This document shows positions 1 through 64,000 of a stretch of DNA of 64,000 bases, piece after piece. The notes under the pieces are model-generated. The model was given only the letters and a program-made list of their open reading frames with translations. It searched no databases and was not told where the DNA came from. Numbering within the stretch: the stretch's first letter is position 1; every line of letters starts with the position of its first letter. The DNA is from Minisyncoccota bacterium. GTDB taxonomy: Bacteria > Patescibacteriota > Minisyncoccia > UBA6257 > 2-01-FULL-56-20. The translations under genes were made by a program, and so were the position numbers. Location of the stretch: contig JBAYLC010000005.1 in assembly GCA_041664245.1 (NCBI GenBank), positions 8,695 through 72,694 on the forward strand. Reading direction: 5' to 3'.

Positions 1-192
1 GTTAAAACTGCCTACGCTATTTCCGCCGGCCGCGAACTGCGGGTTTTTGTTTTGCCGGAAAAAATCGACGACTTTAAAGCGCTAGAACTAGCCCGGGAAA
101 TTGCCAACCGGATCCAATCCGAGTTAAAATATCCCGGAGAGATTAAGGTTAATGTTATCCGAGAAATGCGCGCCGTCGAATACGCCAAATAA
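1..192 (+). CDS. rny: ribonuclease Y, C-terminal end (partial, runs off the left edge)
   Basis: In-frame from position 1 to TAA at 190-192. Tail ...[21 protein letters not shown] matches the conserved RNase Y C-terminus. Confidence 0.75.
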
Positions 193-202
193 AATATAAA
201 TC

Positions 203-1624
203 ATGTTCCAAAAAATTTCTAAATTTTTCTTGTACGCTTCGGTCTTTAGTATTGCCTTAGTCGCCACCTCAACTTTTTTTCCGTTTATAGGCGTTAAATA
301 TTATTTTTTTCGGGTAGTTATCGAACTCGCTTTGCTGTTTTATCTTCTCTACTGGGCTTTTGAAGCCAAAATCAACGAGGTAAAAAATCGGCTCCTAGAA
401 GTGTCTCGCCGACCGCTTTTCATTGCTGTTTCTATTTTCGTTCTCGCCTTTCTTCTGGCTTCAATTTTCGCCCTGAATTCTCACGCCGCTTTCTGGTCTA
501 ATTTTGAAAGAGGAGAAGGGGGATTTCAAATGATCCACTATTACCTTTTCTTTTTTCTCCTAATTATCCAACTCAAAGAATGGAAAGAATGGCGACTCTT
601 ATTTTGGTTGTCAGTAGGTGCCGCCTTCTTAATGGTTCTCTATGGATTCCTTGCTCAAGTAGGTGTTAATGGTTTAATCAGCCCATTGAGGGGAGATACT
701 AGCGGACTTAGCATCTCCGATAGAATTTTTAGTCCCCGTTTCCAGGGTTCCTTGGGCAATCCCGCCTATGTAGCGCCCTATTTACTCTTTACCTTATTTT
801 TTACATCTTATCTTTGGCTCGTAGATAGTAAAAAAACCAAATCCAGTCGTTTCTTAATTTACGGTGGGTTATCGCTTGTATTTCTGCTTTTTTTTATTTT
901 AAGCCAAACTCGCGGCGCGTTTCTTGGCTTAATCGGCGCTATTTTTGCTTTCTTTATCTGTTCTATTATCATCAGCTCCAAACGGCGAAAAATAAATTCC
1001 TACATTCTTCTTGGAATTATCTTAGTCGGCTCTATTTTTATTGTTTTTCGGCACAATCCTATTATTCAAAAACTTCCCGGAAGCCGATTATTGCAAATTG
1101 CTGACACGGGATATGAAACCGACTCTATACGAACTCGGCTTTGGACATGGGGATCCGCTTGGCGGGCATTTAAGGATCGTCCAATTTTTGGCTGGGGGCC
1201 GGAAAATTTCAGCGCCGCCTTCGATAAGCATTTTGATCCACGGCACTTTTCCCCTGAGAAAAATTCCGAAACTTGGTTTGACCGCGCTCATAGTATCGTT
1301 TTTGATTATTTATCAACCACTGGCCTGATCGGTTTTCTAGCGTATTTGTCTATATTTATAATTTTCTTCCGGAACCTTTTCCAAGGAAATAAATTTATTG
1401 AAAAAAATAATATTAACCCCCAGCAATTAGATGCAAATATGCCCCACTTCAAAAAAGCACCTTTATTGACAAGCTTAATGTTTGCAGTTATAATTGGCTA
1501 TCTCATTCAAGGCCTCGCCTTGTTCGATGTATTACCGATTTATCTTAATTTATTTATCGTTTTAGCTTTCGCTTCCTATATTTTTTCCTCAAATAAATTG
1601 AAAGCCAATGAACCCAACAACTAA
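203..1624 (+). CDS. O-antigen ligase/polymerase family (Wzy_C) polytopic membrane protein; candidate ligase, polymerase or PglL-like O-oligosaccharyltransferase
   Basis: About 10-12 hydrophobic helices. Wzy_C-type periplasmic loop (RTRLWTWGSAWRAF...GWGPENF...AHSIVFDYLSTTGLIGF) with the conserved His/Arg pattern of WaaL/PglL. Confidence 0.7.
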   Translation: MFQKISKFFLYASVFSIALVATSTFFPFIGVKYYFFRVVIELALLFYLLYWAFEAKINEVKNRLLEVSRRPLFIAVSIFVLAFLLASIFALNSHAAFWSNFERGEGGFQMIHYYLFFFLLIIQLKEWKEWRLLFWLSVGAAFLMVLYGFLAQVGVNGLISPLRGDTSGLSISDRIFSPRFQGSLGNPAYVAPYLLFTLFFTSYLWLVDSKKTKSSRFLIYGGLSLVFLLFFILSQTRGAFLGLIGAIFAFFICSIIISSKRRKINSYILLGIILVGSIFIVFRHNPIIQKLPGSRLLQIADTGYETDSIRTRLWTWGSAWRAFKDRPIFGWGPENFSAAFDKHFDPRHFSPEKNSETWFDRAHSIVFDYLSTTGLIGFLAYLSIFIIFFRNLFQGNKFIEKNNINPQQLDANMPHFKKAPLLTSLMFAVIIGYLIQGLALFDVLPIYLNLFIVLAFASYIFSSNKLKANEPNN

Positions 1625-2237
1625 AAAAATAATAGCGATTAGTATTAGTTGCGTCGTTATCTGGATGGCTTATTATGGTTCCTACTTACCATTCCAGAAA
1701 TCTCGTAATTTCATCGAGACAATGCGGAATCTGGGTGGTAGTAGTTCTCTATCTGATTTTAAATCTAGAATATCTGGCGTTCTTGATAGGCCTTCTCCAA
1801 TTGGCCAGGAGGAGCTTGTTCGCCAAACTGCCAATTTAATCGCCGGATTCTTCAATCAGCCATCCGCCACTCCTGACGTTATCGCTGATTTGATGGGGTA
1901 CCTTGAGAGCTACTATAAACCAATGATAGATCAAGGGAGTGGAATGAGTTTTGGTCAAGATCTTTATCTTTTGGGCTCGCTCAATGAATTGGCTTTCGTG
2001 AAAACTAATCAAAAAGCCTACTTTGACAAAGCCAAAAGCTATTATTCTCTTGCCCTAGTCGACGGTCCCAAACGGCCCCAAGCGCTTTATGGCATGTTCG
2101 ATATCTATCGTTTAGAAAAAAATGTTGCCGAAGTGAAAACCGTTTCCGATCAAATTCTTAGTCAGTGGCCCAATGATAGTAAGGTCAAAAATGCTCTAGC
2201 TGATTTTTTGAAGCAAATTACCCTAAAGAAAAAATAA
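1608..2237 (+). CDS. hypothetical N-terminally membrane-anchored protein
   Basis: ORF with one N-terminal TM helix. Start overlaps the upstream stop, suggesting translational coupling. No motif recognised. Confidence 0.4.
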
Positions 2238-2244
2238 AATTTTT

Positions 2245-3225
2245 ATGCTGAAGGCTCTAGTTACCGGTGTTACTGGACAAGACGGCTCGTATCTAGCCGA
2301 ATTATTGCTTAGTAAAGGTTACGAAGTCCACGGTGTTATCCGCCGCGCTTCAACCTTCAATACTGCCCGTATCGAGCATATCTATCAAGATCCCCACGAA
2401 GAAAAGCCCCATTTAATTCTTCATTACGGAGATCTTTCGGATGCCAACACGATCCGAAAGTTAATCTATAAAATTCAACCCGACGAAATTTATAATCTTG
2501 GCGCCCAATCCCACGTTCGTGTTTCTTTTGATATTCCTGAATACACTGCCAACATTACTGGTCTTGGCACACTCCGCATGCTTGAAGCTATTAAAGATTT
2601 CGAAGAACATATTGGGAAAAAGGTTAAATTTTACCAAGCTTCTAGCTCGGAAATGTTCGGTGCCACTCCACCGCCCCAAAATGAAGAAACTCCATTTTAT
2701 CCGCGAAGCCCATATGCAATTGCCAAAGTTTTTTCCTACAACACGGTAAGAAATTATCGGGAGGCATATGGCCTGTTTGCCACAAATGGAATTCTATTCA
2801 ATCACGAAAGTCCTCGGCGAGGCGAAACTTTTGTCACTAAAAAAATTACTCGCGGTTTAGCTAGTATAAAAAATGGATCAGCCAAAAAAATTTATCTTGG
2901 TAATCTAGAGGCGAAGCGCGATTGGGGTTACGCTCCTGAATATGTTGAGGCCATGTGGTTAATGATGCAACAGCCAAAACCAGATGACTATGTAATCGGC
3001 ACAGGCGAGAGTCATTCCGTTGAAGAATTTTTAAATGCCGCTTTTTCGTACTGCAACCTTAATTGGCGAGATTATGTAGAAATTGATCCTCGTTATTTTC
3101 GTCCCACAGAAGTTGATAATTTAATTGCCGATCCTAAAAAAGCCAAAGAAAAATTAGGTTGGGAAGCAAAGACTAAATTTAAAGATTTAGTCAAAATAAT
3201 GGTTGACGCTGATATAAAAATTTAA
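2245..3225 (+). CDS. gmd: GDP-mannose 4,6-dehydratase
   Basis: Signature [18 protein letters not shown], extended SDR fold, HYGDLSD and YAIAKV motifs. Confidence 0.95.
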
Positions 3226-3250
3226 CCCTCTGTAATTCAAGATCTAATAG

Positions 3251-3712
3251 ATGAAGCCGTATTCAAGAAAAATACCAACCAGCCTTTTCGAAAAAATTCA
3301 CAAATCTGTTCCGATAGTAACTGTGGATTTAGTTGTAACGAGTGGAAAAAATTTTCTCTTAGTTTTTCGTAAAAATAATCCAGAAGCCCAAACTTGGTAT
3401 TTTCCTGGGGGAAGGTTATTTAAAAACGAGCATTTATTAGATTCAGCAAGGAGAAAATTACGGGAAGAAACTGGATTGTCGGGCAAAAATTATAGAATAC
3501 TAGGAATTCACGAGCACTTTTATAATCCAAAAAAGAGTTATTTCAAGGGTTTTGGATCTCACGCTCTAGCTGTTATATTTAGAGTAGAAGTTAGTAAAAA
3601 AGAAAATATAAAATTAGATTCCCAAAGTCTCGATTTCAGATGGTTTAATAGTGTCGATAAAAATTTTAATCCGTATATTAAAAAATTTTTAAAAATAGCT
3701 AATCTTGGATAG
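3251..3712 (+). CDS. Nudix hydrolase (GDP-mannose mannosyl hydrolase-like, Gmm/WcaH-type)
   Basis: Nudix box GGRLFKNEHLLDSARRKLREETGL. Sits between gmd and fcl, as gmm does in colanic-acid and fucose loci. Confidence 0.7.
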   Translation: MKPYSRKIPTSLFEKIHKSVPIVTVDLVVTSGKNFLLVFRKNNPEAQTWYFPGGRLFKNEHLLDSARRKLREETGLSGKNYRILGIHEHFYNPKKSYFKGFGSHALAVIFRVEVSKKENIKLDSQSLDFRWFNSVDKNFNPYIKKFLKIANLG

Positions 3713-4691
3713 TCGAAATAAGGATTTTATTTTTAGTGATCTAATGGATAAAAATTCTAAAATTTACATAGCCGGGCACCGAGGCCTTGTTGGGTCGGCT
3801 ATTTTAAGGAAGCTTCAGGCCGGCAACTATTCAAACCTGGTCACTCGCGAACATCAAGAACTTGATCTGCTTGACGCAAGAATGACAGCAGATTTTTTTA
3901 AAAAAGAAAAACCAGAATACGTAATCGATGCTGCAGCAAAAGTAGGTGGTATTCACGCAAATAACACCTATCCCGCTGAATTTATTTACAACAACCTCTG
4001 TATCCAAAACAATATTATTCACAGCTCATATCTGGCGAATGTTAAACGTTTGCTTTTCATGGGGAGTGCCTGCATCTATCCGAAAATTTGTCCGCAACCA
4101 ATCAAAGAAGAATACCTATTGACTGGAGCGCTTGAACCGACAAATGAACCTTATGCAATTGCAAAAATCGCGGGGTATGAAATGTGTGATGCATATAATC
4201 GCCAATATGGGACCGATTATTTTTCGGTAATGCCCACCAATCTCTATGGTCCCAACGATCACTTTAACCTTGAGAACTCACACGTGATCCCAGCACTTAT
4301 GCGTAAATTCTATGAGGCAAAAACGAAAGGGAAAAATGAAGTGGTTCTTTGGGGGACTGGAAGTCCTACGCGTGACTTTATGCACTCCGACGATCTCGCC
4401 GATGCCTGTATCTTTCTCATGAATCAGCCATCGCTCTCTCATAGCCTCATTAACATCGGAACCGGCAAGGATATTTCGATTAGGGATCTTGCCGAAACCG
4501 TAAGTAAGGTGAGCGGATTTGAGGGAAAACTCACCTGGGATACCTCAAAGCCAGATGGAACGCCGCGAAGACGCGTTGACACCGAGCGGCTGAACGCTAT
4601 GGGATGGCATCACACCGTAATACTCGAAGACGGACTTAGTTCGACTTATCAGTGGTTTCTTGATAATGTCGCCAATAAAATCAAGGTATAA
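3705..4691 (+). CDS. fcl: GDP-L-fucose synthase (GDP-4-keto-6-deoxymannose 3,5-epimerase/4-reductase)
   Basis: IYIAGHRGLVGSAI N-terminus and YAIAKIAG catalytic motif. Typical Fcl/WcaG length. Confidence 0.9.
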   Translation: MDSRNKDFIFSDLMDKNSKIYIAGHRGLVGSAILRKLQAGNYSNLVTREHQELDLLDARMTADFFKKEKPEYVIDAAAKVGGIHANNTYPAEFIYNNLCIQNNIIHSSYLANVKRLLFMGSACIYPKICPQPIKEEYLLTGALEPTNEPYAIAKIAGYEMCDAYNRQYGTDYFSVMPTNLYGPNDHFNLENSHVIPALMRKFYEAKTKGKNEVVLWGTGSPTRDFMHSDDLADACIFLMNQPSLSHSLINIGTGKDISIRDLAETVSKVSGFEGKLTWDTSKPDGTPRRRVDTERLNAMGWHHTVILEDGLSSTYQWFLDNVANKIKV

Positions 4692-4737
4692 CGATAAAAA
4701 TCCTTGGGCGAGATAATAAAAAAGCAATAAAAATTTT

Positions 4738-5823
4738 ATGAATATTTCTGTAAAAGGAAAAAAAGTCGTAGTGTTTGATACTTTGGGGCCGCATTCCAAG
4801 CAGAATTTATGTTTTGATCCGAGCGTAGCAAAAGAGAAATGGTATCATCACTGTGCTTCTTATTTCTATGAAGAGTGCCAAAAAAAAGGTATTCAACTTA
4901 TTACCACCGATATTTATTTTGCCTTGTCAGAAAAACCAAAGGCTATCTGTATGCGAGAACGCATTGATGTGGACATGAGTACGTCACTCGCCCTACAAAA
5001 ATCCGGGGTGCGGCTTGCGGTTATTAGAAATTCTGAAAATCCGTTATATGCCTGCCGTTTTTTTTGGAACCTCGAAAGGCTTACGAGCTATTTTGATCAT
5101 TCAGTCGTGGTAAAAGGTGTAAAAGATTGGGTATCGCCTAAAAGCCATTTCCATCCGTGGTTTATCCCTCACGCATATTACAGCCAAATTCATGAAGTGC
5201 AATCAGACTTCCGCAAAAAAAAGTTTCTCGTTCTCATTCAACGGAATGCGAGGATACATTGGTTGCGCCGTTTATATGTGTCCGGGTTGAATTTTATAAA
5301 ACCTCTGCCAAATTTCGTAAACCAGGAAGGGTATCTTAATCGGCTAGAAGCCATAAAATATTTCTCTCAATATCCTGATTTTGATTTATATGGAATGTGG
5401 TGGGATAAACCAGTTCGCTATACACGCAAATATGACGAATCTATTCGAAAATCATATCGTGGGGCTGTTGAAGATAAATTCGCATTATTGAAGCAGTACA
5501 AGTTTTCTCTTATATTTGATAATGCTTATTTAGGGGGGATGGTACATGAGAAAATGACTGATTGTCTTTATGCCGGTTCCGTCCCGATTTATTGGGGGGC
5601 GCCAGACATTGCCGATATTTTCCCAGCTAATTGTTTTATTGATTTCAGGAAATTCGGTTGTGATTTTGCCCGCCTTAATGAATATCTACGCGCTATGGAC
5701 GAAAACACCTATAACGACTACATTAAAAATATCAATAAATTTATATCCTCGCCTGCAGCCTACAATCTAAGTCAAGAAAAATACACGGGCGATATGATAA
5801 AAATTTTTGAATCGTATTTTTAA
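4738..5823 (+). CDS. GT10 alpha-1,3-fucosyltransferase
   Basis: YKFSLIFDNAYLGGMVHEKMTDCLYAGSVPIYWGAP matches the FucT motifs YKFxLxFENS...YxTEK...PIYWG of Helicobacter FutA/B. Immediately downstream of the GDP-fucose genes. Confidence 0.8.
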   Translation: MNISVKGKKVVVFDTLGPHSKQNLCFDPSVAKEKWYHHCASYFYEECQKKGIQLITTDIYFALSEKPKAICMRERIDVDMSTSLALQKSGVRLAVIRNSENPLYACRFFWNLERLTSYFDHSVVVKGVKDWVSPKSHFHPWFIPHAYYSQIHEVQSDFRKKKFLVLIQRNARIHWLRRLYVSGLNFIKPLPNFVNQEGYLNRLEAIKYFSQYPDFDLYGMWWDKPVRYTRKYDESIRKSYRGAVEDKFALLKQYKFSLIFDNAYLGGMVHEKMTDCLYAGSVPIYWGAPDIADIFPANCFIDFRKFGCDFARLNEYLRAMDENTYNDYIKNINKFISSPAAYNLSQEKYTGDMIKIFESYF

Positions 5824-5829
5824 AGACAT

Positions 5830-6774
5830 ATGTCATCTAAAAAAATTCTTATAACCGGCGGGGCGGGCTATATTGGATCGATATTGGTTCCGGAGTTATT
5901 ACGAGCGGGGCACGAGGTAACCGTTATTGATAATTTTACCTATAACCAGTCCTCGCTTTTGGATGTTTGTAATTTTCAAACCCTTACCCTGATTCGCGGT
6001 GACGCTCGTGATGAAAAAATAATCTCCCAGCACATTAAAGAAAAGGATTTTATTATTCCGCTTGCTTGCGTTGTTGGTGCTCCTGCTTGTAATAGAGACC
6101 CAGTTGCCGCTCGCACCATTAATCTTGAAGCAGTAGAACTTATTCTAAAACTTCGCGAAAAATGTCAAAAAATTATTTTTCCCAATACCAATAGCGGCTA
6201 TGGTCGGATGGCCGAAGGTGTCGCATTTTGTGATGAAACAAGTACTCTCGATCCAATCTCGCTTTACGGCAAACTAAAAGTGCAAGCGGAAAAAGAACTG
6301 CTCGAAGCGGGAAACGCGATCACTTTACGACTCGCTACCGTCTTCGGGATTAGTCCTCGTATGCGCCTCGATCTTCTTGTGAATGATTTTGTTTATCGCG
6401 CCGTTAATGATGGGGCCGTTGTATTATTCGAGCCTCATTTCAAACGTAATTATATTCACATCAGAGATGTGGCGGGTGCCTTTATGCATGCGATGGAAAA
6501 TTTTGAAAAAATGAAAAACGAACCCTATAATGTCGGTCTTTCAGACGCTAACTTAAGTAAGATTGAACTTTGTGAGGAAATAAAAAAGCAAATTCCCAAC
6601 TTTGTTTTCATAGAATCAAAAATAGGAGAAGATCCTGATAAACGGAATTATATTGTAAGTAATACTAAAATTGAAAATATGGGTTTCAAGCCCCGAATAT
6701 CGCTTACCGAGGGAATTTCTGAGCTGATCAAGGGTTATCAAATTATTAAAAGAAATAACTTCTCTAATCTCTAG
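5830..6774 (+). CDS. NAD-dependent sugar epimerase/dehydratase (extended SDR)
   Basis: ILITGGAGYIGS Rossmann motif and extended-SDR length. Confidence 0.8.
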   Translation: MSSKKILITGGAGYIGSILVPELLRAGHEVTVIDNFTYNQSSLLDVCNFQTLTLIRGDARDEKIISQHIKEKDFIIPLACVVGAPACNRDPVAARTINLEAVELILKLREKCQKIIFPNTNSGYGRMAEGVAFCDETSTLDPISLYGKLKVQAEKELLEAGNAITLRLATVFGISPRMRLDLLVNDFVYRAVNDGAVVLFEPHFKRNYIHIRDVAGAFMHAMENFEKMKNEPYNVGLSDANLSKIELCEEIKKQIPNFVFIESKIGEDPDKRNYIVSNTKIENMGFKPRISLTEGISELIKGYQIIKRNNFSNL

Positions 6775-6786
6775 TTTCTATTTTCC

Positions 6787-6815
6787 TTGACAACAATAGC
6801 TCGGAGAATTATATT
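6787..6815 (+). promoter_or_regulatory. sigma70-type promoter (TTGACA-17 bp-TATATT) upstream of the radical SAM gene
   Basis: Read directly: TTGACA at 6787-6792, 17-nt spacer, TATATT at 6810-6815. GAAGGAG RBS before ATG 6881. Confidence 0.6.
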
Positions 6816-6880
6816 GCTCCTAGGTCTTTGATACCTTAAATTCGTCAATTCAAATAGTATCTCATAGAAGGAGTTGTAGA

Positions 6881-8392
6881 ATGAGTCGTTTAGACGCAGT
6901 TTTTGTTATCCCTGGCAACCTCACTCAGGTTTACCAAGTTTTTGCTAAAGAACACGCCATCGAACCGCCTATTTTCGCCCTCTGGATAGCGTCTCATCTA
7001 GAGAGCAAAGGGTATAGTTTCGAATTTATTGATGCCGTGCCGTCCAATCTTTTTCCAGAAGAAGTTGCTGCTGAAGTCGTTCATCTCAACCCAAGACTTG
7101 TTATTGTACCTGTCTATGGTTCTCAACCTTCTGCTTCAACTCAAAACATGCCAGCCGCGCGAAGAACGTGCCAAGCAATAAAAGATCTCAAGCCAGATCA
7201 AAAAATCCTCGTCACTGGCACCCATCCCGCGGCATTACCAGAGCGAACTCTTAGGGAAGAACCAGTGGATTTTGTTTGCGACGGTGAAGGTCCCACAACT
7301 CTTATCGAAATTCTCGAGGTCTTGAGAAATGGGGATGATGTTTCCAATGTGGGAAGTCTTTGGTACTGGGAAAGTGGGAAACCCAAATACACTCATCCGG
7401 CGCGGAATGTTACCGAACTTGAGTTTGATCCGGACATCTGGCGATTTCTTCCGATGAGTCGCTACATTGCCCACGATTGGCATACTGGTTATCGAGATTT
7501 TGCGTCTCGCAAGCCCTACGCTTCTATCCTAACTACGCTTGGTTGTCCTTTCCGATGTTCATTCTGCTGCATTCAAACTCCGTTTAGAGCGGGTGAGGCA
7601 GCTATAGGGCGTAATCCAAAATCGAACTCTTACCGTTTCTGGTCGCCGCAGGTCATCATCAAAACCATAGAAGTGCTCGTTAGAAAGTATGGTATGGAGC
7701 ATATCAAGATTCACGATGAGTTATTCGTCTTGAATCAAAGGCATGTGAGTGCCATTTGCGCTTTAATCAAAGAACGCTTCAACGATGATTTGAATATTTG
7801 GGCTTACTCTCGTGCCGACACAGCCCAGCCTAAGTCTTTAGACATCCTAAGGGCGGCCGGGATTCGTTGGCTAGCTGTTGGTATTGAGCGCGACGGTAAA
7901 AACAAATCTTTTTCTGGCGAGGATATACTCCGAGTTAGAGAAATGATTAAGGATGCTGGTATTAAATTAGCGGCGAACTACATTTTTGGACTGCCCGGTG
8001 ATACCAAGGATAGCATGCAGGCTACACTAGATATGGCTCTGGCAATAAATTCGCCATTCGCTAATTTCTATTGTGCTATGGCTTACCCCGGTTCCGAACT
8101 CTATGAGGAAGCCGTAAGAAGAAATTTACCATTGCCAGATAGTCCTGGTGGTCCCGGTTGGATTGGTTACTCTCAGCACGCCTACGAAGCCACGCCTCTT
8201 CCGACCGATTCTCTTTCCGCCGCAGACATTCTTCGTTTTAGGGATGAAGCCTGGAGGAGATACTACACCAACCCAAAGTTTCTTTCCATGCTTCAGGATT
8301 GGTATGGTGAAAACGGCGAAGAAGCAGAGAGAAACATAAAAAAAATGACCTCTCTATCTCCCCTCCGCCGAGCGCTTTTCGAAAAAACATGA
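6881..8392 (+). CDS. B12-binding-domain radical SAM enzyme
   Basis: N-terminal cobalamin-binding Rossmann-like domain. Cys cluster CPFRCSFCC (CxxxCxxC plus an extra C), then a TIM-barrel-length region. Class-B radical SAM architecture. Confidence 0.8.
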   Translation: MSRLDAVFVIPGNLTQVYQVFAKEHAIEPPIFALWIASHLESKGYSFEFIDAVPSNLFPEEVAAEVVHLNPRLVIVPVYGSQPSASTQNMPAARRTCQAIKDLKPDQKILVTGTHPAALPERTLREEPVDFVCDGEGPTTLIEILEVLRNGDDVSNVGSLWYWESGKPKYTHPARNVTELEFDPDIWRFLPMSRYIAHDWHTGYRDFASRKPYASILTTLGCPFRCSFCCIQTPFRAGEAAIGRNPKSNSYRFWSPQVIIKTIEVLVRKYGMEHIKIHDELFVLNQRHVSAICALIKERFNDDLNIWAYSRADTAQPKSLDILRAAGIRWLAVGIERDGKNKSFSGEDILRVREMIKDAGIKLAANYIFGLPGDTKDSMQATLDMALAINSPFANFYCAMAYPGSELYEEAVRRNLPLPDSPGGPGWIGYSQHAYEATPLPTDSLSAADILRFRDEAWRRYYTNPKFLSMLQDWYGENGEEAERNIKKMTSLSPLRRALFEKT

Positions 8393-8415
8393 TTGACGAC
8401 AGTTTAAGTTATTCT

Positions 8416-8955
8416 CTAACGAGGGCTTTTTTCGGAGTCCTCGTTTTTTATTTTATGAATTATTTTTGTAGTTGATATTTTTTCAAATTCAGGCGGGCAG
8501 TACCTATCAAGGATAACAAGTTCGACCCCTGTCTTTTGAGCTATTATTTTTCGATAAGGAATATCTCCTGCGTCCTCGTTGATCACGTAAATATCAGGCT
8601 TGAGTTTGTTCAAGGCCACTTCTATAGACCAAAGGACATGATTATCTCCCGGTATTATCTCATCCATAAAACAATAATCTACTGGCCTTAAGGAATCCAC
8701 CATCTTTAAACGAACATGCTGATTTAAAATAGGGCGGTGGTTACCTTTATTACTTCTAATTGCAGCATCACACCCCACCATAACCACTAGTATGTCTCCG
8801 CGCATTTTGCAATCTTCAAAAAAAAGCACATGCCCGGCATGAGTGACATCAAAACTACCAGAGCAAAAAACAATTTTTTGATCCCGGTGTCTGTTTCTTA
8901 TAATCGCTACATCTTCTAATTTCGTGACCGCCATTAGTGAAAGAATATAACACAA
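8416..8955 (-). CDS. cytidylyltransferase-like nucleotidyltransferase (TagD / HldC family)
   Basis: SGSFDVTHAGHVLFF (HxGH) and C-terminal ISTTKI motif. The only minus-strand gene in the first 17 kb. Confidence 0.7.
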   Translation of the reverse strand: MCYILSLMAVTKLEDVAIIRNRHRDQKIVFCSGSFDVTHAGHVLFFEDCKMRGDILVVMVGCDAAIRSNKGNHRPILNQHVRLKMVDSLRPVDYCFMDEIIPGDNHVLWSIEVALNKLKPDIYVINEDAGDIPYRKIIAQKTGVELVILDRYCPPEFEKISTTKIIHKIKNEDSEKSPR

Positions 8956-9189
8956 ATCAATCCATTTACAATACAGAGTGATTCAGTCGTTGTCCTCATC
9001 ACGCTCCTTTTTTGCCCAACGAATATCTTCGCACTATGGACGAGAACATCCGCAACGGGTATATTCGAGATATTGAGTTCATAATTTCCCCAATAGTATA
9101 TGCAATAAACTAGAATAGATAGGTGGGTGATATAATAATTATTTTGAATTATAAAAATTAAAGAAAATAATCTAAACAAGCTTAAAAGC

Positions 9190-9993
9190 ATGAATAAAGA
9201 ACTTAGAAATAGAGTGGCGTTAATCACGGGCTCAAGTCGCGGTATCGGCAAGGAGATCGCCGTAACACTCGCGAAAGCCGGTGCCGATGTTGTAATCTGC
9301 GGGTCAAGTAAGGTAAACGTAGAAAAAGCAGAAAAAGAACTAGGGTCGTCTGGGACAAAAACATACTCTTACGTACTTGATGCCACAAAAAGCGCGGAGG
9401 TCAAAAATCTGTTTTCAAATATAATTCAGAAAATCGGCCAGCTAGACATTCTCGTGAATAACGTCGGCGGTATAAAGGAGTCGGTAAAGTTTTTGGATGT
9501 TACGGATGAGCAGTGGCAAGCAGCATGGAATTTAAATTTCATGACGATGGTTAATTTCTCACGCGAGGCGATTCCCTGGCTAAAAAAATCCCTTTATGGA
9601 AGAATTATTAATATCTCAAGTGTTCCAGGGAAACAGCCGGGAATGTTTAATCCTCATTATGGCGCCCCGAAGGCTGCCATGAATTATCTAAATAAATACC
9701 TCGCCAACTCTCTTGCACCCGACGGAATTCTTGTTAATGCAATTTTGCCACACACAGTCTTGGGTGGATTATGGGACGAGCATGTGGCAGATAGAGCTAA
9801 AAAACTAAATGTTTCCGCCGAAGAGGCAGGAGAAATTATGAAAAAAGAGATTAAAGAAAGAATTCCATTAGGGAAAATGGCAATGCTGGAAGATGTTGCC
9901 GAATTGGTTGCTTTTTTAGCGTCCGACAAAGCAAAATTCATTACCGGCACAAGTATTGCCGTTGATGGCGGAACTATTAAATCAATTTTCTAA
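9190..9993 (+). CDS. SDR-family oxidoreductase (paralog of 17037-17846)
   Basis: ALITGSSRGIGKEIA and classical SDR length. Matching blocks with 17037-17846 (LITG..GIGK, NVGG, NISS..GKQPG.FNPHYGA, EDVAELVAFLASD.AKFITGT) indicate about 55-60% identity by eye; not computed. Confidence 0.85.
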   Translation: MNKELRNRVALITGSSRGIGKEIAVTLAKAGADVVICGSSKVNVEKAEKELGSSGTKTYSYVLDATKSAEVKNLFSNIIQKIGQLDILVNNVGGIKESVKFLDVTDEQWQAAWNLNFMTMVNFSREAIPWLKKSLYGRIINISSVPGKQPGMFNPHYGAPKAAMNYLNKYLANSLAPDGILVNAILPHTVLGGLWDEHVADRAKKLNVSAEEAGEIMKKEIKERIPLGKMAMLEDVAELVAFLASDKAKFITGTSIAVDGGTIKSIF

Positions 9994-10952
9994 TGAAATA
10001 CCGAAAATTAGGCGATACCGGTCTTATCGTTTCGGAAATTGGCTTTGGCGCTTGGGGAATTGGGGGGCTTTCGGCCGGTGCGACTTCATACGGCGAGACG
10101 AATGATGATGAATCTTGTAAGGCTCTCAAGCGCGCCTATGATTTAGGGGTAAATTTTTATGATACCTCAGATTTGTATGGCGCTGGGCACAGTGAGGAAT
10201 TGATTGGCGAAGCGCTAAAGGCAGTCCGTGACAAAGTTATTATTGCGACAAAAGTTGGTTTTCTTGAGCACCGAGGCCAGCAGGATTTTAAAAGAGATTA
10301 CATTAGAAAATCTCTCGTGGAGAGTTTAAAGCGACTAAAAACCGATTACGTCGATCTTTATCAATTGCACAGTCCTGATATAAAAGTTGTTGAAGAAAAT
10401 AATGAGATTTTAGAGACACTCCAAGATTTAAAAAAAGAGGGGAAAATAAGGGTTTTTGGAATTTCTGTTCGGCATCCGGATGATGCTCTTGTCGCAGTAA
10501 AAAAATTAAACATAAAATCCATCCAGGCAAATTTTAATATAATTGATCAGCGTATCATTGAAAACGGTCTTTTTGAACTTGCTAAGGATATGAGCGTTGG
10601 CATCATTGCAAGAACCCCGCTTAATTTTGGATTTTTAAGCGGAAAACTCAATAATACAACCTTTGGCCCCGGCGACCATCGATCGGCTTGGCCCAAGAGC
10701 CAACTTATAAAATGGGCAGAAGCTCCACGTTTGTTTTCTTTCCTATCCAAGGGGAAGCTGACCCCCGTACAGGTGGCGCTTAATTTCTGCCTTAGTTTTG
10801 AGGCGGTTTCCGTTGTTATTCCCGGGATGCTAACAGAAGCGGAGGTGGAAGAAAATGTTATTGTGAGCTCTGCGGAAAAATTTACAAGAGATGAGCTCAT
10901 GCGGGCTAGAAAAGTATATAATGAAAATGATTTTTTTGAGAGGAATAAATAA
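9993..10952 (+). CDS. aldo/keto reductase
   Basis: GFGAWGIGG and AKR fold-length. ATG overlaps the upstream stop. Confidence 0.85.
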   Translation: MKYRKLGDTGLIVSEIGFGAWGIGGLSAGATSYGETNDDESCKALKRAYDLGVNFYDTSDLYGAGHSEELIGEALKAVRDKVIIATKVGFLEHRGQQDFKRDYIRKSLVESLKRLKTDYVDLYQLHSPDIKVVEENNEILETLQDLKKEGKIRVFGISVRHPDDALVAVKKLNIKSIQANFNIIDQRIIENGLFELAKDMSVGIIARTPLNFGFLSGKLNNTTFGPGDHRSAWPKSQLIKWAEAPRLFSFLSKGKLTPVQVALNFCLSFEAVSVVIPGMLTEAEVEENVIVSSAEKFTRDELMRARKVYNENDFFERNK

Positions 10953-11149
10953 TTTTTCCGGAAATTTTTAAATTAATGAATACTCAAATGATTTCTAGAT
11001 TCTCCTCGTTTGTGGGTGATTTTTGTTAGGTGGAAGATTTTTAAGCAGAATAGTAATATTTAATATCTTTATTCGTTGCTGTTTGTTTTTTAAAAGAGTT
11101 TTACGAGGCATTGATTTGTTTGCTTCACCGCCAAGGTCTGTCTAATATT

Positions 11150-11179
11150 TTGACAACGCCAAAACCGAAGCGGTATACT
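11150..11179 (+). promoter_or_regulatory. sigma70-type promoter (TTGACA-18 bp-TATACT) upstream of the DegT-family gene
   Basis: Read directly in the 305-bp intergenic region. Confidence 0.5.
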
Positions 11180-11257
11180 CATTTTGTAATTTATAATCTA
11201 GCCCTCTTAAGTTATACTCAAAAAGTTTTTTCTTAAAATAAATATAAATACAGTGAA

Positions 11258-12436
11258 ATGTTAGAAAAAAAAATAAAATATTTTCTCGCCGAAGACACAA
11301 TTGATCATAAGGACATAGATGCGCTTATCGAGTGGCTTAAGACTTATCCGCGCCTTACAAAAGATAAACTTACTATTGAGTTCGAAGGAAAATGGAATAA
11401 TTGGTTGGGAAGGAAATATTCCGTATTTAATAATTCCGGTTCTTCTGCAAACTTACTCATGTATTATGCGCTTCTTCTGTCCGGAAGATTAAAAAATAAG
11501 AAAATCATCGTGCCTAGCGTAGGGTGGGTTACAACTATCGCTCCCGCAATCCAATTCGGATTTGAGCCGATTATGTGTGAGGCAGATAAAAAAACATTTG
11601 GACTCGACTTAGAGCATTTAGAAAAACTTTTAATTGAGCACCGGCCGAGTACGGTTATTTTTGTGCAAGTTTTAGGTGTCCCGAATAAAATGGAAGAACT
11701 ATTAGCGCTTAAAGAAAAATACGGATTCACATTGCTTGAAGATGCTTGTGCGGCAATGGGATCAACTTATCAGGGCAAAAACGTAGGCACATTCGGAGAC
11801 ATGGCAAGTTTCTCGTTCTACTTTGGCCATCAGATCTCAACAATCGAGGGTGGCATGGTCTCTACCGATGATAAAGAGCTAAACGATCTACTCTTAATGC
11901 TTCGGAGTCATGGTTGGGATAAGGATTTAGACAATGAGACAAGGGCTGGTTTGCGCTCAAAATACAACATAGATGATTTTCATTCCCCATTTGTTTTTTA
12001 CGAACCCGGATTTAATCTGCGATCAACTGATCTCAATGCCTTTCTAGGAATTCGCCAAGTGGACAAAATGGAGTGGTTAGTGAGGCGCAGAAATGAAAAC
12101 CACCTACTCTACAAAAAAATTCTTAGAGACAGATTTTATTTTCAGGAATATGATTCAGATTCCACAATTTGTAGTATCCATTTTGGTATGCTTGCAAAAG
12201 ATACCGAGGAGAGAAGGAAAATAGTAAGCGCCTTAGAGCAAGAAGGTGTAGAAACGCGTATTTTTTCGGCTGGTAATCTTGGACTCCATCCATTTTGGGC
12301 AAACCGGTATGGCGTGGCTTCTTTCCCGATGGCCGACCGCATCCACCACACCGGACTTTTTCTACCAAACAATCCTTCTCTAAAAATTGAAGATATAGAA
12401 TTTATATCGAAAACAGTTTTGCAAAGCGTTCCATAA
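11258..12436 (+). CDS. DegT/DnrJ/EryC1 family PLP/PMP enzyme; sugar 3-dehydratase type (ColD/E1-like) rather than aminotransferase
   Basis: DegT fold. At the position of the Schiff-base Lys (SF..K..GEGG) it has SFYFGHQISTIEGGMV. His replacing Lys is the hallmark of GDP-4-keto-6-deoxymannose 3-dehydratase ColD and CDP-hexulose 3-dehydrase E1. Confidence 0.65.
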   Translation: MLEKKIKYFLAEDTIDHKDIDALIEWLKTYPRLTKDKLTIEFEGKWNNWLGRKYSVFNNSGSSANLLMYYALLLSGRLKNKKIIVPSVGWVTTIAPAIQFGFEPIMCEADKKTFGLDLEHLEKLLIEHRPSTVIFVQVLGVPNKMEELLALKEKYGFTLLEDACAAMGSTYQGKNVGTFGDMASFSFYFGHQISTIEGGMVSTDDKELNDLLLMLRSHGWDKDLDNETRAGLRSKYNIDDFHSPFVFYEPGFNLRSTDLNAFLGIRQVDKMEWLVRRRNENHLLYKKILRDRFYFQEYDSDSTICSIHFGMLAKDTEERRKIVSALEQEGVETRIFSAGNLGLHPFWANRYGVASFPMADRIHHTGLFLPNNPSLKIEDIEFISKTVLQSVP

Positions 12437-12473
12437 AAGAAATTTTTAAAAAAGAGATTGAAATTTTTATCAC

Positions 12474-12506
12474 TAGCCACTCTAATCCTTTCTGTGGCTA
12501 TTTTAC
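12474..12506 (+). terminator. rho-independent terminator after the DegT-family gene
   Basis: TAGCCAC-13 nt loop-GTGGCTA followed by TTTTACT. Confidence 0.5.
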
Positions 12507-12683
12507 TGAAGATAAAAATCTCGTACTTATTTTTAAAAAATCATCACTTATCTTGCATTTTTTTCGGTCTTAGTGCAAAATATGTTTGTTAAGTTTTAAG
12601 TACGCCCGGGGTTTTGTGTGTTATCTATGGCTTTTAAGATCACATCATTATTCGTCGAACTGATTCTAAGGGAGTAGTTTTTC

Positions 12684-13292
12684 ATGACCAAACAAGAACT
12701 TATCGAGTTCGAAAACGAAATTGCCGACATCTACTGCGCCGGAAAAATTCTAGCGCCGATTCATTTATCTGATGGTAATGAAGATGTTCTAATAAATATA
12801 TTCAAAGACATTAAGGAAGACGACTGGGTATTTTCTACGTGGCGCAGCCACTATCACGCTTTGCTTCATGGTGTGCCGCGAGAAAAAGTAAAAAATGAAA
12901 TTATTAAAGGAAATAGTATCACATTAAGTTTTCCTGAGCATCGATTTTTTACGTCGGCAATCGTTGGGGGAATCGTGCCTATCGCCATGGGTGTCGCGCT
13001 TGGCCTCGAGATGAAAAAAGAAAAGCACCATGTTTGGTGTTTTGTAGGGGATATGACCGCCGAAACCGGCGGGTTTTATGAGTCCGTAAAATACGCCAAC
13101 AATCACAAATTACCCGTTACTTTTATAGTGGAAGATAATGAGGAGAGTGTGGGAACGCCTACGAGATCTGTTTGGGGATACGGGCCTAATCAAAAATCTG
13201 ATTACCTCCTGTACCCGCACGATAATATGATCTATTACCATTATAAAAAGAAGTATCCGCATGTCGGTGCGGGGAAGTGGGTTACCTTTTAG
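12684..13292 (+). CDS. thiamine-diphosphate enzyme, PP (diphosphate-binding) domain subunit; transketolase/E1-alpha-like
   Basis: GDMTAETGGFYESVKYANNHKLPVTFIVEDNEES fits the TK/E1 ThDP motif GD...E...A...L...DN..S. Confidence 0.7.
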   Translation: MTKQELIEFENEIADIYCAGKILAPIHLSDGNEDVLINIFKDIKEDDWVFSTWRSHYHALLHGVPREKVKNEIIKGNSITLSFPEHRFFTSAIVGGIVPIAMGVALGLEMKKEKHHVWCFVGDMTAETGGFYESVKYANNHKLPVTFIVEDNEESVGTPTRSVWGYGPNQKSDYLLYPHDNMIYYHYKKKYPHVGAGKWVTF

Positions 13293-13842
13293 TAATTACA
13301 CAGCTATGCGCTACTTAGAAGAAATTAAGCGGGCAATGGTGCTTCTTGCCGAGGATGATCGCACGGTATTTGTTGGGCAGAGCGTGGCTTATCCCGGAAA
13401 CGCAATTTTTAATTCTCTCAAAGATATTCCTACTACAAAGAAAATAGAGTTACCTGTTTTCGAGGAAACTCAAATGGGGTTATCGATAGGGCTTGCGCTT
13501 AATGGTTTTATCCCTGTTAGTATCTTTCCGCGTTTTAATTTTCTCCTTTTAGCTATGAACCAACTCGTAAATCACTTGGATAAAATTTCACATATTTCGC
13601 ATGGAGAATTACAACCAAAGGTTATTATCAAAGTAATGGTAGGGAGTGTCCACCCATTTGATCCCGGAATTCAACACAAAAGTAATTTTACTGAAGCTCT
13701 CCGTAAGCTTGTCGATTCCGTTATTGTCGAAGATCTTACGGAGCCAGAACTGATTTTCCCCGCCTACGAACGCGCACTCTCGCGGAACGATGGCAAGTCG
13801 ACTATTCTTGTCGAATACGGAGATTATTATAACGAAAAATAA
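13261..13842 (+). CDS. thiamine-diphosphate enzyme, Pyr (pyrimidine-binding) domain subunit; transketolase central-domain-like
   Basis: Overlaps the upstream gene by 32 nt (coupled). Length and FVGQSVAYPG...GLSIGLALNGFIPV resemble the TK/E1-beta Pyr domain. No transketolase C-terminal domain. Confidence 0.55.
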   Translation: MSVRGSGLPFSNYTAMRYLEEIKRAMVLLAEDDRTVFVGQSVAYPGNAIFNSLKDIPTTKKIELPVFEETQMGLSIGLALNGFIPVSIFPRFNFLLLAMNQLVNHLDKISHISHGELQPKVIIKVMVGSVHPFDPGIQHKSNFTEALRKLVDSVIVEDLTEPELIFPAYERALSRNDGKSTILVEYGDYYNEK

Positions 13843-13851
13843 ATTATTTTC

Positions 13852-14850
13852 ATGATTATTTCCCGAACACCTTTTCGTATATCCTTTTTCGGAGGGGGCA
13901 CCGATTATCCCGCTTGGTATAAGGAAAATGGTGGCGCCGTTCTTTCGGCATCGATCGATAAATATTGTTACCTTACGTGTCGGTATCTACCTCCATTTTT
14001 TGAGCATAAGACAAGAGTTGTTTGGTCTAAAATTGAAACGGTGGCGCAAACAGAAGAGATTCAACATCCGGCCATCCGGGAGACCATAAAATTTTTAGGA
14101 ATCCAAGATGGCTTACAAATCCATCATGACGCAGATCTTCCCGCACGCTCCGGGATTGGTTCGAGCTCATCCTTTACAGTAGGGCTTTTGAACTCTCTCT
14201 ATACTCTCCTAGGGAAAAGTCCTACCAAAACACAACTTGCGCTCGAAGCGATTCATGTAGAACAAGAACTCGTAAAAGAAAATGTGGGCTCCCAAGATCA
14301 GTCCGCCGCCGCGTTTGGGGGATTTAACAAGATTGAATTTGGTGGTCCTGATCATATTCGCGTGACGCCTATCGGCATATCACAGGCCGATCTCGACGCA
14401 TTACAGAGCCATCTAATGCTTTTTTTTACAGGATTTGCAAGAAATGCCTCAGAGATTGCGGCAGAGCAGATTCGGTTAACCTCGCAGAAAGCAAAAGAGC
14501 TCAAAATAATGTATAGCATGGTAAATACGGCAGAAGAATTACTCGAAAAGAGGGATTTCGACGGTTTTGGAAAACTTCTCCACGAAAATTGGAAGATCAA
14601 AAGGACGCTTTCGTCACAAATCAGCAATAATGCTATTGATGAAATTTATGAATTAGGTAAATCCGCTGGAGCTTTGGGTGGAAAGCTTTTAGGAGCCGGA
14701 GCGGGTGGATTTATACTTTTTTTTGTGAAGCCGGAACATCAGGAAAGGGTAAAAGCGGCGCTTAGTAAGTTGTTGTATGTGCCGATAAAATTTGAAAAAG
14801 AGGGAAGCCAAATTATCTTTAATAATGGCGCGAAAACTTATACTTCCTAA
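13852..14850 (+). CDS. GHMP kinase, D-glycero-alpha-D-manno-heptose 7-phosphate kinase (HddA)-like
   Basis: MIISRTPFRISFFGGGTDYP and PARSGIGSSSSF (GHMP ATP motif). Confidence 0.8.
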   Translation: MIISRTPFRISFFGGGTDYPAWYKENGGAVLSASIDKYCYLTCRYLPPFFEHKTRVVWSKIETVAQTEEIQHPAIRETIKFLGIQDGLQIHHDADLPARSGIGSSSSFTVGLLNSLYTLLGKSPTKTQLALEAIHVEQELVKENVGSQDQSAAAFGGFNKIEFGGPDHIRVTPIGISQADLDALQSHLMLFFTGFARNASEIAAEQIRLTSQKAKELKIMYSMVNTAEELLEKRDFDGFGKLLHENWKIKRTLSSQISNNAIDEIYELGKSAGALGGKLLGAGAGGFILFFVKPEHQERVKAALSKLLYVPIKFEKEGSQIIFNNGAKTYTS

Positions 14851-15568
14851 TAAAATTAAGTATAAAACCAAGGAATCCGCTAATCCTCCAGAGATTGACG
14901 TAGTAATTTTAGCCGGTGGATTGGGAAAACGGTTACGTCGTGCAATCTCCGGTAAGCCTAAGGTGCTCGCAGAGGTGGCTGGGCGGCCGTTTCTCGATAT
15001 ATTAATTAACCATTTATTAACTGCCGGTTTTTATCGGGTTATTTTAAGTATTGGATATTTAAAAGATCAGATCAAAGATCGCTACAAAGGGAAGGGAATT
15101 ATTTTTGCCGAGGAAGAAGATCCTTTGGGAACTGGCGGAGGAATAAAAAATGCCCAACAGTTTATAAAGAGTGAAAATTTTTTTGTTATGAATGGAGATT
15201 CTTGGATATCAGATGGAATAGACATGCGCGCAATTCACGATTTTCATAAAAATAAAAAAGCGTTAATCACTATGGTGCTCTCTCGGCCCAGAGAGGAGAA
15301 GGATTACGGCGCAGTATTCTTGGGTGAAGATAATCGGATCAGCCGTTTTAATGAAAAATCAAAAGAGGAGAATGGCCATTTCTTAAATGCCGGCATCTAT
15401 ATCATGAATAAAAAAGTTTTATCTAAAATGAAAACAACTCCCTTCTCCCTTGAGGTTGATTTTTTTCCAGGATTAATTGGCGGAGCTTTTTATGGCTTCC
15501 CTATAAACGGAGAAGTAATTGATATTGGAACACCCGAAAGATATAAAGCTGCCCAGCAGAAATTTTAA
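14825..15568 (+). CDS. sugar-1-phosphate nucleotidyltransferase (HddC-like guanylyltransferase)
   Basis: VVILAGGLGKRLR motif. Track ORF begins at 14792; the internal ATG at 14825 is a more likely start. Start remains uncertain. Confidence 0.75.
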   Translation: MARKLILPNKIKYKTKESANPPEIDVVILAGGLGKRLRRAISGKPKVLAEVAGRPFLDILINHLLTAGFYRVILSIGYLKDQIKDRYKGKGIIFAEEEDPLGTGGGIKNAQQFIKSENFFVMNGDSWISDGIDMRAIHDFHKNKKALITMVLSRPREEKDYGAVFLGEDNRISRFNEKSKEENGHFLNAGIYIMNKKVLSKMKTTPFSLEVDFFPGLIGGAFYGFPINGEVIDIGTPERYKAAQQKF

Positions 15569-15639
15569 AGCTAATCATGATACTCATCTTCTCCGTAAAA
15601 ATTGTTTTTATATAATAGTCAATAATCTAATCAAAGGGT

Positions 15640-16890
15640 GTGCGCCCCGTGATTCGAAAATCCACAAATAGTAATAGAATGAAAATAGCTATTATATGTT
15701 TTAACCTCTTTACCGCCGGTGGAGCGCGTCTTGTTTTTAATCTCGCGCAGTCGTTGGGCGCACAAGGCGAAAAAGTTATAATCTACACCCCAAAATTTGA
15801 AGGCACAGATTTTCCTGATCTAGCAGAGGGACTCGAAATAAAAGTAGTTGAAAAAGAAATTAATTTTTTTAAAAGTAATAAGCCAAGAAATATTTTTGAT
15901 TGGATATGGAAAAAAATAAAACATGAGAGAGAATTTATAAAAACCTCTCGTGCAATTGCGGAACTCATGGACGCTGATTTTGATGCAGTGAACGTGCATG
16001 ATAGCTCATACCGTGTGGGGTATTACTACAAAAGAAAAAATCCGAACGCTAAAATCATTTGGACCGTAAACGGAGAGCCATTTCAATACCTTTCCCGCAA
16101 AAAATTAATGCGCGACATTTTGGGATATTGCTATCAATTCTTAAAGCGCCTTACGAGTTATAAGTTTTTGAATGCAATTGATGGGGCCGTTGTTTTGGCC
16201 AATGGAGATAGAGAATGGTTTAAAGGATCCCCGATAAGGAATGTATCGGTAGTAAGGGCCGGTCTTGATTTCAAGAAGTTTTATGCCCCCGTTAAGGATT
16301 TTCAGGAAAAGGCCAGAAAAAAATACGTAAAACTTATGGCGCTGGGCGCATTAAATGTTTTTCGGCGTTATGAAGACGTCATCCAAGCCGTAAAATATTT
16401 ACGCGAGTGGAATTACGACGCCAGCTCAGTAATTTTTGCCGCCAACGTTTGGAATGAAAACAAATATCAAGCGGACCTCCTCGAACTTATTAGAGAAAAT
16501 AATCTTGAAAAATTTGTAGAGATGCGTTTTAGTGGCGTTTCTGAAAAAGAGCTTGCGGGACTCTACCAAGATTCCGATATTTTCATCCAGGCAGTCTATG
16601 TCCCTCCGCCGGGACATCACGGCTGGGGACTCGTGAATTTCGAAGCTATGGCTGCAGGGCTGCCAGTTATTTTATGCAGAGCCTCAACCGCAACTGAAGT
16701 CCTTATTGACGGCGTGAGCGCCTTCTTTGTTGATCCTCTCTCACCGCGACAAATTGCCGAGAAAGTAAAACTGTGCATTGATCACCCGGATATATATGCT
16801 AAAGTTGCCAAATCCGGTCAGGATGTTGCTCAGAGTATGACGTGGGAAAAATATTCCAAGGAAATATTAATACTTCTCAAAAAAGCGTAA
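15640..16890 (+). CDS. GT4 glycosyltransferase (paralog of 19849-21033)
   Basis: C-terminal EAMAAGLPVI GT4 motif. True start may be the internal MKIAIICF at about 15679. Confidence 0.8.
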   Translation: MRPVIRKSTNSNRMKIAIICFNLFTAGGARLVFNLAQSLGAQGEKVIIYTPKFEGTDFPDLAEGLEIKVVEKEINFFKSNKPRNIFDWIWKKIKHEREFIKTSRAIAELMDADFDAVNVHDSSYRVGYYYKRKNPNAKIIWTVNGEPFQYLSRKKLMRDILGYCYQFLKRLTSYKFLNAIDGAVVLANGDREWFKGSPIRNVSVVRAGLDFKKFYAPVKDFQEKARKKYVKLMALGALNVFRRYEDVIQAVKYLREWNYDASSVIFAANVWNENKYQADLLELIRENNLEKFVEMRFSGVSEKELAGLYQDSDIFIQAVYVPPPGHHGWGLVNFEAMAAGLPVILCRASTATEVLIDGVSAFFVDPLSPRQIAEKVKLCIDHPDIYAKVAKSGQDVAQSMTWEKYSKEILILLKKA

Positions 16891-17036
16891 CGTTATTATA
16901 TTATTTTTTTCCTCTTTAAAATTGTATCAATAAAACATAGAATGGAGCGCATGCGAAATTATTTAGTTTAATTTGAATTAGAATCAAAGAATATTGCGAA
17001 GTGGAATGTGGTTGATATACAATAGAAATAAAAAAG

Positions 17037-17846
17037 ATGAGATCAAAAGTAGAGTTAGAAAAACGGATTGCCCTTATCACGGGCGGAAGTAACGGAATAG
17101 GGAAGGCAATCGCTGTGGCACTCGCCCGCGAAGGCGCTGATATTATTTTATGCGCCCTAGACTCGAAATCTCTGAGGGAAGCACAGGTAGAAATCGAAAA
17201 ACTTGGCGTGAAAGTTTGGAGTATGGCTTTCGACGCAACCGATCCTACTCAAGTAAAAAAATTTTTCTCAGATATTATCGCGAAGATCGGCCAGCTCGAT
17301 ATTCTTGTAAATAACGTCGGCGGTGTTCGCGATCACGCCACATTTAAGGAATTGGATGATAAACAATGGATTGATTCCTGGAAGCTTAACTTTATGACAA
17401 TGGTATATTTTACGCGTGAGGCATTGCCTTTACTCGAGAAATCAGAGCACGCGCGAATTATTAATATTTCAAGTAGTGCTGGTAAGCAGCCTGGAGGATT
17501 TAACCCCCACTATGGAGCGGCAAAAACCGCCGTTAATTCCTTAAGTAAGTATTTGGCGAATCAGCTCGCTCCCCAAAAAATTTTAGTAAATACCATAACT
17601 CCAAGCACAGTGAATGGCGGTTTATGGCATCCCCATATAGAGGATAAAGCGCGGCGTTCCGGAGTTTCCATCGCAGAAGCAACTAGGTTAATGGAAGAAG
17701 AGGTGATTAAGAAAACCCCGCTTGGGCAAGTTGGCACACCAGAAGATGTTGCCGAACTCGTTGCGTTTCTTGCTTCTGATAGAGCTAAGTTTATAACGGG
17801 AACCTGCATCGCCGTTGATGGTGGGCTTATAAAGTCTATTTTCTAA
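17037..17846 (+). CDS. SDR-family oxidoreductase (paralog of 9190-9993)
   Basis: LITGGSNGIGKAIA. Collinear with the 9190 protein across the full length. Confidence 0.85.
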   Translation: MRSKVELEKRIALITGGSNGIGKAIAVALAREGADIILCALDSKSLREAQVEIEKLGVKVWSMAFDATDPTQVKKFFSDIIAKIGQLDILVNNVGGVRDHATFKELDDKQWIDSWKLNFMTMVYFTREALPLLEKSEHARIINISSSAGKQPGGFNPHYGAAKTAVNSLSKYLANQLAPQKILVNTITPSTVNGGLWHPHIEDKARRSGVSIAEATRLMEEEVIKKTPLGQVGTPEDVAELVAFLASDRAKFITGTCIAVDGGLIKSIF

Positions 17847-17867
17847 TCTGGGTAAGCCTGAATTCGG

Positions 17868-19145
17868 TTATTTACTTATAATTTTAACCTCTGGAAGTGG
17901 GATTATGAATTTTGATCTTAAACCTTTCTTTCGAAGCTTCTTAATGATTGTATCCGCAATATGCCAGGAGAAAAGCAATACGTAATCTGGCTGATCTATG
18001 AAAAGTTGTTTTTCGTCAATGATTGGTATGTGCGTACCCGGTGAGTGAAGGCCGAGCTTCAGTGAACTGGATTGTTCAGCGAGGTAGGGAATAAGCAAGG
18101 AATCAATATGGCAGTAATTAAGAATGGGACTCGAGCGGCCCGGGCTTCCAACGCCCGCAATAGTCTTTTCTTTTAGTTTTAGTTCGGAGAGAAATTTCAC
18201 TAATTTTAACCGCGAAGTTTCGATTCTCTTTTTAAAATTAATATAGGTCGGTTGCTTGTAGAGCCCGGCTTTTTCTTCCGCCTGAATAAGCGAGGCGATG
18301 TGAGGGGATTGAGAAAGATTTTTTCCTTTCGTGGCAAAAACCCGAATTGATCCTCCAGATGAGGAGATACGTTCAGCATCCGTGAGGGTGAAGCCGAATT
18401 TTTCGAAAAGAAGCGAAAGTGGCTTCAGTGAATAAAAACGAAGATGTTCATGATACATTGTGTCATATTGCACTTTTTGAATCGTGTCTAAAAGATATTG
18501 TGATTCGGATATAAACACTCCGCCTGGTTTAAGTAGGGTATAAACCCCTTCCACGAAAGAGCTGAGATTATTAATGTGGGCAAAAACGTTTGTTGCGATA
18601 ACAAGCGAGGCGGTGCCGTGTTTTTTCACGATCTGCTTAGCGATCTCCTTCGTAAAGAAATCATTTATAGTCGGTATCCCTTGTTTTATTGCTATTCGCG
18701 CTACGTCCGTTGGCTCGATTCCTAAAACCCGCATCCCCTTTTCCTTGAAAGGTTGGAGCGCAGTGCCGTCGTTTGATCCAATATCCACAATAAGTGATCC
18801 TTTCGGTAGTTTTAATCGTGCCACGGTTGCCTCCGCAAGCTCTTTAAAATTATCAACAAGCATTTGTGTGATCCCTGTTCGATATGGATATTTTTTATGG
18901 AAAACCACTTGTGGCGGCGGAATAAAATCTAATTGAACCAATCCGCACTTAACACACCGTACCACGTTAATCGGGTAGTGAATTTCCTCTTCTTTTATCT
19001 CTTTAGCATTGAGTAAAACATCGCAGGGTGGTTGATGGTCCAAATTTACAATATCGATTAGCTCTTTAGAGCCGCAAATCTGGCAGGTCGTTAACTTTCC
19101 CAATGGGTTTTTATTCATTTTTTTAATTTCCTTTATATTCCGCAA
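17868..19145 (-). CDS. NDP-hexose C-methyltransferase (TylCIII/Methyltransf_13-14 type) with N-terminal Zn ribbon
   Basis: CQICGSKEL...CDVLL...VVRCVKCGLVQLD zinc-binding N-terminus. Class I SAM fold (IVDIGSNDG). Confidence 0.75.
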   Translation of the reverse strand: MRNIKEIKKMNKNPLGKLTTCQICGSKELIDIVNLDHQPPCDVLLNAKEIKEEEIHYPINVVRCVKCGLVQLDFIPPPQVVFHKKYPYRTGITQMLVDNFKELAEATVARLKLPKGSLIVDIGSNDGTALQPFKEKGMRVLGIEPTDVARIAIKQGIPTINDFFTKEIAKQIVKKHGTASLVIATNVFAHINNLSSFVEGVYTLLKPGGVFISESQYLLDTIQKVQYDTMYHEHLRFYSLKPLSLLFEKFGFTLTDAERISSSGGSIRVFATKGKNLSQSPHIASLIQAEEKAGLYKQPTYINFKKRIETSRLKLVKFLSELKLKEKTIAGVGSPGRSSPILNYCHIDSLLIPYLAEQSSSLKLGLHSPGTHIPIIDEKQLFIDQPDYVLLFSWHIADTIIKKLRKKGLRSKFIIPLPEVKIISK

Positions 19146-19233
19146 TTATAAACAAAGCGAATCTCTTTTACAAATTTACACCGCGACTCAAGTGTTGTCT
19201 GAGGTTGATTTTAAATGTACAATAATACCCGCA

Positions 19234-19800
19234 ATGATTTCTATGGATAGTATTGAAAAAGCGTTTGAGCAGCACGGCGAAATAGTGCGAAAAACCGCGG
19301 AAAGCATGGCGGCTGATATAAAAAAAGGCGCCTCAATACTAGAGCAGGCGGTAAAAAACGGTCATTGTGTCTTTATGTGTGGTAATGGGGGTTCGGCGGC
19401 GGATGCCCAGCACTTTGCGGCGGAATTTGTTTGCAAATATAAAAACGACCGGCGCCCCTTCTCGGCGGTAGCTCTTACTGTAGATACTTCTGCGCTAACC
19501 GCGATTGGTAACGATTTTGGCTTTGAGAACGTTTTTAGCCGCCAAATCGAGGCACTCGGTAGGAAAGAAGATGTACTCATTGCAATCACAACAAGCGGAA
19601 TTTCAAAAAATATTTTAAATGCCATCGTTAAAGCAAGGAAGTTAGGACTAACCGTTATAGCGCTTACTGGCGCCCGCGGGAAAAATATGGACGCTGATCT
19701 TGTTATTGCGATACCATCCGAAGAAACTGCGCGCATTCAAGAAATGCATGAACTGATCTATCACTCATGGTGTGAATATATTGAGTCAAAAATTATTTGA
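19234..19800 (+). CDS. gmhA: sedoheptulose-7-phosphate isomerase (SIS domain)
   Basis: VFMCGNGGSAADAQHFAAEFV is the GmhA signature. Track ORF starts at 19192; internal ATG 19234 is more plausible. Confidence 0.85.
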   Translation: MISMDSIEKAFEQHGEIVRKTAESMAADIKKGASILEQAVKNGHCVFMCGNGGSAADAQHFAAEFVCKYKNDRRPFSAVALTVDTSALTAIGNDFGFENVFSRQIEALGRKEDVLIAITTSGISKNILNAIVKARKLGLTVIALTGARGKNMDADLVIAIPSEETARIQEMHELIYHSWCEYIESKII

Positions 19801-19848
19801 TATGCGGCGCGTTGAGAGGCGGGTTCAAACGAACCGTAATAATTTTCC

Positions 19849-21033
19849 ATGAAATTAGCATTTCTTCATCTTTATCTTGCGACTGCAAGCGGCGACCCAA
19901 GAATGATTTTGTCTATCGCCAAGGAGTTCAAATCGCAAGGGCACGAGGTAAAAGTATATTGCTCCGAATTTAATCCATTATTTTTAACAGATCTCCATAG
20001 GGATCTGAATATTAAAGTTGTTCCACCCCGCGCCTCTCTAAGATTAGCCCTAGGCGCGTCTAGTTTTCTTGGTAAGATCGCAGAACGTATTCGTCGCACT
20101 AAACTTTACACCGACGCGGCATATCGTATTGCGGATAAATTAGATAAAGATTTTGATTTCATTTTTTGCGAGAATGACTACACGTATAAAGCGGGAGCTC
20201 GATATAAAAAGTTTAATTCGCGTGCGAAGGTCGTTTGGATTATGAATAATCCTCCATTTTATCATTCCCCCAAGAATAACTTTCTCGTAAATATAATTAG
20301 TCAATGCGCTGCCGTGTATGAGGCGGTCGTCGCAAAAAAATTCGTAAAATGGATTGACTGGGTAGTAGTCTATGATAAAAAAAATAAAGCGGATGCGGAG
20401 ATATTAGGTTTTAAAACAAAACTCATTGGGAATCCCTTGGATTTTGATTATTTTTATGCTCCCGTAAAAAAACTTATTTCCGGTCAACCAATTAAAATTC
20501 TCGCTGTTGGAGCACTGAGTCCGCTTCGTAGATTTGAAGACGTGGTGGCAGTAACCGCGATGTTACGAAAACGGAATCTTGATGTGAGAGCAATAATAGT
20601 TTGTAAGGATTACTGGTCGGACAAAAAATACCGAGAGTCATTCACCTCGTTTATAGAAAACTCTGGAGTTAAAGAGTATATTGATATCCGATTTGATGGC
20701 GTGGAAGAGGAAGAAATTATGCAGATGCTCCGAGAATCCCAAGTAAGCGTGGTAACAAATATCGCGAAAGTGTGGATCGCGACCGCGTGCGAGGCAATGG
20801 CAGCGGGGCTACCTCTTATACTTACAAAAACAACCTCATTAGCCGATGTTCTATCCGATGGGGAAAACGCTCTCTTTGTTGATCCCCGGCACCCAGAGCA
20901 GATTGCCGAAAAAATGGAAATGTTAATTAAGAATTCAGAACTCTACGCAAATGTTGCTTTAGCTGGGCAGCGGTATGTGAGAGAAAATTTAAGTTTCCCT
21001 AAATTTGCACAAGAAATTATCAAATATCCATGA
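19849..21033 (+). CDS. GT4 glycosyltransferase (paralog of 15640-16890)
   Basis: EAMAAGLPLIL motif. C-terminal half alignable to the 15640 protein. Confidence 0.8.
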   Translation: MKLAFLHLYLATASGDPRMILSIAKEFKSQGHEVKVYCSEFNPLFLTDLHRDLNIKVVPPRASLRLALGASSFLGKIAERIRRTKLYTDAAYRIADKLDKDFDFIFCENDYTYKAGARYKKFNSRAKVVWIMNNPPFYHSPKNNFLVNIISQCAAVYEAVVAKKFVKWIDWVVVYDKKNKADAEILGFKTKLIGNPLDFDYFYAPVKKLISGQPIKILAVGALSPLRRFEDVVAVTAMLRKRNLDVRAIIVCKDYWSDKKYRESFTSFIENSGVKEYIDIRFDGVEEEEIMQMLRESQVSVVTNIAKVWIATACEAMAAGLPLILTKTTSLADVLSDGENALFVDPRHPEQIAEKMEMLIKNSELYANVALAGQRYVRENLSFPKFAQEIIKYP

Positions 21034-21806
21034 AAAAAATATTACGCCTTACGAAAGAATTTTTACGTGCCATTTTTCTGTATAGAAATTTTTGGACCTA
21101 TTATCTTGTGCGCGCGGGCTTATCACGGCACAAGAAAGTCGTGATAAAACTTCGGAACGGACTAATGTATTTAATCTTCACCGAAACAAGCCAAATTGTT
21201 ATCCTTAATGAAATTTGGAATTTTGGGATTTATGACGAGCTAGAAAGGTTCATTCATGATAATTCTATCGTTATCGACATTGGTGCGAACATTGGAGTTT
21301 TTTCTATTAAAGCCTCACGCCTTGCAAAAAACGTGAAGGTTTTAAGTTATGAACCATTCCCAAAAAATTTTGAAATTCTAAGAGAAAATACAAAACTCAA
21401 CGAACTAGAAGAAATTGTTTTTCCCAAAAAAGAGGCTGTGGCTGGCAGAAAGGGAGAGCTTGAGCTCTTTTTCAATCCCAATGATTCCGGGGATGTTTCA
21501 TCACGCCAGCAAAAACAAAAAAATCAATCCCAGTCCATTAAAGTTCCATCAATAACACTCGAAAATATTTTCCGAGAGAACGATATCGAAGTCTGTGATT
21601 TTTTGAAGATTGACTGTGAGGGTGCTGAAGAGGAAATACTGCTTAATACTCCAAGGGATTTATTTAGCCGGATAAAAAGCATCACGCTCGAGTGGCATTA
21701 TAGCCTCAATAAAATGACCACTGATGAGCTCGGGCAGTTTTTCAAAAATATGGATTATAAAATTAAATACAATCCTTCCACTCTTACTTTTTATGCTTGG
21801 CGTTAG
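21030..21806 (+). CDS. FkbM-family methyltransferase
   Basis: IDIGANIGVFS motif. Start overlaps the upstream stop. Confidence 0.75.
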   Translation: MKKILRLTKEFLRAIFLYRNFWTYYLVRAGLSRHKKVVIKLRNGLMYLIFTETSQIVILNEIWNFGIYDELERFIHDNSIVIDIGANIGVFSIKASRLAKNVKVLSYEPFPKNFEILRENTKLNELEEIVFPKKEAVAGRKGELELFFNPNDSGDVSSRQQKQKNQSQSIKVPSITLENIFRENDIEVCDFLKIDCEGAEEEILLNTPRDLFSRIKSITLEWHYSLNKMTTDELGQFFKNMDYKIKYNPSTLTFYAWR

Positions 21807-21871
21807 GCTAGATCTATTTCCGTTTTGGTTTATCCTTGCATTGCGCCCGTCATATTTGCATAATTCCAAAC

Positions 21872-22849
21872 ATGCATCCTAAGATTTCTGTTATTTGCAC
21901 AACATTTAATGTCTGGCCTCGCATGAAAGATACCCTTGAGAGTATTATTGCCCAAACTTACAAAGATTGGGAACTTCTTGTTATGGATGGAGGATCGAAG
22001 GATGGAACGGTTGCGATGGTTGAAAGCTACATTGCCAATGATCCTCGGATAAAAATTTACTCTGAGCCTGACGAAGGAGCGCTGCATGCTCTTGAAAAAG
22101 GCCTCACACGTGCAACTGGAGATTACCTTATTCTTGCATGTGGGCAGGATTATTTTAGTGATCCGAATTGGTTTTCTGCAGCTACGAAGGTTTTAGAGGA
22201 AGACAAGCAGGTTTCTTTAGTGTGGGCATTAGGACGCGGCATAACAGAGGAAGGAAAAGATGTTGGTACCAACGCTTCATATGCTCATTTTATCGACGGG
22301 CGCGGTGAATTGGAGGTTCTATGGATTTTTATAATAAAGTGCCTGGATATCGTGAAGAATCTGCTCTTTGCTGGTTGGGAAAAGAAAAAATTTACCCTGC
22401 GAAAAATTTTTTCCAAGGCGGCTCCGCTCCGAGTTCACTCGATCACCACTTCTGGATTTACAAAAGAAAAATTTCCCCAAAAAGAAGACTGGTTTTTTTA
22501 TTGGCTAAAAACAGGCTTAGTTTTTCCTGATCAATGCCTCGTAGTAAGTAAGAAGGTTTATATCGAATGCGCTCCCCGATACAATATAGGAAGCAAACGG
22601 TTAAATTCCTTTGGTGATTTCGTTTTTAATTTCAACACTAAAGGATATATGGCGTATTTCATACCCGCGTACGTGGGGTATGGTCTGCTTCATGCTAGTA
22701 GTTCTGGAAATAGAGCAGCAAGAGGCATCTATCTTGAAGCTGAAAAATACTTTAGTATGATCCAGGCTTTTAAAAAAAATAATCTCGGGAAAATGATTAC
22801 GTTTCGTGACCGGGACGGTAATTTTGTTTCGGAAAGAAAAGTCAACTAA
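21872..22849 (+). CDS. GT2 glycosyltransferase
   Basis: ISVICTTFN...DWELLVMDGGSKDGT GT-A N-terminus. Track ORF starts at 21836; ATG 21872 preferred. Confidence 0.8.
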   Translation: MHPKISVICTTFNVWPRMKDTLESIIAQTYKDWELLVMDGGSKDGTVAMVESYIANDPRIKIYSEPDEGALHALEKGLTRATGDYLILACGQDYFSDPNWFSAATKVLEEDKQVSLVWALGRGITEEGKDVGTNASYAHFIDGRGELEVLWIFIIKCLDIVKNLLFAGWEKKKFTLRKIFSKAAPLRVHSITTSGFTKEKFPQKEDWFFYWLKTGLVFPDQCLVVSKKVYIECAPRYNIGSKRLNSFGDFVFNFNTKGYMAYFIPAYVGYGLLHASSSGNRAARGIYLEAEKYFSMIQAFKKNNLGKMITFRDRDGNFVSERKVN

Positions 22850-22978
22850 GAGATTTTAAAATAGATTCCAGGGGTAGTGTATTTGTGAACTTAAACAATT
22901 TTCTGATTATATTTATGTATAAAGTAATAGTTTTATTGTATATTAATAAGAACAAAGGCGTTTCTTTATCTCAATAAA

Positions 22979-24025
22979 ATGAAAGTACTTTACGCCGGTA
23001 TGCAGAAAGAAAATTATGATTCTAAAAACAGGGATAGTTTTGAGTATATTAATTTTTTTCTTACGCTGAAAGCTATGCCCGGAGTTGAAGTTTTTGAGCA
23101 CCCATTCGACAGAATCCTTGAAGTAGGCAAAAAAAACTGGAATATAGAGCTATTTGAAATTATTAAAAAAGAAAAACCAGAGCTACTCTTTGTTTTTATG
23201 TATACCGACGAACTTGAGACAGCGATACTTGAAAAAATTAGAAATACAACCACCACTAAGAGTATTGCCTGGTTCGCGGATGACTATTGGCGTTTTTGGA
23301 ACTACTCTAAAAATTGGGCATCTCATTTTGATTGGGTAGTCACTACATATTCTCGAGCCGTCGAATGGTATCAAAAAAAAGGGTTAGGTAATATTCTTCT
23401 ATCTCAGTGGGCTTGTAATACTAACAACTATAAGTCCCTAAATCTCCAAAAGGGTATCGATGTTAGTTTTATTGGGCAATATAAATCTGGCCGAGCCAAA
23501 GTAATCAAGCAACTAAAAAAGGTCGGCATTTCTGTCGAAACTTATGGATTTGGTTGGCCCAACGGCAAGATTAGTCAGGAAAAAATGATAGAAATTTTTA
23601 GCCGCAGCAAAATCAACCTAAACATCAATGCTAGGCCAGGCCTTTTGCACCCTAAGGTAGTCAGCCGTATTTTTTTTAGAAAATCAATAAATAGAATTAA
23701 GGTGGATCTTCACTTAGTCGATAATCTAATGGCCTATTTCCATTTTCCGATCCATCATACTCACGCCCGGCCTTTTGAACTCGCTGGTTGTGGGTCCTTC
23801 GTTATTTCGGGATATTCCGAAGACATAGATAAATACTATCGTAACGGCGAGGAAATGGTTTTCTATAAATCACCTGATGACCTAGCTGAAAAAATCAAGT
23901 ATTATTTATCTCATTCCGAGGAAAGGGAAAAAATTGCTGTTGCTGGCTATAAACGAACGATTTGTGAACACACTTACCAAGCTAGATTTATGGAAATATT
24001 TAAAAAAATCGGGTTAAATTTATAA
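22979..24025 (+). CDS. CgeB-like / GT1-related glycosyltransferase
   Basis: C-terminal FELAGCGSFVIS...YKSPDDL block typical of the CgeB/DUF3880 glycosyltransferase-like family. Confidence 0.55.
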   Translation: MKVLYAGMQKENYDSKNRDSFEYINFFLTLKAMPGVEVFEHPFDRILEVGKKNWNIELFEIIKKEKPELLFVFMYTDELETAILEKIRNTTTTKSIAWFADDYWRFWNYSKNWASHFDWVVTTYSRAVEWYQKKGLGNILLSQWACNTNNYKSLNLQKGIDVSFIGQYKSGRAKVIKQLKKVGISVETYGFGWPNGKISQEKMIEIFSRSKINLNINARPGLLHPKVVSRIFFRKSINRIKVDLHLVDNLMAYFHFPIHHTHARPFELAGCGSFVISGYSEDIDKYYRNGEEMVFYKSPDDLAEKIKYYLSHSEEREKIAVAGYKRTICEHTYQARFMEIFKKIGLNL

Positions 24026-24027
24026 AC

Positions 24028-24735
24028 ATGGAAAATTCAAAACCCCTAAAACTTCATCTTGGTTGCCAAGAAAAATATCTCGATGGATATGTTAATATCG
24101 ATCTTCCGCCAGAAGCCCACACCGTAGAAAAAGTGCGGGTGGATGTCTACGCCGATGTGCGCACTCTTTCTTATGAAGCTGAATCAATAAGCGAAGTGCG
24201 TTCTGAACATCTTCTTGAGCATTTTTCGCGCCAGGAATCCCTTCTACTTCTCGCCCGCTGGCATAAATGGCTGAAGATGGACGGCCTACTCCACGTTGAA
24301 ACCCCCGACTTTGAAGAATCCGCTAAAAAATTTCTAAAAGGCTCGCTCGATGAAAAATTCATGCTCGCTCGCCACATCTTTGGTTCCCATGAGGCGGACT
24401 GGGCCTATCACAAAGATTTTTGGTCGGAAGAAAAATTCCGGTTTGTTCTCGGCGAATTGGGCTATGGTGATTTCCACTTTGATAAAATTTCCAATAATCT
24501 TGAATCAAAATTTCCTGTTTTAAAAGGAACGTTCATTACTAAACCCGAAAGCGTCTTTAAAAAACTTGGGCCTTTAGGATTTAATAATCTGCCCAATATT
24601 ATCTGCTACGCTAAAAAAGTTAAAAAAGAAATTGACTACCTCGCGGCGATAAAGTGCATTCTAGAAAAATCACTCGTGGGCAGAGAAGCCAAAATATTAG
24701 AAGTTTGGCTCCTCGATATAAAAGGGAAAATATAA
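24028..24735 (+). CDS. small class I SAM-dependent methyltransferase-like protein
   Basis: LHLGCQEKYLDGYVNIDL resembles SAM motif I. Coupled to the upstream gene. Confidence 0.45.
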   Translation: MENSKPLKLHLGCQEKYLDGYVNIDLPPEAHTVEKVRVDVYADVRTLSYEAESISEVRSEHLLEHFSRQESLLLLARWHKWLKMDGLLHVETPDFEESAKKFLKGSLDEKFMLARHIFGSHEADWAYHKDFWSEEKFRFVLGELGYGDFHFDKISNNLESKFPVLKGTFITKPESVFKKLGPLGFNNLPNIICYAKKVKKEIDYLAAIKCILEKSLVGREAKILEVWLLDIKGKI

Positions 24736-25608
24736 ATGAAGCCTCTAGTTTCTATCATTATCCCAGCCTATAACGCCGGCAGTTTCCTAGCTGAAACCAT
24801 TGAGAGCGTTATCGCTCAAACGTATTCGAATTGGGAATTAATTATTATTGATGACGGCTCAGTCGATGAAACCGCCAGCGTTGTAAGTGGGTATACAAAT
24901 AAAGATGAGAGAATTAAATATTTTTTTCAAACCAACCAAAAAATGGCTTCAGCTAGAAACGCTGGAATCAAAAGGGCCAGAGGAGAATACGTAGCTTTTT
25001 TAGACGCTGATAATCTTTTTCTTCCAGACAAATTATTTAAACATATTGATTTTATGGAAAGTCACCCAGAGTGCGATGTTTCTTACGGCAAGATCAACTA
25101 TTTTTATGGGAGTAATAAGGCGATTCTCTACAAAAATGAACAGCCAGAATTTTCCGGCGATATTTTTGAAAAAGTTTTACCTCAAAATTTCATTAATGTT
25201 TTGGCGGTGATGGTTAAAAAGGAATTATTTAATAAATTTGGCGCTTTCCAGGAAGGGTGGTATGCCTGCGACGAGCATTACGTTTGGATAAATCTTTCCT
25301 ATCACGGAGCCAAATTTTACCCCTTCCAAGAAGTTGTTGGTCTGTTGCGTCTTCACAATGCCAATGATTCCTATCGTGCGGACTATCTAATAAGGACCGC
25401 AGATCAATTTACTAAAATGCTCGATATCATTGAATCTTGGTTCAATCCAAAGGAGAAAATCAAATACAAAAAAACCATTTTATCCTTGAGAAGGCATTGG
25501 TATCGAATGAGGTTCTTAGGCCAATTGCTTATAACCCCCGCCTTATCGTGGATCCTGATGCCCCTTTTTCTCTATTATCGTAAAACTAAATATCAACTCA
25601 TAAAATAA
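24736..25608 (+). CDS. GT2 glycosyltransferase
   Basis: VSIIIPAYNA...ELIIIDDGSVDET...DADN GT-A signature. Confidence 0.85.
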   Translation: MKPLVSIIIPAYNAGSFLAETIESVIAQTYSNWELIIIDDGSVDETASVVSGYTNKDERIKYFFQTNQKMASARNAGIKRARGEYVAFLDADNLFLPDKLFKHIDFMESHPECDVSYGKINYFYGSNKAILYKNEQPEFSGDIFEKVLPQNFINVLAVMVKKELFNKFGAFQEGWYACDEHYVWINLSYHGAKFYPFQEVVGLLRLHNANDSYRADYLIRTADQFTKMLDIIESWFNPKEKIKYKKTILSLRRHWYRMRFLGQLLITPALSWILMPLFLYYRKTKYQLIK

Positions 25609-25655
25609 ATCGCACATAGACGGATCGAAATTTGTCGTGCTACTCTATTGTTGTT

Positions 25656-26570
25656 ATGGCTAAGGTACTAATTACTGGTGTGGCGGGTTTTATCGGTTCA
25701 AATCTTGCCGAAAAATTGCTCCAAAATGGCCACGAGGTCATCGGTGTTGATGACCTCTCTTACGGTATTCTTGAGCAGGTTCCCAAGGGAGTTGAATTTC
25801 ACAAGATTGATATTCGATCAGAAGATATTTTTTCCCTGTTCAAAGGAGTGCATACGGTATTTCATCTTGCGGCAAAAAACGATTTAATTGCGTGTCAGGA
25901 AAATCCAGTAGAGACTATCAGCGTGAATGTGCACGGCACAATAAATATTTTTGAAGCCTCGCGTCGCGCGGGAGTAAAAAAAGTTGTATTTGCCTCATCT
26001 TCAGCGCTTGAAGAAGGAGAAGCAAGACTCAAGGGATTCTATGCGATCAGTAAGACAGTATGTGAAAAAATTGCGGACGGCTATCACGTCGCATTCGGTT
26101 TGAATTACGTCTTGCTTAGATATTTTAATGTTTATGGCCCCAGGCAGGATTATCGTCGCGCGCATCCACCTGTGATGAGCGCACTTATAATTAAAGTGCT
26201 CAAAGGAGAGCAGCCAATTCTCTACGAGGGATACGAAGAAAATAAGCGGGATTTTATTTATGTGGACGATGCTAATGATTTCAATATTTTATGCATCGAA
26301 AATGAGAATATGAATAATAAATTTTTTCGGCTGGGCACGGGGAAATCCAGTTCAATTGAAGATGTCTGGAATGCAGTTAAGAAAGTTACTGGTTCCAATC
26401 TTGAACCCATCATTAAATCTCGCCTGCCTCTAGACACGCTTTCTGTAACGTTAGCCGACATAACCGAAGCCGGAAAAATCGGCTGGAAAGCTAAGACCTC
26501 GCTAGAGGATGGTCTCAAGGCTCAATTTGAATATTTAAAGAGCGAATTTATAAAAGGGAAAATTAAATAA
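25656..26570 (+). CDS. NAD-dependent epimerase/dehydratase (UDP-hexose 4-epimerase-like)
   Basis: VLITGVAGFIGSNL and YAISK catalytic motif. Track ORF starts at 25632; ATG 25656 preferred. Confidence 0.8.
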   Translation: MAKVLITGVAGFIGSNLAEKLLQNGHEVIGVDDLSYGILEQVPKGVEFHKIDIRSEDIFSLFKGVHTVFHLAAKNDLIACQENPVETISVNVHGTINIFEASRRAGVKKVVFASSSALEEGEARLKGFYAISKTVCEKIADGYHVAFGLNYVLLRYFNVYGPRQDYRRAHPPVMSALIIKVLKGEQPILYEGYEENKRDFIYVDDANDFNILCIENENMNNKFFRLGTGKSSSIEDVWNAVKKVTGSNLEPIIKSRLPLDTLSVTLADITEAGKIGWKAKTSLEDGLKAQFEYLKSEFIKGKIK

Positions 26571-26655
26571 CTTTTTTATTGTCATCTCGTCAAAAATTTA
26601 AATAATTTTTAATCCCTATGGACGAAAGGCTATTTTCTAGATAAAATAAAAAGAA

Positions 26656-27642
26656 ATGATTATAACACGCACTCCTTTCCGAGTTACTTTAGGTGGTGGC
26701 GGTACCGACCTCCCCTCCTACTATTCTAAATACGGTGGATTTATTTTCTCCGCCGGCCTTGATAAATATATGTTTGTGAGTGTTAACCGCCCCGTTGTTG
26801 ATGATCTGATTCGCCTTAAATATTCCAAGAGTGAAACCGTTGAGCGTCTTGATCAGCTTCAACACGAAATAGCTCGGGAAACGCTTCGGATGATGGGCAT
26901 TGAAAAAGGAATTGAGATTAATTCCATTGCCGACATCTCTGCTGGTACCGGTCTTGGTTCGTCCAGTTGCTACGCTGTCGGTCTTCTCCGCGCTCTCCAC
27001 ACTTTAAAGCGGGAATATGTTCCTCTCCAGCAAATTGCCGAAGAAGATTTCAAAGTCGAAGCCGAAATTCTCGGCCGGCCTATCGGCAAGCAAGATCCCT
27101 ACCTCGCCGCTTTCGGCGGGCTTACTATTCTGGAAATTGAAAAGGACGGGAAAGTTAAAATTCGTAAAGCTAATGTTTCTGACGAAACCATTGATGCCTT
27201 AAATCGCAATATGCTCTTGTTTTTCACCGGTACCACTCGTAGTGCTGATGATATTTTAGGGGAACAGTCCACCGGGGTTAAGGAAGAAAAAAAAGATGTT
27301 ATTGAAAGCATGCATTACATTAAAGAGCTTGGTTACGAAATTTTGGAAGCTGTTGAAAGCGGTAATGTTGATGAGGTTGGTCGTTTGTTCCATGCTCATT
27401 GGCAACACAAAAAAAAGATTTCCGCTAAAATGTCCAACGAGCATTTCGATAAAATTTACGAAGTCGCGCGAGAAAATGGCGCTTTGGGTGGAAAAATATC
27501 TGGCGCTGGCGGAGGCGGTTTCTTCACTTTCTACGCGGAAAAAAATCACGGTAAATTAAAAAAGGTAATGGCCGAAATGGGTCTTCGTGAAATGCGCTAT
27601 CATTTTGACCTCGAGGGATCTAAGGTGTTGGTTGATTTCTAA
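26656..27642 (+). CDS. GHMP kinase, HddA-like sugar kinase (second copy)
   Basis: MIITRTPFRVTLGGGGTD and GTGLGSSS. Confidence 0.8.
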   Translation: MIITRTPFRVTLGGGGTDLPSYYSKYGGFIFSAGLDKYMFVSVNRPVVDDLIRLKYSKSETVERLDQLQHEIARETLRMMGIEKGIEINSIADISAGTGLGSSSCYAVGLLRALHTLKREYVPLQQIAEEDFKVEAEILGRPIGKQDPYLAAFGGLTILEIEKDGKVKIRKANVSDETIDALNRNMLLFFTGTTRSADDILGEQSTGVKEEKKDVIESMHYIKELGYEILEAVESGNVDEVGRLFHAHWQHKKKISAKMSNEHFDKIYEVARENGALGGKISGAGGGGFFTFYAEKNHGKLKKVMAEMGLREMRYHFDLEGSKVLVDF

Positions 27643-27657
27643 TTAGTAAAGTTTTCT

Positions 27658-28965
27658 ATGTGGCCCTATAAAATCGCTGTTCTTGGCCTCTGGCATTTGG
27701 GTGAAATCTATTCCGCCGGCCTATCCGACTTAGGGCATCAAGTAGTTGGTTTGAGTGAAGACGAATCATTAATCAGTAATTTTCAAAAAAATATTCCACC
27801 TTTGCCGGAGCCGAATCTTGAAGAAACTCTTAAAAATAATCAAGCCGTTGGTCGCTTAACTTTTAGTGCTGATTTTTCAAAGATTGAAGGTTGCGATGTG
27901 CTTTGGGTTACTTTCGATACCCCAGTAAATAATCAAGATGAAGTTGATCTAACTCTGATTTGGTCAGCGCTGGGAAAATCGTTACCGCATCTGAAAAATC
28001 AATCCCTGATTATTATTTCAAGTCAGATTCCAGTTGGCACTTCAAACAAAATTTGTGAATTTATAAATCAAAAGCGGCCAGATTTAAATTTTGATTATAT
28101 TTATTCCCCGGAAAATCTTCGCCTTGGCGAGGCCCTAGAGTGTTTCAAAAATCCCGGCCGAATTGTTTTTGGTGCTTTTAGTTCCAAGGCATCAGAAAAA
28201 TTTAAAGATATTCTATCGGGCCTTAAAACTGAATTTATCGAAATGAGCCCGGTTTCAGCCGAGATGTCTAAGCACGCCATTAATGCTTTTCTTGCCACTT
28301 CCGTTAGTTTTATAAACGACCTCTCTGATCTTTCCGAAAAAGTTGGAGCCGATATTATCGATGTTTCTCGGGCTCTTAAATCAGAACCAAGAATCGGCCC
28401 CAAGGCTTTTCTCAGCGCCGGTATTGGTTTCGCCGGCGGCACACTTGGTCGGGATCTTCAAGCTTTAATTAAATCCGCCAAAGACCAAAATATTTCTCTG
28501 CCAGTCATTGAAAGTATCTACGAAAAAAATAAAAATCGCGCCGAAGCCATATTAAATATTCTTCAAAAAAATTTAGGGGATTTTAAAAATAAAAAAATTT
28601 CTATTCTTGGCCTGACTTATAAACCCGGGACAAGAACCCTTCGCCGTTCAAGATCTTTGGAAATAGCGCTAAAGTTAAAAAATCTAGGTGCCCGCCTTTC
28701 TCTCTGCGATCCGCAAGTTGATGAGAAGGAACTGGCCTCTTTTGGCGATTTCGATTTTTCTCGCGATCCCTATCAGGCCGTTGCCAACGCTGAGGCCGTG
28801 ATTGTCGCTACCCCTTGGCCGGAGTTCAGGGATTTAGATTTTCAAAAATTAAAAGAAGTGGCATCTTCTAATGCTATTATTTTTGACACCTCTAACTTTT
28901 TTTCAGAAAAAGAATCTATAATTAAAAAAGTCGGTTTTATCTATCTTGGCATTGGCCGCAAATAA
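27658..28965 (+). CDS. UDP-glucose/GDP-mannose dehydrogenase-family protein with degenerate active site (probable pseudo-dehydrogenase or altered chemistry)
   Basis: Fold-level match (KIAVLGL N-terminus, ILGLTYKPGTRTLRRS C-terminal UDP-binding motif). NAD motif reads GLWHLG instead of GxGxxG. Active-site block GFAGGTLGRD aligns to GYGGYCLPKD, so the catalytic Cys aligns to Thr. Confidence 0.7.
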   Translation: MWPYKIAVLGLWHLGEIYSAGLSDLGHQVVGLSEDESLISNFQKNIPPLPEPNLEETLKNNQAVGRLTFSADFSKIEGCDVLWVTFDTPVNNQDEVDLTLIWSALGKSLPHLKNQSLIIISSQIPVGTSNKICEFINQKRPDLNFDYIYSPENLRLGEALECFKNPGRIVFGAFSSKASEKFKDILSGLKTEFIEMSPVSAEMSKHAINAFLATSVSFINDLSDLSEKVGADIIDVSRALKSEPRIGPKAFLSAGIGFAGGTLGRDLQALIKSAKDQNISLPVIESIYEKNKNRAEAILNILQKNLGDFKNKKISILGLTYKPGTRTLRRSRSLEIALKLKNLGARLSLCDPQVDEKELASFGDFDFSRDPYQAVANAEAVIVATPWPEFRDLDFQKLKEVASSNAIIFDTSNFFSEKESIIKKVGFIYLGIGRK

Positions 28966-28969
28966 TTCA

Positions 28970-29800
28970 ATGGATTTAGAAAATAAAGTTGTTCTTATAA
29001 CCGGCGCTAGCCGGGGTATTGGCAAGGCAGTCGCCGCCGCCTTCTTAAAAGAAGGAGCAAAGGTTATGCTTGCCGCCCGCTCCGAAGAAGAATTAAAAAT
29101 CACTCAACAAGAGTTTAAGATTAATTATCCGTTCGTTGAGATCGCTGCTTTTGATGTCTCTAATTTTCTCGAATCAACAGAAGTTGTTAAAAAAACTGTT
29201 GCCGCCTTTGGAACCATCGATATTCTTGTAAATGCCGCGGGAATCTATGGTCCCATTGGTCCGTCTGAAGAAATAGATATAAATCTTTGGAGAAATACCT
29301 ATGAAGTAAATGTTTTTGGAACTTTCCAGATGATCCATCAAGTCGCCCCTATCATGATCAAAAATAAATCCGGCAAAATCATAAATTTTTCCGGCGGTGG
29401 CGATGGGCCCCTTGCCCGTTTCAGCGCTTACAATTCCTCTAAAGTTGCCATTGTCCGCCTTACCGAAACCTTAGCCGTGGAATTTAAAGATTATAATCTT
29501 GAAGTAAATTGTCTCGCCCCTGGGCCGGTCAATACTAAATTTTTAGATGAAGCTCTTGCCGCCGGTGAAGGGAAGGTAGGGCCGGATAGGTATGCTATTC
29601 TTCAAAAACAAAAAGCGGACGGCGGTGTTCCTCCAGAAAAAACTGCCGAGCTCTGCGTTTTTCTAGCTTCATCAAGATCAAATGGCCTAACGGGTAAATT
29701 TTTAAGCGTCGTCTGGGATAAATGGCAAGACTGGGGGCCGGAAGAAATTAAAAAAATTATGGCGACCGATGTCTATACTCTGCGCCGGGTAAAAATATGA
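28970..29800 (+). CDS. SDR-family oxidoreductase
   Basis: VVLITGASRGIGKAVA. Track ORF starts at 28946. Confidence 0.8.
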   Translation: MDLENKVVLITGASRGIGKAVAAAFLKEGAKVMLAARSEEELKITQQEFKINYPFVEIAAFDVSNFLESTEVVKKTVAAFGTIDILVNAAGIYGPIGPSEEIDINLWRNTYEVNVFGTFQMIHQVAPIMIKNKSGKIINFSGGGDGPLARFSAYNSSKVAIVRLTETLAVEFKDYNLEVNCLAPGPVNTKFLDEALAAGEGKVGPDRYAILQKQKADGGVPPEKTAELCVFLASSRSNGLTGKFLSVVWDKWQDWGPEEIKKIMATDVYTLRRVKI

Positions 29801-30804
29801 AAAAAATAAATATCGGCATCGTTGGTGCTGGCAATATCGGCAGTAAAAGAGCTGAGGTTCTCAAAAAATTTAAAAATTGCCACCTTGTTGCCGTAAGTGA
29901 AGTTGATCCAAAAAGAGCCAGTGAATTTGCCAAAACTTACCAATGTGAAATTGTTTCCAAGTGGAGGGACTTGATTAATCGGCCCGATCTTCACGTTGTT
30001 ATTGTTTCGGTTCCTAATGTATTTACTGCTCCCGTTGTTATTGCTGCTCTAAAATCAGGTAAGCATGTTCTCTCTGAGAAGCCTTTTGGAAAAAATTCAA
30101 AAGAATCTCTTGCTATCATTAAGGCTGCCCGCAAAAATAAGCGGCTGGTGAAAGTTGGTTTCAATCATCGTTTCCACGCTGCCATAGGAAAGGCCAAAGA
30201 AATTTTTTATCGGGGAGAAATCGGAAAAATAATGTTTATCCGGTCCCGATACGGTTACGGCGGTCGCTTAGGAATGCAAAACGAATGGCGTTTTAACAAA
30301 AAAATTTCCGGCGGCGGGGAGCTTCTCGATCAAGGGGTTCATATTATTGATCTCTGCCGCTATTTTGCTGGTGAGTTTAAAGAAGTCTTCGGCTCCGTCT
30401 CTTCAAAATTTTGGTCTCCCGGAGTGGACGACAACGCTTTTGCCATAATGAAAAATGAAAAAGTTACCGCTAGTTTTCACGTTAGTGCTACCCAATGGAA
30501 GAATCTTTTTTCTTTTGAAATTTACGGTGACAAAGGTTTTTTAGATATTGAAGGAAAGGGTGGCAGCTACGGCCGGGAAACCCTTATTTTTGGAAAAAGA
30601 AAAAAAGAGTTTGGAATTCCTATTTTAAAAAATTTCGAATTTTCGGAAGATATTAGTTGGGAAAAAGAATGGCAGAATTTTTTGGGCGCCCTAGAAAATA
30701 AAAATAAAATTAACGGCGACATGAATGATGGTTATTTTGCTAACTATATCGCCGAAGCGATTTATAAATCTTCTAAATTAAATAAAATAGTTAGAATCAG
30801 CTGA
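29797..30804 (+). CDS. Gfo/Idh/MocA-family NAD(P) oxidoreductase
   Basis: INIGIVGAGNIG, EKP, and the characteristic length. Confidence 0.85.
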   Translation: MKKINIGIVGAGNIGSKRAEVLKKFKNCHLVAVSEVDPKRASEFAKTYQCEIVSKWRDLINRPDLHVVIVSVPNVFTAPVVIAALKSGKHVLSEKPFGKNSKESLAIIKAARKNKRLVKVGFNHRFHAAIGKAKEIFYRGEIGKIMFIRSRYGYGGRLGMQNEWRFNKKISGGGELLDQGVHIIDLCRYFAGEFKEVFGSVSSKFWSPGVDDNAFAIMKNEKVTASFHVSATQWKNLFSFEIYGDKGFLDIEGKGGSYGRETLIFGKRKKEFGIPILKNFEFSEDISWEKEWQNFLGALENKNKINGDMNDGYFANYIAEAIYKSSKLNKIVRIS

Positions 30805-30853
30805 TTATCTTTGACACAAATTTTGGTTTGGTTTAAACTAGAACCAACTCAAT

Positions 30854-31582
30854 ATGCCTCAAAAAATCGAAGATTTGAAGATAAAGATTTTTGCTGATGG
30901 CGCCGAAAAAGAAGGAATGGTTGAGCTGGCCAAACAGCCCTTCATTAAGGGTTTTACCACTAACCCGACTTTAATGCGGAAGGCTGGTATTACTGATTAT
31001 GTAAGTTTTGCCAAAGATATTCTTTCGGTTATAAAAGACAAATCCGTTTCTTTTGAAGTTTTTTCTGATGAATTTAATGAGATGGAACGCCAAGCGCGTC
31101 TCATTGCCTCTTGGGCTCCTAATGTTTATGTGAAAATTCCGATTTCTAACACAAAAGGGGAGTCGTCTTTTGATTTGGTAAAAAAACTTGCTTCAAGCGG
31201 CGTGAAAGTGAACGTCACGGCTATTTTAACCGTTCCCCAAACTGAGCACATAGTTAAGGCGCTTTCGCCCAGTGTTCCCTCCATAATCTCGGTTTTCGCC
31301 GGCCGAATCGCTGACACCGGAGTTGATCCAATGCCAATTATGAAAGAAGCTAAACAGATCATGACTGCATTTCCAAACGCCGAGCTTCTTTGGGCGAGTA
31401 CCCGGGAACTATATAACATCTATCAAGCCGAAGTAGTTGGGGCCGACATTATCACCGTTACCCACGACATCTTGAAAAAATTAGGGAAAGTAGGTTATGA
31501 TCATCACGAATTGTCAGTTGAAACCGTCAAAATGTTTTATGATGACGGCCAAAAAGTAGGGTATACCCTCTACGAATCTTAA
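30854..31582 (+). CDS. transaldolase-family protein (fructose-6-phosphate aldolase / short transaldolase)
   Basis: KIFADGA...GFTTNPTL...KIPIS motifs of the short TalC/FSA group. Plausible sedoheptulose-7-P supplier for the adjacent heptose genes. Confidence 0.75.
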   Translation: MPQKIEDLKIKIFADGAEKEGMVELAKQPFIKGFTTNPTLMRKAGITDYVSFAKDILSVIKDKSVSFEVFSDEFNEMERQARLIASWAPNVYVKIPISNTKGESSFDLVKKLASSGVKVNVTAILTVPQTEHIVKALSPSVPSIISVFAGRIADTGVDPMPIMKEAKQIMTAFPNAELLWASTRELYNIYQAEVVGADIITVTHDILKKLGKVGYDHHELSVETVKMFYDDGQKVGYTLYES

Positions 31583-31587
31583 GAAAT

Positions 31588-32202
31588 ATGTACTCAGAAT
31601 ATATAAATAGCTATCTAAATGAGGTTAAAACGATCGTTGATAAAATTGATCGAAATTCGATTAATAAATTTATAGAAGTTTTGAAAGGGGTTCGGGATCA
31701 AAAGGGGCGCTTGTTCATTATTGGCATCGGCGGCGGTGCCGGTCACGCCAGTCACGCGGTGAACGACTTCCGCAAACTCACCAGTATTGAATCCTATACT
31801 CCCGTTGATAACGTTTCGGAAATGACCGCCAGAGCCAATGACGATGGCTGGCACACGATTTTTTCTAATTGGCTTGCGGGAAGCTCTTTAAATAATAAAG
31901 ATGCCGTTTTTGTTTTCTCTGTTGGCGGCGGAAATTCCGAGAAAAATATCAGCCCTAACATTGTTGAAGCTCTTAAATATGCCAAGCAAGTTGGCGCGAA
32001 AGTAGTTGGAATTGTCGGTCGGGACGGCGGTTACACCGCCCAAGTGGCCGATGCCTGCGTTATTGTTCCAGTTGTAAATTCTGAAAACGTCACTCCTCAC
32101 ACCGAAGCTTTTCAGGCTATCATCTGGCACCTCATTGTTTCTCATCCCGGTTTTAAAACCAAAGAAGGTAAATGGGAGTCCGTCCAAACTCGAATAAGTT
32201 AG
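31588..32202 (+). CDS. SIS-domain sugar-phosphate isomerase (divergent GmhA-like)
   Basis: FIIGIGGGAGHASHAVNDF parallels GmhA GNGGSAADAQHFAAE. Confidence 0.65.
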   Translation: MYSEYINSYLNEVKTIVDKIDRNSINKFIEVLKGVRDQKGRLFIIGIGGGAGHASHAVNDFRKLTSIESYTPVDNVSEMTARANDDGWHTIFSNWLAGSSLNNKDAVFVFSVGGGNSEKNISPNIVEALKYAKQVGAKVVGIVGRDGGYTAQVADACVIVPVVNSENVTPHTEAFQAIIWHLIVSHPGFKTKEGKWESVQTRIS

Positions 32203-32765
32203 CCAGAAGGAAAGCTGTTTTTCTCGACCGCGACGGAACTATAATCCATCACGTCGAGTTGATGCACCGGGTCGCTGATTTGAAATTTTTCCCGCAAACT
32301 GCGAGTGCAATCAAATCGCTAAATCGGCTCGGATTTTTAGTGGTGGTAATTACAAACCAGCCAGTTATCGCGCGCGGGATTATCACTCCCAAAGAAGTTG
32401 ATGCGATCCACGCCGTCTTAATAGAACGCCTGAATAAAAAAGGCGCTCGTATTGATGCCGTCTATTTTTGCCCCCATCATCCCAACGCCGACTTAAAAAA
32501 ATATCGCCTCAAATGCCGCTGTCGCAAACCAGCCCCCGGGCTTATCCTGAAAGCCCTTAAGGAATTCAATATTAATCCTAAAAAAAGTTTTATGATCGGC
32601 GATTCGGTGATTGATATTGTTGCCGGGCATAAAGCCAAACTCAAAACTATTCTTGTTAAAACCGGTCCCGGCCACGCCCGAGACAAAGAATTCGTTGATA
32701 TCAAACCGAATTTTACTTCCGAAAATTTACTCGCCGCCGTTAAGATCGTTGAAGATCATTCTTGA
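32172..32765 (+). CDS. gmhB: D,D-heptose 1,7-bisphosphate phosphatase (HAD-IIIA)
   Basis: AVFLDRDGTI, Zn site CPHHP...CRCRKP, GDS.ID. Confidence 0.8.
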   Translation: MGVRPNSNKLARRKAVFLDRDGTIIHHVELMHRVADLKFFPQTASAIKSLNRLGFLVVVITNQPVIARGIITPKEVDAIHAVLIERLNKKGARIDAVYFCPHHPNADLKKYRLKCRCRKPAPGLILKALKEFNINPKKSFMIGDSVIDIVAGHKAKLKTILVKTGPGHARDKEFVDIKPNFTSENLLAAVKIVEDHS

Positions 32766-32782
32766 TTTTCGTTTTATAAATC

Positions 32783-33535
32783 ATGAATTCTAATTCATCT
32801 AAAATAACTCAGGCCGTCATTCTCTGCGCCGGTCTTGGTACTCGCCTTCGGCCGTTAACCGATACCGTTCCCAAGCCGATGATTCCTCTTTTAGGTAAGC
32901 CGATGCTTGAGTGGAATATTGAGAATTTAAAAAGCCATGGTGTCGCCGAATTTTTTATTAATCTTCATCACCTTCCCGAGGTGGTCAAAAATTATTTCGG
33001 CGATGGTTCGCGTTTTGGGATAAAAATAAATTATAGTTACGAACCGGAAATCTTGGGCACTGCCGGCGGCCTCAAAAATTTCGAGAATTTGGTCGGAGAA
33101 AATTTCTTTTTGATTTATGGCGATATGTTAAGTTTAGTTGATTATTCCAAAATGGCCACTGCCTTTTTTTCGAAAAAAGATTCGATCGGTATGCAACGGA
33201 CCAAGAAAACCAGTGACTATGCGGATGCCGATGTGGCCGAACTGGACAGTGATATGAAATTTATAAAAATCCACCCTAAACCCCATCTCGAATCCTATCC
33301 CAACGCCCATCGCATGCGCGGCGTCTTTATATTCAGAAAAGAAATTTTTTCTCTAATTCCCGCCAAAACTTTTTACGAAATCGGGCGCCAGCTTCTTCCT
33401 GGCGTTGTGGCTAGGGGAAAAAATTTCTATGGTTATGAGTGTGAGGAATATTCCAAAGGAATTGATACAGTAGATAAATATAAAGAGGTGGAAAGTTATC
33501 TAAAAAATATTAATTTAAAAGAGTTTATAAAATAA
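32783..33535 (+). CDS. sugar-1-phosphate nucleotidyltransferase (HddC-like, second copy)
   Basis: AVILCAGLGTRLRPLT. Confidence 0.75.
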   Translation: MNSNSSKITQAVILCAGLGTRLRPLTDTVPKPMIPLLGKPMLEWNIENLKSHGVAEFFINLHHLPEVVKNYFGDGSRFGIKINYSYEPEILGTAGGLKNFENLVGENFFLIYGDMLSLVDYSKMATAFFSKKDSIGMQRTKKTSDYADADVAELDSDMKFIKIHPKPHLESYPNAHRMRGVFIFRKEIFSLIPAKTFYEIGRQLLPGVVARGKNFYGYECEEYSKGIDTVDKYKEVESYLKNINLKEFIK

Positions 33536-33584
33536 TAAAAAAGCCGTTGTACAAGCAACGGCTTTTGGTCTAGCTTCTATTCAG

Positions 33585-34331
33585 CTAACGGCCACGATTA
33601 TTGAGACTGTCTATAACCGCGAGAATATCTACTTCTAGCCAGCTACAAAATACTCGGTAAGCGCCAGTTTGGTAGAGGGGTATGATCGCGGAAGGACAAT
33701 CGTAAACTGTCATTCCGACTACTGGGGATTTAGCCGCAACCCCAGCGGCAAGACCACGAAGTGAATCTTCGATGACCACCTGTTCCGCCGGGTCAATTTC
33801 CATTCGCCTTGCCGTTTCCAAGAAAATATCCGGCTCGGGTTTGTGCCGTATCCTACTGCCTTCGTCAGCCAAGACGATTTGGTTTCCGTCAAAATACTCA
33901 TCGAATCCGATGGCTTTCCAGTAGATCCAGAACTCTTCTGACAGAGTCGACGATCCGATCGTTACCTTTAGTTCCGCTTCTCTCAACCTCTTCAAGGAAT
34001 TAAGAAATCCCGGTCTTGGTGCGATCTGTCGTTCTCCAGAAGCAATTTGCTGAACAAATTGTTTGAAATGCATGCTTGATCTGGTCAAAATTTGCTCGGC
34101 GTTCAACTGAGGGGTAATCCCTCTCCTTTTCATCAGATCAAAAATTTGTTCAGCGATGAGTTTTCCCGGACCGCCCGATAAATTTGGAATCAAATCGACC
34201 GCTTCTTGCACGGTTAACTCAATTCCAGCTTCCTTGGCCGCCATACGATGAGCAAGATGATGGCCGTCTTTTTCGAAATCAATGACTGGTCCCTCAAAAT
34301 CAACCGCCACTCCTCTAATCCTACGATTCAT
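33585..34331 (-). CDS. HAD-superfamily hydrolase (beta-phosphoglucomutase / phosphatase-like)
   Basis: VAVDFEGPVIDFE N-terminal DxD-type motif. IEDS near the C-terminus. Confidence 0.65.
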   Translation of the reverse strand: MNRRIRGVAVDFEGPVIDFEKDGHHLAHRMAAKEAGIELTVQEAVDLIPNLSGGPGKLIAEQIFDLMKRRGITPQLNAEQILTRSSMHFKQFVQQIASGERQIAPRPGFLNSLKRLREAELKVTIGSSTLSEEFWIYWKAIGFDEYFDGNQIVLADEGSRIRHKPEPDIFLETARRMEIDPAEQVVIEDSLRGLAAGVAAKSPVVGMTVYDCPSAIIPLYQTGAYRVFCSWLEVDILAVIDSLNNRGR

Positions 34332-34346
34332 ATTCCCTCTCTTTCG

Positions 34347-34784
34347 TTATGATTTCTGTTTTATTGTCAGTAATAGCACTGATGCCACACCCATCGAGTA
34401 ACCCAATCCTTGTCTCCAAGTAAAGGGTTCTTGTCCTGTGGTGATTTTAATGGTTGTCACCACTATAATCTGGGTGATGATAACGACGATATACATCGTC
34501 GCTAAACTCCCAACCGGATCGGCACTGTTTCTAGCCAGAGCGATCATTTTCTGAAAAAAAATCTGACCAACTCCGTTTATTAGCGCCGTGCCTATTCCTA
34601 AAGCCAGTAAGACTGAAATAGGAAAATTGAACTGGCGATAAAATGGCAGAAAAACTACAGTTGTTCCCAAAGAGAGAACAATTGCTGCCGTCTGCCAATT
34701 CAGACCCGTCCGAGACATTAGGAACGGCCACGTTGCGAAACACGCAGCCGCCGCCACCGGAAAAAGAAATGTCTTTAACTCCAA
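34347..34784 (-). CDS. small 4-TM membrane protein (DMT/SMR-like; possibly GtrA/ArnE-F-like lipid-linked sugar flippase subunit)
   Basis: 145 aa with four hydrophobic helices. Confidence 0.35.
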   Translation of the reverse strand: MELKTFLFPVAAAACFATWPFLMSRTGLNWQTAAIVLSLGTTVVFLPFYRQFNFPISVLLALGIGTALINGVGQIFFQKMIALARNSADPVGSLATMYIVVIITQIIVVTTIKITTGQEPFTWRQGLGYSMGVASVLLLTIKQKS

Positions 34785-34914
34785 CTCATCCTCTCTTTCT
34801 GTATTTGCGTTGTAAATAAAACTGGCTACATTGTAATAGATTATTCAAAATTTGTCAAAATAAAAAGGAGGATTCATTCCTGAATCCTCCCAACGTTTCT
34901 AAGTTCGACGATCT

Positions 34915-35844
34915 CTATCGGATTTTTTCTAGAATCTTCCAGAGTTTTTCCGCCTGCTGCGAATCTCTTGTGGCGATGAGCGCAGTGCGGCGAACATTAG
35001 TTTTTGTTCTCCTATACGAAATCTCGTCAAGATTTTCGAGGCGAATAATTCTCCTAGCTTGCCGATGAACCTCGTGGCGATAAAGAATTACTTTTCCGCC
35101 AAGCGCGTTAATAATCGCCATTCCGGGAGTTATGTCCCAGATCGCTTGGTGGTCTTGAATTACTCCATCGGCGATTCCGCAGGCAATCATCGCGAGGGCC
35201 ATCGATCCCGAATTAGCTGTAAGCAAGCGTCTGGTTTTAGTAGCGAGCTCGTTTTTGACCTGATTAAACAAGGGAAGTAAATCAAGATCGGCTCCCCAAT
35301 ACCAGACTCGTGTTTGATCTTGTTTCGGTTCTCGCTCGATTCCGCCGTCTTCCTCCAGCCACAAAACCCCTTTCCCAATTTCTCCAATCACCAGGGTGCC
35401 GCCTCTTATCTCCGGCATATAAACTACACCGGCTATAAGTTTGTCGTCTTCCCAAACCGCAATCGCTACTGACCAATCCGGCAAGCCGAGAGCTTGCATA
35501 GCGGTACCATCTATAGAATCCACATCAAAACGCAGGCCGTCAAAAGAAAAAACATAATTCGGATCATTTCTCCCCGTCGAGAGAAGAAGATTTGAGTATC
35601 TCTCTGTTTTTTCCTCTGCTAGAAACTTCGCTTCGGGATGGAGAGCGGAAAGAAGTAGAATTATCAACTCCTGAGCGGCAACGTCCGTAGGAGTAACTAT
35701 CGCCCTGAAGTTCTCCTTACTTCTTGTACTTCTCGTGTTCTTCGGAAGGGAGCCGCCTCTGATTATTTTTCCTACAATAAGCGCTACTTGAGCAGCACTC
35801 ACCACAGGAAATGAGAATCGTTGCAGACCAATAAGGGCTTTCAT
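34915..35844 (-). CDS. inositol-monophosphatase-family phosphatase
   Basis: FDVDSIDGT and WDITPG motifs of the IMPase/CysQ family. Confidence 0.75.
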   Translation of the reverse strand: MKALIGLQRFSFPVVSAAQVALIVGKIIRGGSLPKNTRSTRSKENFRAIVTPTDVAAQELIILLLSALHPEAKFLAEEKTERYSNLLLSTGRNDPNYVFSFDGLRFDVDSIDGTAMQALGLPDWSVAIAVWEDDKLIAGVVYMPEIRGGTLVIGEIGKGVLWLEEDGGIEREPKQDQTRVWYWGADLDLLPLFNQVKNELATKTRRLLTANSGSMALAMIACGIADGVIQDHQAIWDITPGMAIINALGGKVILYRHEVHRQARRIIRLENLDEISYRRTKTNVRRTALIATRDSQQAEKLWKILEKIR

Positions 35845-35845
35845 C

Positions 35846-36766
35846 TCATATCCCTTCGCCGCGCAAATGAGCGGCAGTAATCTCGTGCGGCCACGGGACC
35901 GTCATCGGCTGTTCTCCTAGAAGTCCAGAATCTTCTGTCGCGCCCCAGTTATTCAGAATTGGCACATAAAATCCATAAACAAGACTTCCAAGTTCGGTGA
36001 TTTTGAAGCTCATCTTGTATTCTGGCGGCAATCCTCCGGGATCGCTTCGAAAACGTTCGGCGTAGAGCCGAATTATTTTGAGAACAATGTTGGCGAATTG
36101 GACTCGTGACGCCTGCCCAATGTTTATCGTCTCTTTGGGAACAAAAAAACATTGGCCGGCTCGATATCCGCCTGCGAAAACTCGACAAGTCGAATCCTCG
36201 AAAATCAGTAACTCTGGTCGCTGCCCTTGTTCATCGAGCCACTTTCTGACATCGCCTCGGTTCATTTCGATTCCATAACCGAGACTTCCTGGTTTTGCCA
36301 ACTTAGCCGGAGCTGGTGGCTCCAAGATATGGAAATGTAGATGAGGAATGTTCTGTCCGGCAAGAGGACCGATATGAACGGTAAGTGATAGAAATCTCTT
36401 TACCTCTCCCGCAACCATATCCACAATTTTCGACGCCACCATTAAAACTTCCCCAAAAGATCCAGCCCCGCCCAACTCATACAAACGATTATTATCCCAA
36501 CATGAATTAGGAATAATTAAGTCGTGTATTGGATAGGGGGTAAATTGATTTTTCATCACCGCCCAGGTTCCGTTTGCCCCCGGGTAGAGAGTTTTTTCTT
36601 CTGCATTCCATTTCGTGCAAAACGGGCAACTCGCCGAATCGGCTACTGGTAGTCGCTGTTGCCAGGATCGCCTAAGCTTTATTTCCGTTCTGGTTCCTCC
36701 AAAGAAAATTCCTGGACCTCCGCCCGGAATTCCCTCAATCTTCATCGGGAAAACCGATTCAGTCAT
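35846..36766 (-). CDS. GalT-like HIT-family sugar-phosphate nucleotidyltransferase/phosphorylase
   Basis: Zn motif CPFCTKW and HIT motif NIPHLHFHILEP. Stop and start abut the IMPase gene. Confidence 0.6.
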   Translation of the reverse strand: MTESVFPMKIEGIPGGGPGIFFGGTRTEIKLRRSWQQRLPVADSASCPFCTKWNAEEKTLYPGANGTWAVMKNQFTPYPIHDLIIPNSCWDNNRLYELGGAGSFGEVLMVASKIVDMVAGEVKRFLSLTVHIGPLAGQNIPHLHFHILEPPAPAKLAKPGSLGYGIEMNRGDVRKWLDEQGQRPELLIFEDSTCRVFAGGYRAGQCFFVPKETINIGQASRVQFANIVLKIIRLYAERFRSDPGGLPPEYKMSFKITELGSLVYGFYVPILNNWGATEDSGLLGEQPMTVPWPHEITAAHLRGEGI

Positions 36767-36884
36767 GATTCCTCTCCTTCTTTCTAGATTTATTCAAATA
36801 TTCTCTGTTATCAAAATTCCGACTATATAATAATAGATAAACCAAAATTTGTCAAAAAGCTAAAAAATCTGTTATCTTTCATTA

Positions 36885-37736
36885 ATGGCTAATCCTAAAA
36901 TCAGCGTCCTAATCGCCACCTATAACCGTTCTAATTTAATCAGCCGCGCCATTCAAAGTGTCATTGATCAAAATTTCAAAAACTGGGAACTTCTCATCGC
37001 CGACGACGGCTCTACTGATGACACCGAAAAAATTGTCCGTAGCTTTGCGATTCAGGATGAGCGTGTCAAACATCTAAAAAGTGAGCACTTTGGCCGCATC
37101 GCCAAAATTTCCAATTTCGGCCTTCGCCACGCGAAAGGGGAATATATTGCCATCTTGGATGATGATGATCATTGGTGTGATCCCGAAAAATTGAACAAGC
37201 AAATAAAATTTTTAGACGAAAATCCTGATTATGCCGGTTGCGGCGGCGGCTTTATCGTTGTTGATGAAAATCAAAAAGTTAAGATGAAATTTTTCAAACC
37301 GGAAAAAGACGAAGAGATCAAAAAGAATTTTTTAATCGCTAACCCAATGGCCAACTCAACCACAATGTTTCGGTTGTCGGTCGCTAAAAAAGTTGAGCTC
37401 TATGATGAAGCCCTGCCTCAATTCGCCGACTGGGATTTTTGGCTGAAAATGGGAGTTGCGGGAAAGCTTTATAATTTCCCCGAATACTTTTCCTATTATC
37501 TGATGTGGGATAAAAGTATGTCATTCAGCAGGCAGAAAGAAGCTTCTTATTCGGCTCTTATAATTATTCCTCGCTACAAAAAAAAATATCCAAGCTATCT
37601 TAAGGCTAAAACTCTGGTATTAATTTATTATCTCTACACTCATTTACCAGAATTTATTAAAAAATTTTTGAACCCAATTTTATCTAATCTTAAAAAAATA
37701 ATCTTTTCTGGCCGATCTGCTCACCCCTTTGAATAA
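36885..37736 (+). CDS. GT2 glycosyltransferase
   Basis: ISVLIATYNR...ELLIADDGSTDDT...DDDD. Confidence 0.85.
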   Translation: MANPKISVLIATYNRSNLISRAIQSVIDQNFKNWELLIADDGSTDDTEKIVRSFAIQDERVKHLKSEHFGRIAKISNFGLRHAKGEYIAILDDDDHWCDPEKLNKQIKFLDENPDYAGCGGGFIVVDENQKVKMKFFKPEKDEEIKKNFLIANPMANSTTMFRLSVAKKVELYDEALPQFADWDFWLKMGVAGKLYNFPEYFSYYLMWDKSMSFSRQKEASYSALIIIPRYKKKYPSYLKAKTLVLIYYLYTHLPEFIKKFLNPILSNLKKIIFSGRSAHPFE

Positions 37737-37757
37737 AAATTGAAGGCTCAATCTTAT

Positions 37758-39245
37758 CTATATTTTAATTTTTAATATTGCGAGAGAATCTTTAAGTAAG
37801 GGTTCTTTAGTAAAATAAAGAACTCCGAAATACACAAAAATAGACGCCCCGATATTCATCAAAAGGTTAGTTTTTAAAATTAATAATACAAAAGTTACAA
37901 TCGCCATTACCAAAGTAGCTATTACTATATTTTTTAAAACCGGCACAACCCTGAAATAATTTATTCTCTTCATTTTATTCCAAAGATAAGCATTGCTCGC
38001 AGAGATAGCAATCAATGTCGCTATGGCCGATCCAGTAATTCCAAATCTAGGAATTAAGATTAAATCCAATAAAACATTTAAAAATCCTCCTATTATCGCA
38101 TTTATAATCAAACTCTTTTGATTGTTATAAGAAAATATTGCGCTACTTAAAATAACCGCCGGGAAATTGATCATCAAGGTGAGAATGAGAATTTGGAATG
38201 ATAGAGTGGCTCCAGAATATGCGCTGCCGAAAAGGAAACTTATAATATTTCCCCCAAGAATAACCCCCCCGATGGATATAGGAATTGCAACAAGCATGAC
38301 TGTCCCCAGTGTGTTTTCCATAACCCTGCGCATTTTTGTATTATCCTTTCCGGCTATTCTAGAAAAAAGAGGTAAGACGCTTACCGAAATAACGCTCGGA
38401 ATAATGTAAAAAATTTGAATTATCCTGTCTGCCGCTGAGTAAAGCCCCACATCTTTCGTGGTCAACAATCCTCCGATTAATAAAATGTCAGTATTTATCA
38501 TCAAAATTCCTAACACACCCGAGATAGCAAATGGCCACGCTGTAGATAAGATTGGCTTAACCAACTTAAAACAAAAATCTGAAAAAAGCTGGCGAAGTTT
38601 ATCTCTAAGAATAAAAGCTGTTGCCATCACGCCTAGTCCAGTGCCAAGCGCGTACGCGAATGCGAATGATTTTACGCTCGGCCTTAACGAAAGAAAAATG
38701 AAGCCAAAAACAACTATTGCAACATTTGTTAATAAAAATAAACCAGCTTCCTTTTCCATTTTTTCATAGGCTCTATTCAGGGCAAAGCCAAATTCCCGGA
38801 AGCTATCAAAAATTACTATAAAAACTACAATCGGCAATATTTCTTTTACTCCTTGAACACTAATAAAATGAGGGACGATAAATATTATTAAAAAAGCTCC
38901 AAGTATCAAAAATACAGTTTTTATAGTGAAAGAAGTAGAAAGTATACGTGATCTCTCGGCTGGGTCTTCGGTTTTTGTGGATTCTCTTATTAGAATAGAA
39001 TTAATTCCGAAATCAATAAAAATTGTGAAAAAAGCAGTTATTGTAACTGCGTAAGAAAAAATTCCCCACTTCTCCACTCCTAAAACCCTTGCGGCGTAGA
39101 TTATTATTATTGCCTTAATAAGTCTCCCGCCAACATTACTAACTGACAACCAAAAACTATTTTTTACTATGGTTTGCCGGGCGTTTTGATTTGTGAATAA
39201 AAATCCCTTTATTTTTTTTATCATTTGTTGTATAGTGACTTCCAA
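37758..39245 (-). CDS. Wzx-type oligosaccharide flippase (MOP superfamily)
   Basis: 495 aa with about 12-14 TM helices and the polysaccharide-biosynthesis-protein N-terminal pattern. Confidence 0.8.
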   Translation of the reverse strand: MEVTIQQMIKKIKGFLFTNQNARQTIVKNSFWLSVSNVGGRLIKAIIIIYAARVLGVEKWGIFSYAVTITAFFTIFIDFGINSILIRESTKTEDPAERSRILSTSFTIKTVFLILGAFLIIFIVPHFISVQGVKEILPIVVFIVIFDSFREFGFALNRAYEKMEKEAGLFLLTNVAIVVFGFIFLSLRPSVKSFAFAYALGTGLGVMATAFILRDKLRQLFSDFCFKLVKPILSTAWPFAISGVLGILMINTDILLIGGLLTTKDVGLYSAADRIIQIFYIIPSVISVSVLPLFSRIAGKDNTKMRRVMENTLGTVMLVAIPISIGGVILGGNIISFLFGSAYSGATLSFQILILTLMINFPAVILSSAIFSYNNQKSLIINAIIGGFLNVLLDLILIPRFGITGSAIATLIAISASNAYLWNKMKRINYFRVVPVLKNIVIATLVMAIVTFVLLILKTNLLMNIGASIFVYFGVLYFTKEPLLKDSLAILKIKI

Positions 39246-39947
39246 ATGAAAGCTGTCATTTTAGCCGGCGGGCTTGGAACTCGGCTCCGACCTATCACCT
39301 ACGAGATCCCAAAACCACTCCTTACGGTAAAAAAAGAGCCCATTCTAAATCATCTCATCAAGCTTTTCAAACGCCACCATATCTCCGAGGTCGGAGTTTT
39401 GGTTAGCCGTCAGCACGAAACCGACTTCGCTAGATGGCGAAAAACCTGGGCTAATGAACTTCCTTACGAGAAGATTAGCATATTTCATGAGGAGAAACCA
39501 AGCGGCACTTTTGGTTGGTTAAAGCACTTGCGCGACTGGTTGGGCGAAGAAAAGTTTATTCTCTCGAACGGAGACGAGCTTAAGGATTTTGATCTCACGG
39601 CACTTAAAAATTTCCACGAAACAAATAAACCGGTGGCTACTATCGCTCTTGTAAAAGTTCTAAATCCCAACGAATATGGCGTTCCGATTTTAGACGGACA
39701 CCATATTAAAGAATTTTTAGAAAAACCCGAAAATCCTCCTTCTAATTTTATTAACTCTGGTCTCTATATTCTTGAGCCGGAAATATTCGATTACGCTGAT
39801 TTGTCGAAAGAATTTCTCATGATTGAAAATGATGTTTTCCCAAATGTCGCCGTTGCTGGTAAGCTTCATGGTTATAAATTTGAAAACAGTCGCTGGTATG
39901 ATTGTGGTAACCTTGAGCGTTGGGAAAAAGCAATCAAGGAGTGGTAA
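39246..39947 (+). CDS. sugar-1-phosphate nucleotidyltransferase
   Basis: KAVILAGGLGTRLRPIT. Track ORF starts at 39225. Confidence 0.75.
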   Translation: MKAVILAGGLGTRLRPITYEIPKPLLTVKKEPILNHLIKLFKRHHISEVGVLVSRQHETDFARWRKTWANELPYEKISIFHEEKPSGTFGWLKHLRDWLGEEKFILSNGDELKDFDLTALKNFHETNKPVATIALVKVLNPNEYGVPILDGHHIKEFLEKPENPPSNFINSGLYILEPEIFDYADLSKEFLMIENDVFPNVAVAGKLHGYKFENSRWYDCGNLERWEKAIKEW

Positions 39948-39962
39948 TAATCCTTTATTTAA

Positions 39963-40967
39963 ATGAAAATTTTTATAACCGGCGCCAGTGGCTATATCGG
40001 TTCCCTCCTAATTAATTCCTGGCTTAGTAATCCCGAAATCGAAAAAATAATCGCTCTCGATGTTAAATCGCCGCGTTTTTTGTGGAACGAGAATAATCCC
40101 AAGATTCACTTTATTCAAAAAAATCTTGCCGACATAAACATAGAAGAAGAATTAAAATCTTTCGGCTCGGTCGACGTTGTCATCCACGCCGCTTATTTTA
40201 TCCGGACGCCTTATTTCAAAAAAGCCCTTATCTATCAACGGTATTCAAATTTTGACGGCGCCAAAAATATTTTTGAATTTTGTTTTAAAAATAACATAAA
40301 AAAATTAATTCATTTCGGCACCGTTGCTTCCTATGGTGCCCGTTTGGAAAATTCTCTAGATAAAAAATTCAGAGAATCTGACAGCCTTGAGGAGGAGGCG
40401 ATTGCTTATGGCTGTGACAAAAAAATTATTGAAGAAAATTTAAGCCAATTTTTTGAAGATCATAAACCTGCAACTGATGTTGTTGTTTTGCGTCTTGGTT
40501 CAGTTTCGGGTCCGTTTTTGATAAACACCGTAAAAAAAATTGGCCTGCTTAGTTTTTTTCGTGGGCTTTCACCGTTTATTCCAATAACCGGCGAACTCTC
40601 CGCTAGGCAATATATTCACGAAGACGATGTCGTCTCCGCTATTAATTTCTTGATTAGAAAAGGATCTTCCCAAAATGAAATTAATATTTACAATCTCGCC
40701 GCCGATTGTTATTTAACTTTCCGTGAAATTGCCTCCCGGCTTAAAAAGAAAACTATTAAAATTCCTTTTTCTTTGGCAAATCTAGTCTTTAGAATATTTT
40801 GGAATCTAAGTTGCGGTTTGGTGCCCACGCCGCCTAACGTAATCAATTCCTACACCTTTCCAATTATTGTTGATAATTCAAAACTAATTGCCGCTGGTTT
40901 TAAATATAAATTTAACTGCCAAGAATCTCTCCTCGGTTCGGCTGGAAAATTCGCCAACCCCCTCTAG
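39963..40967 (+). CDS. NAD-dependent epimerase/dehydratase
   Basis: IFITGASGYIGS. Confidence 0.75.
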   Translation: MKIFITGASGYIGSLLINSWLSNPEIEKIIALDVKSPRFLWNENNPKIHFIQKNLADINIEEELKSFGSVDVVIHAAYFIRTPYFKKALIYQRYSNFDGAKNIFEFCFKNNIKKLIHFGTVASYGARLENSLDKKFRESDSLEEEAIAYGCDKKIIEENLSQFFEDHKPATDVVVLRLGSVSGPFLINTVKKIGLLSFFRGLSPFIPITGELSARQYIHEDDVVSAINFLIRKGSSQNEINIYNLAADCYLTFREIASRLKKKTIKIPFSLANLVFRIFWNLSCGLVPTPPNVINSYTFPIIVDNSKLIAAGFKYKFNCQESLLGSAGKFANPL

Positions 40968-40996
40968 ATTCCAATCCCCAATCTCTATTAGCCAGT

Positions 40997-42331
40997 TTAT
41001 TTTCCCGCAAAAGTCAGAATAGTTTTCAGGGTTTTTAGAACTATCAATAAATCCAGAACGAACGATCGGTTTTTCACGTAATAAATATCATAAGCTAGTC
41101 TTTCTATTGCTTCGTCCACCGAGCTGCCATATTTGTCCTGCACTTGCGCCCAGCCGGTTAATCCTGGTGCGATCACGGTTCTAATTTGATAATGAGGTAT
41201 TTTTTCCTTTAATAATTTATAAAAATCAACGAAATCCGCTCTTGGCCCGACGAAAGATAATTCTCCTCTTAGTATATTTATCACCTGCGGCAATTCATCC
41301 GCCCGCACTTTCCGAAGAATTTTTCCGATTCTAAAAACTCTTCCGTCATTTTCTACAACTCCGAACTCGGTGCCAACTTTTTTAAATTCATCGCTTCCCA
41401 CGCTCATCGTTCTAAATTTAAAAAGGGTAAAAATTTCTTCTTTTCTGCCCACTCTCTTATTGAGAAAAAAAGCCGGCCCTTTTGAGCTCGCCTTTATAAG
41501 TAGGATAATAAGCGGCCAAATCCAAATCGTAATTATTAAAACGATAAATGCCAATATTGAATCCTCAATTCTCTTAGCTATAATGTACAATCCGTTCCGT
41601 GGCCTTATCTTATCCAAAAACCAACTTTCCTCAAGCTCATCGATGGAGACTTTTCCCATAATCGCTTCATAAAATTCAGAAAAAGATGAGATCTCAACCC
41701 CCCTTAAAAGCTGTTTATATATTCTCTCTGCCATATCGCGATCGCTCTTTAAACTTGCTGGAATAACTAAAACATCATATCCGCCGTTACCAATTAAACT
41801 TTTTATTACTTCCAAGTCTAAATCATGAACCCAATGTAAAACCTTATATCCAAGCTGCGGATTATCAGTAAGGCAACTCACTAATTCTTCCGCATCTCTG
41901 CCTTTTCCAATAATACAAACCCCCATAAGCGGACTTGATTGTAGATAATGTTTGCACAAAAATTCCCTGAAAGAAAAAATAAGCACCCCGAAAATAATAA
42001 TCAAAAGAACTAAAATGGTTTTTGGCGCAATATCGAAATAGGGGAGTAAATAAAAAAACAAAATCGCCAAAACTGAGAATAAAATTATTCCAGTTAAAAA
42101 AAGTTTTACTCGCTGCATTCGTCGTCGGAATTTTCTAAGGTCATACAGGCCCACTATATAAAAAACAATCAGACCGAATAGAAGCAGAAAACTAAAAGGC
42201 CAAAGATGAAGCTTAAAAAGTTGCCAATTGAAACTCTCTGTATTCCTTATCAGGAGGGATAGGAAAAGGGCAAAGTAAAAAGAAAGCACGTCGAATATAA
42301 AGAATGAAAGTTTTTTTGTAGTCGTTTTCAT
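40997..42331 (-). CDS. undecaprenyl-phosphate sugar phosphotransferase (WbaP/PssY-type initiating enzyme)
   Basis: N-terminal TM bundle. C-terminal Bac_transf block RPLIIL...KRVGRKEEIFTLFKFRTM...DELPQVINILRGELSFVGPR. Confidence 0.9.
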   Translation of the reverse strand: MKTTTKKLSFFIFDVLSFYFALFLSLLIRNTESFNWQLFKLHLWPFSFLLLFGLIVFYIVGLYDLRKFRRRMQRVKLFLTGIILFSVLAILFFYLLPYFDIAPKTILVLLIIIFGVLIFSFREFLCKHYLQSSPLMGVCIIGKGRDAEELVSCLTDNPQLGYKVLHWVHDLDLEVIKSLIGNGGYDVLVIPASLKSDRDMAERIYKQLLRGVEISSFSEFYEAIMGKVSIDELEESWFLDKIRPRNGLYIIAKRIEDSILAFIVLIITIWIWPLIILLIKASSKGPAFFLNKRVGRKEEIFTLFKFRTMSVGSDEFKKVGTEFGVVENDGRVFRIGKILRKVRADELPQVINILRGELSFVGPRADFVDFYKLLKEKIPHYQIRTVIAPGLTGWAQVQDKYGSSVDEAIERLAYDIYYVKNRSFVLDLLIVLKTLKTILTFAGK

Positions 42332-42462
42332 ATAGCTCTTGTTCTACTACTTTTAGAGGTCTTTTAGCAAGTCCCAGCCTTCTCTATGGACCCACTTAAT
42401 TATATTACTTTATTTCCCTATTTTCTTGACAGCCTCCTCAAGGAGGTGTTACAATCGAGACC

Positions 42463-43164
42463 ATGGATAACGAAAATAAAAATAATATGATGTTGCCGGT
42501 AAGCATCATCGTCGCTGCCATCTTGATTTCCGGCTCGATTTTTTTAGTCGTTGGAAATAAAAATTCCAATAATCCTGACGGGTTAGCTCAAGTTGGCGCC
42601 CAAGTTCCGGCCGATGTCAGTAAGGTCACCGACCAAGATGTTGTCTTAGGCGACACCAAGGCTCCGGTTTCTTTTATCGTTTATGCTGACTATCAATGTC
42701 CTTTTTGTGGAAAACTGTTTTCTGAAACAGAGCAGCCGATTATCGATACCTATGTAAAAACCGGCAAAGTTAAATTAGTCTATCGTAATTATTCGTTCCT
42801 CGGTCCTGAATCTTTTGCCGCCGCCGAAGCAGCTGAGGCTGCAAGAGAGCAAAGTAAATTTTGGGAATTCCACGATGCAATCTATCAAGCCGAAATTAAA
42901 GACGGCAAAGAAAACAACGGTAATCTTAACCGCGATTTATTCTTAAAAATTGCCGCCAACCTGAAATTAGATATTAAAGTTTTCACAGCCGCTATTGATA
43001 GCAAAAAATATGCTGACCTGATCAAAAAGCAAAGCGAAGCTGCCAATGCCGCCGGCATTAATTCCACTCCGGCCGTTTTTATTAATGACCAGAAAATTGA
43101 AGGGGCCTTACCTCTCGATCAGTTTAAAACAGTTATCGACGGAATTTTGGCTAAACAAAAATAA
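42463..43164 (+). CDS. DsbA-family thiol:disulfide oxidoreductase (membrane-anchored)
   Basis: N-terminal TM helix and CPFC active site (YADYQCPFCGKL). Confidence 0.8.
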   Translation: MDNENKNNMMLPVSIIVAAILISGSIFLVVGNKNSNNPDGLAQVGAQVPADVSKVTDQDVVLGDTKAPVSFIVYADYQCPFCGKLFSETEQPIIDTYVKTGKVKLVYRNYSFLGPESFAAAEAAEAAREQSKFWEFHDAIYQAEIKDGKENNGNLNRDLFLKIAANLKLDIKVFTAAIDSKKYADLIKKQSEAANAAGINSTPAVFINDQKIEGALPLDQFKTVIDGILAKQK

Positions 43165-43330
43165 TTTATATTGCGATTAAGTTAGCGTCGGCGCGACGAA
43201 TTCGTTTCGCCCGTTAATCAAAATCAAAAAAGGGCGAAAAACTCGCGTTTAATAAGTCTAACTATCAAGTTATTTTTCGGAATCAATTCGGAAAACACCT
43301 TATTTATCTCGGGTAAAAATAAATCAATTA

Positions 43331-43504
43331 ATGGATTATCAAAATAATCGGGAAGAGCGGAAGATGTTCAAGGGTGACTGGGCCTGTTCGAAATGTGGCG
43401 CTAAAATCACCGAACTTCCTTTCGAGCCGGATCCAAGCCGTTTGGGCCAGCTTCTCTGCCGCGACTGTCATCGTTCGATGCGGCAATCTTTCCGCCGTTA
43501 CTAA
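43331..43504 (+). CDS. 57-aa zinc-ribbon protein (CxxC...CxxC)
   Basis: Hand-translated: MDYQNNREERKMFKGDWACSKCGAKITELPFEPDPSRLGQLLCRDCHRSMRQSFRRY. Absent from the track because it is under 60 aa. Supersedes overlapping ORFs 43328-43510(-) and 43374-43598(+). Confidence 0.5.
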   Translation: MDYQNNREERKMFKGDWACSKCGAKITELPFEPDPSRLGQLLCRDCHRSMRQSFRRY

Positions 43505-43610
43505 TTTCATCTCGGAGGTGAAATTATTCCGCCTGCCCGTCCGAAATATTGCTCAGCAATATGAAGCGAGAATTGCATTCAGGGATTACGATAAATAATG
43601 CAACAAAAAA

Positions 43611-43650
43611 CTCCCACCCCGCTATTTAGCAGAGACGGGAGTTTTTTATT
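43611..43650. terminator. hairpin flanked by A- and T-tracts (bidirectional intrinsic terminator)
   Basis: AAAAAA-CTCCC...GGGAG-TTTTTTATTTT. Confidence 0.5.
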
Positions 43651-43685
43651 TTAAGAGTTTTCAAAAACCCAGCACGTTCGACAAT

Positions 43686-43725
43686 AAAAAAAACGGCCTC
43701 TCGCTTGCATAAAGCGAGAGGCCGT
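43686..43725 (-). terminator. strong intrinsic terminator for a minus-strand transcript
   Basis: Perfect 12-13-bp stem CGGCCTCTCGCTT/AGCGAGAGGCCG with a 6-nt loop. On the minus strand it is followed by TTTTTTTT. Confidence 0.7.
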
Positions 43726-43956
43726 CGGATTTAGTATCAACTAGTATCCCTCTAGCAGAGCGACAATCCCCGCGAGGAAAGCGTATTACATTATTTACAG
43801 TGATTAATCGCAAGATCACCGCTCCACCTCAAAGGACACGAGCTAAACCCATACTAACTCCAATTCGAATTTTCTAACCTCCTTCGCCAATTGTTCAAAT
43901 AACTAATCTCCGGTTGTTAAACCCCAATCTTTCATGGTTTTCCCAACCTCTAGACT
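43686..43956 (-). ncRNA. candidate about 270-nt small RNA (unclassified)
   Basis: Bounded by the consensus promoter and the strong terminator above. Longest internal ORFs are about 10 aa. Confidence 0.4.
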
Positions 43957-43962
43957 ACGACA

Positions 43963-43990
43963 ATTATAACAAACCCCCAAAAATTGTCAA
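43963..43990 (-). promoter_or_regulatory. consensus sigma70 promoter on the minus strand (TTGACA-16 bp-TATAAT)
   Basis: Minus-strand reading: TTGACAatttttgggggtttgtTATAAT. No ORF follows before the terminator at 43725. Confidence 0.6.
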
Positions 43991-44059
43991 TGCATTCGAA
44001 AATTTAATAAAATCAGCTCTTCCTCCAGTTTTTATTAAGTGCTAAAATGGCCATAACTT

Positions 44060-44278
44060 ATGCTCAAATATAAAATTCAAATTTTTGTCGGCCTTTGGCT
44101 GATTATCTCTCCATGGCTATTTGGCGTGGATCAAGTTTTTCTTCTCAAGTGGAGTAATATTGCCGTTGGTCTTTTTATCTCACTGTCTGGTCTCTGGGAA
44201 GTGTTTGGTGAAAAACCAATTACAACCGGAACCGAAAAAACCGAACCAAAAAATTACAAGTCGAACCCTAAACTTTAA
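44060..44278 (+). CDS. SPW-repeat small membrane protein
   Basis: Two TM helices. LIISPWLFG carries the SPW motif. Confidence 0.55.
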   Translation: MLKYKIQIFVGLWLIISPWLFGVDQVFLLKWSNIAVGLFISLSGLWEVFGEKPITTGTEKTEPKNYKSNPKL

Positions 44279-44296
44279 ACCCTATTAGTTAATTCA

Positions 44297-45214
44297 ATGT
44301 ATGATCTGATAATTATCGGCGGCGGCCCTGGCGGCGTTTCTGCCGGCATCTATGCTGCCCGAAAAAAAATCAAAGCTCTGCTTATCACCGAAACCTTCGG
44401 CGGCCAGTCTTTAGTTTCGGCCGACATCCAAAATTGGATCGGCACCAAATCAATTTCCGGTTTTGATTTAGCGAAGTCTTTAGAAGAACATCTCAAAGCC
44501 CAAGAGGGGATAGAAATACTTGAAGGCGACCTCGTCGATTCCATTTCAAAAAAAGACAGCGGGTTTGAAATAAAAACCAAAGCCGGGAAATCATTTGAAA
44601 CTAAATATATTCTAGTTGCCTCCGGGAGCCGCCGCCGAAAACTTGGCGTTCCCGGAGAAGCTGAACACGACGGAAAAGGCGTAGCTTATTGCTCAATCTG
44701 CGATGCCCCGCTTTTTAACGGCAAAGAGGTGGCCGTAATCGGCGGTGGCAACGCCGGCCTTGAAGCCGTAATTGATCTCTTTCCCTACGCTTCCAAGATT
44801 TATCTTTTAGAATTTAGCGATGCCTTGAAAGGTGATCCCGTTACCCAAGAAAAAATTAAATCTAATCCTAAGATAGAAATTATTTTTGGCGCCAAAACTT
44901 TAGAAATTATAGGCGACACAAATGTTTCCAGTCTTAAGTATCTCGACCAAAAAAATAACGAAGAAAAAACTTTAGCCGTTCAAGGAGTTTTCATTGAAGT
45001 GGGAATCGCTCCTAACTCTGAATTTATGAAAGGTTTGGTAAATATAAATAATTTTGACGAAATTACCGTTGATCCTAAAACTTATCAAACTTCTTCTCCG
45101 GGGATCTGGGCAGTAGGGGATGTCACTGATTCTCTATATAAGCAAAATAACATCTCCGTCGGTGAAGCCGTCACGGCAACTCTCAATATTTACGAAAAAA
45201 TAACCAAAAGCTAA
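44297..45214 (+). CDS. trxB: thioredoxin reductase-like FAD/NAD(P) oxidoreductase
   Basis: YDLIIIGGGPGGVSAGIYAARK, redox CSICDAPLF (CxxC), GGGNAG second Rossmann motif. Confidence 0.85.
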   Translation: MYDLIIIGGGPGGVSAGIYAARKKIKALLITETFGGQSLVSADIQNWIGTKSISGFDLAKSLEEHLKAQEGIEILEGDLVDSISKKDSGFEIKTKAGKSFETKYILVASGSRRRKLGVPGEAEHDGKGVAYCSICDAPLFNGKEVAVIGGGNAGLEAVIDLFPYASKIYLLEFSDALKGDPVTQEKIKSNPKIEIIFGAKTLEIIGDTNVSSLKYLDQKNNEEKTLAVQGVFIEVGIAPNSEFMKGLVNINNFDEITVDPKTYQTSSPGIWAVGDVTDSLYKQNNISVGEAVTATLNIYEKITKS

Positions 45215-45393
45215 TCTATTGACAAATTTGTATATTCACAATATAATCTAAACCTCAAAAATAGTGTGTTAAATACACGCTTTTTTTGTTTCCAGCAACT
45301 TTATAAGAATTAAATAGGAAGGGAAAAGTAGTAATTCAGATCTATAAAAAAGCAGCAATCGTTCACTAATCCACAGAAAGAGAGGAAAAAGAA

Positions 45394-46353
45394 ATGAGGA
45401 AAGCCCTGCTATTTTCAATTATCTGCCTTTTGGCGATGACAATTTTTGGTTGTTCTGAGAGCCCCGTGTCACCGCCGAAAGAAAATCAATCTGGAAGTCT
45501 TCAGAGAGCCGGCGTTCTAAAGAAGGCCAGCGTCTTGGTCCAGGCGAAGTTTATGTTGCCGATGGTGGAAAAAAACTCCATCACGACTACATTCGTTTCA
45601 CTCTCGGATGATAGAAGGATCACCTCTCATATTACTCCAACGATGTCTCCGTCTGGAAACTACTACACATTTGAAGTATACGTCAGTCTACCGGCTTCGT
45701 CGGCGGGAACTCTTTATCGTTTCAAAGCGATTCTCGGACAACCCAATGATAATGCTCCGGCCGATTCAGTTTGGCCGGACAGAAACGTAACAGGCTGTGT
45801 TTTCCTAAACGGCATGGAGCCGAGTTATGGAAACAAGAACGAATTGTACTTCAAGGTATATCCCAACGGGACCGTTCTTATTGATGTCCAGAACGATGTC
45901 AAAGAGCTAGGGGAGAATATTTACCCCAAGTCGTATCTTGGGGTCATGGTTAACAAAGAACCAGACGGTAAGATTCATCAAATCGAAATCTCGGTGTTTA
46001 GATTAATTCCTGGCCGCCGGGGTAGTTTAATCTTGCAGCCAGTTTTCATTCCCGCGGAGATATTCTCCGGGGCAATACCGCCACTCGGAACAACTTGTTC
46101 CGGACTGGTTTCGTTTATTGGTCCAGCGGATGCCTGGACAAGGACTATCATGCCGAACCCGACGGAAGACGTGTACCTGACCGTTAGAGTCAGGTACTAC
46201 TCCGAAAGTTACGGCACCCAGGTGGTCCAGGAAATTTCCAGGGCTTCATTCGTTTTCTTTAGAACACCGGGATACAGGTGTGATTATCCTGGTTGCGATT
46301 TCCCGGTCTTCAAGATACCAGCTGCCGGTGGATGTGGTAACGGCAAAGGCTAA
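45394..46353 (+). CDS. hypothetical lipoprotein
   Basis: Signal peptide with lipobox (MTIFGC). No recognisable domain. Confidence 0.5.
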   Translation: MRKALLFSIICLLAMTIFGCSESPVSPPKENQSGSLQRAGVLKKASVLVQAKFMLPMVEKNSITTTFVSLSDDRRITSHITPTMSPSGNYYTFEVYVSLPASSAGTLYRFKAILGQPNDNAPADSVWPDRNVTGCVFLNGMEPSYGNKNELYFKVYPNGTVLIDVQNDVKELGENIYPKSYLGVMVNKEPDGKIHQIEISVFRLIPGRRGSLILQPVFIPAEIFSGAIPPLGTTCSGLVSFIGPADAWTRTIMPNPTEDVYLTVRVRYYSESYGTQVVQEISRASFVFFRTPGYRCDYPGCDFPVFKIPAAGGCGNGKG

Positions 46354-46387
46354 TACCAACCTCCTTCCTATTCTCTATTTGGTTTGT

Positions 46388-46471
46388 AATCCGCATCTTT
46401 GCGGATGCAAACGCAAAAAACACTCTGGCCAAGAGTGTTAAGAGCGTTCCAATCCAGGGCGCTCTTTTTTT
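46388..46471 (+). terminator. three consecutive hairpins, the last followed by T7 (terminator of the lipoprotein gene)
   Basis: ATCCGCA/TGCGGAT; ACACTCT/AGAGTGT; AGAGCG-13 nt-CGCTCT-TTTTTTT. Confidence 0.55.
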
Positions 46472-46515
46472 AAAAATCAAAGAAGCGAATTTTTCTTTTT
46501 AGAGAAGCTATCGGA

Positions 46516-46560
46516 GGCGCGGCAAGCTAGGTTCTCGAGCTTGCGAGGGATTGCCGCGCC
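46516..46560. repeat. GC-rich nested inverted repeat (cruciform)
   Basis: GGCGCGGCAA...TTGCCGCGCC outer stem enclosing GCAAGCT-9 nt-AGCTTGC. Confidence 0.5.
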
Positions 46561-46631
46561 GAGATGCAGGGGGGTTCGAACCGCAGGAGTTCTAACAACC
46601 CCGGTTCTCTGAAAAGAAAAAGGAGCTTCCC

Positions 46632-46660
46632 TTGACAGTCTTTCTCGGTCCGATTACACT
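46632..46660 (+). promoter_or_regulatory. groESL sigma70 promoter (TTGACA-17 bp-TACACT)
   Basis: Read directly. Lies immediately upstream of CIRCE. Confidence 0.7.
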
Positions 46661-46661
46661 A

Positions 46662-46688
46662 TTAGCACTCTTGGGTCGAGAGTGCTAA
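46662..46688 (+). promoter_or_regulatory. CIRCE operator (HrcA-binding inverted repeat)
   Basis: TTAGCACTC-TTGGGTCGA-GAGTGCTAA is a perfect match to TTAGCACTC-N9-GAGTGCTAA. It lies 18 bp before the groES ATG. Confidence 0.9.
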
Positions 46689-46705
46689 TTTAAACCAAAA
46701 AATAA

Positions 46706-46996
46706 ATGAATTTTAAACCTTTATCCAATCATCTCTTTCTCGAACCAACAGAGGAAGAGAAAACCACTAAGTCGGGAATTGTTCTCCCGGACTCGGCGGA
46801 AAAAGAAAAACCTATTCGGGGCAAAGTTCTCGCCATCGGCCCCGGCAAGTTAAATGAAAAAGGCGAGCGAATCCAAATGTCGGTCAAGGTCGGCGACATT
46901 GTTCTCTTTAAAAAATACGGTCCCGACGAAATTGAAGTTGAGGGAAAGAAATATTTAGTCGGCGACGAGGATGATATCCTCGCAATCATTGAATAA
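46706..46996 (+). CDS. groES: co-chaperonin GroES
   Basis: 96 aa with the LKPL..RVLV-type pattern (FKPLSNHLFLEP...GIVLPDSA). Immediately precedes groEL. Confidence 0.95.
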   Translation: MNFKPLSNHLFLEPTEEEKTTKSGIVLPDSAEKEKPIRGKVLAIGPGKLNEKGERIQMSVKVGDIVLFKKYGPDEIEVEGKKYLVGDEDDILAIIE

Positions 46997-46998
46997 TC

Positions 46999-48660
46999 AT
47001 GGCAAAACAAATTTTATTTAACGAAGAAGCGCGCGCAGCGCTCAAAAAAGGAATCGACAAATTAGCTGATGCCGTTCGGATGACTCTTGGCCCTCGCGGC
47101 CGGGCAGTTGTTATCGAAAAAGGCTACGGCGCTCCGCAGGTTACTTTTGATGGCGTTACTGTCGCCAAAGAAATTGAATTTCAAGATAAATACGAAAATC
47201 TCGGCGCTGATTTTATTAAGCAAGCGGCCGATAAAACTAACGACAATGTTGGTGATGGCACTACCACTTCCGTCGTCTTGGCTCACGCCATGATCGATGA
47301 AGGTGAAAAATTAATCCGAGAAAAAGGATTCAACGTCATCCAGCTCGCCGAAGAATTAAAAAAAGAAAGCCTGGAAGTGGTTAAAGCTCTTGAAGCCCAG
47401 CGCGAACTGATCAACGACAATAAAAAAATCGAAGAAGTCGCCACTCTCTCGGCTAAAGATAAATCTATTGGCCAGCTCATCGCTAAAGTGATGGATAAAA
47501 TTGGCAAAGAAGGCGTTGTTACAATCGAAGATTCCAACACCATCGGCAACTCCGATGAATTTGTCGAAGGAATGCAGTTTGACCGCGGTTATATCTCGCC
47601 CTATATGATTACCAATCAAGAACGAATGGAGTCTGAACTCGAAGATCCGTATGTTCTTGTGACCGACAAAAAGATTTCTTCAATCAGTGAGCTTCTTCCA
47701 ATTTTGGAAAAAATCGTCCAAAGCGGCAAAAAAGAATTAGTTATTATCGCCGAAGAAGTTGATGGCGAAGCTCTTGCCACCTTAGTGGTCAACAAGCTTC
47801 GCGGTATCTTTAACGTCTTAGCAGTGAAGGCTCCAGGGTTTGGTGATCGTCGCAAAGAGATGCTTCAAGACATCGCGGTTGTAACTGGCGCGGAATTTAT
47901 CTCTGAAGATCTTGGTAAAAAAATCGAAGGAATCGAAATTTCCGACCTTGGCCACGCCCATCGTGTTTTATCTAATAAAGATAATACGACCATTGTCGGC
48001 GGCAAGGGTAATAAAAAAGATATTGAAGCTCGCGTTTCCCAAATCAAAGCCCAGATTCAAAAAACCGATTCCGATTTTGATAAAGAAAAACTTCAGGAAC
48101 GGTTAGGCAAGCTTTCGAGCGGCGTCGCCGTAATCAAAGTTGGCGCGCCCACTGAGTCGGCTCAAAAAGAATTAAAGCAACGTGTCGAAGACGCTGTGGC
48201 CGCCACCCGCGCTGCCATGGAAGAGGGAATTGTCCCCGGCGGTGGTATGGCTCTCTTTAATGTCATTCCGACCATCGAAGCGCTAAAAGGAAAGGATAAT
48301 AATATAATTGAAGCCACTCGTCAGATTCTAAAGCGCGCTCTCGAAGCGCCGATAACCGCGATTGTGGTGAATAGCGGCGAAGCGCCGAAGACGGTCATTG
48401 AAGAACTAAAAGAAAAGAAAACTAAGTCATCTAGTGTTTGGCTTGGCTTCAACGCGGTAGTAAATAAAATTGCCGACCTTAAAGAAGCAGGGATTATTGA
48501 TCCGCTTAAAGTCACCAAAACTGCCTTTCTAAATGCCATCTCGGTCGCCGCCAATTATTTGACTGTCGGCGCCGCTATTTCAGAGCTTCCCAAAAAAGAA
48601 GAGAAAGGAATGCCCGGAATGGGTGGTATGCCTGGTGGTATGGGGATGAGTGATTACTAA
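46999..48660 (+). CDS. groEL: chaperonin GroEL
   Basis: AKQILFNEEAR...GDGTTT...GGM-repeat C-terminus (MPGMGGMPGGMGM). Confidence 0.97.
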   Translation: MAKQILFNEEARAALKKGIDKLADAVRMTLGPRGRAVVIEKGYGAPQVTFDGVTVAKEIEFQDKYENLGADFIKQAADKTNDNVGDGTTTSVVLAHAMIDEGEKLIREKGFNVIQLAEELKKESLEVVKALEAQRELINDNKKIEEVATLSAKDKSIGQLIAKVMDKIGKEGVVTIEDSNTIGNSDEFVEGMQFDRGYISPYMITNQERMESELEDPYVLVTDKKISSISELLPILEKIVQSGKKELVIIAEEVDGEALATLVVNKLRGIFNVLAVKAPGFGDRRKEMLQDIAVVTGAEFISEDLGKKIEGIEISDLGHAHRVLSNKDNTTIVGGKGNKKDIEARVSQIKAQIQKTDSDFDKEKLQERLGKLSSGVAVIKVGAPTESAQKELKQRVEDAVAATRAAMEEGIVPGGGMALFNVIPTIEALKGKDNNIIEATRQILKRALEAPITAIVVNSGEAPKTVIEELKEKKTKSSSVWLGFNAVVNKIADLKEAGIIDPLKVTKTAFLNAISVAANYLTVGAAISELPKKEEKGMPGMGGMPGGMGMSDY

Positions 48661-48683
48661 TTCTCAATCTATAAATAAAAAAA

Positions 48684-48712
48684 GCCCCGCTCAAAAAAAG
48701 CGGGGTTTTGGT
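48684..48712. terminator. bidirectional intrinsic terminator between groEL and the rlpA-like gene
   Basis: AAAAA-GCCCCGC-loop-GCGGGG-TTTT. Confidence 0.7.
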
Positions 48713-48739
48713 TTCTTGGTTTCTGGAAACCTTGAACTC

Positions 48740-49195
48740 TTATCTTGGCCGATAGAGTTCACGATATTGTAGTATTGCCAATCCTTCCCATCCAAATCCT
48801 AACGCCTTAGCCGCGGCATAAGAAAGATCAATATCGCGTCCCTTCACATATGGTCCGCGATCAGTAACTTCCACCACAATTTCTTTGCCATTGCGCGGAT
48901 TCTGAAGTAATAACAGCGTTCCTAGGGGCAGGTAGCGGTGTGCCGCCGAAATTCTTGTCAGATCAAATCTCTGACCGTTTGCCATCAACTTGTTCTGAAA
49001 ATACAACCCATACCACGAAGCGCTAATCGGGCGCATCGAGTGATAATTTGAGGTTGGTGTTTGAGAGAAAGTTACTTCCCCGTCTTTAGGATTAGCTTGG
49101 TATTCTGCCAGAGCAGGCGTACTTCTTGAGCTGACGCAGAGCACCAGAAACCATAAACCAATCCAAAAAATAAGAAGAGAAAAAAATACTTTCAA
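48740..49195 (-). CDS. RlpA-like double-psi beta-barrel protein (septal lytic transglycosylase family)
   Basis: Signal/TM N-terminus. DPBB block YLPLGTLLLLQNPRNGKEIVVEVTDRGPYVKGRDIDLSYAAAKALG. Confidence 0.8.
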   Translation of the reverse strand: MKVFFSLLIFWIGLWFLVLCVSSRSTPALAEYQANPKDGEVTFSQTPTSNYHSMRPISASWYGLYFQNKLMANGQRFDLTRISAAHRYLPLGTLLLLQNPRNGKEIVVEVTDRGPYVKGRDIDLSYAAAKALGFGWEGLAILQYRELYRPR

Positions 49196-49313
49196 AATTC
49201 AACTCCTTCTTGTCGCGTTATAGCTTCAGCGAAAACGGACTTTTTTATCATAACTTTTTCGCCTCAGGCTGAAACGCAAACAGACACGTGACTGACATCA
49301 ATGAACTGCCAAT

Positions 49314-49342
49314 ATTCTATTAGATAAAATCAATTTTGTCAA
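49314..49342 (-). promoter_or_regulatory. sigma70 promoter of the rlpA-like gene (TTGACA-17 bp-TAGAAT, minus strand)
   Basis: Minus-strand reading: TTGACAaaattgattttatctaaTAGAAT. Implies a 5' UTR of about 115 nt. Confidence 0.55.
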
Positions 49343-49511
49343 CCCTAACACTAATTGGGGAATTGTTTAATTAGATTTCACTTCTGCTGCAACTTTCAAT
49401 TTTCAAACAGCTAAGTTATTTAAACCATTTTTTATTGATTTTCCCCGATTAGTGTGGGGGCCAATGGTTCTAATAATTAAGACGAATCAATCGGGAATTT
49501 GTTACAAACTT

Positions 49512-49745
49512 TTATAAAAAAAAGTGGCCCCTGCCTAATTCCCGCAAGGGGAGAGACAGAGGCCGGTTACGAATCGCGCCGTTTACTTCTTCGTGGAACC
49601 TTCCAGTATAGAAATAACGGAGTGAAGAATTTTGAGCAACATAATTGTCTCCTTTCGAGAAACTCATCATCTGTTGCCTTCATCTTTTTTTCGATTCCCC
49701 TCTGTTCCGGAGGGGAAACAATGCTTTCCACTCGGGAAAGTTGCT
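49512..49745 (-). ncRNA. candidate about 235-nt minus-strand small RNA (or small-peptide mRNA) with its own promoter and terminator
   Basis: Promoter TTGAAA-16 bp-TAATAT at 49752-49779 (minus). Terminator CCCCTTGCGGGAATTAGGCAGGGG + T8 ending near 49512. Internal hairpin CCCCTC-CGGAACA-GAGGGG. Contains a 19-codon ORF (49583-49642) with AAAGGAGA SD. Confidence 0.4.
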
Positions 49746-49823
49746 GATTAAATATTATCACAAGCCGCCACATTTTCAATAGAGAGTATTCCCTTTTTTT
49801 GATTTTTATATTATATTAGTCTT

Positions 49824-50390
49824 ATGAAAAAAGGTTCAACTAGCTTAATAATAATATTAATCGTGGTCGTCGTGGTCATCGTTGGAGGGTATCTTATCTT
49901 GAGTAAAAAATCAGTAGCGCCTGGAGATAATCAAAACCAATCATCCAGCACCGCCCCAGAAGTAAATAGTAATCAGCCCGTTACTAATGAAGAGTTGCCC
50001 ACCGCCTCCGATTTAAAAACTTACCGTAACGCCAAGTATGGATTTGAGTTTCAGTATCCGAAAAACTGGGACATCGGTTCGGATGTTGATTCTCCGGTGC
50101 AAGCCTCCATCGTATTTTTCGATTCTTCGAAAAATATGGTTTTCGCCGCTGCGGTTTTTCCTAAACTCGGCGCTTTTCAAGAAGTAAAAAAAGATTTTTC
50201 CTCAATAGTAGAAGAAAAATCAACAACCGTTTTAGGTATAAGTGCTACTAATATAACCGGAGTTAGTAAATTTAGTGGACAGACCGAAAATGACATCATT
50301 TTTGAAAAATCTGAAAAGACCTATGTCTTTGGTGGCCCCACTACACCGGCAACTCTTGATCAAATTATCAGCACTCTTAAATTTTTCTAA
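49824..50390 (+). CDS. hypothetical membrane-anchored extracytoplasmic protein
   Basis: N-terminal TM anchor (LIIILIVVVVVIVGGYLIL). No recognisable domain. Confidence 0.4.
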   Translation: MKKGSTSLIIILIVVVVVIVGGYLILSKKSVAPGDNQNQSSSTAPEVNSNQPVTNEELPTASDLKTYRNAKYGFEFQYPKNWDIGSDVDSPVQASIVFFDSSKNMVFAAAVFPKLGAFQEVKKDFSSIVEEKSTTVLGISATNITGVSKFSGQTENDIIFEKSEKTYVFGGPTTPATLDQIISTLKFF

Positions 50391-50396
50391 AAATAA

Positions 50397-50507
50397 ATGA
50401 GCAAGAAAAAAATAATTCTAATTACTATACTTATTTTAGTAATTATAGGGGTGGTTATAGCTTTTAGGGCTTTTTCTCTGCCTACACCTCCGACATTTCC
50501 TGACTAA
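50397..50507 (+). CDS. 36-aa single-TM peptide (possible remnant or duplicated N-terminal anchor)
   Basis: Hand-translated: MSKKKIILITILILVIIGVVIAFRAFSLPTPPTFPD. Similar composition to the N-terminal anchor of the upstream gene. Not in the track (under 60 aa). Confidence 0.3.
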   Translation: MSKKKIILITILILVIIGVVIAFRAFSLPTPPTFPD

Positions 50508-50525
50508 TAATTAATAAAAAAATTT

Positions 50526-51203
50526 ATGAAGAAAAAATCCAGCTCAATAAATATATTATTGCTAATTGTATTTTTTAGTTTTGCGCTCTTTTCTAATTCT
50601 ACTAAAGCCGAAAATCAGCCCTATCTAGTAGGACACGACATTAAAATTACCAAAGGATGGAATCTGCTTATCAGTACATCTGAATTCGATTCTTACAACC
50701 CGGGAAATATCATAAAAGAAGATTATATTAAAAATATTGATGTGCTAGTTCGTTATCTTTGGGTCAATCCCCTAGACAAGTACATTCGCGGCGATATTCC
50801 AGAAATTAAATCTATTTCAAAAAACGATCAAAACAAGATATTAGAACTAAAAAGCCAACTAGGTGAAGATGCTGAACTTTACGCCAGTAATGCTTCTTTT
50901 GTTTACTTTAAAAAATCAGGCACGTTTGTCGCGAGTCGATACAAAGGAGTAGTTATTCCATACAATCGGGTCAAATTGTTTAAAGGATGGAATTTAAAGT
51001 ATGTGGATGAATGGATGGTATCTGGAGAGGGGAAAACCATAGAAGATTTTAAAGGCAATTGTAATGTAGAAAAATTATATTTCTACGATAGCGAAAATAA
51101 AAAGTGGCAGTCTTATATGCAGGAGAAGTTTACAGACAACATGGTTTTCAGAGGATTTGCAATCAAGGTTGCTGATAATTGCGAGTTTAGTAACCCAAAA
51201 TAA
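50526..51203 (+). CDS. hypothetical secreted protein
   Basis: Signal peptide (LLLIVFFSFALFSNSTKA). No recognisable domain. Confidence 0.45.
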   Translation: MKKKSSSINILLLIVFFSFALFSNSTKAENQPYLVGHDIKITKGWNLLISTSEFDSYNPGNIIKEDYIKNIDVLVRYLWVNPLDKYIRGDIPEIKSISKNDQNKILELKSQLGEDAELYASNASFVYFKKSGTFVASRYKGVVIPYNRVKLFKGWNLKYVDEWMVSGEGKTIEDFKGNCNVEKLYFYDSENKKWQSYMQEKFTDNMVFRGFAIKVADNCEFSNPK

Positions 51204-51274
51204 ATTATCCTTTAGAAATTGACTTCCTGTTTTTTTGATTTTTCCGATTTCTGCCTTAAACTAAAGGCATTATT

Positions 51275-52957
51275 ATGAACCCCGAATTTGAAAAATATCA
51301 GCCCGACTTTAAGGGCGAGGAATGGACCGAACGCGACCTTTCTTATTTAGAACCTTTTGCTTCCAATCCCAAAGGCTTAATCTCGGTTTTATCCAATCTG
51401 CCGCCAGAGCTCGCCGGCGCTCTTTGTTCCCGCGCCAGCCGCGCTCAAAACTCTCTCCTCCGTGTTCTTCTAAAAGAATACATCTATCCGATTATCGACG
51501 GCGAAGATAAAGCTCTCGCCGATGAATTAAACAAAACCGTTGAATTTCTCAAAACCGGCGGCTTCAAAAATATTTTAAACAACCAGCGCGCCCAGGCTTT
51601 TTACGCCAAGTGGCTTTCCCAATACGGCGACGATTCCATCGCTCAAATGACGGGAACCCACGTTGTTTTCTGGGGTATCTCGCAGGTGGCAATGAAATTT
51701 TTAGAAGATCGCCGCATCGGGCTCGAGCCGATTGAAAAATCCACTCGCTACGTTAATTTCGGCGAGAAAATTAACGGCCGCTATCTTTATTACATTCCCC
51801 AACCCGATCTCGAAAAATTTGGTTTACTCCAAGAATACAAATCCACTCTTGATAATCTTTTTGAAACTTACGTGGCCATTCTCCCGCCTCTTCTCGAATG
51901 GTTAAAGAAAAATTACAACGATAAAGAATCCGTCCTCGAGAAAAAAGCTTTTGACACCCTTCGTGGCCTTTTGCCGATGGCGACTTTAGGCCAAGTCGCG
52001 TTTCGGGGAAATGCCCAAGCCTTTGAATATTTAATCAACCGCACCGCCAAAAATTCCCTTGGCGAACTTCGCTGGATAGCCAACACCCTCAAACAAGAAC
52101 TAGACAAAGAAATCCCTTCCCTCCTTTTGCGTTTCGATGATGGAAAAACCAAAGATTATCAAGACATTCTCGCTTCTCGCCAAAAAGAAGTTCGCGCCCA
52201 TTTAAAAAATTCTAAACTTGTAGAAGACGATGTTTTAGAAATCGGCGGAAAACCCGAAGTCCATCTCGTTGAATTTGATCCCGAAGCGGAAAATAAAATA
52301 ATCGCCGGAATAATTTTTCCCGAAACTCATCTTGGCTGGGAAAAGATTTTAAACAAAGTTAAATCGCTTTCGCCGGCCGAAAAAAATGAAGCGCTCAAAA
52401 AATACATTGGCAATCGCACCGCTCGCTGGCAAAAAGTCGGCCGCGCTTTTGAAAATTCTTATCTTCGTTTTGAAATAAAAATGAACATCGGCGCTTATCG
52501 TGATCTCCATCGCCATCGGATGATGACCCAAGACCGCCAATATTTTTCCGCCCATCACGGCTACGATCTGCCGTCCGAACTCGAAGAAGCCGACCTTTCT
52601 TCGAAATTCAAAGAGGCGCTCGAAAAAGCCAAAGAACTTTTTCTTAAACTGGAAAAATTTGACCATGAGGTTGCTCAATACGCCGTTCCGCTGGCCTACC
52701 GAATGCGATTTTATGAATGGCAAAACTTCCGCCAATTTTTTTGGGAGACCGAGCTTCGCACCATCTCGCAAGGGCATCCCGATTATAGATTTATTGAACA
52801 GGAAAAATATCGTCTAGTAAAAGAAAAGTTTCCAGCGCTAGCCGAGTTGGTCATGGTTGATTTGAATGATTACAAAATCGCCAGGCGGGGAACGGAGGAA
52901 AACATCCAAAAAAAAGAAGAGTCCCTAGTTGATAAGCTAAAAAATATTAAGAGGTAA
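51275..52957 (+). CDS. thyX: flavin-dependent thymidylate synthase, long form (ThyX-like)
   Basis: ThyX signature AYRDLHRHRMMTQDRQYFS (RHR...S/RQY). The 560-aa length recalls the long chlamydial-type ThyX. Confidence 0.55.
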   Translation: MNPEFEKYQPDFKGEEWTERDLSYLEPFASNPKGLISVLSNLPPELAGALCSRASRAQNSLLRVLLKEYIYPIIDGEDKALADELNKTVEFLKTGGFKNILNNQRAQAFYAKWLSQYGDDSIAQMTGTHVVFWGISQVAMKFLEDRRIGLEPIEKSTRYVNFGEKINGRYLYYIPQPDLEKFGLLQEYKSTLDNLFETYVAILPPLLEWLKKNYNDKESVLEKKAFDTLRGLLPMATLGQVAFRGNAQAFEYLINRTAKNSLGELRWIANTLKQELDKEIPSLLLRFDDGKTKDYQDILASRQKEVRAHLKNSKLVEDDVLEIGGKPEVHLVEFDPEAENKIIAGIIFPETHLGWEKILNKVKSLSPAEKNEALKKYIGNRTARWQKVGRAFENSYLRFEIKMNIGAYRDLHRHRMMTQDRQYFSAHHGYDLPSELEEADLSSKFKEALEKAKELFLKLEKFDHEVAQYAVPLAYRMRFYEWQNFRQFFWETELRTISQGHPDYRFIEQEKYRLVKEKFPALAELVMVDLNDYKIARRGTEENIQKKEESLVDKLKNIKR

Positions 52958-53073
52958 AATTACTGAAGCCTGCCCTTCCGAAGCCTTGGCGCAGGGGGGA
53001 AAAAATAAAAAGATAAGAAGCTAGAAAATAAAAACAAGGGGCATCTGAAATAGATGCCCTTGTGGCTTTAGTA

Positions 53074-53811
53074 TTACTCTCCCTTGGCCTCGATGAATTG
53101 CCCCTCATAAGAGTCAACAAAACGGACGCACCAATCTCGGATTTCCTTTTTCCAAATTTCTTTTCGGAAACCAGGTAAAGAGCGGGCCAGGTAGTCTAAC
53201 CGCCTTATCTGATGACGCAATGTTTGAACAAGAATTCTCACATTCCCGCGCTCCGTGTATTGTTCAAAAGCGTAGAGAAGATAATCCCAGATTTCTACTG
53301 CCCGAAAAACCAATGCCTCTACCCTTTCATTTCTAGCCAATTCTTTCATTATTTCCTTGGCATCATGCGGGAAGATCTTAGGAACATCCAACGCGAACTG
53401 TAATAAGAAGGCACGGTGGAAGAAGTAGAACTGATCAGGCGGTAGTTTCGAAAAAACTTTCAAAAACGCACTATATTCCTCCAGATCTCCCACCCCGCTC
53501 TTGTCAATAAAAACTGTGTCCCTCCCCATTTCACCCTCGCCAAAATCATGGATAATAAGCGCCGATAAGACTAAATTTCTATCGAAGATAGCATAAGGGC
53601 TTATTTGGGTCATCATCTGGATGCCCAATAGAGAAATAGAAAGAGAATGTTGACAAGAATTCTGTATTCTAACCCCACCATCTCCTTCAATATATTTGTC
53701 CCACCTGATTACGCTACTCAGTCTTGTTTGGATTGATAGCCATGATTCAGTAATCTGTTGAAACGGCGCCAAGGACAACGAAGTTGGCAACGCTTCAGTT
53801 CTTGAAGTCAT
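53074..53811 (-). CDS. HD-domain phosphohydrolase (YfbR-like 5'-deoxynucleotidase fold)
   Basis: ALIIHDFGEGEMGRD...GVGD resembles the YfbR HD..E...GD pattern. Confidence 0.5.
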   Translation of the reverse strand: MTSRTEALPTSLSLAPFQQITESWLSIQTRLSSVIRWDKYIEGDGGVRIQNSCQHSLSISLLGIQMMTQISPYAIFDRNLVLSALIIHDFGEGEMGRDTVFIDKSGVGDLEEYSAFLKVFSKLPPDQFYFFHRAFLLQFALDVPKIFPHDAKEIMKELARNERVEALVFRAVEIWDYLLYAFEQYTERGNVRILVQTLRHQIRRLDYLARSLPGFRKEIWKKEIRDWCVRFVDSYEGQFIEAKGE

Positions 53812-53963
53812 AGAAACTCCTCTCTGTAAGTTTTCAAGTTTAACTGTGGTTATTTATAGCACCTACTAAATTCCTGGCAAGGGCTGTTAAATTTTTGTAA
53901 AATAGGTTAAAATCCACTCATAAAAAGTCGCAGAAAACCCATTTATATTAAAAACCAAATAAA

Positions 53964-54524
53964 ATGACAACAATCATCATCGCTATTGTCGCTGTAATCG
54001 TCTTGTGGTTCATTTTCAGTTACAACGGCTTCGTGCGGTTGAATAACCGCGTCAAAGAAGCCTGGTCGGATATCGAAGTTCAGTTAAAACGTCGCTACGA
54101 CTTAATTCCCAATTTAGTCGCCACCGTTAAAGGTTACGCTTCTCACGAAAGCGGAGTTTTTGAAAAAGTCACCGAAGCTCGCACTCGCGCCATGGGCGCC
54201 GAAGCAAAAGGGGATATGAAAGATTTAGCCAAAGCCGAGAATATGCTCTCCGGCGCGCTCAAAACGCTTTTTGCCGTCTCCGAAAATTATCCCAATCTTC
54301 GCGCTTCGGAAAATTTCTCCCAGCTTCAGGTTGAACTCTCCGACACCGAAAATAAAATCCAAGCCGCCCGCCGCTTCTACAATGGCAATGTTCGTGACTT
54401 CAATACTAAAGTTGAAACTTTTCCATCCAATCTAATCGCCGGAATGTTTCATTTCACCGCCAAGGAATTTTTCGACATTGATGAATCCGGCCCGGAAGCT
54501 AAGCCGGTGGAGGTTAAATTTTAA
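53964..54524 (+). CDS. lemA: LemA-family protein
   Basis: N-terminal TM helix plus YNGFVRLNNRVKEAWSDIEVQLKRRYDLIPNLV, which is the LemA signature. Confidence 0.9.
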   Translation: MTTIIIAIVAVIVLWFIFSYNGFVRLNNRVKEAWSDIEVQLKRRYDLIPNLVATVKGYASHESGVFEKVTEARTRAMGAEAKGDMKDLAKAENMLSGALKTLFAVSENYPNLRASENFSQLQVELSDTENKIQAARRFYNGNVRDFNTKVETFPSNLIAGMFHFTAKEFFDIDESGPEAKPVEVKF

Positions 54525-54530
54525 AGTTAT

Positions 54531-54559
54531 AAATGTTGTAATTGTTGTAGGTGTTGTAA
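54531..54559 (+). repeat. three tandem 9-bp repeats (core TGTTGTA) forming the left arm of an inverted repeat pair
   Basis: aTGTTGTAa-tTGTTGTAg-gTGTTGTAa. AATTGTTGTAG (54540-54550) is the exact reverse complement of 54969-54979. Confidence 0.7.
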
Positions 54560-54937
54560 ATGCACGATTCTGGTTTCAAAAACTATCGTTTTGAGGATCT
54601 TGAAGTTTGGCAGCTTGGAATAAAAATAGTTGGCGAAGTTTATAATCTTGCAAAAAAATTTCCAAAGGAAGAATTATTTGCTCTATCTGATCAATTAAAA
54701 CGAGCGTCAACATCAATTGTTTTGAATATTGCCGAAGGATCTGGCCAGTCGACACATAAAAGTTTCGCTCTATATCTGAACCGCTCCAAGTCGTCGCTTT
54801 TAGAATCAGTCGCTTGTATCAAGATTGCTATTCAGCAAGGATTTGTTAACAAAAAAGAAACTGAAGATTTGGACAAATTATTTCGGGAAGAATATTTTAA
54901 GATTATTGCTTTAGAAAAATCGGTAAATAATAAATAA
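54560..54937 (+). CDS. four-helix-bundle protein of the 23S rRNA intervening-sequence type (TIGR02436-like)
   Basis: FEDLEVWQLGIKIVGEVYNLAKKFPKEELFALSDQLKRASTSIVLNIAEGSG is the family signature. Confidence 0.85.
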   Translation: MHDSGFKNYRFEDLEVWQLGIKIVGEVYNLAKKFPKEELFALSDQLKRASTSIVLNIAEGSGQSTHKSFALYLNRSKSSLLESVACIKIAIQQGFVNKKETEDLDKLFREEYFKIIALEKSVNNK

Positions 54938-54980
54938 ACATCTAGAACACTTATAACATTTAGAACATCTACAACAATTT
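54938..54980 (+). repeat. right arm: four bottom-strand TGTTNTA heptamers including CTACAACAATT
   Basis: TAGAACA, TATAACA, TAGAACA, TACAACA read on the top strand. Confidence 0.7.
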
Positions 54981-54987
54981 TAGCAAC

Positions 54988-55893
54988 ATGTCTACTCTCT
55001 ATACCTTCAAGTCCTCAAACATAAGAAAGACTTATCTCCTATTTTTTCTTTTCTTCATTGTCATCATCGGCCTCGGCTGGGTGTTTTCGCGCATCTACGG
55101 AAATTTTAATATCCTGATTTTTGCCGTTATTTTCTCGAGCTTTATGAGCATCATCAGCTACTGGTATTCTGACAAGATTGTTTTGAAAATGGCGAAAGCT
55201 GTTCCAGTTTCCGAATCTACCAATCAAGAGCTCTATCACCTCGTTGAAAACCTCGCCATCACCGCTGGCCTCCCCACTCCGAAAATTTATATTGTTCCCG
55301 AAATGGCGCCGAACGCTTTCGCCACCGGACGAGACCCCCGGCACGCTGTCGTTGCCGTAACCAATGGTCTGCTTCAAAAACTAAACAAAACCGAACTCGA
55401 AGGAGTTCTCGCTCATGAACTATCACACATTGGCAATCGCGATATATTAATCGGCACCGTCGCCGTTATTCTAGTCGGCTTCATTACAGTTCTAGCCGAC
55501 ATCTTTATCCGTTCCACGTTTTTTGGCGGCTTTCGCCGCAGCAACGACCGCGATAATCAAGCTGGTAATATTCTTTTCCTTGTCGGTATTGCCCTTTCGA
55601 TTCTCGCTCCGATTGCCGCTACCTTAATGCAGTTGGCCATTTCCCGCCGGCGCGAATTTTTAGCCGACACCTCCGGCGCGCTTTTAACCCGCTACCCCGA
55701 GGGGCTCGCCACCGCTCTTGAAAAAATTTCTAGTGATCAAACCCCAATGAGCGTGGCCAAAGACTCCACCGCTCATCTCTGGCTTTCTAATCCATTCAAA
55801 AACAATAAAAAGGTTTCCTTCATTTCTAAATTGTTTATGACCCACCCGCCGATAGAGGAAAGAGTAAAAGCTCTCCGAGGTTTAAAGATCTGA
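54988..55893 (+). CDS. htpX: M48-family zinc metalloprotease HtpX
   Basis: Two or more N-terminal TM helices. HELSHIGNRD (HExxH). ...EFLADTSGA. Confidence 0.9.
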   Translation: MSTLYTFKSSNIRKTYLLFFLFFIVIIGLGWVFSRIYGNFNILIFAVIFSSFMSIISYWYSDKIVLKMAKAVPVSESTNQELYHLVENLAITAGLPTPKIYIVPEMAPNAFATGRDPRHAVVAVTNGLLQKLNKTELEGVLAHELSHIGNRDILIGTVAVILVGFITVLADIFIRSTFFGGFRRSNDRDNQAGNILFLVGIALSILAPIAATLMQLAISRRREFLADTSGALLTRYPEGLATALEKISSDQTPMSVAKDSTAHLWLSNPFKNNKKVSFISKLFMTHPPIEERVKALRGLKI

Positions 55894-55906
55894 TATAATA
55901 TAAGTC

Positions 55907-56773
55907 ATGAAACTATTCACCAATTTTAAAAACAGCGTTTATTCGCCAAAGTTTTATTCCGAACTAAAAACCAAACCATTTTCATTTTCTTTTAAATATT
56001 ATTTTTCTCTTTCCCTTGTTCTCTCAATAATCCTCGCCTTTATTTTTTCTTACAATCTAATTCCCGTCGTCCACTCTTTTCTAGATAAATTTACCTCCGA
56101 AGCGGTTAGCTCCTTTCCTGCTGAATTGAAAATAGATATTAAAAACGGCCAAGCCACCTCCAATGTTGTTGAGCCGTATTTCATCAAAATCCCCAATTCT
56201 TTGAAAGCCGCTTCTTTAGGCGATAACAAGCCAGTCATCGAAAATCTTATCGTTATCGATACCAAAAACGATTTCACCGTTGATAAATTCAAAAGCTATA
56301 ACACCGCGACCTGGCTCACCAAAGACGCGATTATAATCGGCCCAAACGATGAGGATCTAAGAGTGACTAGTCTTCAAAGCGTTCCCGATATCACTATTGA
56401 TAAAAGTTTTGTTATCACTTTAGTCGACCGGTTAAAACCGCTTACGAATTGGCTAAGCCCAGTTTTGGTTTTTGGTTCTTTCATTATCGCTTTTCTACTA
56501 TTCCTCGTTAAGCTAATTTACGCCTTTTTGATGACGCTTTTTGTTATGGCTATTGGGAAAATAAAAAAAGTAAAATTAAATTATTGGGATTCCTATCGCA
56601 TTGTTCTTCACGCCATGAGCTTGAGTTTAATCTTCTACGTTCTTGGATTTATTTTCTTCCCTCGCGTTATATTTCTCTTTAGCATAATTCTTTTAGTAGT
56701 TGTCTGGTTAAATTTAAAACCCGAATCAATTTCCGAGCCTGCCGCCAACACAAAAATCGCCAAAAGTTATTAA
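55907..56773 (+). CDS. polytopic membrane protein (DUF1189-like)
   Basis: N-terminus MKLFTNFKNSVYSPKFYSELKTKPF followed by several TM helices. Confidence 0.45.
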   Translation: MKLFTNFKNSVYSPKFYSELKTKPFSFSFKYYFSLSLVLSIILAFIFSYNLIPVVHSFLDKFTSEAVSSFPAELKIDIKNGQATSNVVEPYFIKIPNSLKAASLGDNKPVIENLIVIDTKNDFTVDKFKSYNTATWLTKDAIIIGPNDEDLRVTSLQSVPDITIDKSFVITLVDRLKPLTNWLSPVLVFGSFIIAFLLFLVKLIYAFLMTLFVMAIGKIKKVKLNYWDSYRIVLHAMSLSLIFYVLGFIFFPRVIFLFSIILLVVVWLNLKPESISEPAANTKIAKSY

Positions 56774-57465
56774 TGAATCATCCGTTTGGAAAAGTTATTA
56801 TTGTCTCTCTGGGAGGCTCTATAGTTTGTCCTGACGGCGTAGATGTTCCGTTTCTAAAAAAATTTAAAAAACTAGTTGAAGCTCAAATAAAAAAAGGAAC
56901 CAAGTTTGTGCTAATTATTGGTGGAGGCCGCATAAGCCGCGATTATCAAAACGCCGCCGGTGCGGTCTCTAGTGTTGTTGATGAAGATAAAGATTGGATC
57001 GGTATCCACGCCACCCGCTTAAATGCCCATCTTCTCCGGACGATTTTTCGGAATATGTGCGATCCAACAATTATCGATAGCCGCGAAAAAGTTAAAAAAT
57101 TAAAGTATCCAATTACCATCGGCGCCGGCTGGCGTCCGGGCTGGTCTACCGATTTTGTCACCGTTGCCACTGCCGCTGATTTGAAAATAAAAGAAGTAAT
57201 TTTTGCCGGCAAGCCGGAGTATGTCTACAACAAAGACAACCAGAAATTTAAGGATGCTATGCCGTTTGAAAAAATGAGCTGGCCGGAGTACAAAAAATTG
57301 ATTCCGGCAAAATGGAGTCCGGGTTTTCATTCACCAGTTGATCCTGTTGCCGCCCGCCTCGCCGAAAAAGCCAAAATTACCGGTATCGTTATTGGCGGCC
57401 GCGATCTAAAAAACTTTTCCAATCTTATCACCGGCAAAAATTTCAAAGGAACTACTATTAGTTGA
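56773..57465 (+). CDS. amino-acid-kinase (AAK) family protein, UMP-kinase-like
   Basis: KVIIVSLGGSIV...LIIGGGRISRDYQ nucleotide-binding pattern. Confidence 0.55.
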   Translation: MNHPFGKVIIVSLGGSIVCPDGVDVPFLKKFKKLVEAQIKKGTKFVLIIGGGRISRDYQNAAGAVSSVVDEDKDWIGIHATRLNAHLLRTIFRNMCDPTIIDSREKVKKLKYPITIGAGWRPGWSTDFVTVATAADLKIKEVIFAGKPEYVYNKDNQKFKDAMPFEKMSWPEYKKLIPAKWSPGFHSPVDPVAARLAEKAKITGIVIGGRDLKNFSNLITGKNFKGTTIS

Positions 57466-57501
57466 TAATAGGAAAGTAATACGGTAATCTCTAAAACGAA
57501 A

Positions 57502-57588
57502 GGAGGGTTCGCATAGTGGTCTAGTGCGCAGTCCTGGAAAGACTGTGTGGGGAAACCCACCGAGAGTTCGAATCTCTCACCCTCCGCC
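57502..57588 (+). tRNA. tRNA-Ser (anticodon GGA)
   Basis: Manual fold. Acceptor GGAGGGT/ACCCTCC, D-arm CGCA...TGCG, anticodon stem CAGTC/GACTG with loop CTGGAAA, long variable arm TGGGGAAACCCACC, T-arm GAGAG-TTCGAAT-CTCTC, discriminator G. Confidence 0.85.
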
Positions 57589-57700
57589 TTGTACGGGACA
57601 AACCTCTCCCTGGTAATTTAGCCAGCCATCGCTTTAGCCCAAAAAATTTTCGTGGTAAAATTCCAATTATTAAGGAAAAACCTAGAATTTTAAAGATAGT

Positions 57701-58951
57701 ATGAGAAGAAATTTTAAGACATTTATAAATGAGTATTTTGTTTTCCCAAAAAACTTTGTTTTTACATTTTCTTTGTTAATATTTTTTTGGGCAATATTTG
57801 ATAGCATAATGTCGTACCTTACGCCGTTGCTGATAGAGGAGAACGGTTTTTCTAACAGTATGGTAGGGCTTATCATCGGCTCTTCTTCAATCACGGGTGC
57901 GCTTTTTGACTTTGCCATTTGTAGAATTTTTAAAAACACCGATTTTAGGCGGGTATTCCTGACCATGTTTGCGATCTGCTTAATCTATCCCTTGTTGCTC
58001 TGGCAATCAAAAACACTCTGGCTTTTTTTGTTAGCCATGGCGATCTGGGGCATATACTATGATCTGCATGGTTTTGGCATTTTTGATTTTATTGGGAGGC
58101 ATACAGAGAAAAAGGATCATTCGTCAAATTTTGGTATTATCCAAATATTTCAATCACTGGGAGTAATATTAGCACCGTTGATTGTTGGGTTTGTGATCGT
58201 TGACGCTATCGATTGGCGGGCCTTCTCGTTGGGTTGGATTTTTTTGATAGTAAGTTTTACTTTTTTTCTTACCCTTTTGATTTTTATGCGAAAACATCGG
58301 CCGACCGATGGTAATTTAGCTTATCCGCCCAGAAGAAAGAATTTTTTTACTGAACTTCATTTATGGAAAAAATTAGGGAAATTATTAACACCAGTTTTAC
58401 TTTTAACATTTTACTTGTTTTTTATAGATGCCTTTTTTTGGACATTAGCGCCGCTGTATGCTGAGGCCAGCAGTCTTGGAGAATTTGGCGGTTTATTTTT
58501 AACGGCCTACGCTTTGCCGGCTTTAATTGTTGGGTGGTTCGTGGGTAGCCTAACAAAGCGTTTCGGAAAAAAAAGAACGGCCTTCGTCGGATTACTGCTA
58601 GGTTCTTTAATTCTGTCGTCTTTTTCCTATCTGCCAAATCCTATTCTTTCAATCGTCATAGTTTTTGTAGCGTCATTATTTATAAGCATGTCTATGCCGG
58701 CAATAAACGCAGCTTACGCCGACTATATCTCTGAGGCGACACAGGTTGAGGGAGAAATTGAGGGTCTTGAAGATTTCGCCTTTAATATTGGGTATGTTTT
58801 GGGCCCGATTTCTGCCGGCGTGTTGGCTGACACTTTAGGAATGAAGGGCGCATTTAGTATTCTGGGATTATTGGGGGTGATATTAGCAGTTATTCTTTTA
58901 GTGGTAACTCCAAAAACCATAACAATAAAAACAAGGCCATCGGAATTGTAA
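57701..58951 (+). CDS. MFS transporter
   Basis: 12 predicted TM helices and two-fold repeat organisation. Confidence 0.8.
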   Translation: MRRNFKTFINEYFVFPKNFVFTFSLLIFFWAIFDSIMSYLTPLLIEENGFSNSMVGLIIGSSSITGALFDFAICRIFKNTDFRRVFLTMFAICLIYPLLLWQSKTLWLFLLAMAIWGIYYDLHGFGIFDFIGRHTEKKDHSSNFGIIQIFQSLGVILAPLIVGFVIVDAIDWRAFSLGWIFLIVSFTFFLTLLIFMRKHRPTDGNLAYPPRRKNFFTELHLWKKLGKLLTPVLLLTFYLFFIDAFFWTLAPLYAEASSLGEFGGLFLTAYALPALIVGWFVGSLTKRFGKKRTAFVGLLLGSLILSSFSYLPNPILSIVIVFVASLFISMSMPAINAAYADYISEATQVEGEIEGLEDFAFNIGYVLGPISAGVLADTLGMKGAFSILGLLGVILAVILLVVTPKTITIKTRPSEL

Positions 58952-59010
58952 TTGGATTTTTGAAGTGGTACGCCGCTAGAATAAATACAGTCTCCAACTA
59001 ATAAAGTAAA

Positions 59011-59571
59011 ATGCCCCGTTGCTCCTGGCCCCAAAACGATCCGTTGATGATTGAGTACCACGATCGCGAGTGGGGTGTACCTTTGCGTCACGACCAAAAA
59101 CTATTTGAGTTTATGGTTCTTGATGCTTTCCAGGCCGGCCTAAGCTGGCGGACCGTTTTGCATAAACGGGAAAATTTCCGCCGCGCTTTTAATAATTTTG
59201 ATGTCGCAAAAATCGCCCGCTATAACGACGCTAAGTTTAAAAAACTCCTCGCTGATGCGGGCATCATCCGCAATCGAGCGAAAATAAAAGCCACTATTCA
59301 AAACGCTATTGTCTTTCAAGGAATTCAAAAAGAGTTTGGCTCGTTTAATAAATACATCTGGGGCTTTGTCGGCAATAAGCCAATTATCAATAAATGGAGA
59401 GCAGAAAAACAAATTCCTACCCACTCAAAAGAATCCGACGCCATGAGCATCGACCTCAAAAACAGTGGATTCAAATTCGTCGGCTCAACTATTTGTTATG
59501 CTTTTATGCAAGCCGCCGGTCTTGTGAACGACCACCTCGTTAGCTGTTTCCGCTATAAAGAATTAAAATAA
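59011..59571 (+). CDS. tag: DNA-3-methyladenine glycosylase I
   Basis: CSWPQNDPLMIEYHDREWGVP...FQAGLSWRTVLHKRENFRRAF. Confidence 0.9.
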   Translation: MPRCSWPQNDPLMIEYHDREWGVPLRHDQKLFEFMVLDAFQAGLSWRTVLHKRENFRRAFNNFDVAKIARYNDAKFKKLLADAGIIRNRAKIKATIQNAIVFQGIQKEFGSFNKYIWGFVGNKPIINKWRAEKQIPTHSKESDAMSIDLKNSGFKFVGSTICYAFMQAAGLVNDHLVSCFRYKELK

Positions 59572-59581
59572 GAAAAATTTT

Positions 59582-60718
59582 ATGTCTCGCATTATCGCCC
59601 ACTTAGATATGGACGCTTTTTTCGCCGCGATTGAAGAGCGCGACCGCCCGCGTCTTAAAGGCTTGCCTATTGTCATTGGCGCCGACCCCAAAGGCGGCCA
59701 TGGGCGAGGCGTAGTTTCAACGGCTAACTACAAAGCTCGCGAATATGGCATTCGTTCTGCTATTCCCATTAACCGCGCCTGGGAGTTTTCTGAAATTGCG
59801 CGCCAAGCCGGAAAGCCGCCCGCTGTTTTTTTAGGCGGCGATTATCACCACTATATCGAAGTTTCGGAGGAGATTTTTGCTGTTATAAAAAAATTCCTAG
59901 AGGAGGCTTGCCCGCCTAAATTTTCCGGAGAAAATTTTGAGCGGGGTGGTCTTGATGAAATTTATCTAGATATCAGCTTTACCGAAAATTTTAATGACGC
60001 CGGCAAGTTAATGAAAAAAATAAAATCCGAGATAAAAGAAAAAATTAAACTTTCTTCTTCTGTTGGAATTGGCCCCAACAAGCTAATCGCCAAAATCGCT
60101 TCAGATTATAAAAAGCCGGATGGGCTTACTATTATTACCCCCAAGGATGTCCAAAAATTTCTCGACCCGCTTCCAATTCGCAAGATTCCAGGGCTAGGCC
60201 CTAAAACAGAAATTCAATTAGAAAAAATTGGAATCAAAACCATCGCCGACCTTCGTAAAATTTCCGAAGAAAAAATGAGTAAGGATTTCGGCAAATGGGG
60301 GAGCGCGCTTTTTAGCCACGCTCGGGGCGAAGACGACAGTCCCGTCTCCAACGAGCGGGAAGTGAAATCAATCGGCGAGCAAGAAACTTTTGAAAAAGAC
60401 ACTCGCGATTCCGGTTTTATCACCGAACGGCTAGAATCCCTTTCGGCCTATGTTTTTAAAAGATTCAAAGAAAGCGGTTTTAAAACTTTTCGTTCTGTTA
60501 CTATAACGGTTCGTTTTTCTAATTTCGAAACAAAAAATCGCAGCCACACTTTCTCCCTACCCTTCGAAGATTCAGCGAAGAATGGTGAGACCAATCAAGG
60601 TCAGGCAATGTTGAAATTTGAAGCCTTGAAACTTCTTTTGCCATTTCTCGACACGCGGGAAAATCCTAAACGGCATCTAATTCGCCTGATCGGCATCCGT
60701 ATCGAAAAATTTTCGTAA
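59582..60718 (+). CDS. dinB: DNA polymerase IV (Y-family)
   Basis: IAHLDMDAFFAAIEERDRP...SIDE.YLD. Confidence 0.9.
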   Translation: MSRIIAHLDMDAFFAAIEERDRPRLKGLPIVIGADPKGGHGRGVVSTANYKAREYGIRSAIPINRAWEFSEIARQAGKPPAVFLGGDYHHYIEVSEEIFAVIKKFLEEACPPKFSGENFERGGLDEIYLDISFTENFNDAGKLMKKIKSEIKEKIKLSSSVGIGPNKLIAKIASDYKKPDGLTIITPKDVQKFLDPLPIRKIPGLGPKTEIQLEKIGIKTIADLRKISEEKMSKDFGKWGSALFSHARGEDDSPVSNEREVKSIGEQETFEKDTRDSGFITERLESLSAYVFKRFKESGFKTFRSVTITVRFSNFETKNRSHTFSLPFEDSAKNGETNQGQAMLKFEALKLLLPFLDTRENPKRHLIRLIGIRIEKFS

Positions 60719-60748
60719 GGCACATGTTAATATGCTAAAATAATTAAC

Positions 60749-62329
60749 ATGGAAACAACAAATAGCTTTAATGATCCTATTGGTGCTGCGGTCGAACCAG
60801 CTAATCCCGTCCCACCTAGTCACTCGCATCTTTCAAAAAAATTAATTATTGCCTTTATAGCCGCCGGCGTCGTTATCGTTGGCGGCGCTGCTTTCGGTTT
60901 TACTTATTTTCAAAACGAAGACCCAAGCCAGGTTGTAAATAAAGCCGTTGCCAACTTGAGTAAAATTAAAAGCGAAGAATTTTCCATTGAGATTAAAAGT
61001 GAAATAAGCGATGGTTCATCAAAAACCGATAGTTTACCTCTGTCACTTTTGAGCAATAACAAAATTGTGGTTATTTTTTCCGCCCTTGGAGGTTTTGATA
61101 TTAACGACCAAGCCAATCCTAAGGTTTTTGCCAATCTAAAATTTGATGCGAAACAAGGAATAAAATATTCAGCCAACGTTGATTTAGACGGAAAATTTAT
61201 TGATAAAATCTTGTACTTAAAACCGAATAATCTTAACCTAGCGGATTTCTTTGGAGGCAGCGCTGCCACAAATCCCCTGGATCAATTTAAAGATAATTGG
61301 ATCAAAATTGACTTTAACAGCGCGAAGGAAAATATTTCTACCGAAGAAGAAAATTATCTTAAAAGCTATTTTGAAAAGTATCTTTCATCGAGCAAATTTA
61401 ACCAATTTGCTGATTCTCTCCAAAATTACCATCTTCTCATAGTCACTAAAAATTTCCCCAAAGAAAAAATGGAGGGAAATAATGTTAATCATTTTGCTTA
61501 TTCAATCAATAAAGATGAAGCAAAAAAGTGGTATCTGGATATGATGAATATCATGTCTGGTCAAACCGTTGGCGCAAGCCAATCCCAATATCTTACGAAA
61601 GCAGTGGACAAAACTTTTGATTCAATTGGAAATATTGATGGAGAAATTTGGATTGGTGATAAAGATTATTTTATCTATAAAATTTCCAGTGGCTATCAAA
61701 GCAATAGCACAAGTTCTTATACTCCATCCTATAATTTTTCTTCAACTATCTCTTATAAAAATCACAATAAGCCGATTAATGCTGATGTTCCAGCCCAATT
61801 TACCGATATTAAAGAAGTTATCACCGCCTTAATGGGGGATCAACTGGTTCAATCAAAAGACACAACTGTTTTCTCTGATCTTTCCACCCTTAACTCCGCT
61901 ATAGCTCTCTATCTCTCGGACGTTGCTAATCCGTATCTTTGCAAAGATAAAAATACTATTTACGCTACCTCTAAAATAACCGTTCCGCCGGGCTGGAAAT
62001 TGGGCTCCAATGCCGGCCGAGATAATGTTGACGGCACCGGTTGGATACCAGTCAATTTCACTTCAATTAGTACTGGTGCTCCAATTGCTCATCTTCCACT
62101 TCCACCAACAGATAAAAATTCAACCAGCACCGACAAAGAGGTCTACATCTTTGTCTGCGACCCGCAAATCCACACTTACGAGTTGAACGCCAAAATAAAA
62201 AGCGAGAAATTTGCTAGTAGTTCCGAAAAGGATGGTGGTGACGATCCTTACTCCTACGAAGTTGGCATTGCTCCCGGTTTAAAATTAATTCCCGGAAGCA
62301 TTTTGGATAAAATTAAAATTATTCCGTAA
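60749..62329 (+). CDS. hypothetical membrane-anchored extracytoplasmic protein, Ser/Thr/Asn-rich
   Basis: N-terminal anchor LIIAFIAAGVVIVGGAAFGF. Large extracellular region with S/T/N-rich stretches. Two Cys near the C-terminus. Confidence 0.4.
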   Translation: METTNSFNDPIGAAVEPANPVPPSHSHLSKKLIIAFIAAGVVIVGGAAFGFTYFQNEDPSQVVNKAVANLSKIKSEEFSIEIKSEISDGSSKTDSLPLSLLSNNKIVVIFSALGGFDINDQANPKVFANLKFDAKQGIKYSANVDLDGKFIDKILYLKPNNLNLADFFGGSAATNPLDQFKDNWIKIDFNSAKENISTEEENYLKSYFEKYLSSSKFNQFADSLQNYHLLIVTKNFPKEKMEGNNVNHFAYSINKDEAKKWYLDMMNIMSGQTVGASQSQYLTKAVDKTFDSIGNIDGEIWIGDKDYFIYKISSGYQSNSTSSYTPSYNFSSTISYKNHNKPINADVPAQFTDIKEVITALMGDQLVQSKDTTVFSDLSTLNSAIALYLSDVANPYLCKDKNTIYATSKITVPPGWKLGSNAGRDNVDGTGWIPVNFTSISTGAPIAHLPLPPTDKNSTSTDKEVYIFVCDPQIHTYELNAKIKSEKFASSSEKDGGDDPYSYEVGIAPGLKLIPGSILDKIKIIP

Positions 62330-62549
62330 CGTTGGGGATATCTTCCCTTGAAAGTTAAAATATAACGAACATAATGGAAACGTGGGAAGGGCGGAATAGG
62401 TAGTATATTTGCCAGAACGCATTGTGTTTTTTATAACGTAATTTTTTTGCGGTCTTTATCGGCCTCTCTTGACATCCAATTTTTAAAGGAAGAAAATACA
62501 ACTAAAGAAAAGGTCGGATTCAACATACTTTATTCTAGTATTTTTTATT

Positions 62550-62735
62550 ATGACCAAGAAAATCATTGTTTTCGCGATTGTTATTGTTGCTTTTGGGGTG
62601 ATGTTATTTGCGGGCTCTAATAAGGCGTTGGCATATAAGCACTCCCATCAATGTCGTATCGTAGGCAACATATTTGATCCGGGACCAGGGGAAGGTCAAG
62701 GACATGTTGTGTGTACAGATGTATACGCGTACTAA
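62550..62735 (+). CDS. 61-aa secreted/anchored small peptide with two Cys
   Basis: Hydrophobic N-terminus (IIVFAIVIVAFGVMLFAGS). Predicted mature part KHSHQCRIVGNIFDPGPGEGQGHVVCTDVYAY. Has its own terminator. Confidence 0.45.
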   Translation: MTKKIIVFAIVIVAFGVMLFAGSNKALAYKHSHQCRIVGNIFDPGPGEGQGHVVCTDVYAY

Positions 62736-62777
62736 GTTCCGGGTATTAAAGTAATAACACAGTTCTATAAAATAAAA

Positions 62778-62806
62778 AGCGCCCCCATGGGAGCGCTTTT
62801 TATTTT
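62778..62806. terminator. intrinsic terminator after the small-peptide gene
   Basis: AGCGCCCCC-ATG-GGAGCGCT followed by TTTTTATTTT, preceded by an A-tract. Confidence 0.7.
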
Positions 62807-62911
62807 ATAGAAGAGAACTCTTCTCTTCCTATTTGACTTTTTTTAATATAAATATATAATGTAGCCAGTTATTAACACTTGAAAATTTAACAAGAAAGGA
62901 AGGATAGAACA

Positions 62912-64000
62912 ATGGGAATCAGGCATCTTTTGGTGTTTCTGGCCGTAGCTCTGGTGGTAGTTATTCTTGTCTCTTCCTGTGCTTTTGTGAGTGTGGGAAG
63001 TCTTGAGTACGCCAAAAATCGGGCAGACGAAGCCACTTTTCTCAACAGTGTTTTCAAAAATTATGCTGTTGATGTTCCGGCTGATTCAATCGCGCAAGAT
63101 TCATTGCGAATGATGTTGCGAATAATTGAAATCATGGAAGGCAAAGACGACACCGTCTACTTCAGTAAATTACGGCGGATGAATCCGTTTACTGAGCCTC
63201 AAGTCGTTGACAGTCTCCTTCGGGTTTGGATATGTCGTCTTGATTTATTGTCAGGGCCGCAGACTCCGCAAAACGAAAAATGGGAAGAGCTCAAACGAAG
63301 AATTGTATTTTGTAATGAGCGCTACTATCCCCGTGAGAGTCATTTTGAATTTTGGGACGACATTCGGTCTCTGCTTGCAATTAAACTTGGCCCGCAGTTC
63401 AGTTCCTATGTTGTCACTAACATCTGTTGGGATCCCTATCAGGGGTATCTCACTCCCGAAAACACAAGGGGAAGATCGAAAAAAACTCCGACTTGTTTTA
63501 TCGACAATATGGAGTTTGATACTCCGGAAGGAGCGCAAAGGTTCGGCTGCGAGGGAGATATGTCGGATATGAGGGCTCACAACATAGTTCCGTATTCCGG
63601 TGATGTTTCCTCTATTGGTTCCGCAACTGATGTAGCGGCAATTGCCCAAAAGCAGATGATGAATCAAAAAGAGAAGATTATTGAATCCCCCGGTATTCTC
63701 GTGAATTTATTTCCTGATGTAGAAGAAGAGCTTGATATTCCAGCTTCTGTGACGATATTGCCGCAAGATACTGGATATCTTTGTCTTCTAGCCGGTGGTG
63801 TCGGGCAGGAAAAAGTAGAAGCGGATTCAAACAACCTCGCAAGTATTTCGTTCAAACGTCGGGCTCTGCGCGATCTTTCGATTCCTGAAGATCTACATCT
63901 TGATTTTGATAGTTCAACCGTGTTGTACAAAGCGAAACACATAAAGGGCTACTGTTATCCTTTTTCCTTCGTATATCCTTTGCCCGATTCAGGTAAGTAT
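62912..64000 (+). CDS. hypothetical lipoprotein, N-terminal 363 aa (partial, continues beyond the right edge)
   Basis: Hand-translated with no stop from ATG 62912 to the window end. SD AGGAAGGA. Signal peptide with lipobox LVSSC. Not in the supplied track. Supersedes 63207-63572(+), 63251-63667(-) and 63664-63942(-). Confidence 0.6.
   Translation, partial: MGIRHLLVFLAVALVVVILVSSCAFVSVGSLEYAKNRADEATFLNSVFKNYAVDVPADSIAQDSLRMMLRIIEIMEGKDDTVYFSKLRRMNPFTEPQVVDSLLRVWICRLDLLSGPQTPQNEKWEELKRRIVFCNERYYPRESHFEFWDDIRSLLAIKLGPQFSSYVVTNICWDPYQGYLTPENTRGRSKKTPTCFIDNMEFDTPEGAQRFGCEGDMSDMRAHNIVPYSGDVSSIGSATDVAAIAQKQMMNQKEKIIESPGILVNLFPDVEEELDIPASVTILPQDTGYLCLLAGGVGQEKVEADSNNLASISFKRRALRDLSIPEDLHLDFDSSTVLYKAKHIKGYCYPFSFVYPLPDSGKY

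Follow-up and report, generated by a model that had tools for sequence, protein, structure and literature searches.

Two small neighbouring genes of the analysed window (the whole stretch of DNA, 64,000 nucleotides) encode one heteromeric ThDP enzyme, a PDH-E1 of which only the catalytic domains, PP and Pyr, are left, which we refer to as "mini-E1". With roughly even confidence, we propose that mini-E1 may be a ThDP carboligase that adds a two-carbon branch to a GDP-4-keto-(3-deoxy)heptose, i.e. that it may be functionally similar to YerE or AviB1/AviB2, with a heptose in place of the 3,6-dideoxyhexose; if this reading is right, mini-E1 builds a C-branched seven-carbon surface sugar. The genes that are discussed below are listed in Table 1, and all of the ORFs that were named in the original prediction for this locus are present.

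Table 1. Genes of the window that are discussed in the text, with the matches that support their assignment.
Coordinates	Strand	Assignment	Support
5830..6774	+	Cj1427-like GDP-heptose C4-dehydrogenase, proposed source of the 4-keto acceptor	E 3.2e-112 to PDB 6vo6/6vo8
6881..8392	+	B12-binding radical SAM protein, frequent neighbour of the pair	PF02310 + PF04055
9190..9993	+	Classical SDR, FabG-like, candidate ketoreductase	adh_short + adh_short_C2
9993..10952	+	Aldo-keto reductase, candidate for acyl-branch reduction (Pau7-like role)	PF00248 at 2e-63
11258..12436	+	Candidate ColD-type PMP-dependent sugar 3-dehydratase	DegT family, His replacing the Schiff-base Lys
12684..13292	+	Mini-E1 alpha, PP (diphosphate-binding) domain only, 202 aa	PF00676
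13306..13842	+	Mini-E1 beta, Pyr (pyrimidine-binding) domain only, 178 aa	PF02779; longest ORF from 13261
13852..14850	+	GHMP sugar kinase, distantly HddA-like	GHMP_kinases_N + _C
14825..15568	+	Sugar-1-phosphate nucleotidyltransferase, HddC/ManC-like	PF00483; longest ORF from 14792
17868..19145	-	NDP-hexose C-methyltransferase family protein, TylCIII-like	PF08421 + PF13489 + PF08484
19192..19800	+	GmhA-like sedoheptulose-7-P isomerase	NF010546 207 bits, TIGR00441 187 bits (both slightly under the cut-off)
32172..32765	+	GmhB-like heptose-1,7-bisphosphate phosphatase	NF006506 156 bits, cut-off 178

The subunits of mini-E1

In the Pfam search, the alpha subunit covers positions 5-170 of the 300 positions of the E1_dh profile; it also matches the PDH E1 alpha model TIGR03182 (109 bits), and the profile of the alpha family finds human E1 alpha at 2e-16, compared with 1e-4 to 1e-5 for transketolases and about 1e-5 for DXS. 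All of the top Foldseek hits of its AF2 model (pLDDT 88.5) are E1 alpha, and its invariant residues include the metal/ThDP motif GDM...EDN and the C-terminal YPHVGAG. The longest ORF of the beta subunit (13261-13842, 193 aa) has Transket_pyr as its sole Pfam domain, no Transketolase_C domain being found by the Pfam search, and matches the E1 beta model NF006667; the invariant residues Glu53 and His124 pair with the catalytic Glu and His of E1 beta, and the AF2 model (pLDDT 90.0) resembles the N-terminal halves of E1 beta (TM 0.84-0.86), with DXS as the next-best fold match.

Judged by these profiles and predicted models, the pair is of the PDH-E1 alpha/beta type and not of the transketolase type; the predicted PP-only and Pyr-only subunits without Transketolase_C are retained, but their assignment to the transketolases is not, and the structural comparison of the two models gives E1-like folds. 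In comparison with a real E1, the C-terminal half of alpha and the C-terminal domain of beta are missing, and there is no E2 or E3 gene within the window; because of these absences, the pair cannot be a PDH E1, and it has lost all that would be required for cooperation with a lipoyl-E2 core. It is only from conservation that mini-E1 may be called catalytically competent, because alpha is without the segment that supplies the active-site His and the gating loops of E1.

The homologues of beta are mostly 178 aa long and begin at Met16 of the window ORF, so the start of beta likely lies at 13306, which is 13 nt past the stop of alpha at 13292; the 32-nt overlap of alpha and beta is probably an artefact of the choice of the longest ORF. 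The kinase gene starts 9 nt past the stop of beta, its end is overlapped by the nucleotidyltransferase gene, and 247 nt separate the DegT gene from the alpha gene; the ThDP genes, which had been described as translationally coupled and directly downstream of the DegT gene, are thus tightly packed with each other, but not with the latter.

The pair belongs to a conserved family of 189 clusters (at E<=1e-30), which appears to be undescribed so far. It is found in bacteria, archaea and phages: in CPR, DPANN, SAR11 and acI MAGs, in 430 viral contigs and in the cultured cyanophages P-TIM68 and S-SM2. The locus counts that follow refer to 33 genome loci and 80 viral loci. Alpha and beta are always adjoining or within one cassette, and natural alpha-beta fusions occur (P0259, P0333, P0357 and the cyanophage proteins); together with the invariant residues and the confident E1-like models, this adjacency and these fusions indicate that the pair is one enzyme, under selection.

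The ColD-type protein

The 392-aa product of the DegT gene matches PF01041 at 1.5e-70 in the Pfam profile search, and its closest solved structure is ColD (PDB ID: 2gms, E 1.9e-52), with 34% identity over 345 aa. In the alignment, the His of FSFYFGHQISTIEGG pairs with His188 of ColD, i.e. with the residue that is mutated in PDB entries 2r0t and 3b8x, so that the predicted replacement of the Schiff-base Lys is confirmed; the Cys-rich insert of the E1-type CDP-hexulose 3-dehydrase (3bcx), GRDCYCAPGCDNTC, corresponds to a 4-residue gap with no Cys, in agreement with the predicted absence of a [2Fe-2S] motif. With this His and no Fe-S motif, the protein is a candidate ColD-type dehydratase; since it is only 34% identical to ColD, its substrate and even its reaction are not certain.

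Orthologues with 77-79% identity occur in two other loci. Beyond the window, the motif could be read in 34 DegT genes in the vicinity of homologous ThDP pairs, and 32 of these genes are His-type, which excludes a sequencing accident in the window. His-type genes adjoin the pair repeatedly across many unrelated lineages, and the functional link between the DegT and ThDP proteins that had been proposed is thereby strengthened. About two thirds of the pair loci have no DegT gene; therefore, 3-deoxygenation is optional. The heptose C3-dehydratases of C. jejuni HS:5/HS:11, which are 62-67% identical to ColD (PMC10440746), work on GDP-4-keto-heptoses (PMC10440746, PMC10680097), and Cj1427 together with a ColD-type C3-dehydratase yields GDP-3-deoxy-4-keto-heptose in vitro (PMC10680097).

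Conserved partners of mini-E1

The match of the Cj1427-like protein to PDB entries 6vo6 and 6vo8, the first of which we take to be Cj1427, spans the full length. In 14 of the genome loci and 39 of the viral loci, the ThDP pair is flanked by homologues of this protein (54-82% identity), GDP-heptose 4,6-dehydratase-like genes (1e-104 and 1e-106 to 7us5) occur in 26 of the viral loci, and one or the other is present in 64/80 viral and 22/33 genome loci. RmlC-like genes (58/80 viral, 16/33 genome loci) and Fcl-like genes (56/80 and 18/33) are also located near the pair, and four-gene cassettes are seen with the order RmlC - alpha - heptose 4,6-dehydratase - beta. The viral loci contain hardly any sugar-phosphate genes (GHMP kinase in 10, GmhA in 4 and the nucleotidyltransferase in 1 of the 80), which places mini-E1 at the nucleotide-sugar level; the GDP-type scaffold of the original prediction is supported.

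The adjacent HddA and HddC genes that had been expected are present as HddA-like and HddC-like genes, the scores of which are far under the cut-offs (NF049969, 155 bits against 600; NF049965, 119 bits against 300). The GmhB-like gene, which is also the tblastn match of the GmhB of locus L025, is physically located within a second module. Reductases of non-sugar type are located directly upstream of the pair: the aldo-keto reductase in the window and, as orthologues with 56-59% identity, in L005 and L007 (another occurs in L033), and a Zn-ADH with a FabG-like protein in the cyanophages and L038, the FabG-like genes of phage P-TIM68 preceding the fused pair. The SDR of the window has a paralogue at 17037-17846. 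Homologues of the radical SAM protein adjoin the pair in five genome loci and 20 viral loci. The predicted TylCIII-like protein has PF08421 and PF08484, which are domains found in NDP-hexose C-methyltransferases; a 4-keto sugar is also required by this enzyme.

Proposed route

The family and fold of every protein, the conserved residues (ThDP, metal, Glu and His) and the genomic association are observed; the acceptor, the donor, the branch position and the order of the steps are inferred. GmhA (19192), the GHMP kinase (13852), a GmhB-like phosphatase and the nucleotidyltransferase (14825) would convert sedoheptulose-7-P to GDP-D-glycero-D-manno-heptose, which would be oxidised to GDP-4-keto-heptose by the Cj1427-like dehydrogenase (5830) and turned into GDP-3-deoxy-4-keto-heptose by the ColD-type dehydratase (11258). 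Mini-E1 alpha-beta would then attach the two-carbon branch: a 2-oxo acid, most likely pyruvate, would be decarboxylated to a ThDP-bound acyl-anion equivalent, and the acyl unit would be joined to the carbonyl carbon C4 of the GDP-4-keto-heptose; the product would be a branched 4-C-acyl (acetyl) sugar that carries a tertiary alcohol. The new side-chain ketone could be reduced by the aldo-keto reductase (9993) and/or the SDR (9190), and the sugar would be transferred by the glycosyltransferases of a Wzx/Wzy-type surface-polysaccharide locus.

Several observations argue for branching. Enzymes that form or process GDP-4-keto-heptose accompany the pair; the neighbouring DegT genes are mostly His-type, and 3-deoxygenation followed by branching would be the order of yersiniose synthesis, by analogy; non-sugar reductases lie upstream of the pair; and no C4 reductase is recognisable within 10 kb in five loci with a Cj1427-like gene and in 14 viral loci. 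On the other side, one or two Fcl-like C4 reductases occur in most pair loci, and these would be unneeded once branching has made C4 a tertiary alcohol, except if their substrate is the branch or a different sugar. Our search of the literature found no reconstituted E1-type sugar C-acyltransferase.

Alternative readings

Sugar kinases of three families (GHMP, PfkB and weak APH) adjoin or are fused with mini-E1, a hint that it might be connected with a reaction of sugar phosphates, which also counts against branching. It is possible, but unlikely, that mini-E1 is a minimal transketolase- or DXS-like carboligase, which would join an aldose phosphate with two carbons to give sedoheptulose-7-P, or an octulose or nonulose phosphate, for the GmhA-like isomerase, the kinase and the nucleotidyltransferase. 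The contiguity of alpha, beta, the kinase and the nucleotidyltransferase in the window, the GHMP kinase in 19/33 genome loci, where it often adjoins the pair, the PfkB kinase that adjoins the fused enzyme in L038 and both cyanophages, the weak APH-like fusion P0315 and the rank of DXS among the fold matches of beta would all fit this reading. It does not explain the enrichment of His-type DegT genes, and the 80 viral loci have almost no kinase, isomerase or transferase genes, but NDP-level 4-keto enzymes in 64 of them; moreover, sedoheptulose-7-P should already be available in hosts such as Methylopumilus and SAR11. A supply of sedoheptulose-7-P, the alternative that the original prediction had kept, is unlikely because the pair is E1-type, the window encodes its own transaldolase, real split transketolases accompany the pair in L033 (253 + 301 aa) and in SAR11 loci, and the viral loci show the above pattern. 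The yersiniose-like branched 3,6-dideoxyhexose that it had preferred, in which gmd would supply GDP-4-keto-6-deoxymannose, the ColD-type enzyme would form GDP-4-keto-3,6-dideoxymannose and the ThDP pair would add two carbons, is in our view quite unlikely. The gmd at 2245 is a true one (TIGR01472, 534 bits against a cut-off of 415), a ColD-type dehydratase is at hand, YerE offers a precedent (PMC12247030), and the pair directly follows gmd-NUDIX-fcl in L009 and L033; however, the gmd of the window belongs to a separate, complete GDP-fucose cassette, in which NUDIX, fcl (482 bits) and GT10 fucosyltransferase genes come after it. Since the adjacent fcl and GT10 genes account for gmd, GDP-4-keto-6-deoxymannose is probably not the substrate. 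The dehydratases that are linked to mini-E1 elsewhere match the GDP-heptose 4,6-dehydratase 7us5 and not gmd, the conserved partners are the Cj1427-like dehydrogenase and heptose activation genes, and the identity of the window protein to ColD is far from that of the C. jejuni heptose C3-dehydratases (PMC10440746); a GDP-heptose oxidised at C4 is the likelier substrate, and 6-deoxygenation is not indicated in the window.

We consider it very unlikely that the 4-keto sugar is itself the donor, with ThDP attacking its C4 carbonyl and the C3-C4 bond breaking and re-forming to give a sugar that is epimerised, ring-contracted or shortened. The enzymes that form 4-keto groups would be associated with the pair just as for branching, the co-occurring C4 reductases would still be required, and the acetoin-cleaving AcoA/AcoB belong to the E1 family, the matches of mini-E1 in Acinetobacter phages being annotated acoA; but the C3 hydroxyl that this chemistry needs is removed by the recurrent His-type 3-dehydratases, and we know of no precedent for ThDP-dependent C-C cleavage or rearrangement on nucleotide sugars. 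The least probable of the readings that we have weighed is a 2-oxo-acid decarboxylase for which the sugar is not a substrate, handling the 2-oxoglutarate or other 2-oxo acids of the Cj1427 and ColD half-reactions, or making an aldehyde or acyl group for a non-carbohydrate substituent of the glycan. 2-oxoglutarate is the oxidant of Cj1427 and is formed from glutamate by enzymes of the ColD type (PMC10680097, PMC10440746), and DAO-family (LhgO-like) genes adjoin the Cj1427-like genes in four loci; yet the pair also occurs with 4,6-dehydratases, where 2-oxoglutarate is not needed, no conserved transferase for such a substituent is found in its neighbourhood, and destroying the co-substrate of a neighbouring enzyme would be counter-productive.

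Comparison with known systems

The PP and Pyr folds of mini-E1 are those of the E1 (alpha2beta2) of pyruvate, branched-chain 2-oxoacid and acetoin dehydrogenases (TM 0.72-0.86, with all top PDB hits being E1), with which it also shares the metal/ThDP motif and, in beta, the His and the Glu that activates the cofactor. Unlike these enzymes, mini-E1 alpha is without the residues beyond ~215 (human numbering), which carry the phosphorylation loops and the active-site His, beta is without the E2-binding C-terminal domain, and alpha has the family-specific C-terminal YPHVGAG motif and extra invariant His residues. Split transketolases likewise consist of two genes, PP followed by Pyr, and their Pyr domain matches the same Pfam model, but Transketolase_N and Transketolase_C are both missing from mini-E1.

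The enzyme families of the capsular heptose pathway of C. jejuni (GmhA, HddA, GmhB, HddC, Cj1427, Cj1430, Cj1428) recur in the window and in related loci, with a close Cj1427 homologue in the former and RmlC-like and Fcl-like proteins in the latter; the kinase and the nucleotidyltransferase are only distantly related to HddA and HddC. The described C. jejuni heptose pathways include no ThDP enzyme; 20 enzymes are listed in PMC10680097, in which the word thiamine does not occur. ColD (GDP-4-keto-6-deoxymannose 3-dehydratase), the best PDB match of the window DegT protein, likewise has His at the Lys position and no Fe-S cluster motif; in the window, it is a ThDP enzyme that follows the dehydratase, and not a ColC-type epimerase/reductase.

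The chemistry that is proposed for mini-E1 would be that of YerE, in which pyruvate is decarboxylated and the activated acetaldehyde is joined to a nucleotide sugar of the 4-keto, 3-deoxy type; in yersiniose A synthesis, a His-type 3-dehydratase acts first and YerE (ThDP/FAD) after it (PMC12247030). YerE is a single-chain enzyme of the acetolactate-synthase type (decarboxylase superfamily) and acts on a CDP-3,6-dideoxyhexose, whereas the window enzyme is E1-type, split and GDP-heptose-linked. The original prediction that a ThDP family other than that of YerE has been recruited agrees with the E1-type pair, but the idea that E1-type enzymes are recruited to branch sugars has been put forward before: AviB1/AviB2 (avilamycin), Pau11/Pau12 (paulomycin) and EvdU5/EvdS3 (everninomicin), two-subunit homologues of PDH E1 alpha/beta in sugar-biosynthesis clusters, are full-length pairs for which this role has been suggested. 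The proposal, which is based only on genetics and homology, is that these pairs take a C2 unit from pyruvate and attach it to a sugar at the C4 keto group (PMC4425429, PMC4753412, PMC10338323). The aldo-keto reductase Pau7, which reduces the C-4 acetyl branch of paulomycose, adjoins Pau11/Pau12 (PMC4753412), in parallel to the aldo-keto reductase upstream of the window pair. Compared by description and size, Pau11 (325 aa) and Pau12 (345 aa) are full length, unlike the window pair (202 + 178 aa), and a full-length E1-like pair in L007 has only 30% identity to mini-E1 alpha. The Avi, Pau and Evd pairs occur in antibiotic clusters of actinomycetes that act on TDP/UDP-sugars or on sugars that are already attached, whereas the window pair is of uncultivated lineages and phages, in which it lies within surface-glycan loci of the GDP-heptose type.

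Organization of the polysaccharide locus

The first 42 kb of the window (1-42 kb) are occupied by a Wzx/Wzy-type polysaccharide locus that consists of three units, the features of which are listed in the table; the open reading frames (ORFs) that the original prediction had named are all present as it had described them. The two ThDP genes, alpha (a PP-only subunit) and beta (a Pyr-only subunit), are referred to as the "mini-E1" pair.

Features of the polysaccharide locus, with positions in the window; the genes of unit (ii) are listed in their order
Feature	Position	Size	Remarks
Wzy	at 203		
Flippase	37758-39245		
Initiating transferase	40997-42331		
Unit (i), GDP-L-fucose cassette	2245-5823		complete; gmd, NUDIX, fcl, GT10 fucosyltransferase
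Unit (ii), Cj1427-like	5830-6774		
Unit (ii), B12-binding radical SAM	6881-8392		class B methyltransferase-like
Unit (ii), RfaE-domain-II-like nucleotidyltransferase			minus strand
Unit (ii), SDR			
Unit (ii), AKR			
Unit (ii), ColD-like	11258-12436	392 aa	DegT/DnrJ/EryC1 family; PF01041, 1.5e-70
Unit (ii), mini-E1 alpha	12684-13292	202 aa	E1_dh model, first 170 of 300 positions (5-170)
Unit (ii), mini-E1 beta	13261-13842 (longest ORF)	178 aa from 13306	pyrimidine-binding domain only
Unit (ii), GHMP kinase			
Unit (ii), NTP-transferase			
Unit (ii), GT4			
Unit (ii), second SDR			
Unit (ii), C-methyltransferase			minus strand
Unit (ii), GmhA			
Unit (iii), whole	26656-33535		second sugar-activation module
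Unit (iii), GHMP kinase (GHMP2)	26656		
Unit (iii), UDP-glucose/GDP-mannose dehydrogenase	27658		followed by SDR and GFO/IDH/MocA oxidoreductase
Unit (iii), transaldolase/FSA	30854-31582		
Unit (iii), SIS isomerase	31588-32202		
Unit (iii), GmhB-like phosphatase	32172-32765		
Unit (iii), NTP-transferase	32783-33535		

In unit (i), gmd scores 534 bits with TIGR01472 (cut-off 415) and fcl 482 bits, and the NUDIX gene is GDP-mannose mannosyl hydrolase-like. The original prediction had regarded gmd as the source of the scaffold of a branched sugar; because fcl and the GT10 gene are located in the same, complete cassette, gmd is accounted for by fucose synthesis. The fucose block, together with Wzy and a 209-aa gene of unknown function, is 84% conserved in two other loci (L009 and L033), where the mini-E1 pair follows directly after it.

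The families of GmhA, the anomeric kinase, GmhB and the guanylyltransferase all occur in the window, each below its NCBIfam cut-off (bits/cut-off: GmhA 207/276, HddA 155/600, GmhB 156/178, HddC 119/300). We take the set of transaldolase, isomerase, kinase, phosphatase and transferase in unit (iii) to resemble the lincomycin LmbR/N/P/K/O GDP-octose route as much as a heptose route.

Upstream of alpha, a 247-nt spacer (12437-12683) separates the pair from the DegT gene. The beta homologues are nearly all about 178 aa long and begin at Met16 of the window ORF, so that the true start of beta is probably at 13306, 13 nt past the stop codon of alpha, and the 32-nt overlap of the two ORFs is probably not real. 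From alpha through beta and the GHMP kinase to the nucleotidyltransferase, the genes are consecutive, with gaps of at most 13 nt or overlaps; the tight transcriptional block is therefore composed of the ThDP pair and the sugar activation genes, with the dehydratase gene just upstream of it. The two ThDP genes, which the original prediction had described as translationally coupled, are tightly packed.

The spacers that flank the ColD-like gene (10953-11257, 305 nt, and 12437-12683) are unusually long for a tightly packed locus. Searches with blastx and blastn found in them no gene remnant, conserved element or likeness to other loci, and no riboswitch was detected there, the Rfam scan of the whole window yielding one tRNA only. 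The scan for promoters and terminators gave counts no higher than the shuffled expectation (34 vs 27.4 and 15 vs 11.7); the only site worth noting is a promoter-like site (11/12) at 11150-11179, upstream of the DegT gene. The cassette may have acquired the DegT gene later, by insertion.

The ColD-type dehydratase candidate

The best PDB match of the DegT protein is ColD of E. coli O55 (2gms, 1.9e-52, 34% identity), followed by the CDP-hexulose 3-dehydrase E1 (3bcx, 3e-39) and by aminotransferases at 1.5e-32 or weaker. As the original prediction had claimed, the position of the Schiff-base lysine of the DegT aminotransferases is occupied by a histidine, which is kept in the orthologues: the HMMER alignment places the His of FSFYFGHQISTIEGG (FYFGHQIST) on His188 of ColD, the residue that is altered in the deposited mutants H188K/H188N (2r0t, 3b8x). 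The expected absence of the [2Fe-2S] Cys motif is likewise confirmed, since the Cys-rich stretch GRDCYCAPGCDNTC of 3bcx is opposite a 4-residue gap without Cys in the window protein, which contains three Cys in total. The LLED motif is conserved, and no gene for an E3-type reductase was noted in the locus.

The histidine rules out a DegT/DnrJ/EryC1 sugar aminotransferase, in which the internal aldimine is formed at the lysine position, and the missing Cys motif rules out an E1 dehydrase (DdhC/AscC). The histidine, the missing Cys insert and the top match to ColD therefore place the protein, by its sequence, in the ColD-type class, as a candidate GDP-4-keto-sugar 3-dehydratase.

Class and fold of the mini-E1 pair

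The best NCBIfam models are PDH E1 alpha for alpha (109 bits) and E1 beta for beta, and a profile that was built from 18 family members matches human E1 alpha at 2e-16, versus 1e-4 to 1e-5 for transketolase/DXS. The AlphaFold models have pLDDT values of 88.5 (alpha) and 90.0 (beta). In Foldseek, the top 50 matches of alpha are all PDH/BCKDH E1 alpha chains (TM 0.6-0.8 on the query) and the top 15 matches of beta are E1 beta chains (TM 0.77-0.86), with DXS and split transketolase well below; the split transketolase 6yaj is found at rank 35 for beta.

The catalytic residues of E1 enzymes have counterparts in both subunits. The ThDP/Mg motif of alpha (GDM...EDN), GDMTAETGGFYESVKYANNHKLPVTFIVEDN, is aligned to GDGGTSQGDFYE...VVQNN of 1w85, with G122, M124 and N152 being invariant and D123 being kept in at least 90% of the sequences. 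In beta, PVFEE is aligned to PLNE/PISE of E1 beta and QH to YH, and both E53, the cofactor-activating Glu, and H124, the active-site His, are invariant. The alpha profile covers residues 48-215 of the 365 residues of human E1 alpha, and the chain ends near residue 215, with a family-specific, invariant YPHVGAG motif at its C-terminus; further invariant His residues occur in alpha. Full-length E1 alpha chains have about 320-400 aa, and the C-terminal half that alpha lacks carries an active-site His and regulatory loops. Beta, with 178 residues, corresponds to the N-terminal half of E1 beta (324 aa) and has no counterpart of its C-terminal, E2-binding domain, and no E2 or E3 gene occurs in the window. 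The parts that tie an E1 enzyme to its dehydrogenase complex are all missing, while the catalytic residues are retained and activity is predicted.

Judged from the profiles and the modelled folds, the pair is of the E1 type and not of the transketolase type: the original prediction of a minimal PP and Pyr enzyme without a C-terminal domain stands, but its transketolase class does not. Membership of the transketolases is ruled out by the far weaker profile scores and by the lack of PF00456 and PF02780 matches, and a full 2-oxo-acid dehydrogenase E1 (alpha2beta2) by the loss of the C-terminal half of alpha, of the C-terminal domain of beta and of E2/E3. The YerE/acetolactate-synthase type does not apply either, as there are two chains, PP then Pyr, no middle (FAD) domain and a marginal PF02775 match only. 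The split enzymes of the phosphonopyruvate/sulfopyruvate decarboxylase type also consist of two small subunits; they are ruled out by the PP-then-Pyr order and by the matches, all of which are to E1.

Extent of the family and its hosts

The mini-E1 pair represents a genuine and conserved family. For each subunit, the top 120 database matches are all of about 200 aa (alpha) or 178 aa (beta), down to 55-60% identity, and of 1.84 billion cluster representatives searched with a profile, 189 match at E<=1e-30. These include proteins of about 400 aa in which alpha and beta are naturally fused (P0259, P0333 and P0357), which confirms that the pair forms a single enzyme. Two alpha homologues (P0254 and P0260) are interrupted by inteins, one of which has a LAGLIDADG endonuclease domain. 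Another homologue (P0315, L035 1124-2782, 552 aa, on a contig of about 3 kb) has a weak APH domain ahead of a divergent alpha, with GDG in place of GDM.

The exact window protein is on record from a MAG of Candidatus Paceibacterota (CPR). A pattern scan of 185,579 species-representative genomes found 31 loci, every one of them in a MAG or SAG, from Patescibacteria, SAR11, SAR116, Ca. Nanopelagicus, Ca. Methylopumilus, Rhabdochlamydiaceae, Dehalococcoidia, Phycisphaerales, Desulfomonile and Woesearchaeota. Relatives are far commoner in IMG/VR, with 430 contigs, some of which may be cellular; as both scans depend on exact peptide patterns, the true numbers are at least as high.

A fused version occurs in two cultured cyanomyoviruses, Prochlorococcus phage P-TIM68 (gp190, 167767-168912) and Synechococcus phage S-SM2 (SSM2_198, 149421-150629), where it is annotated as "transketolase central region-containing protein"; its identity to the window pair is 43-46% in the alpha part and 39-42% in the beta part. 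The fused gene is flanked by genes for Zn-ADH and FabG-like reductases on one side, and for a PfkB kinase, an RfaE-domain-II-like transferase and a phosphoheptose isomerase on the other.

Partner genes across the loci

The partners of the mini-E1 have been compared across 33 genome loci and 80 viral loci from IMG/VR. ORFs were called de novo in all loci and took their labels from BLASTP comparison with the window proteins plus a small number of added references; these labels were spot-checked in Pfam, NCBIfam and PDB, and reductases or kinases may be hidden among the ORFs left without a label. The steadiest partners are enzymes that make or use a 4-keto group on GDP-heptose, rather than the DegT gene. 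Cj1427-like or heptose 4,6-dehydratase genes occur in 22 of the 33 genome loci and 64 of the 80 viral loci, RmlC-like 3,5-epimerases in 16 and 58, and distant Fcl-like reductases in 18 and 56; the contigs are short and many loci without a partner are truncated, while the viral loci are often near-duplicates of few cassette types, so that the counts overstate the independent events. Three gene orders recur: GmhA - Cj1427-like - GHMP - alpha - beta - DegT in actinobacteria and Methylopumilus, Cj1427-like - RmlC - alpha - x - Fcl-like - Fcl-like - beta in many viral contigs, and RmlC - alpha - heptose 4,6-dehydratase - beta. In L017, the operon comprises DAO, GmhB, GmhA, Cj1427-like, GHMP, alpha, beta and DegT genes.

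The window gene 5830-6774 matches PDB 6vo6/6vo8 at 3.2e-112 over its full length (residues 3-313). We take 6vo6 to be Cj1427, with which the aligned sequence seems to agree; a full-text literature search for 6VO6 found nothing relevant to this name. The partners that were labelled "Gmd-like" have GDP-D-glycero-D-manno-heptose 4,6-dehydratase (7us5) as their best solved relative (1e-104 and 1e-106), versus only 1e-36 to 1e-41 for GDP-mannose dehydratases.

DegT genes are found near the pair in about one third of the genome loci and in 18 of the 80 viral loci. They belong to several lineages, with 26-33% identity to each other and to the window protein, and the lysine position is occupied by His in 14 of 15 DegT genes of the genome loci, in the single DegT gene of L036 and in 17 of the 18 complete viral genes. 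As only a few of several dozen solved DegT-family structures are of the His type, the enrichment of this type near the pair is strong, with solved structures serving as the comparison set in place of a proper background. The central idea of the original prediction, a common substrate molecule for dehydratase and ThDP enzyme, finds its best support in this enrichment.

Additional genes recur in the cassettes. The B12-binding radical SAM gene adjoins the pair in L006, L016, L020, L025, L036 and 20 viral loci, and is found on both sides of the fused mini-E1 gene in L036; its product might add a methyl group to the sugar or to the new branch. A conserved family (about 385-480 aa) that no Pfam model matches, possibly the glycosyltransferase for the product, is located within the viral Cj1427-RmlC-alpha-...-beta cassettes of 47 loci (e.g. 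L050 8573-9730 and 12220-13665) and in L014, with no homologue in the window. In Rhabdochlamydiaceae-type loci, a conserved protein of about 320 aa, also without a Pfam match, comes right after beta (L010 11139-12122, L011 11141-12100 and L034 11128-12108) and has a YEFGCGTG motif, typical of SAM-dependent methyltransferases. Besides the mini pair, L007 has a full-length E1-like pair (2849-4726; 310 + 312 aa) next to a C-methyltransferase, and L033 has a true split transketolase (14602-16265; 253 + 301 aa), so that a single glycan locus can encode several kinds of ThDP enzyme.

Proposed reaction and its alternative

We give about even chances to the proposal that the mini-E1 is a ThDP carboligase that acts on a nucleotide sugar, joining an acyl unit derived from a 2-oxo acid to C4 of a GDP-4-keto-heptose. 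Its first steps are plausible because of published biochemistry: Cj1427 oxidises C4 of GDP-heptose, its bound NADH being re-oxidised by 2-oxoglutarate, and together with a ColD-type C3-dehydratase, which frees 2-oxoglutarate from glutamate, it yields GDP-3-deoxy-4-keto-heptose in vitro (PMC10680097, PMC10440746). The analysis establishes the protein families, their folds, the conserved catalytic residues and the gene associations; from these, we infer the donor, the acceptor, the site of attack and the order of the steps as follows: the mini-E1 would decarboxylate a 2-oxo acid, pyruvate being assumed because E1p, YerE and AviB offer an analogy, and would add the acyl-anion equivalent to the C4 carbonyl of the GDP-4-keto-heptose, from which, in the window, the ColD-type enzyme would first have removed the 3-OH. 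The new side-chain ketone would then be reduced by the upstream AKR and/or SDR, by analogy with Pau7, which reduces a side-chain ketone in paulomycin biosynthesis (PMC4753412). Rather more doubtful is a redox-neutral cycle of oxidation, branching and reduction, in which the NADH that is trapped on the Cj1427-like dehydrogenase reduces the new ketone and 2-oxoglutarate is not needed as an oxidant. In four loci, a DAO-family FAD oxidoreductase (LhgO-like) adjoins the Cj1427-like gene (L010 18052-19311, L012 5637-6839, L017 5560-6816 and L034 4510-5799); these genes fit 2-hydroxyglutarate recycling, as they may encode an L-2-hydroxyglutarate oxidase that restores the 2-oxoglutarate used by the dehydrogenase.

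Alternatively, the mini-E1 could act at the sugar-phosphate level, rather than at the nucleotide-sugar level, and supply sedoheptulose-7-P, as the original prediction had also considered. In favour of this role, many cellular loci and the cyanophages have a kinase of the GHMP or the PfkB family next to the enzyme, and there is the one weak APH fusion (P0315); in the viral loci, however, a kinase is present in 10, an isomerase in 4 and a nucleotidyltransferase in 1 of the 80, and partners of the NDP level predominate. The mini pair, itself E1-type, is found together with true split transketolases, and in the window the supply of sedoheptulose-7-P is covered because unit (iii) contains a transaldolase. 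Moreover, several loci have a C4-dehydrogenase but lack a recognisable C4 reductase, so that a ketone would be left over unless the ThDP enzyme uses it; one or two Fcl-like reductases are nevertheless frequent in the same cassette, which still cuts the other way. On balance, we reject the sugar-phosphate role as the main role and prefer carboligation on the nucleotide sugar.

Significance and comparison with known systems

Rather doubtful, when all of its parts are taken together, is the wider reading that no E1-type ThDP enzyme is smaller than the mini-E1, with its roughly 380 residues per active unit, and that it makes a previously unknown class of C-branched higher sugars, the nine-carbon 4-C-(1-hydroxyethyl)- or 4-C-acetyl-heptoses, on the surfaces of SAR11, acI, CPR and DPANN, with the cassette in their viruses, including cultured cyanomyoviruses, remodelling host or virion glycans. 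If it holds, branched heptose-derived sugars are predicted in the envelopes of CPR, DPANN, SAR11 and freshwater actinobacteria, the glycans of which are, to our knowledge, essentially unknown, and the frequency of the cassette in viral contigs, together with its presence in two cultured cyanophages, would point to virus-driven glycan remodelling. The family would be a compact, widespread and unstudied group of ThDP carboligases that form tertiary alcohols on nucleotide sugars, a carboligation that is sought in biocatalysis and has been studied well only in YerE-like enzymes (PMC12247030). It would also be the first tractable system for the long-proposed E1-type sugar branching of the avilamycin, paulomycin and everninomicin pathways, as the fused phage proteins have a length of about 380-400 aa and published C. 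jejuni enzymes give access to the substrates.

Literature searches found no published description of the mini-E1 family, and nothing relevant on a ThDP enzyme in heptose pathways or on E1 genes in O-antigen clusters. The AlmDI/AlmDII proteins of aldgamycin may likewise resemble E1, a point for which PMC7893128 gave no confirmation, and they are left out of the comparison. The use of an E1-type enzyme for sugar branching is not a new concept: the proposed function is like that of YerE (PMC12247030) and of the E1-like pairs AviB1/AviB2, Pau11/Pau12 and EvdU5/EvdS3 (PMC4425429, PMC4753412, PMC10338323), the latter being hypothesised to move a pyruvate-derived C2 unit onto a keto sugar (PMC10338323). 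YerE is a single chain of Pyr, middle (FAD) and PP domains, whereas the window has two chains, PP then Pyr. The C. jejuni heptose pathways, in which none of the 20 enzymes is ThDP-dependent (PMC10680097), share with the window the C4-dehydrogenase of the Cj1427 type, insofar as our naming of 6vo6 is correct. Like the AviB1/AviB2 type as defined in PMC4425429, the window pair consists of E1 alpha/beta homologues that are encoded in a deoxysugar or glycan cluster next to 4-keto-sugar enzymes; compared by description and length only, Pau11 (325 aa) and Pau12 (345 aa) are larger than the window subunits (202 + 178 aa). The mini-E1 is set apart from these pairs by its minimal architecture, its GDP-heptose context and its coupling with a ColD-type dehydratase, as well as by a taxonomic range that extends over CPR, DPANN, SAR11, acI, Chlamydiae and phages.

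Follow-up and report, generated by a model that had tools for sequence, protein, structure and literature searches.

The described systems closest to this locus are two pathways to activated higher-carbon sugars. In the first, GDP-D-glycero-alpha-D-manno-heptose is made by GmhA, HddA, GmhB and HddC, as described in Aneurinibacillus thermoaerophilus, Campylobacter jejuni, Yersinia pseudotuberculosis and Burkholderia pseudomallei (WcbL/M/N). The second is the octose pathway of lincomycin (Lmb) and celesticetin (Ccb) biosynthesis in Streptomyces. Here the transaldolase LmbR forms octulose-8-phosphate from fructose-6-phosphate or sedoheptulose-7-phosphate and ribose-5-phosphate (PMC5854111), the isomerase LmbN, the kinase LmbP, the phosphatase LmbK and the guanylyltransferase LmbO complete the set of early enzymes, and LmbM, LmbL, CcbZ and CcbS convert GDP-octose to GDP-lincosamide (PMC12945683). 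These later enzymes comprise an epimerase (LmbM), a dehydrogenase (LmbL), an oxidoreductase (LmbZ/CcbZ) and an aminotransferase (LmbS/CcbS). In the lincosamide literature consulted, LmbZ/CcbZ is described only as an "NAD(P)-dependent oxidoreductase."

The window, which is the whole 64,000-nucleotide stretch analysed here, holds a surface-sugar cluster of an uncultured Paceibacterota (CPR) bacterium, and the locus is best explained as encoding two distinct pathways to activated higher-carbon sugars. All open reading frames that the first-pass annotation had placed in two sets, A and B, are intact and lie on the plus strand. The features that frame the locus and those of set A are as follows.

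203-1624, Wzy
11258-12436, DegT aminotransferase gene, which accompanies set A rather than set B in related loci
13852-14850, + strand, kinA, HddA-like GHMP sugar kinase with GHMP N and C domains; HddA is its top NCBIfam model
14825-15568, + strand, ntA, HddC-like nucleotidyltransferase (PF00483; HddC model)
19234-19800, + strand, GmhA, canonical sedoheptulose-7-phosphate isomerase; the ORF opens at a GTG at 19192
37758-39245, Wzx
39225-39947, a third nucleotidyltransferase, additional to those annotated earlier

The presence of two parallel kinase/isomerase/nucleotidyltransferase sets was confirmed by pairwise comparison, in which the set A and set B kinases share 37% identity (E 4e-64), the nucleotidyltransferases 27% (E 3e-18) and the SIS isomerases 25% (E 5e-5). 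Such similarity is far above chance, yet these are no recent duplicates, and the separate sets diverged long ago. Given such anciently diverged paralogues, the proposal that the two sets must lead to different activated sugars is supported.

Judged by their sequences, the set A proteins probably form a heptose toolkit and behave as an HddA/HddC/GmhA set, in line with the earlier assignment, although every score obtained for the enzymes of the GDP-heptose pathway is under the NCBI equivalog cut-off. The kinase kinA matches the HddA model with 155 bits (E 2e-45, cut-off 600), and its nearest solved relatives are the heptose kinases 3k85, 4usk (WcbL) and 4n3o; its orthogroup shows 64-84% identity across phyla, and in P0160 a kinase of this type is fused to a nucleotidyltransferase. 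The first 26 nt of ntA lie within the end of kinA. The ntA protein reaches 119 bits with the HddC model (cut-off 300), and its nearest solved relative, matched over the full length with 121 bits, is the Yersinia HddC of the 6-deoxy-manno-heptose pathway (5xhw/6jq8). For the set A GmhA the PRK13936 score is 207 bits (E 2e-61, cut-off 276) and the TIGR00441 score 187 bits, each slightly below the curated cut-off, and alignment shows that it retains His61/Glu65 and Gln172/His180.

Where the described heptose pathway has a GmhB, a HAD-IIIA gene of set A's own was not found in the window, as the sole one (32172-32765) lies in set B; the earlier count of a single GmhB thus holds, with one HAD-IIIA/GmhB-like gene among the ORFs scanned. 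Related loci do possess all four genes, and in one of these (L093) a kinA/ntA-type pair occurs with GmhA and GmhB in a single module. The single GmhB-like phosphatase is probably shared with set A. With this enzyme borrowed from set B, GmhA, kinA and ntA would convert sedoheptulose-7-phosphate to an NDP-heptose, most likely GDP-D-glycero-alpha-D-manno-heptose, the nucleotide being a prediction. The product could then be tailored by the adjoining SDR, aminotransferase, B12-radical-SAM and thiamine enzymes.

Set B is part of a nine-gene cassette, here called cassette B, that is distinguished by its gene content, its conservation and linkage, gene fusions, the loss of a catalytic cysteine and the non-GmhA character of its isomerase. 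The extended-SDR epimerase belongs to set B as well and is an addition to the genes noted earlier. In the following list each gene is given with the position it would occupy in the lincomycin pathway.

25632-26570, + strand, extended-SDR epimerase (LmbM-like position; PF01370, 171 bits; GalE and heptose-epimerase models also match)
26656-27642, + strand, kinB, GHMP kinase (LmbP-like position; HddA model, 165 bits)
27658-28965, + strand, Cys-less UDP-glucose-dehydrogenase (UGDH) homologue (LmbL-like position; all three UGDH domains; TIGR03026, 312 bits)
28946-29800, + strand, classical SDR, putative ketoreductase (in the slot of the aminotransferase LmbS; PF00106, 172 bits)
29797-30804, + strand, Gfo/Idh/MocA oxidoreductase (LmbZ-like position; PF01408 and PF22725)
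30854-31582, + strand, transaldolase (LmbR-like position; TIGR02134, staphylococcal type, 332 bits, over the cut-off of 282)
31588-32202, + strand, SISB, non-GmhA SIS isomerase (LmbN-like position; gmhA model, 52 bits, cut-off 209)
32172-32765, + strand, GmhB-like HAD-IIIA phosphatase (LmbK-like position; JGI places the gene start at 32262)
32783-33535, + strand, ntB, nucleotidyltransferase (LmbO-like position; PF00483, 104 bits)

Cassette B is carried by hundreds of species in more than a dozen phyla. Cultured carriers include Rhizobium jaguaris, in which the cassette is contiguous, and Lawsonia intracellularis, and it is also present in Burkholderiaceae and cyanobacterial MAGs and in Acidobacteria. 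Among 33 long loci, those with 8 kb or more of genome sequence to either side of the UGDH homologue, this homologue is found in all 33, the epimerase and the Gfo/Idh/MocA protein in 32 each, the classical SDR and the kinase in 30 each, the transaldolase in 27, the SIS protein in 26, the nucleotidyltransferase in 23 and the phosphatase in 21. The genes are co-located within about 8 kb (often 7.6-9 kb) in an order that is shuffled between phyla; in the long loci the classical SDR nearly always adjoins the UGDH homologue, and the transaldolase usually adjoins the SIS gene. A few loci consist of the epimerase, UGDH-like, SDR and Gfo block alone, so these four enzymes may act on other NDP-sugars too. 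In some phyla an FSA/TalC-type transaldolase fills the cassette slot instead, and the occurrence of two non-orthologous types in one slot indicates that transaldolase activity itself is under selection.

Like the UDP-glucose 6-dehydrogenase family, represented by 4a7p from Sphingomonas elodea, the UGDH homologue possesses three domains and aligns at the catalytic Lys, Asn and Asp positions, but the Cys-less subfamily has Leu in place of the nucleophilic Cys. The motif reads GFAGGTLGRD in the window, with Leu at the catalytic Cys site, and GGSCFPKD in 4a7p. This Leu is invariant in a 26-sequence alignment of the family, as are Lys205, Asn209 and Asp266, and it stands in for the catalytic Cys in 106 of the 120 best homologues (GF[SA]GGTLGRD or GWSGGTLGRD); relatives occur in at least 579 species genomes. 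The gene had been described as a degenerate UGDH homologue, and while the loss of the cysteine is borne out, degeneracy is not, since the Leu is a conserved feature of the family; the protein appears instead to be a conserved new form. Replacement of the nucleophilic Cys by Leu renders a four-electron oxidation to a uronic acid impossible, which excludes the uronic product that had been suggested for set B, and an alcohol-to-carbonyl step is plausibly the only one that the protein could perform. The solved relatives of the neighbouring Gfo/Idh/MocA protein, which presumably shares its family with LmbZ, are sugar 3-dehydrogenases and inositol dehydrogenases.

The SISB family, whose members are 73-85% identical, is named only "SIS domain-containing protein" by NCBI and sedoheptulose-7-phosphate isomerase by JGI. 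SISB shares the SIS fold with GmhA, which is its nearest solved relative, and it keeps the equivalents of His61 and His180. In alignment with GmhA, however, both SIS subtypes found in cassettes show Glu65 replaced by Asp and Gln172 by Glu, together with an insertion of 6-9 residues in the phosphate loop. Two residues for catalysis or metal binding are thus changed, as is the phosphate loop, and on this alignment SISB is not a GmhA. Proteins of the SIS family are fused in other genomes to GmhB-like (17 clusters), nucleotidyltransferase (12 clusters) and transaldolase domains, and an LmbN-like fusion was absent among the best 150 representatives of the family.

The kinase, phosphatase and nucleotidyltransferase of set B differ in how closely they follow their heptose counterparts. 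The nearest solved relatives of kinB are WcbL, 3k85 and 4n3o, and its identity is 43-84% with kinases from other cassettes and just 37% with kinA. Against PRK08942 the phosphatase reaches 156 bits, where the cut-off is 178; it satisfies the HAD-IIIA domain models and is 59% identical to the GmhB adjoining GmhA in the set-A-type locus L093. The match of ntB to the HddC model reaches 90 bits (cut-off 300), its top solved relative is the UTP-glucose-1-phosphate uridylyltransferase-like 8x7s (139 bits), and HddC is absent from its matches to solved structures at E<1e-15. The first-pass annotation had held that its reading would be refuted if the second kinase or nucleotidyltransferase clustered with hexose-1-phosphate enzymes rather than heptose enzymes; ntB does not group with HddC, which goes part of the way, although kinB does group with the heptose kinases. 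As LmbP and LmbK are expected to resemble heptose enzymes likewise, the affinities of kinB and the phosphatase do not discriminate between a heptose and an octose pathway.

In family make-up, cassette B is closer to the lincomycin octose pathway than to a heptose pathway. From this analogy we propose, with a probability of roughly 0.55, that the product of set B is an NDP-octose, probably an 8-deoxy sugar. In family composition, the basis of this comparison, the cassette operon offers same-family counterparts for eight of the nine Lmb sugar enzymes. Transaldolase, isomerase, kinase, phosphatase and nucleotidyltransferase are all encoded within 26656-33535, and for the side chain there is a family-level match in the UGDH homologue, NAD(P) oxidoreductase and SDR epimerase. 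Sizes are also similar, at 435 aa for the UGDH homologue and 436 for CcbL, 204 for SISB and 202 for CcbN, and 328 for kinB and 323 for CcbP. The nearest reported relatives of the Ccb proteins outside lincosamide producers are in Acidobacteria, Sorangium and Thermodesulfatator, and Acidobacteria also carry cassette B. Unlike the Lmb/Ccb genes, the cassette is located in a Wzx/Wzy glycan locus rather than an antibiotic cluster; it has no aminotransferase, with the classical SDR conserved in the LmbS/CcbS slot, and no carrier-protein fusions, thiol chemistry or amide-forming genes. The window transaldolase is a 242-aa protein of the staphylococcal type, whereas LmbR/CcbR has 222 aa.

We infer all the substrates and products assigned in this work, chain length included. 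In the proposed octose route, the chain-forming step would be transfer of a C3 unit by the transaldolase from fructose-6-phosphate or sedoheptulose-7-phosphate onto ribose-5-phosphate, giving octulose-8-phosphate, which SISB would isomerize to octose-8-phosphate. Phosphorylation at C1 by kinB, removal of the 8-phosphate by the HAD-IIIA phosphatase and nucleotidyl transfer by ntB would then yield the NDP-octose. The epimerase, the Cys-less UGDH homologue and the Gfo/Idh/MocA protein may remodel the side chain with a net 6,8-dehydration, in which the UGDH homologue would oxidize the secondary C6 alcohol to a ketone, a step that requires no cysteine. Where the lincomycin pathway transaminates, the cassette SDR would reduce the keto group to give an NDP-8-deoxy-octose, and the upstream glycosyltransferases would place this sugar on a surface glycan assembled by Wzx/Wzy. 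We know of no octose other than Kdo in bacterial surface glycans, and literature searches for one found none. If the proposal is correct, cassette B may supply cell surfaces with an eight-carbon sugar not recognised before.

The genes flanking the cassette on either side are as follows.

21836-25608, + strand, GT block: GT2, GT, a 235-aa protein of no assigned family, and GT2, upstream of cassette B in the same operon
33585-36766, - strand, accessory genes, by domain assignment: beta-PGM-like HAD, small membrane protein, IMPase-like, HIT-like (HLHFHIL motif)

Liptonbacteria and Saccharibacteria loci (L004, L005, L014, L021) show synteny of the GT block with the cassette, at 41-78% identity, and the products of the block are likely the transferases for the cassette's sugar. 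In Lawsonia and a Rhizobium MAG the cassette is likewise flanked by glycosyltransferases or exopolysaccharide genes.

The main alternative to the octose reading, which we regard as possible but distinctly less probable, is essentially that of the first-pass annotation, namely that set B is a second heptose toolkit for a differently configured or modified heptose nucleotide, with the transaldolase boosting the supply of sedoheptulose-7-phosphate. SISB would then yield a non-manno heptose-7-phosphate (e.g., gluco), and the UGDH-like, Gfo and SDR enzymes would oxidize and reduce or epimerize C6. Consistent with this, the order of logic in set B (isomerase, kinase, phosphatase, transferase) is that of the GDP-heptose pathway, the top matches of kinB and the phosphatase are heptose-pathway models and structures, and GmhA similarity and the JGI label place SISB near sedoheptulose-7-phosphate isomerases. 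The transaldolase is missing from some cassettes (6 of the 33 long loci), and a supply enzyme within the locus is conceivable given the reduced central metabolism of Patescibacteria. This role for the transaldolase is nevertheless not favored, as the gene is fixed in the nine-gene cassette and retained even in Rhizobium, Burkholderiaceae and cyanobacterial carriers, where a complete pentose-phosphate pathway is expected, while each of the six set-A-type heptose loci compared, from the same phylum, lacks one. To our knowledge the characterised heptose clusters of Aneurinibacillus, Campylobacter, Yersinia and Burkholderia also possess no transaldolase, which counts against the heptose alternative. 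Compared with the GDP-heptose pathway, set B adds this enzyme and three redox enzymes, and four redox or epimerase enzymes seem too many for a two-carbon side chain. The view of set B as a heptose toolkit is further weakened by its isomerase, which fails every GmhA model and has diverged at catalytic and phosphate-loop positions, and by a nucleotidyltransferase that groups apart from HddC.

A sugar-derived small molecule (for example a solute, signal or natural-product building block) is an improbable product of the cassette, whose position in a polysaccharide locus would then be incidental. The sole characterised pathway of like make-up does serve an antibiotic, and phosphatase-like and HIT-like genes that might free a sugar adjoin the cassette; however, the cassette lies between Wzy and Wzx, co-directional and closely spaced with the four genes of the upstream GT block, the synteny with this block extends to other Patescibacteria, and the surroundings in Lawsonia and the Rhizobium MAG are of the same kind. 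We consider it very improbable indeed that sets A and B are redundant duplicates with one GDP-heptose product. They have three domain families in common and HddA is the top model for both kinases, but the identities are merely 37%, 27% and 25%, the sets belong to separate orthogroups, each of which keeps distinct conserved neighbours across many phyla, and the set B SIS protein fails the GmhA models.

In L092 and several Patescibacteria loci, too, IMPase-like and HIT-like genes adjoin the cassette.

A single large surface-glycan locus fills the window from about 200 to 42300, with many glycosyltransferases between its Wzy and Wzx genes:

203-1624, Wzy, at the start of the locus
37758-39245, minus strand, Wzx
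40997-42331, minus strand, initiating sugar transferase

Two sets of sugar genes lie within it. Set A consists of a kinase (kinA, 13852-14850), a nucleotidyltransferase (ntA, 14825-15568) and a canonical GmhA (19234-19800), and set B of nine genes:

25632-26570, epimerase
26656-27642, kinase
27658-28965, UGDH homologue
28946-29800, SDR
29797-30804, Gfo/Idh/MocA oxidoreductase
30854-31582, transaldolase
31588-32202, SIS isomerase
32172-32765, GmhB-like phosphatase
32783-33535, nucleotidyltransferase (ntB)

The first-pass annotation read these as two parallel heptose toolkits, the second fed by a transaldolase supplying sedoheptulose-7-phosphate. All the genes it named are intact open reading frames of the domain families it assigned, and the HAD-IIIA/GmhB-like gene is, as claimed, present in a single copy among the window ORFs scanned. 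Its paralogues are indeed homologous but form old pairs (kinases 37%, nucleotidyltransferases 27% and SIS isomerases 25% identical), and these low identities, together with separate orthogroups, rule out a recent duplication as the origin of the two sets. Set B forms a nine-gene cassette of its own with a wide distribution, and is probably not a second heptose set with a supply gene attached.

When genomes were scanned with an alignment of the UGDH homologue, at least 579 species genomes proved to carry relatives. The window proteins were compared with the best 80 loci by tblastn, gene order being analysed afterwards, and counts were taken over the 33 loci in which 8 kb or more was available on each side. 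The epimerase and the Gfo/Idh/MocA oxidoreductase are each present in 32 of these 33 long loci, the SDR and the kinase in 30, the transaldolase in 27, the SIS isomerase in 26, the nucleotidyltransferase in 23 and the phosphatase in 21. The cassette often spans 7.6-9 kb; gene order varies by phylum, with a UGDH-like/SDR/Gfo block and a transaldolase/SIS/phosphatase block each staying together. Carriers include Patescibacteria, Chloroflexota, Acidobacteriota, Verrucomicrobiota, Planctomycetota, Elusimicrobia, Ignavibacteria, Bacteroidetes, Gemmatimonadales, Nitrospiraceae, Chlamydiales, Burkholderiaceae, one cyanobacterium and one archaeon. Cultured carriers fall into two groups: Rhizobium jaguaris, where in strain CCGE525 the nine genes sit side by side on the chromid NZ_CP032695.1 at about 973.9-981.9 kb, and Lawsonia intracellularis, where the cassette genes lie on plasmid 3 under generic RefSeq names. 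OY968796.1 and OZ251221.1 are examples of complete genomes with the cassette.

Four genes upstream of the cassette (GT2, GT, a 235-aa protein and GT2) are co-directional with it in the window, with gaps of at most 85 nt, and in Liptonbacteria and Saccharibacteria this block keeps its synteny with the cassette. The 235-aa protein (24028-24735) has no Pfam or NCBIfam match; it is 68-78% identical in the Liptonbacteria and Saccharibacteria loci, better conserved than the flanking glycosyltransferases, and its N-terminus (LHLGCQ...GYVNID) resembles the class I methyltransferase motif with an altered glycine signature.

The UGDH homologue was initially described as degenerate. Its catalytic cysteine is missing, GGTLGRD aligning to GGSCFPKD of the solved 4a7p, but there is no decay: Leu occupies the Cys position (GF[SA]GGTLGRD or GWSGGTLGRD) in 106 of the best 120 homologues, and Lys205, Asn209 and Asp266 are invariant. 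A uronic-acid product is ruled out by the absence of this cysteine. We propose that a UGDH-fold enzyme acting at the exocyclic C6 of a heptose or octose would meet a secondary alcohol and convert it to a ketone, a product for which the cysteine of the second oxidation would be dispensable. The lincomycin route includes 6,8-dehydration of a 6-keto octose, and a 6-keto octose made by set B could lose its 8-hydroxyl in the same way. This step is possible for an octose and impossible for a heptose, so that the proposed chemistry would fit an octose. The conserved SDR, standing where an aminotransferase would be, suggests that the end product is reduced and is an 8-deoxy-octose instead of lincosamine.

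The set B SIS protein (predicted structure at pLDDT 76) fails every GmhA model, and its family is left unnamed by NCBI beyond the domain label. Both cassette subtypes carry Glu65 to Asp and Gln172 to Glu replacements and an insertion of 6-9 residues in the GmhA phosphate-binding loop; judged by these sequence features, the set B isomerase is not a GmhA. Streptomyces plasmid matches to it lie in unrelated glycogen/GalT contexts. Of the best 150 SIS-family cluster representatives, 17 are SIS-phosphatase fusions and 12 are transferase-SIS fusions; a full transaldolase-SIS fusion occurs once, a singleton to be treated with caution. These fusions tie the isomerase, phosphatase, transferase and transaldolase steps together. 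The SIS-phosphatase fusions occur in both orders (fusion examples are the proteins P0364, P0366, P0371 and P0401).

The transaldolase appears to be a selected member of the cassette rather than a supply gene, since it is kept where a full pentose-phosphate pathway is expected, usually adjoins the SIS gene, is replaced in some phyla by a non-orthologous FSA/TalC-type enzyme filling the same slot, and was found in none of the six set-A-type heptose loci examined, those from the same phylum included. A possible link between the staphylococcal-type transaldolase and the Coxiella O-antigen heptose genes was dropped, since no transaldolase is mentioned in the papers on Coxiella and the kinase of Coxiella is of the HldE type. 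Reduced cassettes occur in Patescibacteria (L002/L003, L012 and L018), with a Cys-less UGDH homologue, an SDR and an FSA-type transaldolase adjacent to one another in teichoic-acid-like loci (Glyphos_transf, FkbH-like, carrier protein); the transaldolase thus accompanies the redox pair even without isomerase, kinase or transferase.

The closest parallel in gene make-up is the sugar pathway of the lincomycin and celesticetin clusters, which encode, mostly in a single operon, the transaldolase LmbR, isomerase LmbN, kinase LmbP, phosphatase LmbK, nucleotidyltransferase LmbO, epimerase LmbM, dehydrogenase LmbL, NAD(P) oxidoreductase LmbZ and aminotransferase LmbS (PMC12945683; PMC4351081). LmbR makes octulose-8-P by taking a C3 unit from F6P or S7P and attaching it to ribose-5-P (PMC5854111), and GDP-octose is converted to GDP-lincosamide by LmbM, LmbL, CcbZ and CcbS (PMC12945683). 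The nearest reported non-lincosamide relative of CcbN is a Sorangium protein annotated as a "sugar phosphatase" (PMC4351081), which would fit a SIS-phosphatase fusion. No Lmb-named proteins appear among the best 120-150 homology matches listed, and none of the long SIS representatives is an LmbN-like fusion of a carrier protein with an isomerase. Eight of the nine Lmb sugar enzymes have a cassette counterpart of the same family and similar size (we take LmbZ to belong to the Gfo/Idh/MocA family), a likeness at the level of family and architecture only. The cassette differs in having a conserved SDR in place of the aminotransferase and in sitting in a glycan locus. By analogy, set B would work most like the lincosamide octose pathway, although membership of it is not demonstrated.

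From these sequence comparisons we estimate a probability of roughly 0.55 that set B encodes an octose pathway. The main alternative, that its product is a modified heptose, draws support from the six of 33 long loci that lack the transaldolase. A few loci carry the four redox/epimerase genes alone, and these enzymes may therefore act on other NDP-sugars too. A canonical GmhA beside the UGDH-like/SDR/Gfo block would favour a heptose, and none was found in the two loci L064 and L026. We consider the heptose alternative roughly half as likely as the octose. Each of the remaining readings appears highly improbable. A heptose variant would be a modest extension of known heptose chemistry. The octose prediction is sharp and directly testable in culturable bacteria, given the intact cassette in R. 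jaguaris CCGE525 and L. intracellularis.

A broader and more tentative reading is that hundreds of species in more than 12 phyla, including CPR bacteria, Acidobacteria, Chloroflexota, Verrucomicrobiota, Rhizobium and the pig pathogen Lawsonia, may make a nucleotide-activated, non-Kdo C8 sugar for their surface glycans by a transaldolase-initiated pathway, the sugar probably being an 8-deoxy-octose and the lincomycin octose genes a specialised offshoot of what would be a primary pathway of the cell envelope. We know of no C8 sugars other than Kdo-type acids in bacterial surface glycans, and to our knowledge lincosamide antibiotics are the sole known case of a transaldolase route leading to an activated octose; our literature searches turned up neither a description of the nine-gene cassette nor a surface glycan with a non-Kdo octose. 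If true, this reading would add a new class of monosaccharide to the envelopes of bacteria, the little-understood CPR group among them, and would provide an evolutionary source for the lincomycin sugar genes and a function for the Cys-less UGDH branch.

Set A looks like a heavily tailored heptose pathway of the HddA/HddC type, as indicated by its enzyme matches and the make-up of its module. GmhA scores 207 bits on the GmhA model and retains the His/Glu and Gln/His positions, the nearest solved structure to ntA is Yersinia HddC, and the nearest solved relatives of kinA are heptose kinases. Identity within the kinA orthogroup is 64-84% across lineages that range from Patescibacteria to Desulfobacteraceae and Omnitrophota, and kinA is fused to the transferase in one protein. 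The window kinA itself is identical to a protein of a "Candidatus Paceibacterota bacterium" MAG, which places the source among the CPR/Patescibacteria. In six other loci (L087-L089 and L092-L094), kinA and ntA are accompanied by close relatives of further window genes:

5830-6774, extended SDR (relatives 64-82% identical)
6881-8392, B12-binding radical-SAM enzyme (41-47%)
11258-12436, RfbH/PseC-like DegT aminotransferase (76-85%)

Set-A-type loci also carry a minimal thiamine-dependent E1 alpha/beta-like pair (202 and 193 aa) or a split transketolase. We count set A as a probable new member of the GDP-heptose family of pathways, yet it scores under the NCBI equivalog cut-offs. It would yield a heptose with extensive tailoring, which may be branched or have a lengthened chain, and we infer that set A borrows the sole GmhB of the window (32172-32765). 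L092 has a transferase-GmhB fusion, and L093 has GmhB and GmhA inside one compact module (59% identical to 32172-32765 and 50% to the window GmhA), a self-contained version lying between ribosomal genes. The set A module (5830-13842, with 17037-19145) is conserved across phyla, often with an added SDR, aldo-keto reductase and sugar C-methyltransferase. In the window the latter (17868-19145; zinc-binding domain and C-terminal Methyltransf_14 domain) lies on the minus strand amid a plus-strand run, an arrangement repeated in L089 at 75% identity. The classical SDRs at 9190-9993 and 17037-17846 are 59% identical to each other, a pair duplicated much more recently than the kinase, transferase and isomerase pairs.

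Fucose is probably a further component of the glycan, a complete GDP-L-fucose set being present at 2245-5823 (Gmd at 472 bits, a Nudix hydrolase, an Fcl-like SDR and a GT10 fucosyltransferase-like protein). Just past Wzx, the stretch 39225-40967 encodes a further sugar-1-phosphate nucleotidyltransferase (PF00483, 131 bits) and, after it, an extended SDR, bringing the nucleotidyltransferases of the locus to three, not two; together with the RfbH-like DegT protein, these could feed a deoxyhexose branch. Minus-strand accessory genes at 33585-36766 encode an IMPase-like protein, a 306-aa HIT-like protein (HLHFHIL motif), a beta-PGM-like HAD protein and a small membrane protein. The first two recur beside the cassette or an ntB-like transferase in L004/L005, L009, L010, L023, L026 and L092, and one possible role is the release or re-activation of a sugar-1-phosphate, as in swapping the nucleotide carrier.

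Follow-up and report, generated by a model that had tools for sequence, protein, structure and literature searches.

A gene in the 64,000-nucleotide window (the whole stretch of DNA that was analysed) encodes a protein with the make-up of a UDP-glucose/GDP-mannose dehydrogenase (UGDH/GMD) in which the cysteine nucleophile of the active site is replaced. This raises the question of whether the product is a decayed relative of the nucleotide-sugar dehydrogenases or an enzyme with a chemistry of its own. Because both the cysteine and the cofactor loop are replaced, and because the surrounding gene cassette resembles an octose pathway, the product of the enzyme is probably a keto-sugar for a surface glycan, not a uronic acid.

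A UGDH-like protein without the catalytic cysteine

The gene and the motifs discussed below are located as follows (positions in the window; aa, residue numbers).

27658-28965 (+): UGDH/GMD-superfamily protein of the Cys-less subfamily, 435 aa, ATG start
27685-27702 (+): glycine-rich loop GLWHLG, aa 10-15, aligned to GTGYVG; middle Gly replaced by Trp12, Tyr by His13
28018-28032 (+): SSQIP, canonically K-S-T-V-P; Thr replaced by Gln123
28105-28134 (+): SPENLRLGEA, canonically NPEFLREG; E152 kept, F153N, E156L
28270-28284 (+): K205-H206-A-I-N209; catalytic Lys and Asn kept, Tyr replaced by His206
28426-28455 (+): active-site loop GFAGGTLGRD, aa 257-266; Thr262 for the Cys nucleophile, Arg265 for Lys, Asp266 kept
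28603-28635 (+): ILGLTYKPGTR, aa 316-326, start of the motif of the nucleotide-sugar-binding C-terminal domain

The open reading frame is intact and full length, and all three UDPG_MGDP_dh domains of Pfam are matched (N-terminal, PF03721, E-value 1.9e-33, 116 bits against a cut-off of 27; central, PF00984, 2.4e-24, 85.7 against 25.4; C-terminal, PF03720, 2.7e-25, 89.2 against 30), giving the architecture of the superfamily. TIGR03026 is matched with 312 bits (cut-off 189.8). The AF2 model has a pLDDT of 93.7, its N-terminal domain is a normal Rossmann fold predicted with high confidence, and Foldseek superposes it on 4a7p and 2y0d with TM-scores of 0.93-0.94 and rmsd values of 1.7-2.1; the clear UGDH/GMD fold match claimed in an earlier note on this DNA is thus borne out. 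At the level of individual enzymes, all equivalog cut-offs are missed (TuaD, 289 bits against 700; AglM, 239 against 670; WecC, 126 against 750; TviB, 51 against 592).

The active site was compared by means of three independent pairwise HMMER alignments to the solved UGDHs 4a7p, 3vtf and 3gg2. In each of these GFAGGTLGRD aligns without gaps to G(Y/F)GGSCFPKD, so that the catalytic Cys corresponds to Thr262 and Pro-Lys to Gly264-Arg265, as had been noted earlier. A shift of the alignment, the objection anticipated in the earlier note, cannot provide a catalytic Cys, since the cysteines of the protein are at positions 79, 133, 162 and 350 only. The reading of GxGxxG as GLWHLG and the presence of the C-terminal motif ILGLTYKPGTR, both from the same source, also hold (in the subfamily the latter reads GLTYKxxTxTLRRS, as against the canonical GLxFKxxTDDxR), and to these changes can be added G87D, T123Q, F153N, E156L and Y206H. 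The protein therefore lacks the Cys nucleophile and the GxGxxG loop of the canonical four-electron dehydrogenases, as well as their residues for water and the hydrolysis half-reaction (the Thr in KSTVP and the second Glu in PEFxxEG), and has the Lys, Asn and Asp of the canonical oxidation step as K205, N209 and D266. Judged from these residues, members of the subfamily should be unable to perform the second oxidation, which proceeds by way of a thiohemiacetal and thioester.

Conservation of the alternative residues

The alternative residue set (W12, H13, D87, Q123, N153, L156, H206, T262 and R265) is present in approximately 378 of the 397 relatives fetched, which come from many phyla and range down to 33% identity; the same relatives also keep K205, N209, D266 and E152. 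Per-residue conservation was computed on 365 aligned relatives, among which T262, R265, Q123, D87, L156, H206, K205, N209, E152 and D266 are 99-100% conserved (Q123, H206 and T262 100%), N153 is conserved in ~100%, W12 in 96% and H13 in 98%. In the same alignment the acidic residue of Rossmann strand β2, at position 33, is Asp in 64% and Glu in 7%, D35 is found in 75%, and T88-P89 and S122 are retained. The resulting signature (GxWHxG / DTP / SSQxP / PENLRLG / KHxxN / GGTLxRD / YKxxTxTLRRS) is present in about 135 of the best 150 cluster representatives (50%-identity clusters), again down to 33% identity.

The residue pattern and its conservation are direct observations, and with 96-100% conservation across 365 relatives they cannot be put down to chance or sequencing error. 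A sequencing error or a pseudogene was also considered and ruled out, as the codon of Thr262 (ACA, nt 28441-28443) is two changes from the Cys codons TGY and the Thr is invariant in the subfamily. Constraint at the former active-site positions is not relaxed, these being invariant for the new residues; the alternative set appears to be under purifying selection, and the replacement would date from long ago. The 'degenerate NAD motif' of the earlier note is accordingly right in that GxGxxG is altered but not in that it is degenerate, the loop being a conserved variant, G-x-W-H-x-G; the suggestion of a pseudo-enzyme has become unlikely, given that the substituted positions are invariant for different residues and that Lys, Asn and Asp are kept. 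On the strength of its sequences, the subfamily appears to be very large and ancient, having given up four-electron chemistry and kept Lys205, Asn209 and Asp266 for alcohol oxidation. A literature search for a described Cys-less UGDH clade found nothing.

A nine-gene cassette in a surface-glycan locus

The UGDH-like gene is the third of nine genes that together occupy positions 25656-33535:

25656-26570 (+): extended-SDR NAD-dependent epimerase/dehydratase, LmbM-like by family; the frame opens at 25632, with the likely ATG at 25656
26656-27642 (+): GHMP kinase, HddA-like anomeric sugar-phosphate kinase, LmbP-like by family
27658-28965 (+): UGDH-like protein
28970-29800 (+): classical SDR (adh_short), TGxxxGxG and YxxxK intact
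29797-30804 (+): Gfo/Idh/MocA oxidoreductase, LmbZ-like by family, with GxGxxG and EKP
30854-31582 (+): small transaldolase, LmbR-like by family (TIGR02134, 332 bits)
31588-32202 (+): divergent GmhA-like SIS isomerase, LmbN-like by family (52 bits to gmhA, cut-off 209)
32172-32765 (+): GmhB-like HAD-IIIA sugar bisphosphate phosphatase, LmbK-like by family
32783-33535 (+): sugar-1-phosphate nucleotidyltransferase, LmbO/HddC-like by family

The genes follow in this order with 4-nt gaps or overlaps, the ATG of the SDR lying 4 nt past the UGDH-like stop and the start of the Gfo/Idh/MocA (GFO) gene overlapping the stop of the SDR (ATGA). The cassette sits in a Wzx/Wzy surface-glycan locus, with glycosyltransferases around it. 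Its kinase, phosphatase, isomerase and nucleotidyltransferase match GDP-heptose families weakly to moderately, in every case below the equivalog cut-off. A second, canonical GmhA (187-207 bits), a second kinase and a second nucleotidyltransferase are encoded upstream in the same locus; the low score of the cassette SIS protein to GmhA (52 bits) compared with that of the second GmhA suggests that it acts on a different ketose-phosphate. No DegT aminotransferase is encoded within the cassette, where the classical SDR holds the coupled position. A DegT gene is located at 11258-12436, ~15 kb upstream of the cassette.

Loci in other genomes were located with a codon-biased DNA pattern for G..F.GGTL[AG]RD, which gave at least 114 loci, in Verrucomicrobiota, Planctomycetota, Acidobacteriota, Actinomycetota, Myxococcota, Alphaproteobacteria and one Micrarchaeia archaeon. 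The cassette is also found in CPR relatives, in Jatrophihabitans and on plasmid 3 of Lawsonia intracellularis (LI_RS06835-06875), and its carriers include Rhizobium jaguaris CCGE525 and Gemmata algarum JC673. The classical SDR is the most conserved partner of the UGDH-like gene; among the genome loci listed it is the immediate downstream gene in 78 of 90, with the epimerase as upstream neighbour in 48 of 81 and a GFO gene no more than 2.4 kb downstream in 36 of 65. Natural fusions occur in several genomes and in both orders (SDR-UGDH-like and UGDH-like-SDR); these fusions and the cassette itself are, again, observed directly. Replacement of the SDR by an aminotransferase in some variants of the cassette was considered and rejected, DegT homologues being present in only 2 of the genome loci listed. 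One metagenome contig (L004) carries genes for SIS, TAL, GHMP, two epimerases, UGDH-like, GFO, epimerase, NTP-transferase and HAD proteins, the UGDH-like gene there having no adh_short neighbour, and in a Dehalococcoidia MAG (L006) epimerase, UGDH-like and GFO genes follow in overlapping order. A tblastn search of plasmids with P0241, a Streptomyces-like member of the family, found no Streptomyces member, and a literature search on this cassette found nothing.

Proposed function and mechanism

On balance, we consider the UGDH-like protein to be an active, neofunctionalised two-electron dehydrogenase, which acts at C6 on the secondary alcohol of an NDP-octose or NDP-heptose and feeds a route of 6,8-dehydration and keto-reduction to a surface-glycan sugar. 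The enzyme set of the cassette points to a heptose or octose, and therefore to a secondary alcohol at C6; oxidation of such an alcohol would stop at the ketone, so that the Cys is not needed. The substrate, the C6 regiochemistry, the use of NAD and the order of the steps are those that we infer. The two-electron-only oxidase put forward in the earlier note is hence the best fit, Lys, Asn and Asp being kept, but the NDP-hexose 6-aldehyde named there as its product is not what the gene context points to.

In the proposed route, the transaldolase, GmhA-like isomerase, HddA-like kinase, GmhB-like phosphatase and nucleotidyltransferase would together make a higher-carbon sugar in NDP-activated form; an NDP-octose, in the manner of LmbR/N/P/K/O in lincomycin biosynthesis, is the most likely product and an NDP-heptose less likely. 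The UGDH-like enzyme would bind this NDP-sugar and oxidise its secondary C6 hydroxyl to a ketone with NAD+, in a two-electron, thiol-free reaction. The 6-ketone would activate C7-H, making elimination of the 8-hydroxyl possible, for which new invariant residues, among them His206, Arg265, Gln123 and Asn153, are candidates. Re-reduction of the intermediate by the Gfo/Idh/MocA enzyme would complete an overall 6,8-dehydration, as reported for LmbL with LmbZ/CcbZ; the classical SDR would then reduce the 6-ketone, standing in for the LmbS transamination, and the extended-SDR epimerase would adjust stereocentres. The product, of the NDP-8-deoxy-octose type, would pass to the glycosyltransferases around the cassette and to the Wzx/Wzy machinery. 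Against an octose, TIGR02134 places the transaldolase with the housekeeping-type enzymes; the sugar could be a heptose, because a transaldolase of this type could simply supply sedoheptulose-7-P. We know of no linear octose from a bacterial surface glycan, and a literature search on linear octoses in glycans found nothing.

The absence of redox chemistry altogether is an unlikely alternative to this route. Here Trp12 would abolish NAD binding and the protein would be a nucleotide-sugar-binding, acid/base (dehydratase or isomerase) or scaffold partner of the SDR and/or the Gfo/Idh/MocA enzyme, with the cofactors on the partners. A Trp at the middle Gly would crowd the pyrophosphate in ordinary Rossmann folds, and G12W and G87D between them alter two classic dinucleotide-contact positions; moreover an SDR with intact TGxxxGxG and YxxxK is next in 78 of the 90 loci listed and is fused in several genomes, and the GxGxxG of the GFO partner is also intact. 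The β2 acidic residue is, however, mostly kept (D/E33 ~71%, D35 75%), as are T88-P89 and S122, conservation is 99-100% at the residues of the oxidation step (K205, N209 and D266), and the Rossmann fold of the modelled N-terminal domain is normal.

It is still less likely that the enzyme is physiologically a reductase, the third possibility of the earlier note, acting on a 6-keto (or 7-keto) intermediate that the SDR or the Gfo/Idh/MocA enzyme supplies. In favour of such a role, UGDH chemistry is reversible in its first half-reaction, and the order of action of the four nicotinamide-type enzymes of the cassette is unreadable from sequence. Against it, the sequence assigns no direction, the UGDH site by homology places C6 beside the nicotinamide, and ketone reduction in sugar pathways is usually the task of classical SDRs. 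Very improbable, in our view, is a two-electron oxidase that forms an NDP-hexose 6-aldehyde, which is then aminated or otherwise modified: loss of Cys with retention of Lys, Asn and Asp would indeed halt oxidation at an aldehyde, but the cassette (transaldolase and GmhA-, HddA- and GmhB-like enzymes) supplies a heptose/octose-type sugar, not a hexose, and adjoining aminotransferases are almost never seen. A pseudogene or decayed pseudo-enzyme lacking any specific function, to which the loss of the canonical Cys and GxGxxG motif might point, is hardly credible and is effectively refuted by the conservation data, the frame being full length with a confident model, the replaced positions invariant in hundreds of sequences from many phyla, and the synteny and SDR fusions conserved.

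If the two-electron C6 dehydrogenase that we favour is correct, the consequences reach beyond this locus. These proteins number in the thousands and are annotated automatically as 'UDP-glucose 6-dehydrogenase' or 'nucleotide sugar dehydrogenase', which the signature would correct, since its bearers are predicted to be incapable of forming uronic acids. The signature would also draw attention to a conserved cassette of nine genes, probably for a higher-carbon deoxy sugar; no sugar of this kind is yet on record from bacterial glycans, those of CPR bacteria and an animal pathogen among them. The subfamily would further be a natural experiment in which a UGDH scaffold has shifted from four-electron to two-electron chemistry and a Rossmann loop carries Trp in place of an 'obligatory' glycine. 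More tentatively, we propose that the Cys-less clade, its obligate classical SDR and the Gfo/Idh/MocA enzyme could form the core of an undescribed and very widespread pathway, in which an NDP-octose made de novo via a dedicated transaldolase is converted to an 8-deoxy-octose for surface glycans; the lincosamide octose pathway might then be a secondary-metabolic offshoot, and the Trp-His loop a new way to hold or exclude the nicotinamide cofactor. Its bacterial carriers are CPR, Verrucomicrobiota, Planctomycetota, Acidobacteriota, Actinomycetota, Myxococcota and rhizobia, together with Lawsonia intracellularis, a pathogen of pigs; among archaea it occurs in a member of the DPANN.

Comparison with known systems

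Besides the three-domain fold (TM 0.93-0.94) and 26-32% identity, the window protein has in common with the canonical NDP-sugar 6-dehydrogenases (UgdG, 4a7p; BceC, 2y0c; human UGDH; AlgD, 1mfz; WecC/Cap5O) the Lys/Asn/Asp set, the first of the two Glu residues (that of the PE motif) and the nucleotide-binding domain at the C-terminus. The window protein differs from them in Cys to Thr, Lys to Arg beside the Asp, GxGxxG to GxWHxG, G87 to Asp, Thr to Gln123 and the second Glu to Leu156. The GDP-D-glycero-alpha-D-manno-heptose pathway (GmhA, HddA, GmhB and HddC) shares isomerase, kinase, phosphatase and nucleotidyltransferase families with the cassette at weak to moderate scores, but the cassette SIS protein is far more divergent from GmhA than the second SIS gene nearby, and the cassette has its own transaldolase, which known heptose clusters, to our knowledge, do not carry. 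The NDP-hexose 4,6-dehydratases of the RmlB/Gmd type resemble the proposed route in its logic, in which oxidation near the end of the chain would be followed by beta-elimination of its terminal hydroxyl and by re-reduction. This is a functional analogy only, as these are extended-SDR-fold enzymes unrelated to UGDH, and a single enzyme with one bound NAD+ acts there at C4/C6, in contrast to C6/C8 in the proposed cassette route.

The closest parallel is the lincosamide octose pathway. There LmbR and LmbN join a C3 donor to ribose-5-P by condensation, and the sugar genes make up one compact operon, lmbRSOPZNML, in which lmbM immediately precedes lmbL (PMC7014725); GDP-octose is converted to GDP-lincosamide by LmbM, LmbL, CcbZ and CcbS (PMC12945683). 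lmbL has been assigned as a C8 dehydrogenase, lmbZ as an oxidoreductase, lmbP as a kinase, lmbK as a phosphatase and lmbO as a guanylyltransferase (PMC4351081). CcbL is 436 aa long and in 2015 had a best outside match of only 33% identity, and the best non-lincosamide matches of CcbZ, K, O, P and N were in Acidobacteria and Sorangium (PMC4351081 with its S1 document), the phyla of which also carry the cassette. No named lincosamide protein was among the named matches in whole-database protein searches with the window protein and P0241. LmbL (ABX00608) is, reportedly, the protein that performs the 6,8-dehydration together with CcbZ, in work by Wang et al. in PNAS in 2020.

In both systems a UGDH/GMD-family protein of ~436 aa directly follows an extended-SDR epimerase, and counterparts of LmbR/N/P/K/O and of LmbM/L/Z, alike by enzyme family, are present, eight lmb-type families (LmbM, L, Z, R, N, P, K and O) being contiguous at 25656-33535. 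The cassette has no partner aminotransferase of the LmbS type; it has a classical SDR where lmb has LmbS, and the lmb cluster is without a classical SDR, the most conserved partner in the cassette. The window cassette moreover belongs to a surface-glycan locus of the Wzx/Wzy type in a Patescibacteria genome and not to an antibiotic cluster, and its product would be a hydroxy sugar in place of the amino sugar of the lincomycin pathway.

Fold and active site of the UGDH-like protein

An intact ORF at 27658-28965 (+) encodes a 435-residue protein in which each of the three Pfam domains that make up UDP-glucose/GDP-mannose dehydrogenases is recognised. It scores 312 bits against TIGR03026, the NDP-sugar dehydrogenase subfamily model, and falls far below the cut-off of each equivalog (TuaD, 289 vs 700; AglM, 239 vs 670; WecC, 126 vs 750). 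The closest solved structures are bacterial UDP-glucose dehydrogenases (UGDHs), 4a7p (3.4e-71) followed by 3vtf and 3gg2, and an AlphaFold2 model (41 homologues as input; mean pLDDT 93.7) superposes on UGDH structures with a TM of 0.93-0.94. In the alignments to all three structures, the active site loop G(Y/F)GGSCFPKD aligns gap-free to GFAGGTLGRD, which places Thr262 (codon ACA) at the position of the nucleophilic Cys, and Gly-Arg at that of the Pro-Lys preceding the conserved Asp; the N-terminal GLWHLG aligns to the glycine loop GTGYVG. The earlier note, which had read both substitutions and the altered GxGxxG motif from the sequence, was correct in every detail, and no alternative alignment supplies a Cys near the loop, the only cysteines being residues 79, 133, 162 and 350.

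When the protein's 120 nearest relatives in the database (51-62% identical; predominantly from Patescibacteria MAGs) are aligned with two canonical UGDHs, twelve positions differ uniformly from the canonical residue (G12W, Y13H, G87D, T123Q, F153N, E156L, Y206H, C262T, F263L, K265R, D327T and A331S), with K205, N209, D266 and E152 retained. When 1.84 billion cluster representatives were searched exhaustively with HMMER, the signature G-W-H-G / D-T-Q-E-N-L / K-H-N / G-G-T-L-x-R-D / Y-K-T-S was present in approximately 135 of the best 150, which share at most 50% identity among themselves and as little as 33% with the query; some twelve proteins of canonical type (GGYG / GTTEFE / KYN / GGSCFPKD) are scattered among these 150, with essentially no intermediates. 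Across 365 aligned single-domain family members, T262, R265, Q123, D87, L156, H206, K205, N209 and E152 are conserved at 99-100%, and W12 and H13 of the glycine loop at 96% and 98%, respectively; T88-P89 and S122 are also retained. The acidic residue ending Rossmann strand β2 is kept in most of these members (D33, 64%; Glu, 7%), the query having a Ser, then Glu-Asp, at this position. Rare members with the remaining signature intact carry His (P0123, FSGGHLERD) or Ser (P0263, YEGSSLARE) in place of Thr262, and could help to reveal its role.

In UGDH, the Lys, Asn and Asp residues serve the alcohol oxidation step, whilst the Cys and a Glu/Thr-bound water are responsible for formation of the thiohemiacetal and thioester, and for hydrolysis; the title of PDB entry 3khu ('Glu161Gln in complex with thiohemiacetal intermediate') fits the assignment of Cys and Glu to the second half. 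Since Lys, Asn and Asp are retained and Cys, Glu and Thr replaced, the family has kept the residues of the first half-reaction and exchanged those of the second. Judged by sequence conservation, the substitutions form a conserved alternative active site and do not reflect decay, and the dinucleotide loop is altered in a fixed manner across the family. The protein is not a canonical UGDH, an annotation that would be wrong here, and belongs most naturally in a large, essentially uncharacterised Cys-less clade within the UGDH superfamily.

Genomic setting

The gene sits within a surface-glycan locus of approximately 42 kb, with many glycosyltransferases and methyltransferases between its ends, which are marked by:

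203-1624, Wzy-like gene (one end)
2245-3225, GDP-mannose 4,6-dehydratase (same end)
37758-39245, -, Wzx flippase (other end)
40997-42331, -, priming sugar transferase (other end)

Around it, the other cassette genes form a compact block on the same strand:

25656-26570, +, extended-SDR epimerase
26656-27642, +, HddA-like GHMP kinase
28970-29800, +, classical SDR; TGxxxGxG and YxxxK intact; ATG 4 nt past the UGDH-like stop codon
29797-30804, +, Gfo/Idh/MocA oxidoreductase (GFO); GxGxxG and EKP intact; start overlaps the SDR stop codon
30854-31582, +, small transaldolase; TIGR02134, 332 bits
31588-32202, +, divergent GmhA-like SIS protein; only 52 bits to gmhA
32172-32765, +, GmhB-like phosphatase (HAD)
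32783-33535, +, sugar-1-phosphate nucleotidyltransferase

With its score, the transaldolase exceeds the trusted cut-off set for TIGR02134; this model bears only the label 'transaldolase' and has its basis in Staphylococcus and Coxiella enzymes with a housekeeping role in the pentose-phosphate pathway. Given this score, and cassette transaldolases that share 50-58% identity across phyla, the equivalog may conflate pentose-phosphate and sugar-nucleotide-pathway enzymes.

A second unusual-sugar pathway (11258-19800), which also includes two classical SDRs, lies upstream in the same locus:

11258-12436, DegT aminotransferase
12684-13292 and 13261-13842, split E1/transketolase-like TPP enzyme
13852-14850, second GHMP kinase
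14792-15568, second nucleotidyltransferase
17868-19145, -, sugar C-methyltransferase
19192-19800, near-canonical GmhA (187-207 bits)

With this second GmhA, kinase and nucleotidyltransferase set present, the corresponding cassette enzymes probably handle a different sugar. The split TPP enzyme is reminiscent of those that install the two-carbon branch in C4-branched octoses such as yersiniose and paulomycose (PMC4753412).

Beside the cassette, an inositol-monophosphatase-family gene is followed by a protein of ~300 residues with a weak HIT-domain match (34915-36766, -); the pair recurs in a Liptonbacteria-like relative (L002, 18281-20137) and may be an extra cassette component in CPR bacteria. 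A 235-residue ORF between glycosyltransferase genes (24028-24735, +) and a 231-residue ORF at the equivalent position in L002 (5041-5736) have no Pfam match. The locus also encodes a B12-binding radical SAM enzyme (6881-8392, +), which may be a methyltransferase or other modifier of a sugar or glycan.

The cassette in other genomes

The cassette gene set surrounds homologues in the Liptonbacteria-like CPR contig and a Jatrophihabitans MAG. Metagenome contig L004 carries SIS, transaldolase, GHMP kinase, two epimerases, UGDH-like, GFO, epimerase, nucleotidyltransferase and HAD genes, with adh_short not adjacent, and a Dehalococcoidia MAG (L006) has overlapping epimerase, UGDH-like and GFO genes in that order. 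The cassette is complete on plasmid 3 of Lawsonia intracellularis PHE/MN1-00, a cultured obligate intracellular pig pathogen (L127; NC_008014.1, 14573-22924), as SIS, HAD, transaldolase, one other gene, 'nucleotide sugar dehydrogenase', SDR, Gfo/Idh/MocA, 'galactokinase' (the kinase) and nucleotidyltransferase, all generically annotated; its UGDH-like protein has the motifs GLWHLG, DTP, SSQLP, PENLRLG and GGTLARD.

When species-representative genomes were scanned for the Thr loop with a codon-biased DNA pattern, at least 120 matches were obtained, those listed including Verrucomicrobiota, Planctomycetota (including Gemmata algarum), Acidobacteriota, Solirubrobacterales, Bifidobacteriaceae, Myxococcota, Alphaproteobacteria, Rokubacteria, Elusimicrobia and a Micrarchaeia archaeon. 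Among 114 un-centred 8-kb blocks containing the UGDH-like gene, for which neighbour counts are therefore lower bounds, tblastn with the window proteins found the SDR in at least 87, the epimerase in at least 73, GFO in at least 65, the kinase in at least 49, and transaldolase, SIS, nucleotidyltransferase and HAD each in at least 23-27. Where the flank sufficed, the SDR is the next same-strand gene downstream (78/90 loci), the upstream neighbour is the epimerase (48/81), and GFO lies within 2.4 kb downstream (36/65); a sugar aminotransferase is almost never near the UGDH-like gene in the compared loci. Fusions occur in both orders, SDR-UGDH-like (P0122, P0163, P0211) and UGDH-like-SDR (P0217, P0218); one fusion in the set formed by these five and P0169 has an N-terminal GT2 glycosyltransferase.

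In a Candidatus Micrarchaeia archaeon MAG (DPANN; L015, JBAYHU010000006.1), the UGDH-like gene is accompanied by SDR, kinase, SIS, HAD and nucleotidyltransferase genes and a weak transaldolase match, which points to movement of the cassette between domains of life or, possibly, to a contaminated MAG.

Proposed function

The UGDH-like protein is very probably active and neofunctionalised, with a role in tailoring an NDP-activated higher sugar. Together, the cassette's transaldolase, isomerase, kinase, phosphatase and nucleotidyltransferase would supply an NDP-octose, or an NDP-heptose if the transaldolase merely provides sedoheptulose-7-P; of these, the octose is the likelier. In either sugar C6 bears a secondary alcohol, and a UGDH-type site holding C6 at the nicotinamide would oxidise it to the ketone and stop there, such that the thiol and hydrolysis residues would be dispensable and Lys, Asn and Asp kept; we marginally favour C6 as the position of oxidation. 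More tentatively, the 6-ketone would acidify C7-H and permit loss of the 8-hydroxyl, with re-reduction by the Gfo/Idh/MocA enzyme completing a 6,8-dehydration, in the manner reported for LmbL together with LmbZ. At the stage where an amino group is introduced in lincomycin biosynthesis, the 6-ketone would instead be reduced by the tightly coupled classical SDR; the extended SDR would perform epimerisation. Three redox steps would match three redox enzymes, and the outcome would be a sugar of the NDP-8-deoxy-octose type, a substrate for the neighbouring glycosyltransferases.

Alternatively, the protein could lack a redox role and act with the SDR and/or GFO enzymes as a subunit that binds substrate, dehydrates or serves as a scaffold, a role favoured by the Trp at the pyrophosphate glycine and by the SDR fusions, although retention of the β2 acidic residue and of the oxidation residues argues against it. 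It could also be a reductase running in the opposite direction. Formation of an NDP-hexose 6-aldehyde, akin to the NDP-sugar 6-aldehyde proposed in the earlier note, is at odds with the genomic context, and the pseudo-enzyme also proposed there is, as a dead enzyme, effectively excluded by the conservation data.

Comparison with the lincomycin octose system

Judged by enzyme family rather than by comparison with the LmbL/CcbL sequences, the cassette matches the sugar-forming half of the lincomycin cluster. The tailoring steps there, said to have been set out by Wang et al. in PNAS in 2020, are reportedly 6-epimerisation, 6,8-dehydration, 4-epimerisation and 6-transamination. LmbR and LmbN assemble the C8 sugar from ribose-5-P, with fructose-6-P or sedoheptulose-7-P as the C3 donor, and the genes lmbRSOPZNML form a tight subcluster with overlaps of 4 bp (PMC7014725), an order that places the epimerase gene lmbM directly upstream of lmbL. 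The products are assigned as C8 dehydrogenase (lmbL), epimerase (lmbM), oxidoreductase (lmbZ), kinase (lmbP), phosphatase (lmbK), guanylyltransferase (lmbO), transaldolase (lmbR) and aminotransferase (lmbS) (PMC4351081), and GDP-octose is converted to GDP-lincosamide by LmbM, LmbL, CcbZ and CcbS (PMC12945683).

CcbL has 436 residues and a best outside match of only 33% identity, and the nearest non-lincosamide relatives of CcbZ, K, O, P and N are in Acidobacteria and Sorangium (PMC4351081, S1 document), lineages which are among those found here to carry the cassette. Our search of the searchable literature found no description of a cassette variant with an SDR for the aminotransferase in a surface-glycan context. 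By this analogy, LmbL/CcbL is the sole plausible characterised relative of the UGDH-like protein; unlike the lincomycin cluster, the cassette has an SDR in place of the aminotransferase and lies in a surface-glycan setting.
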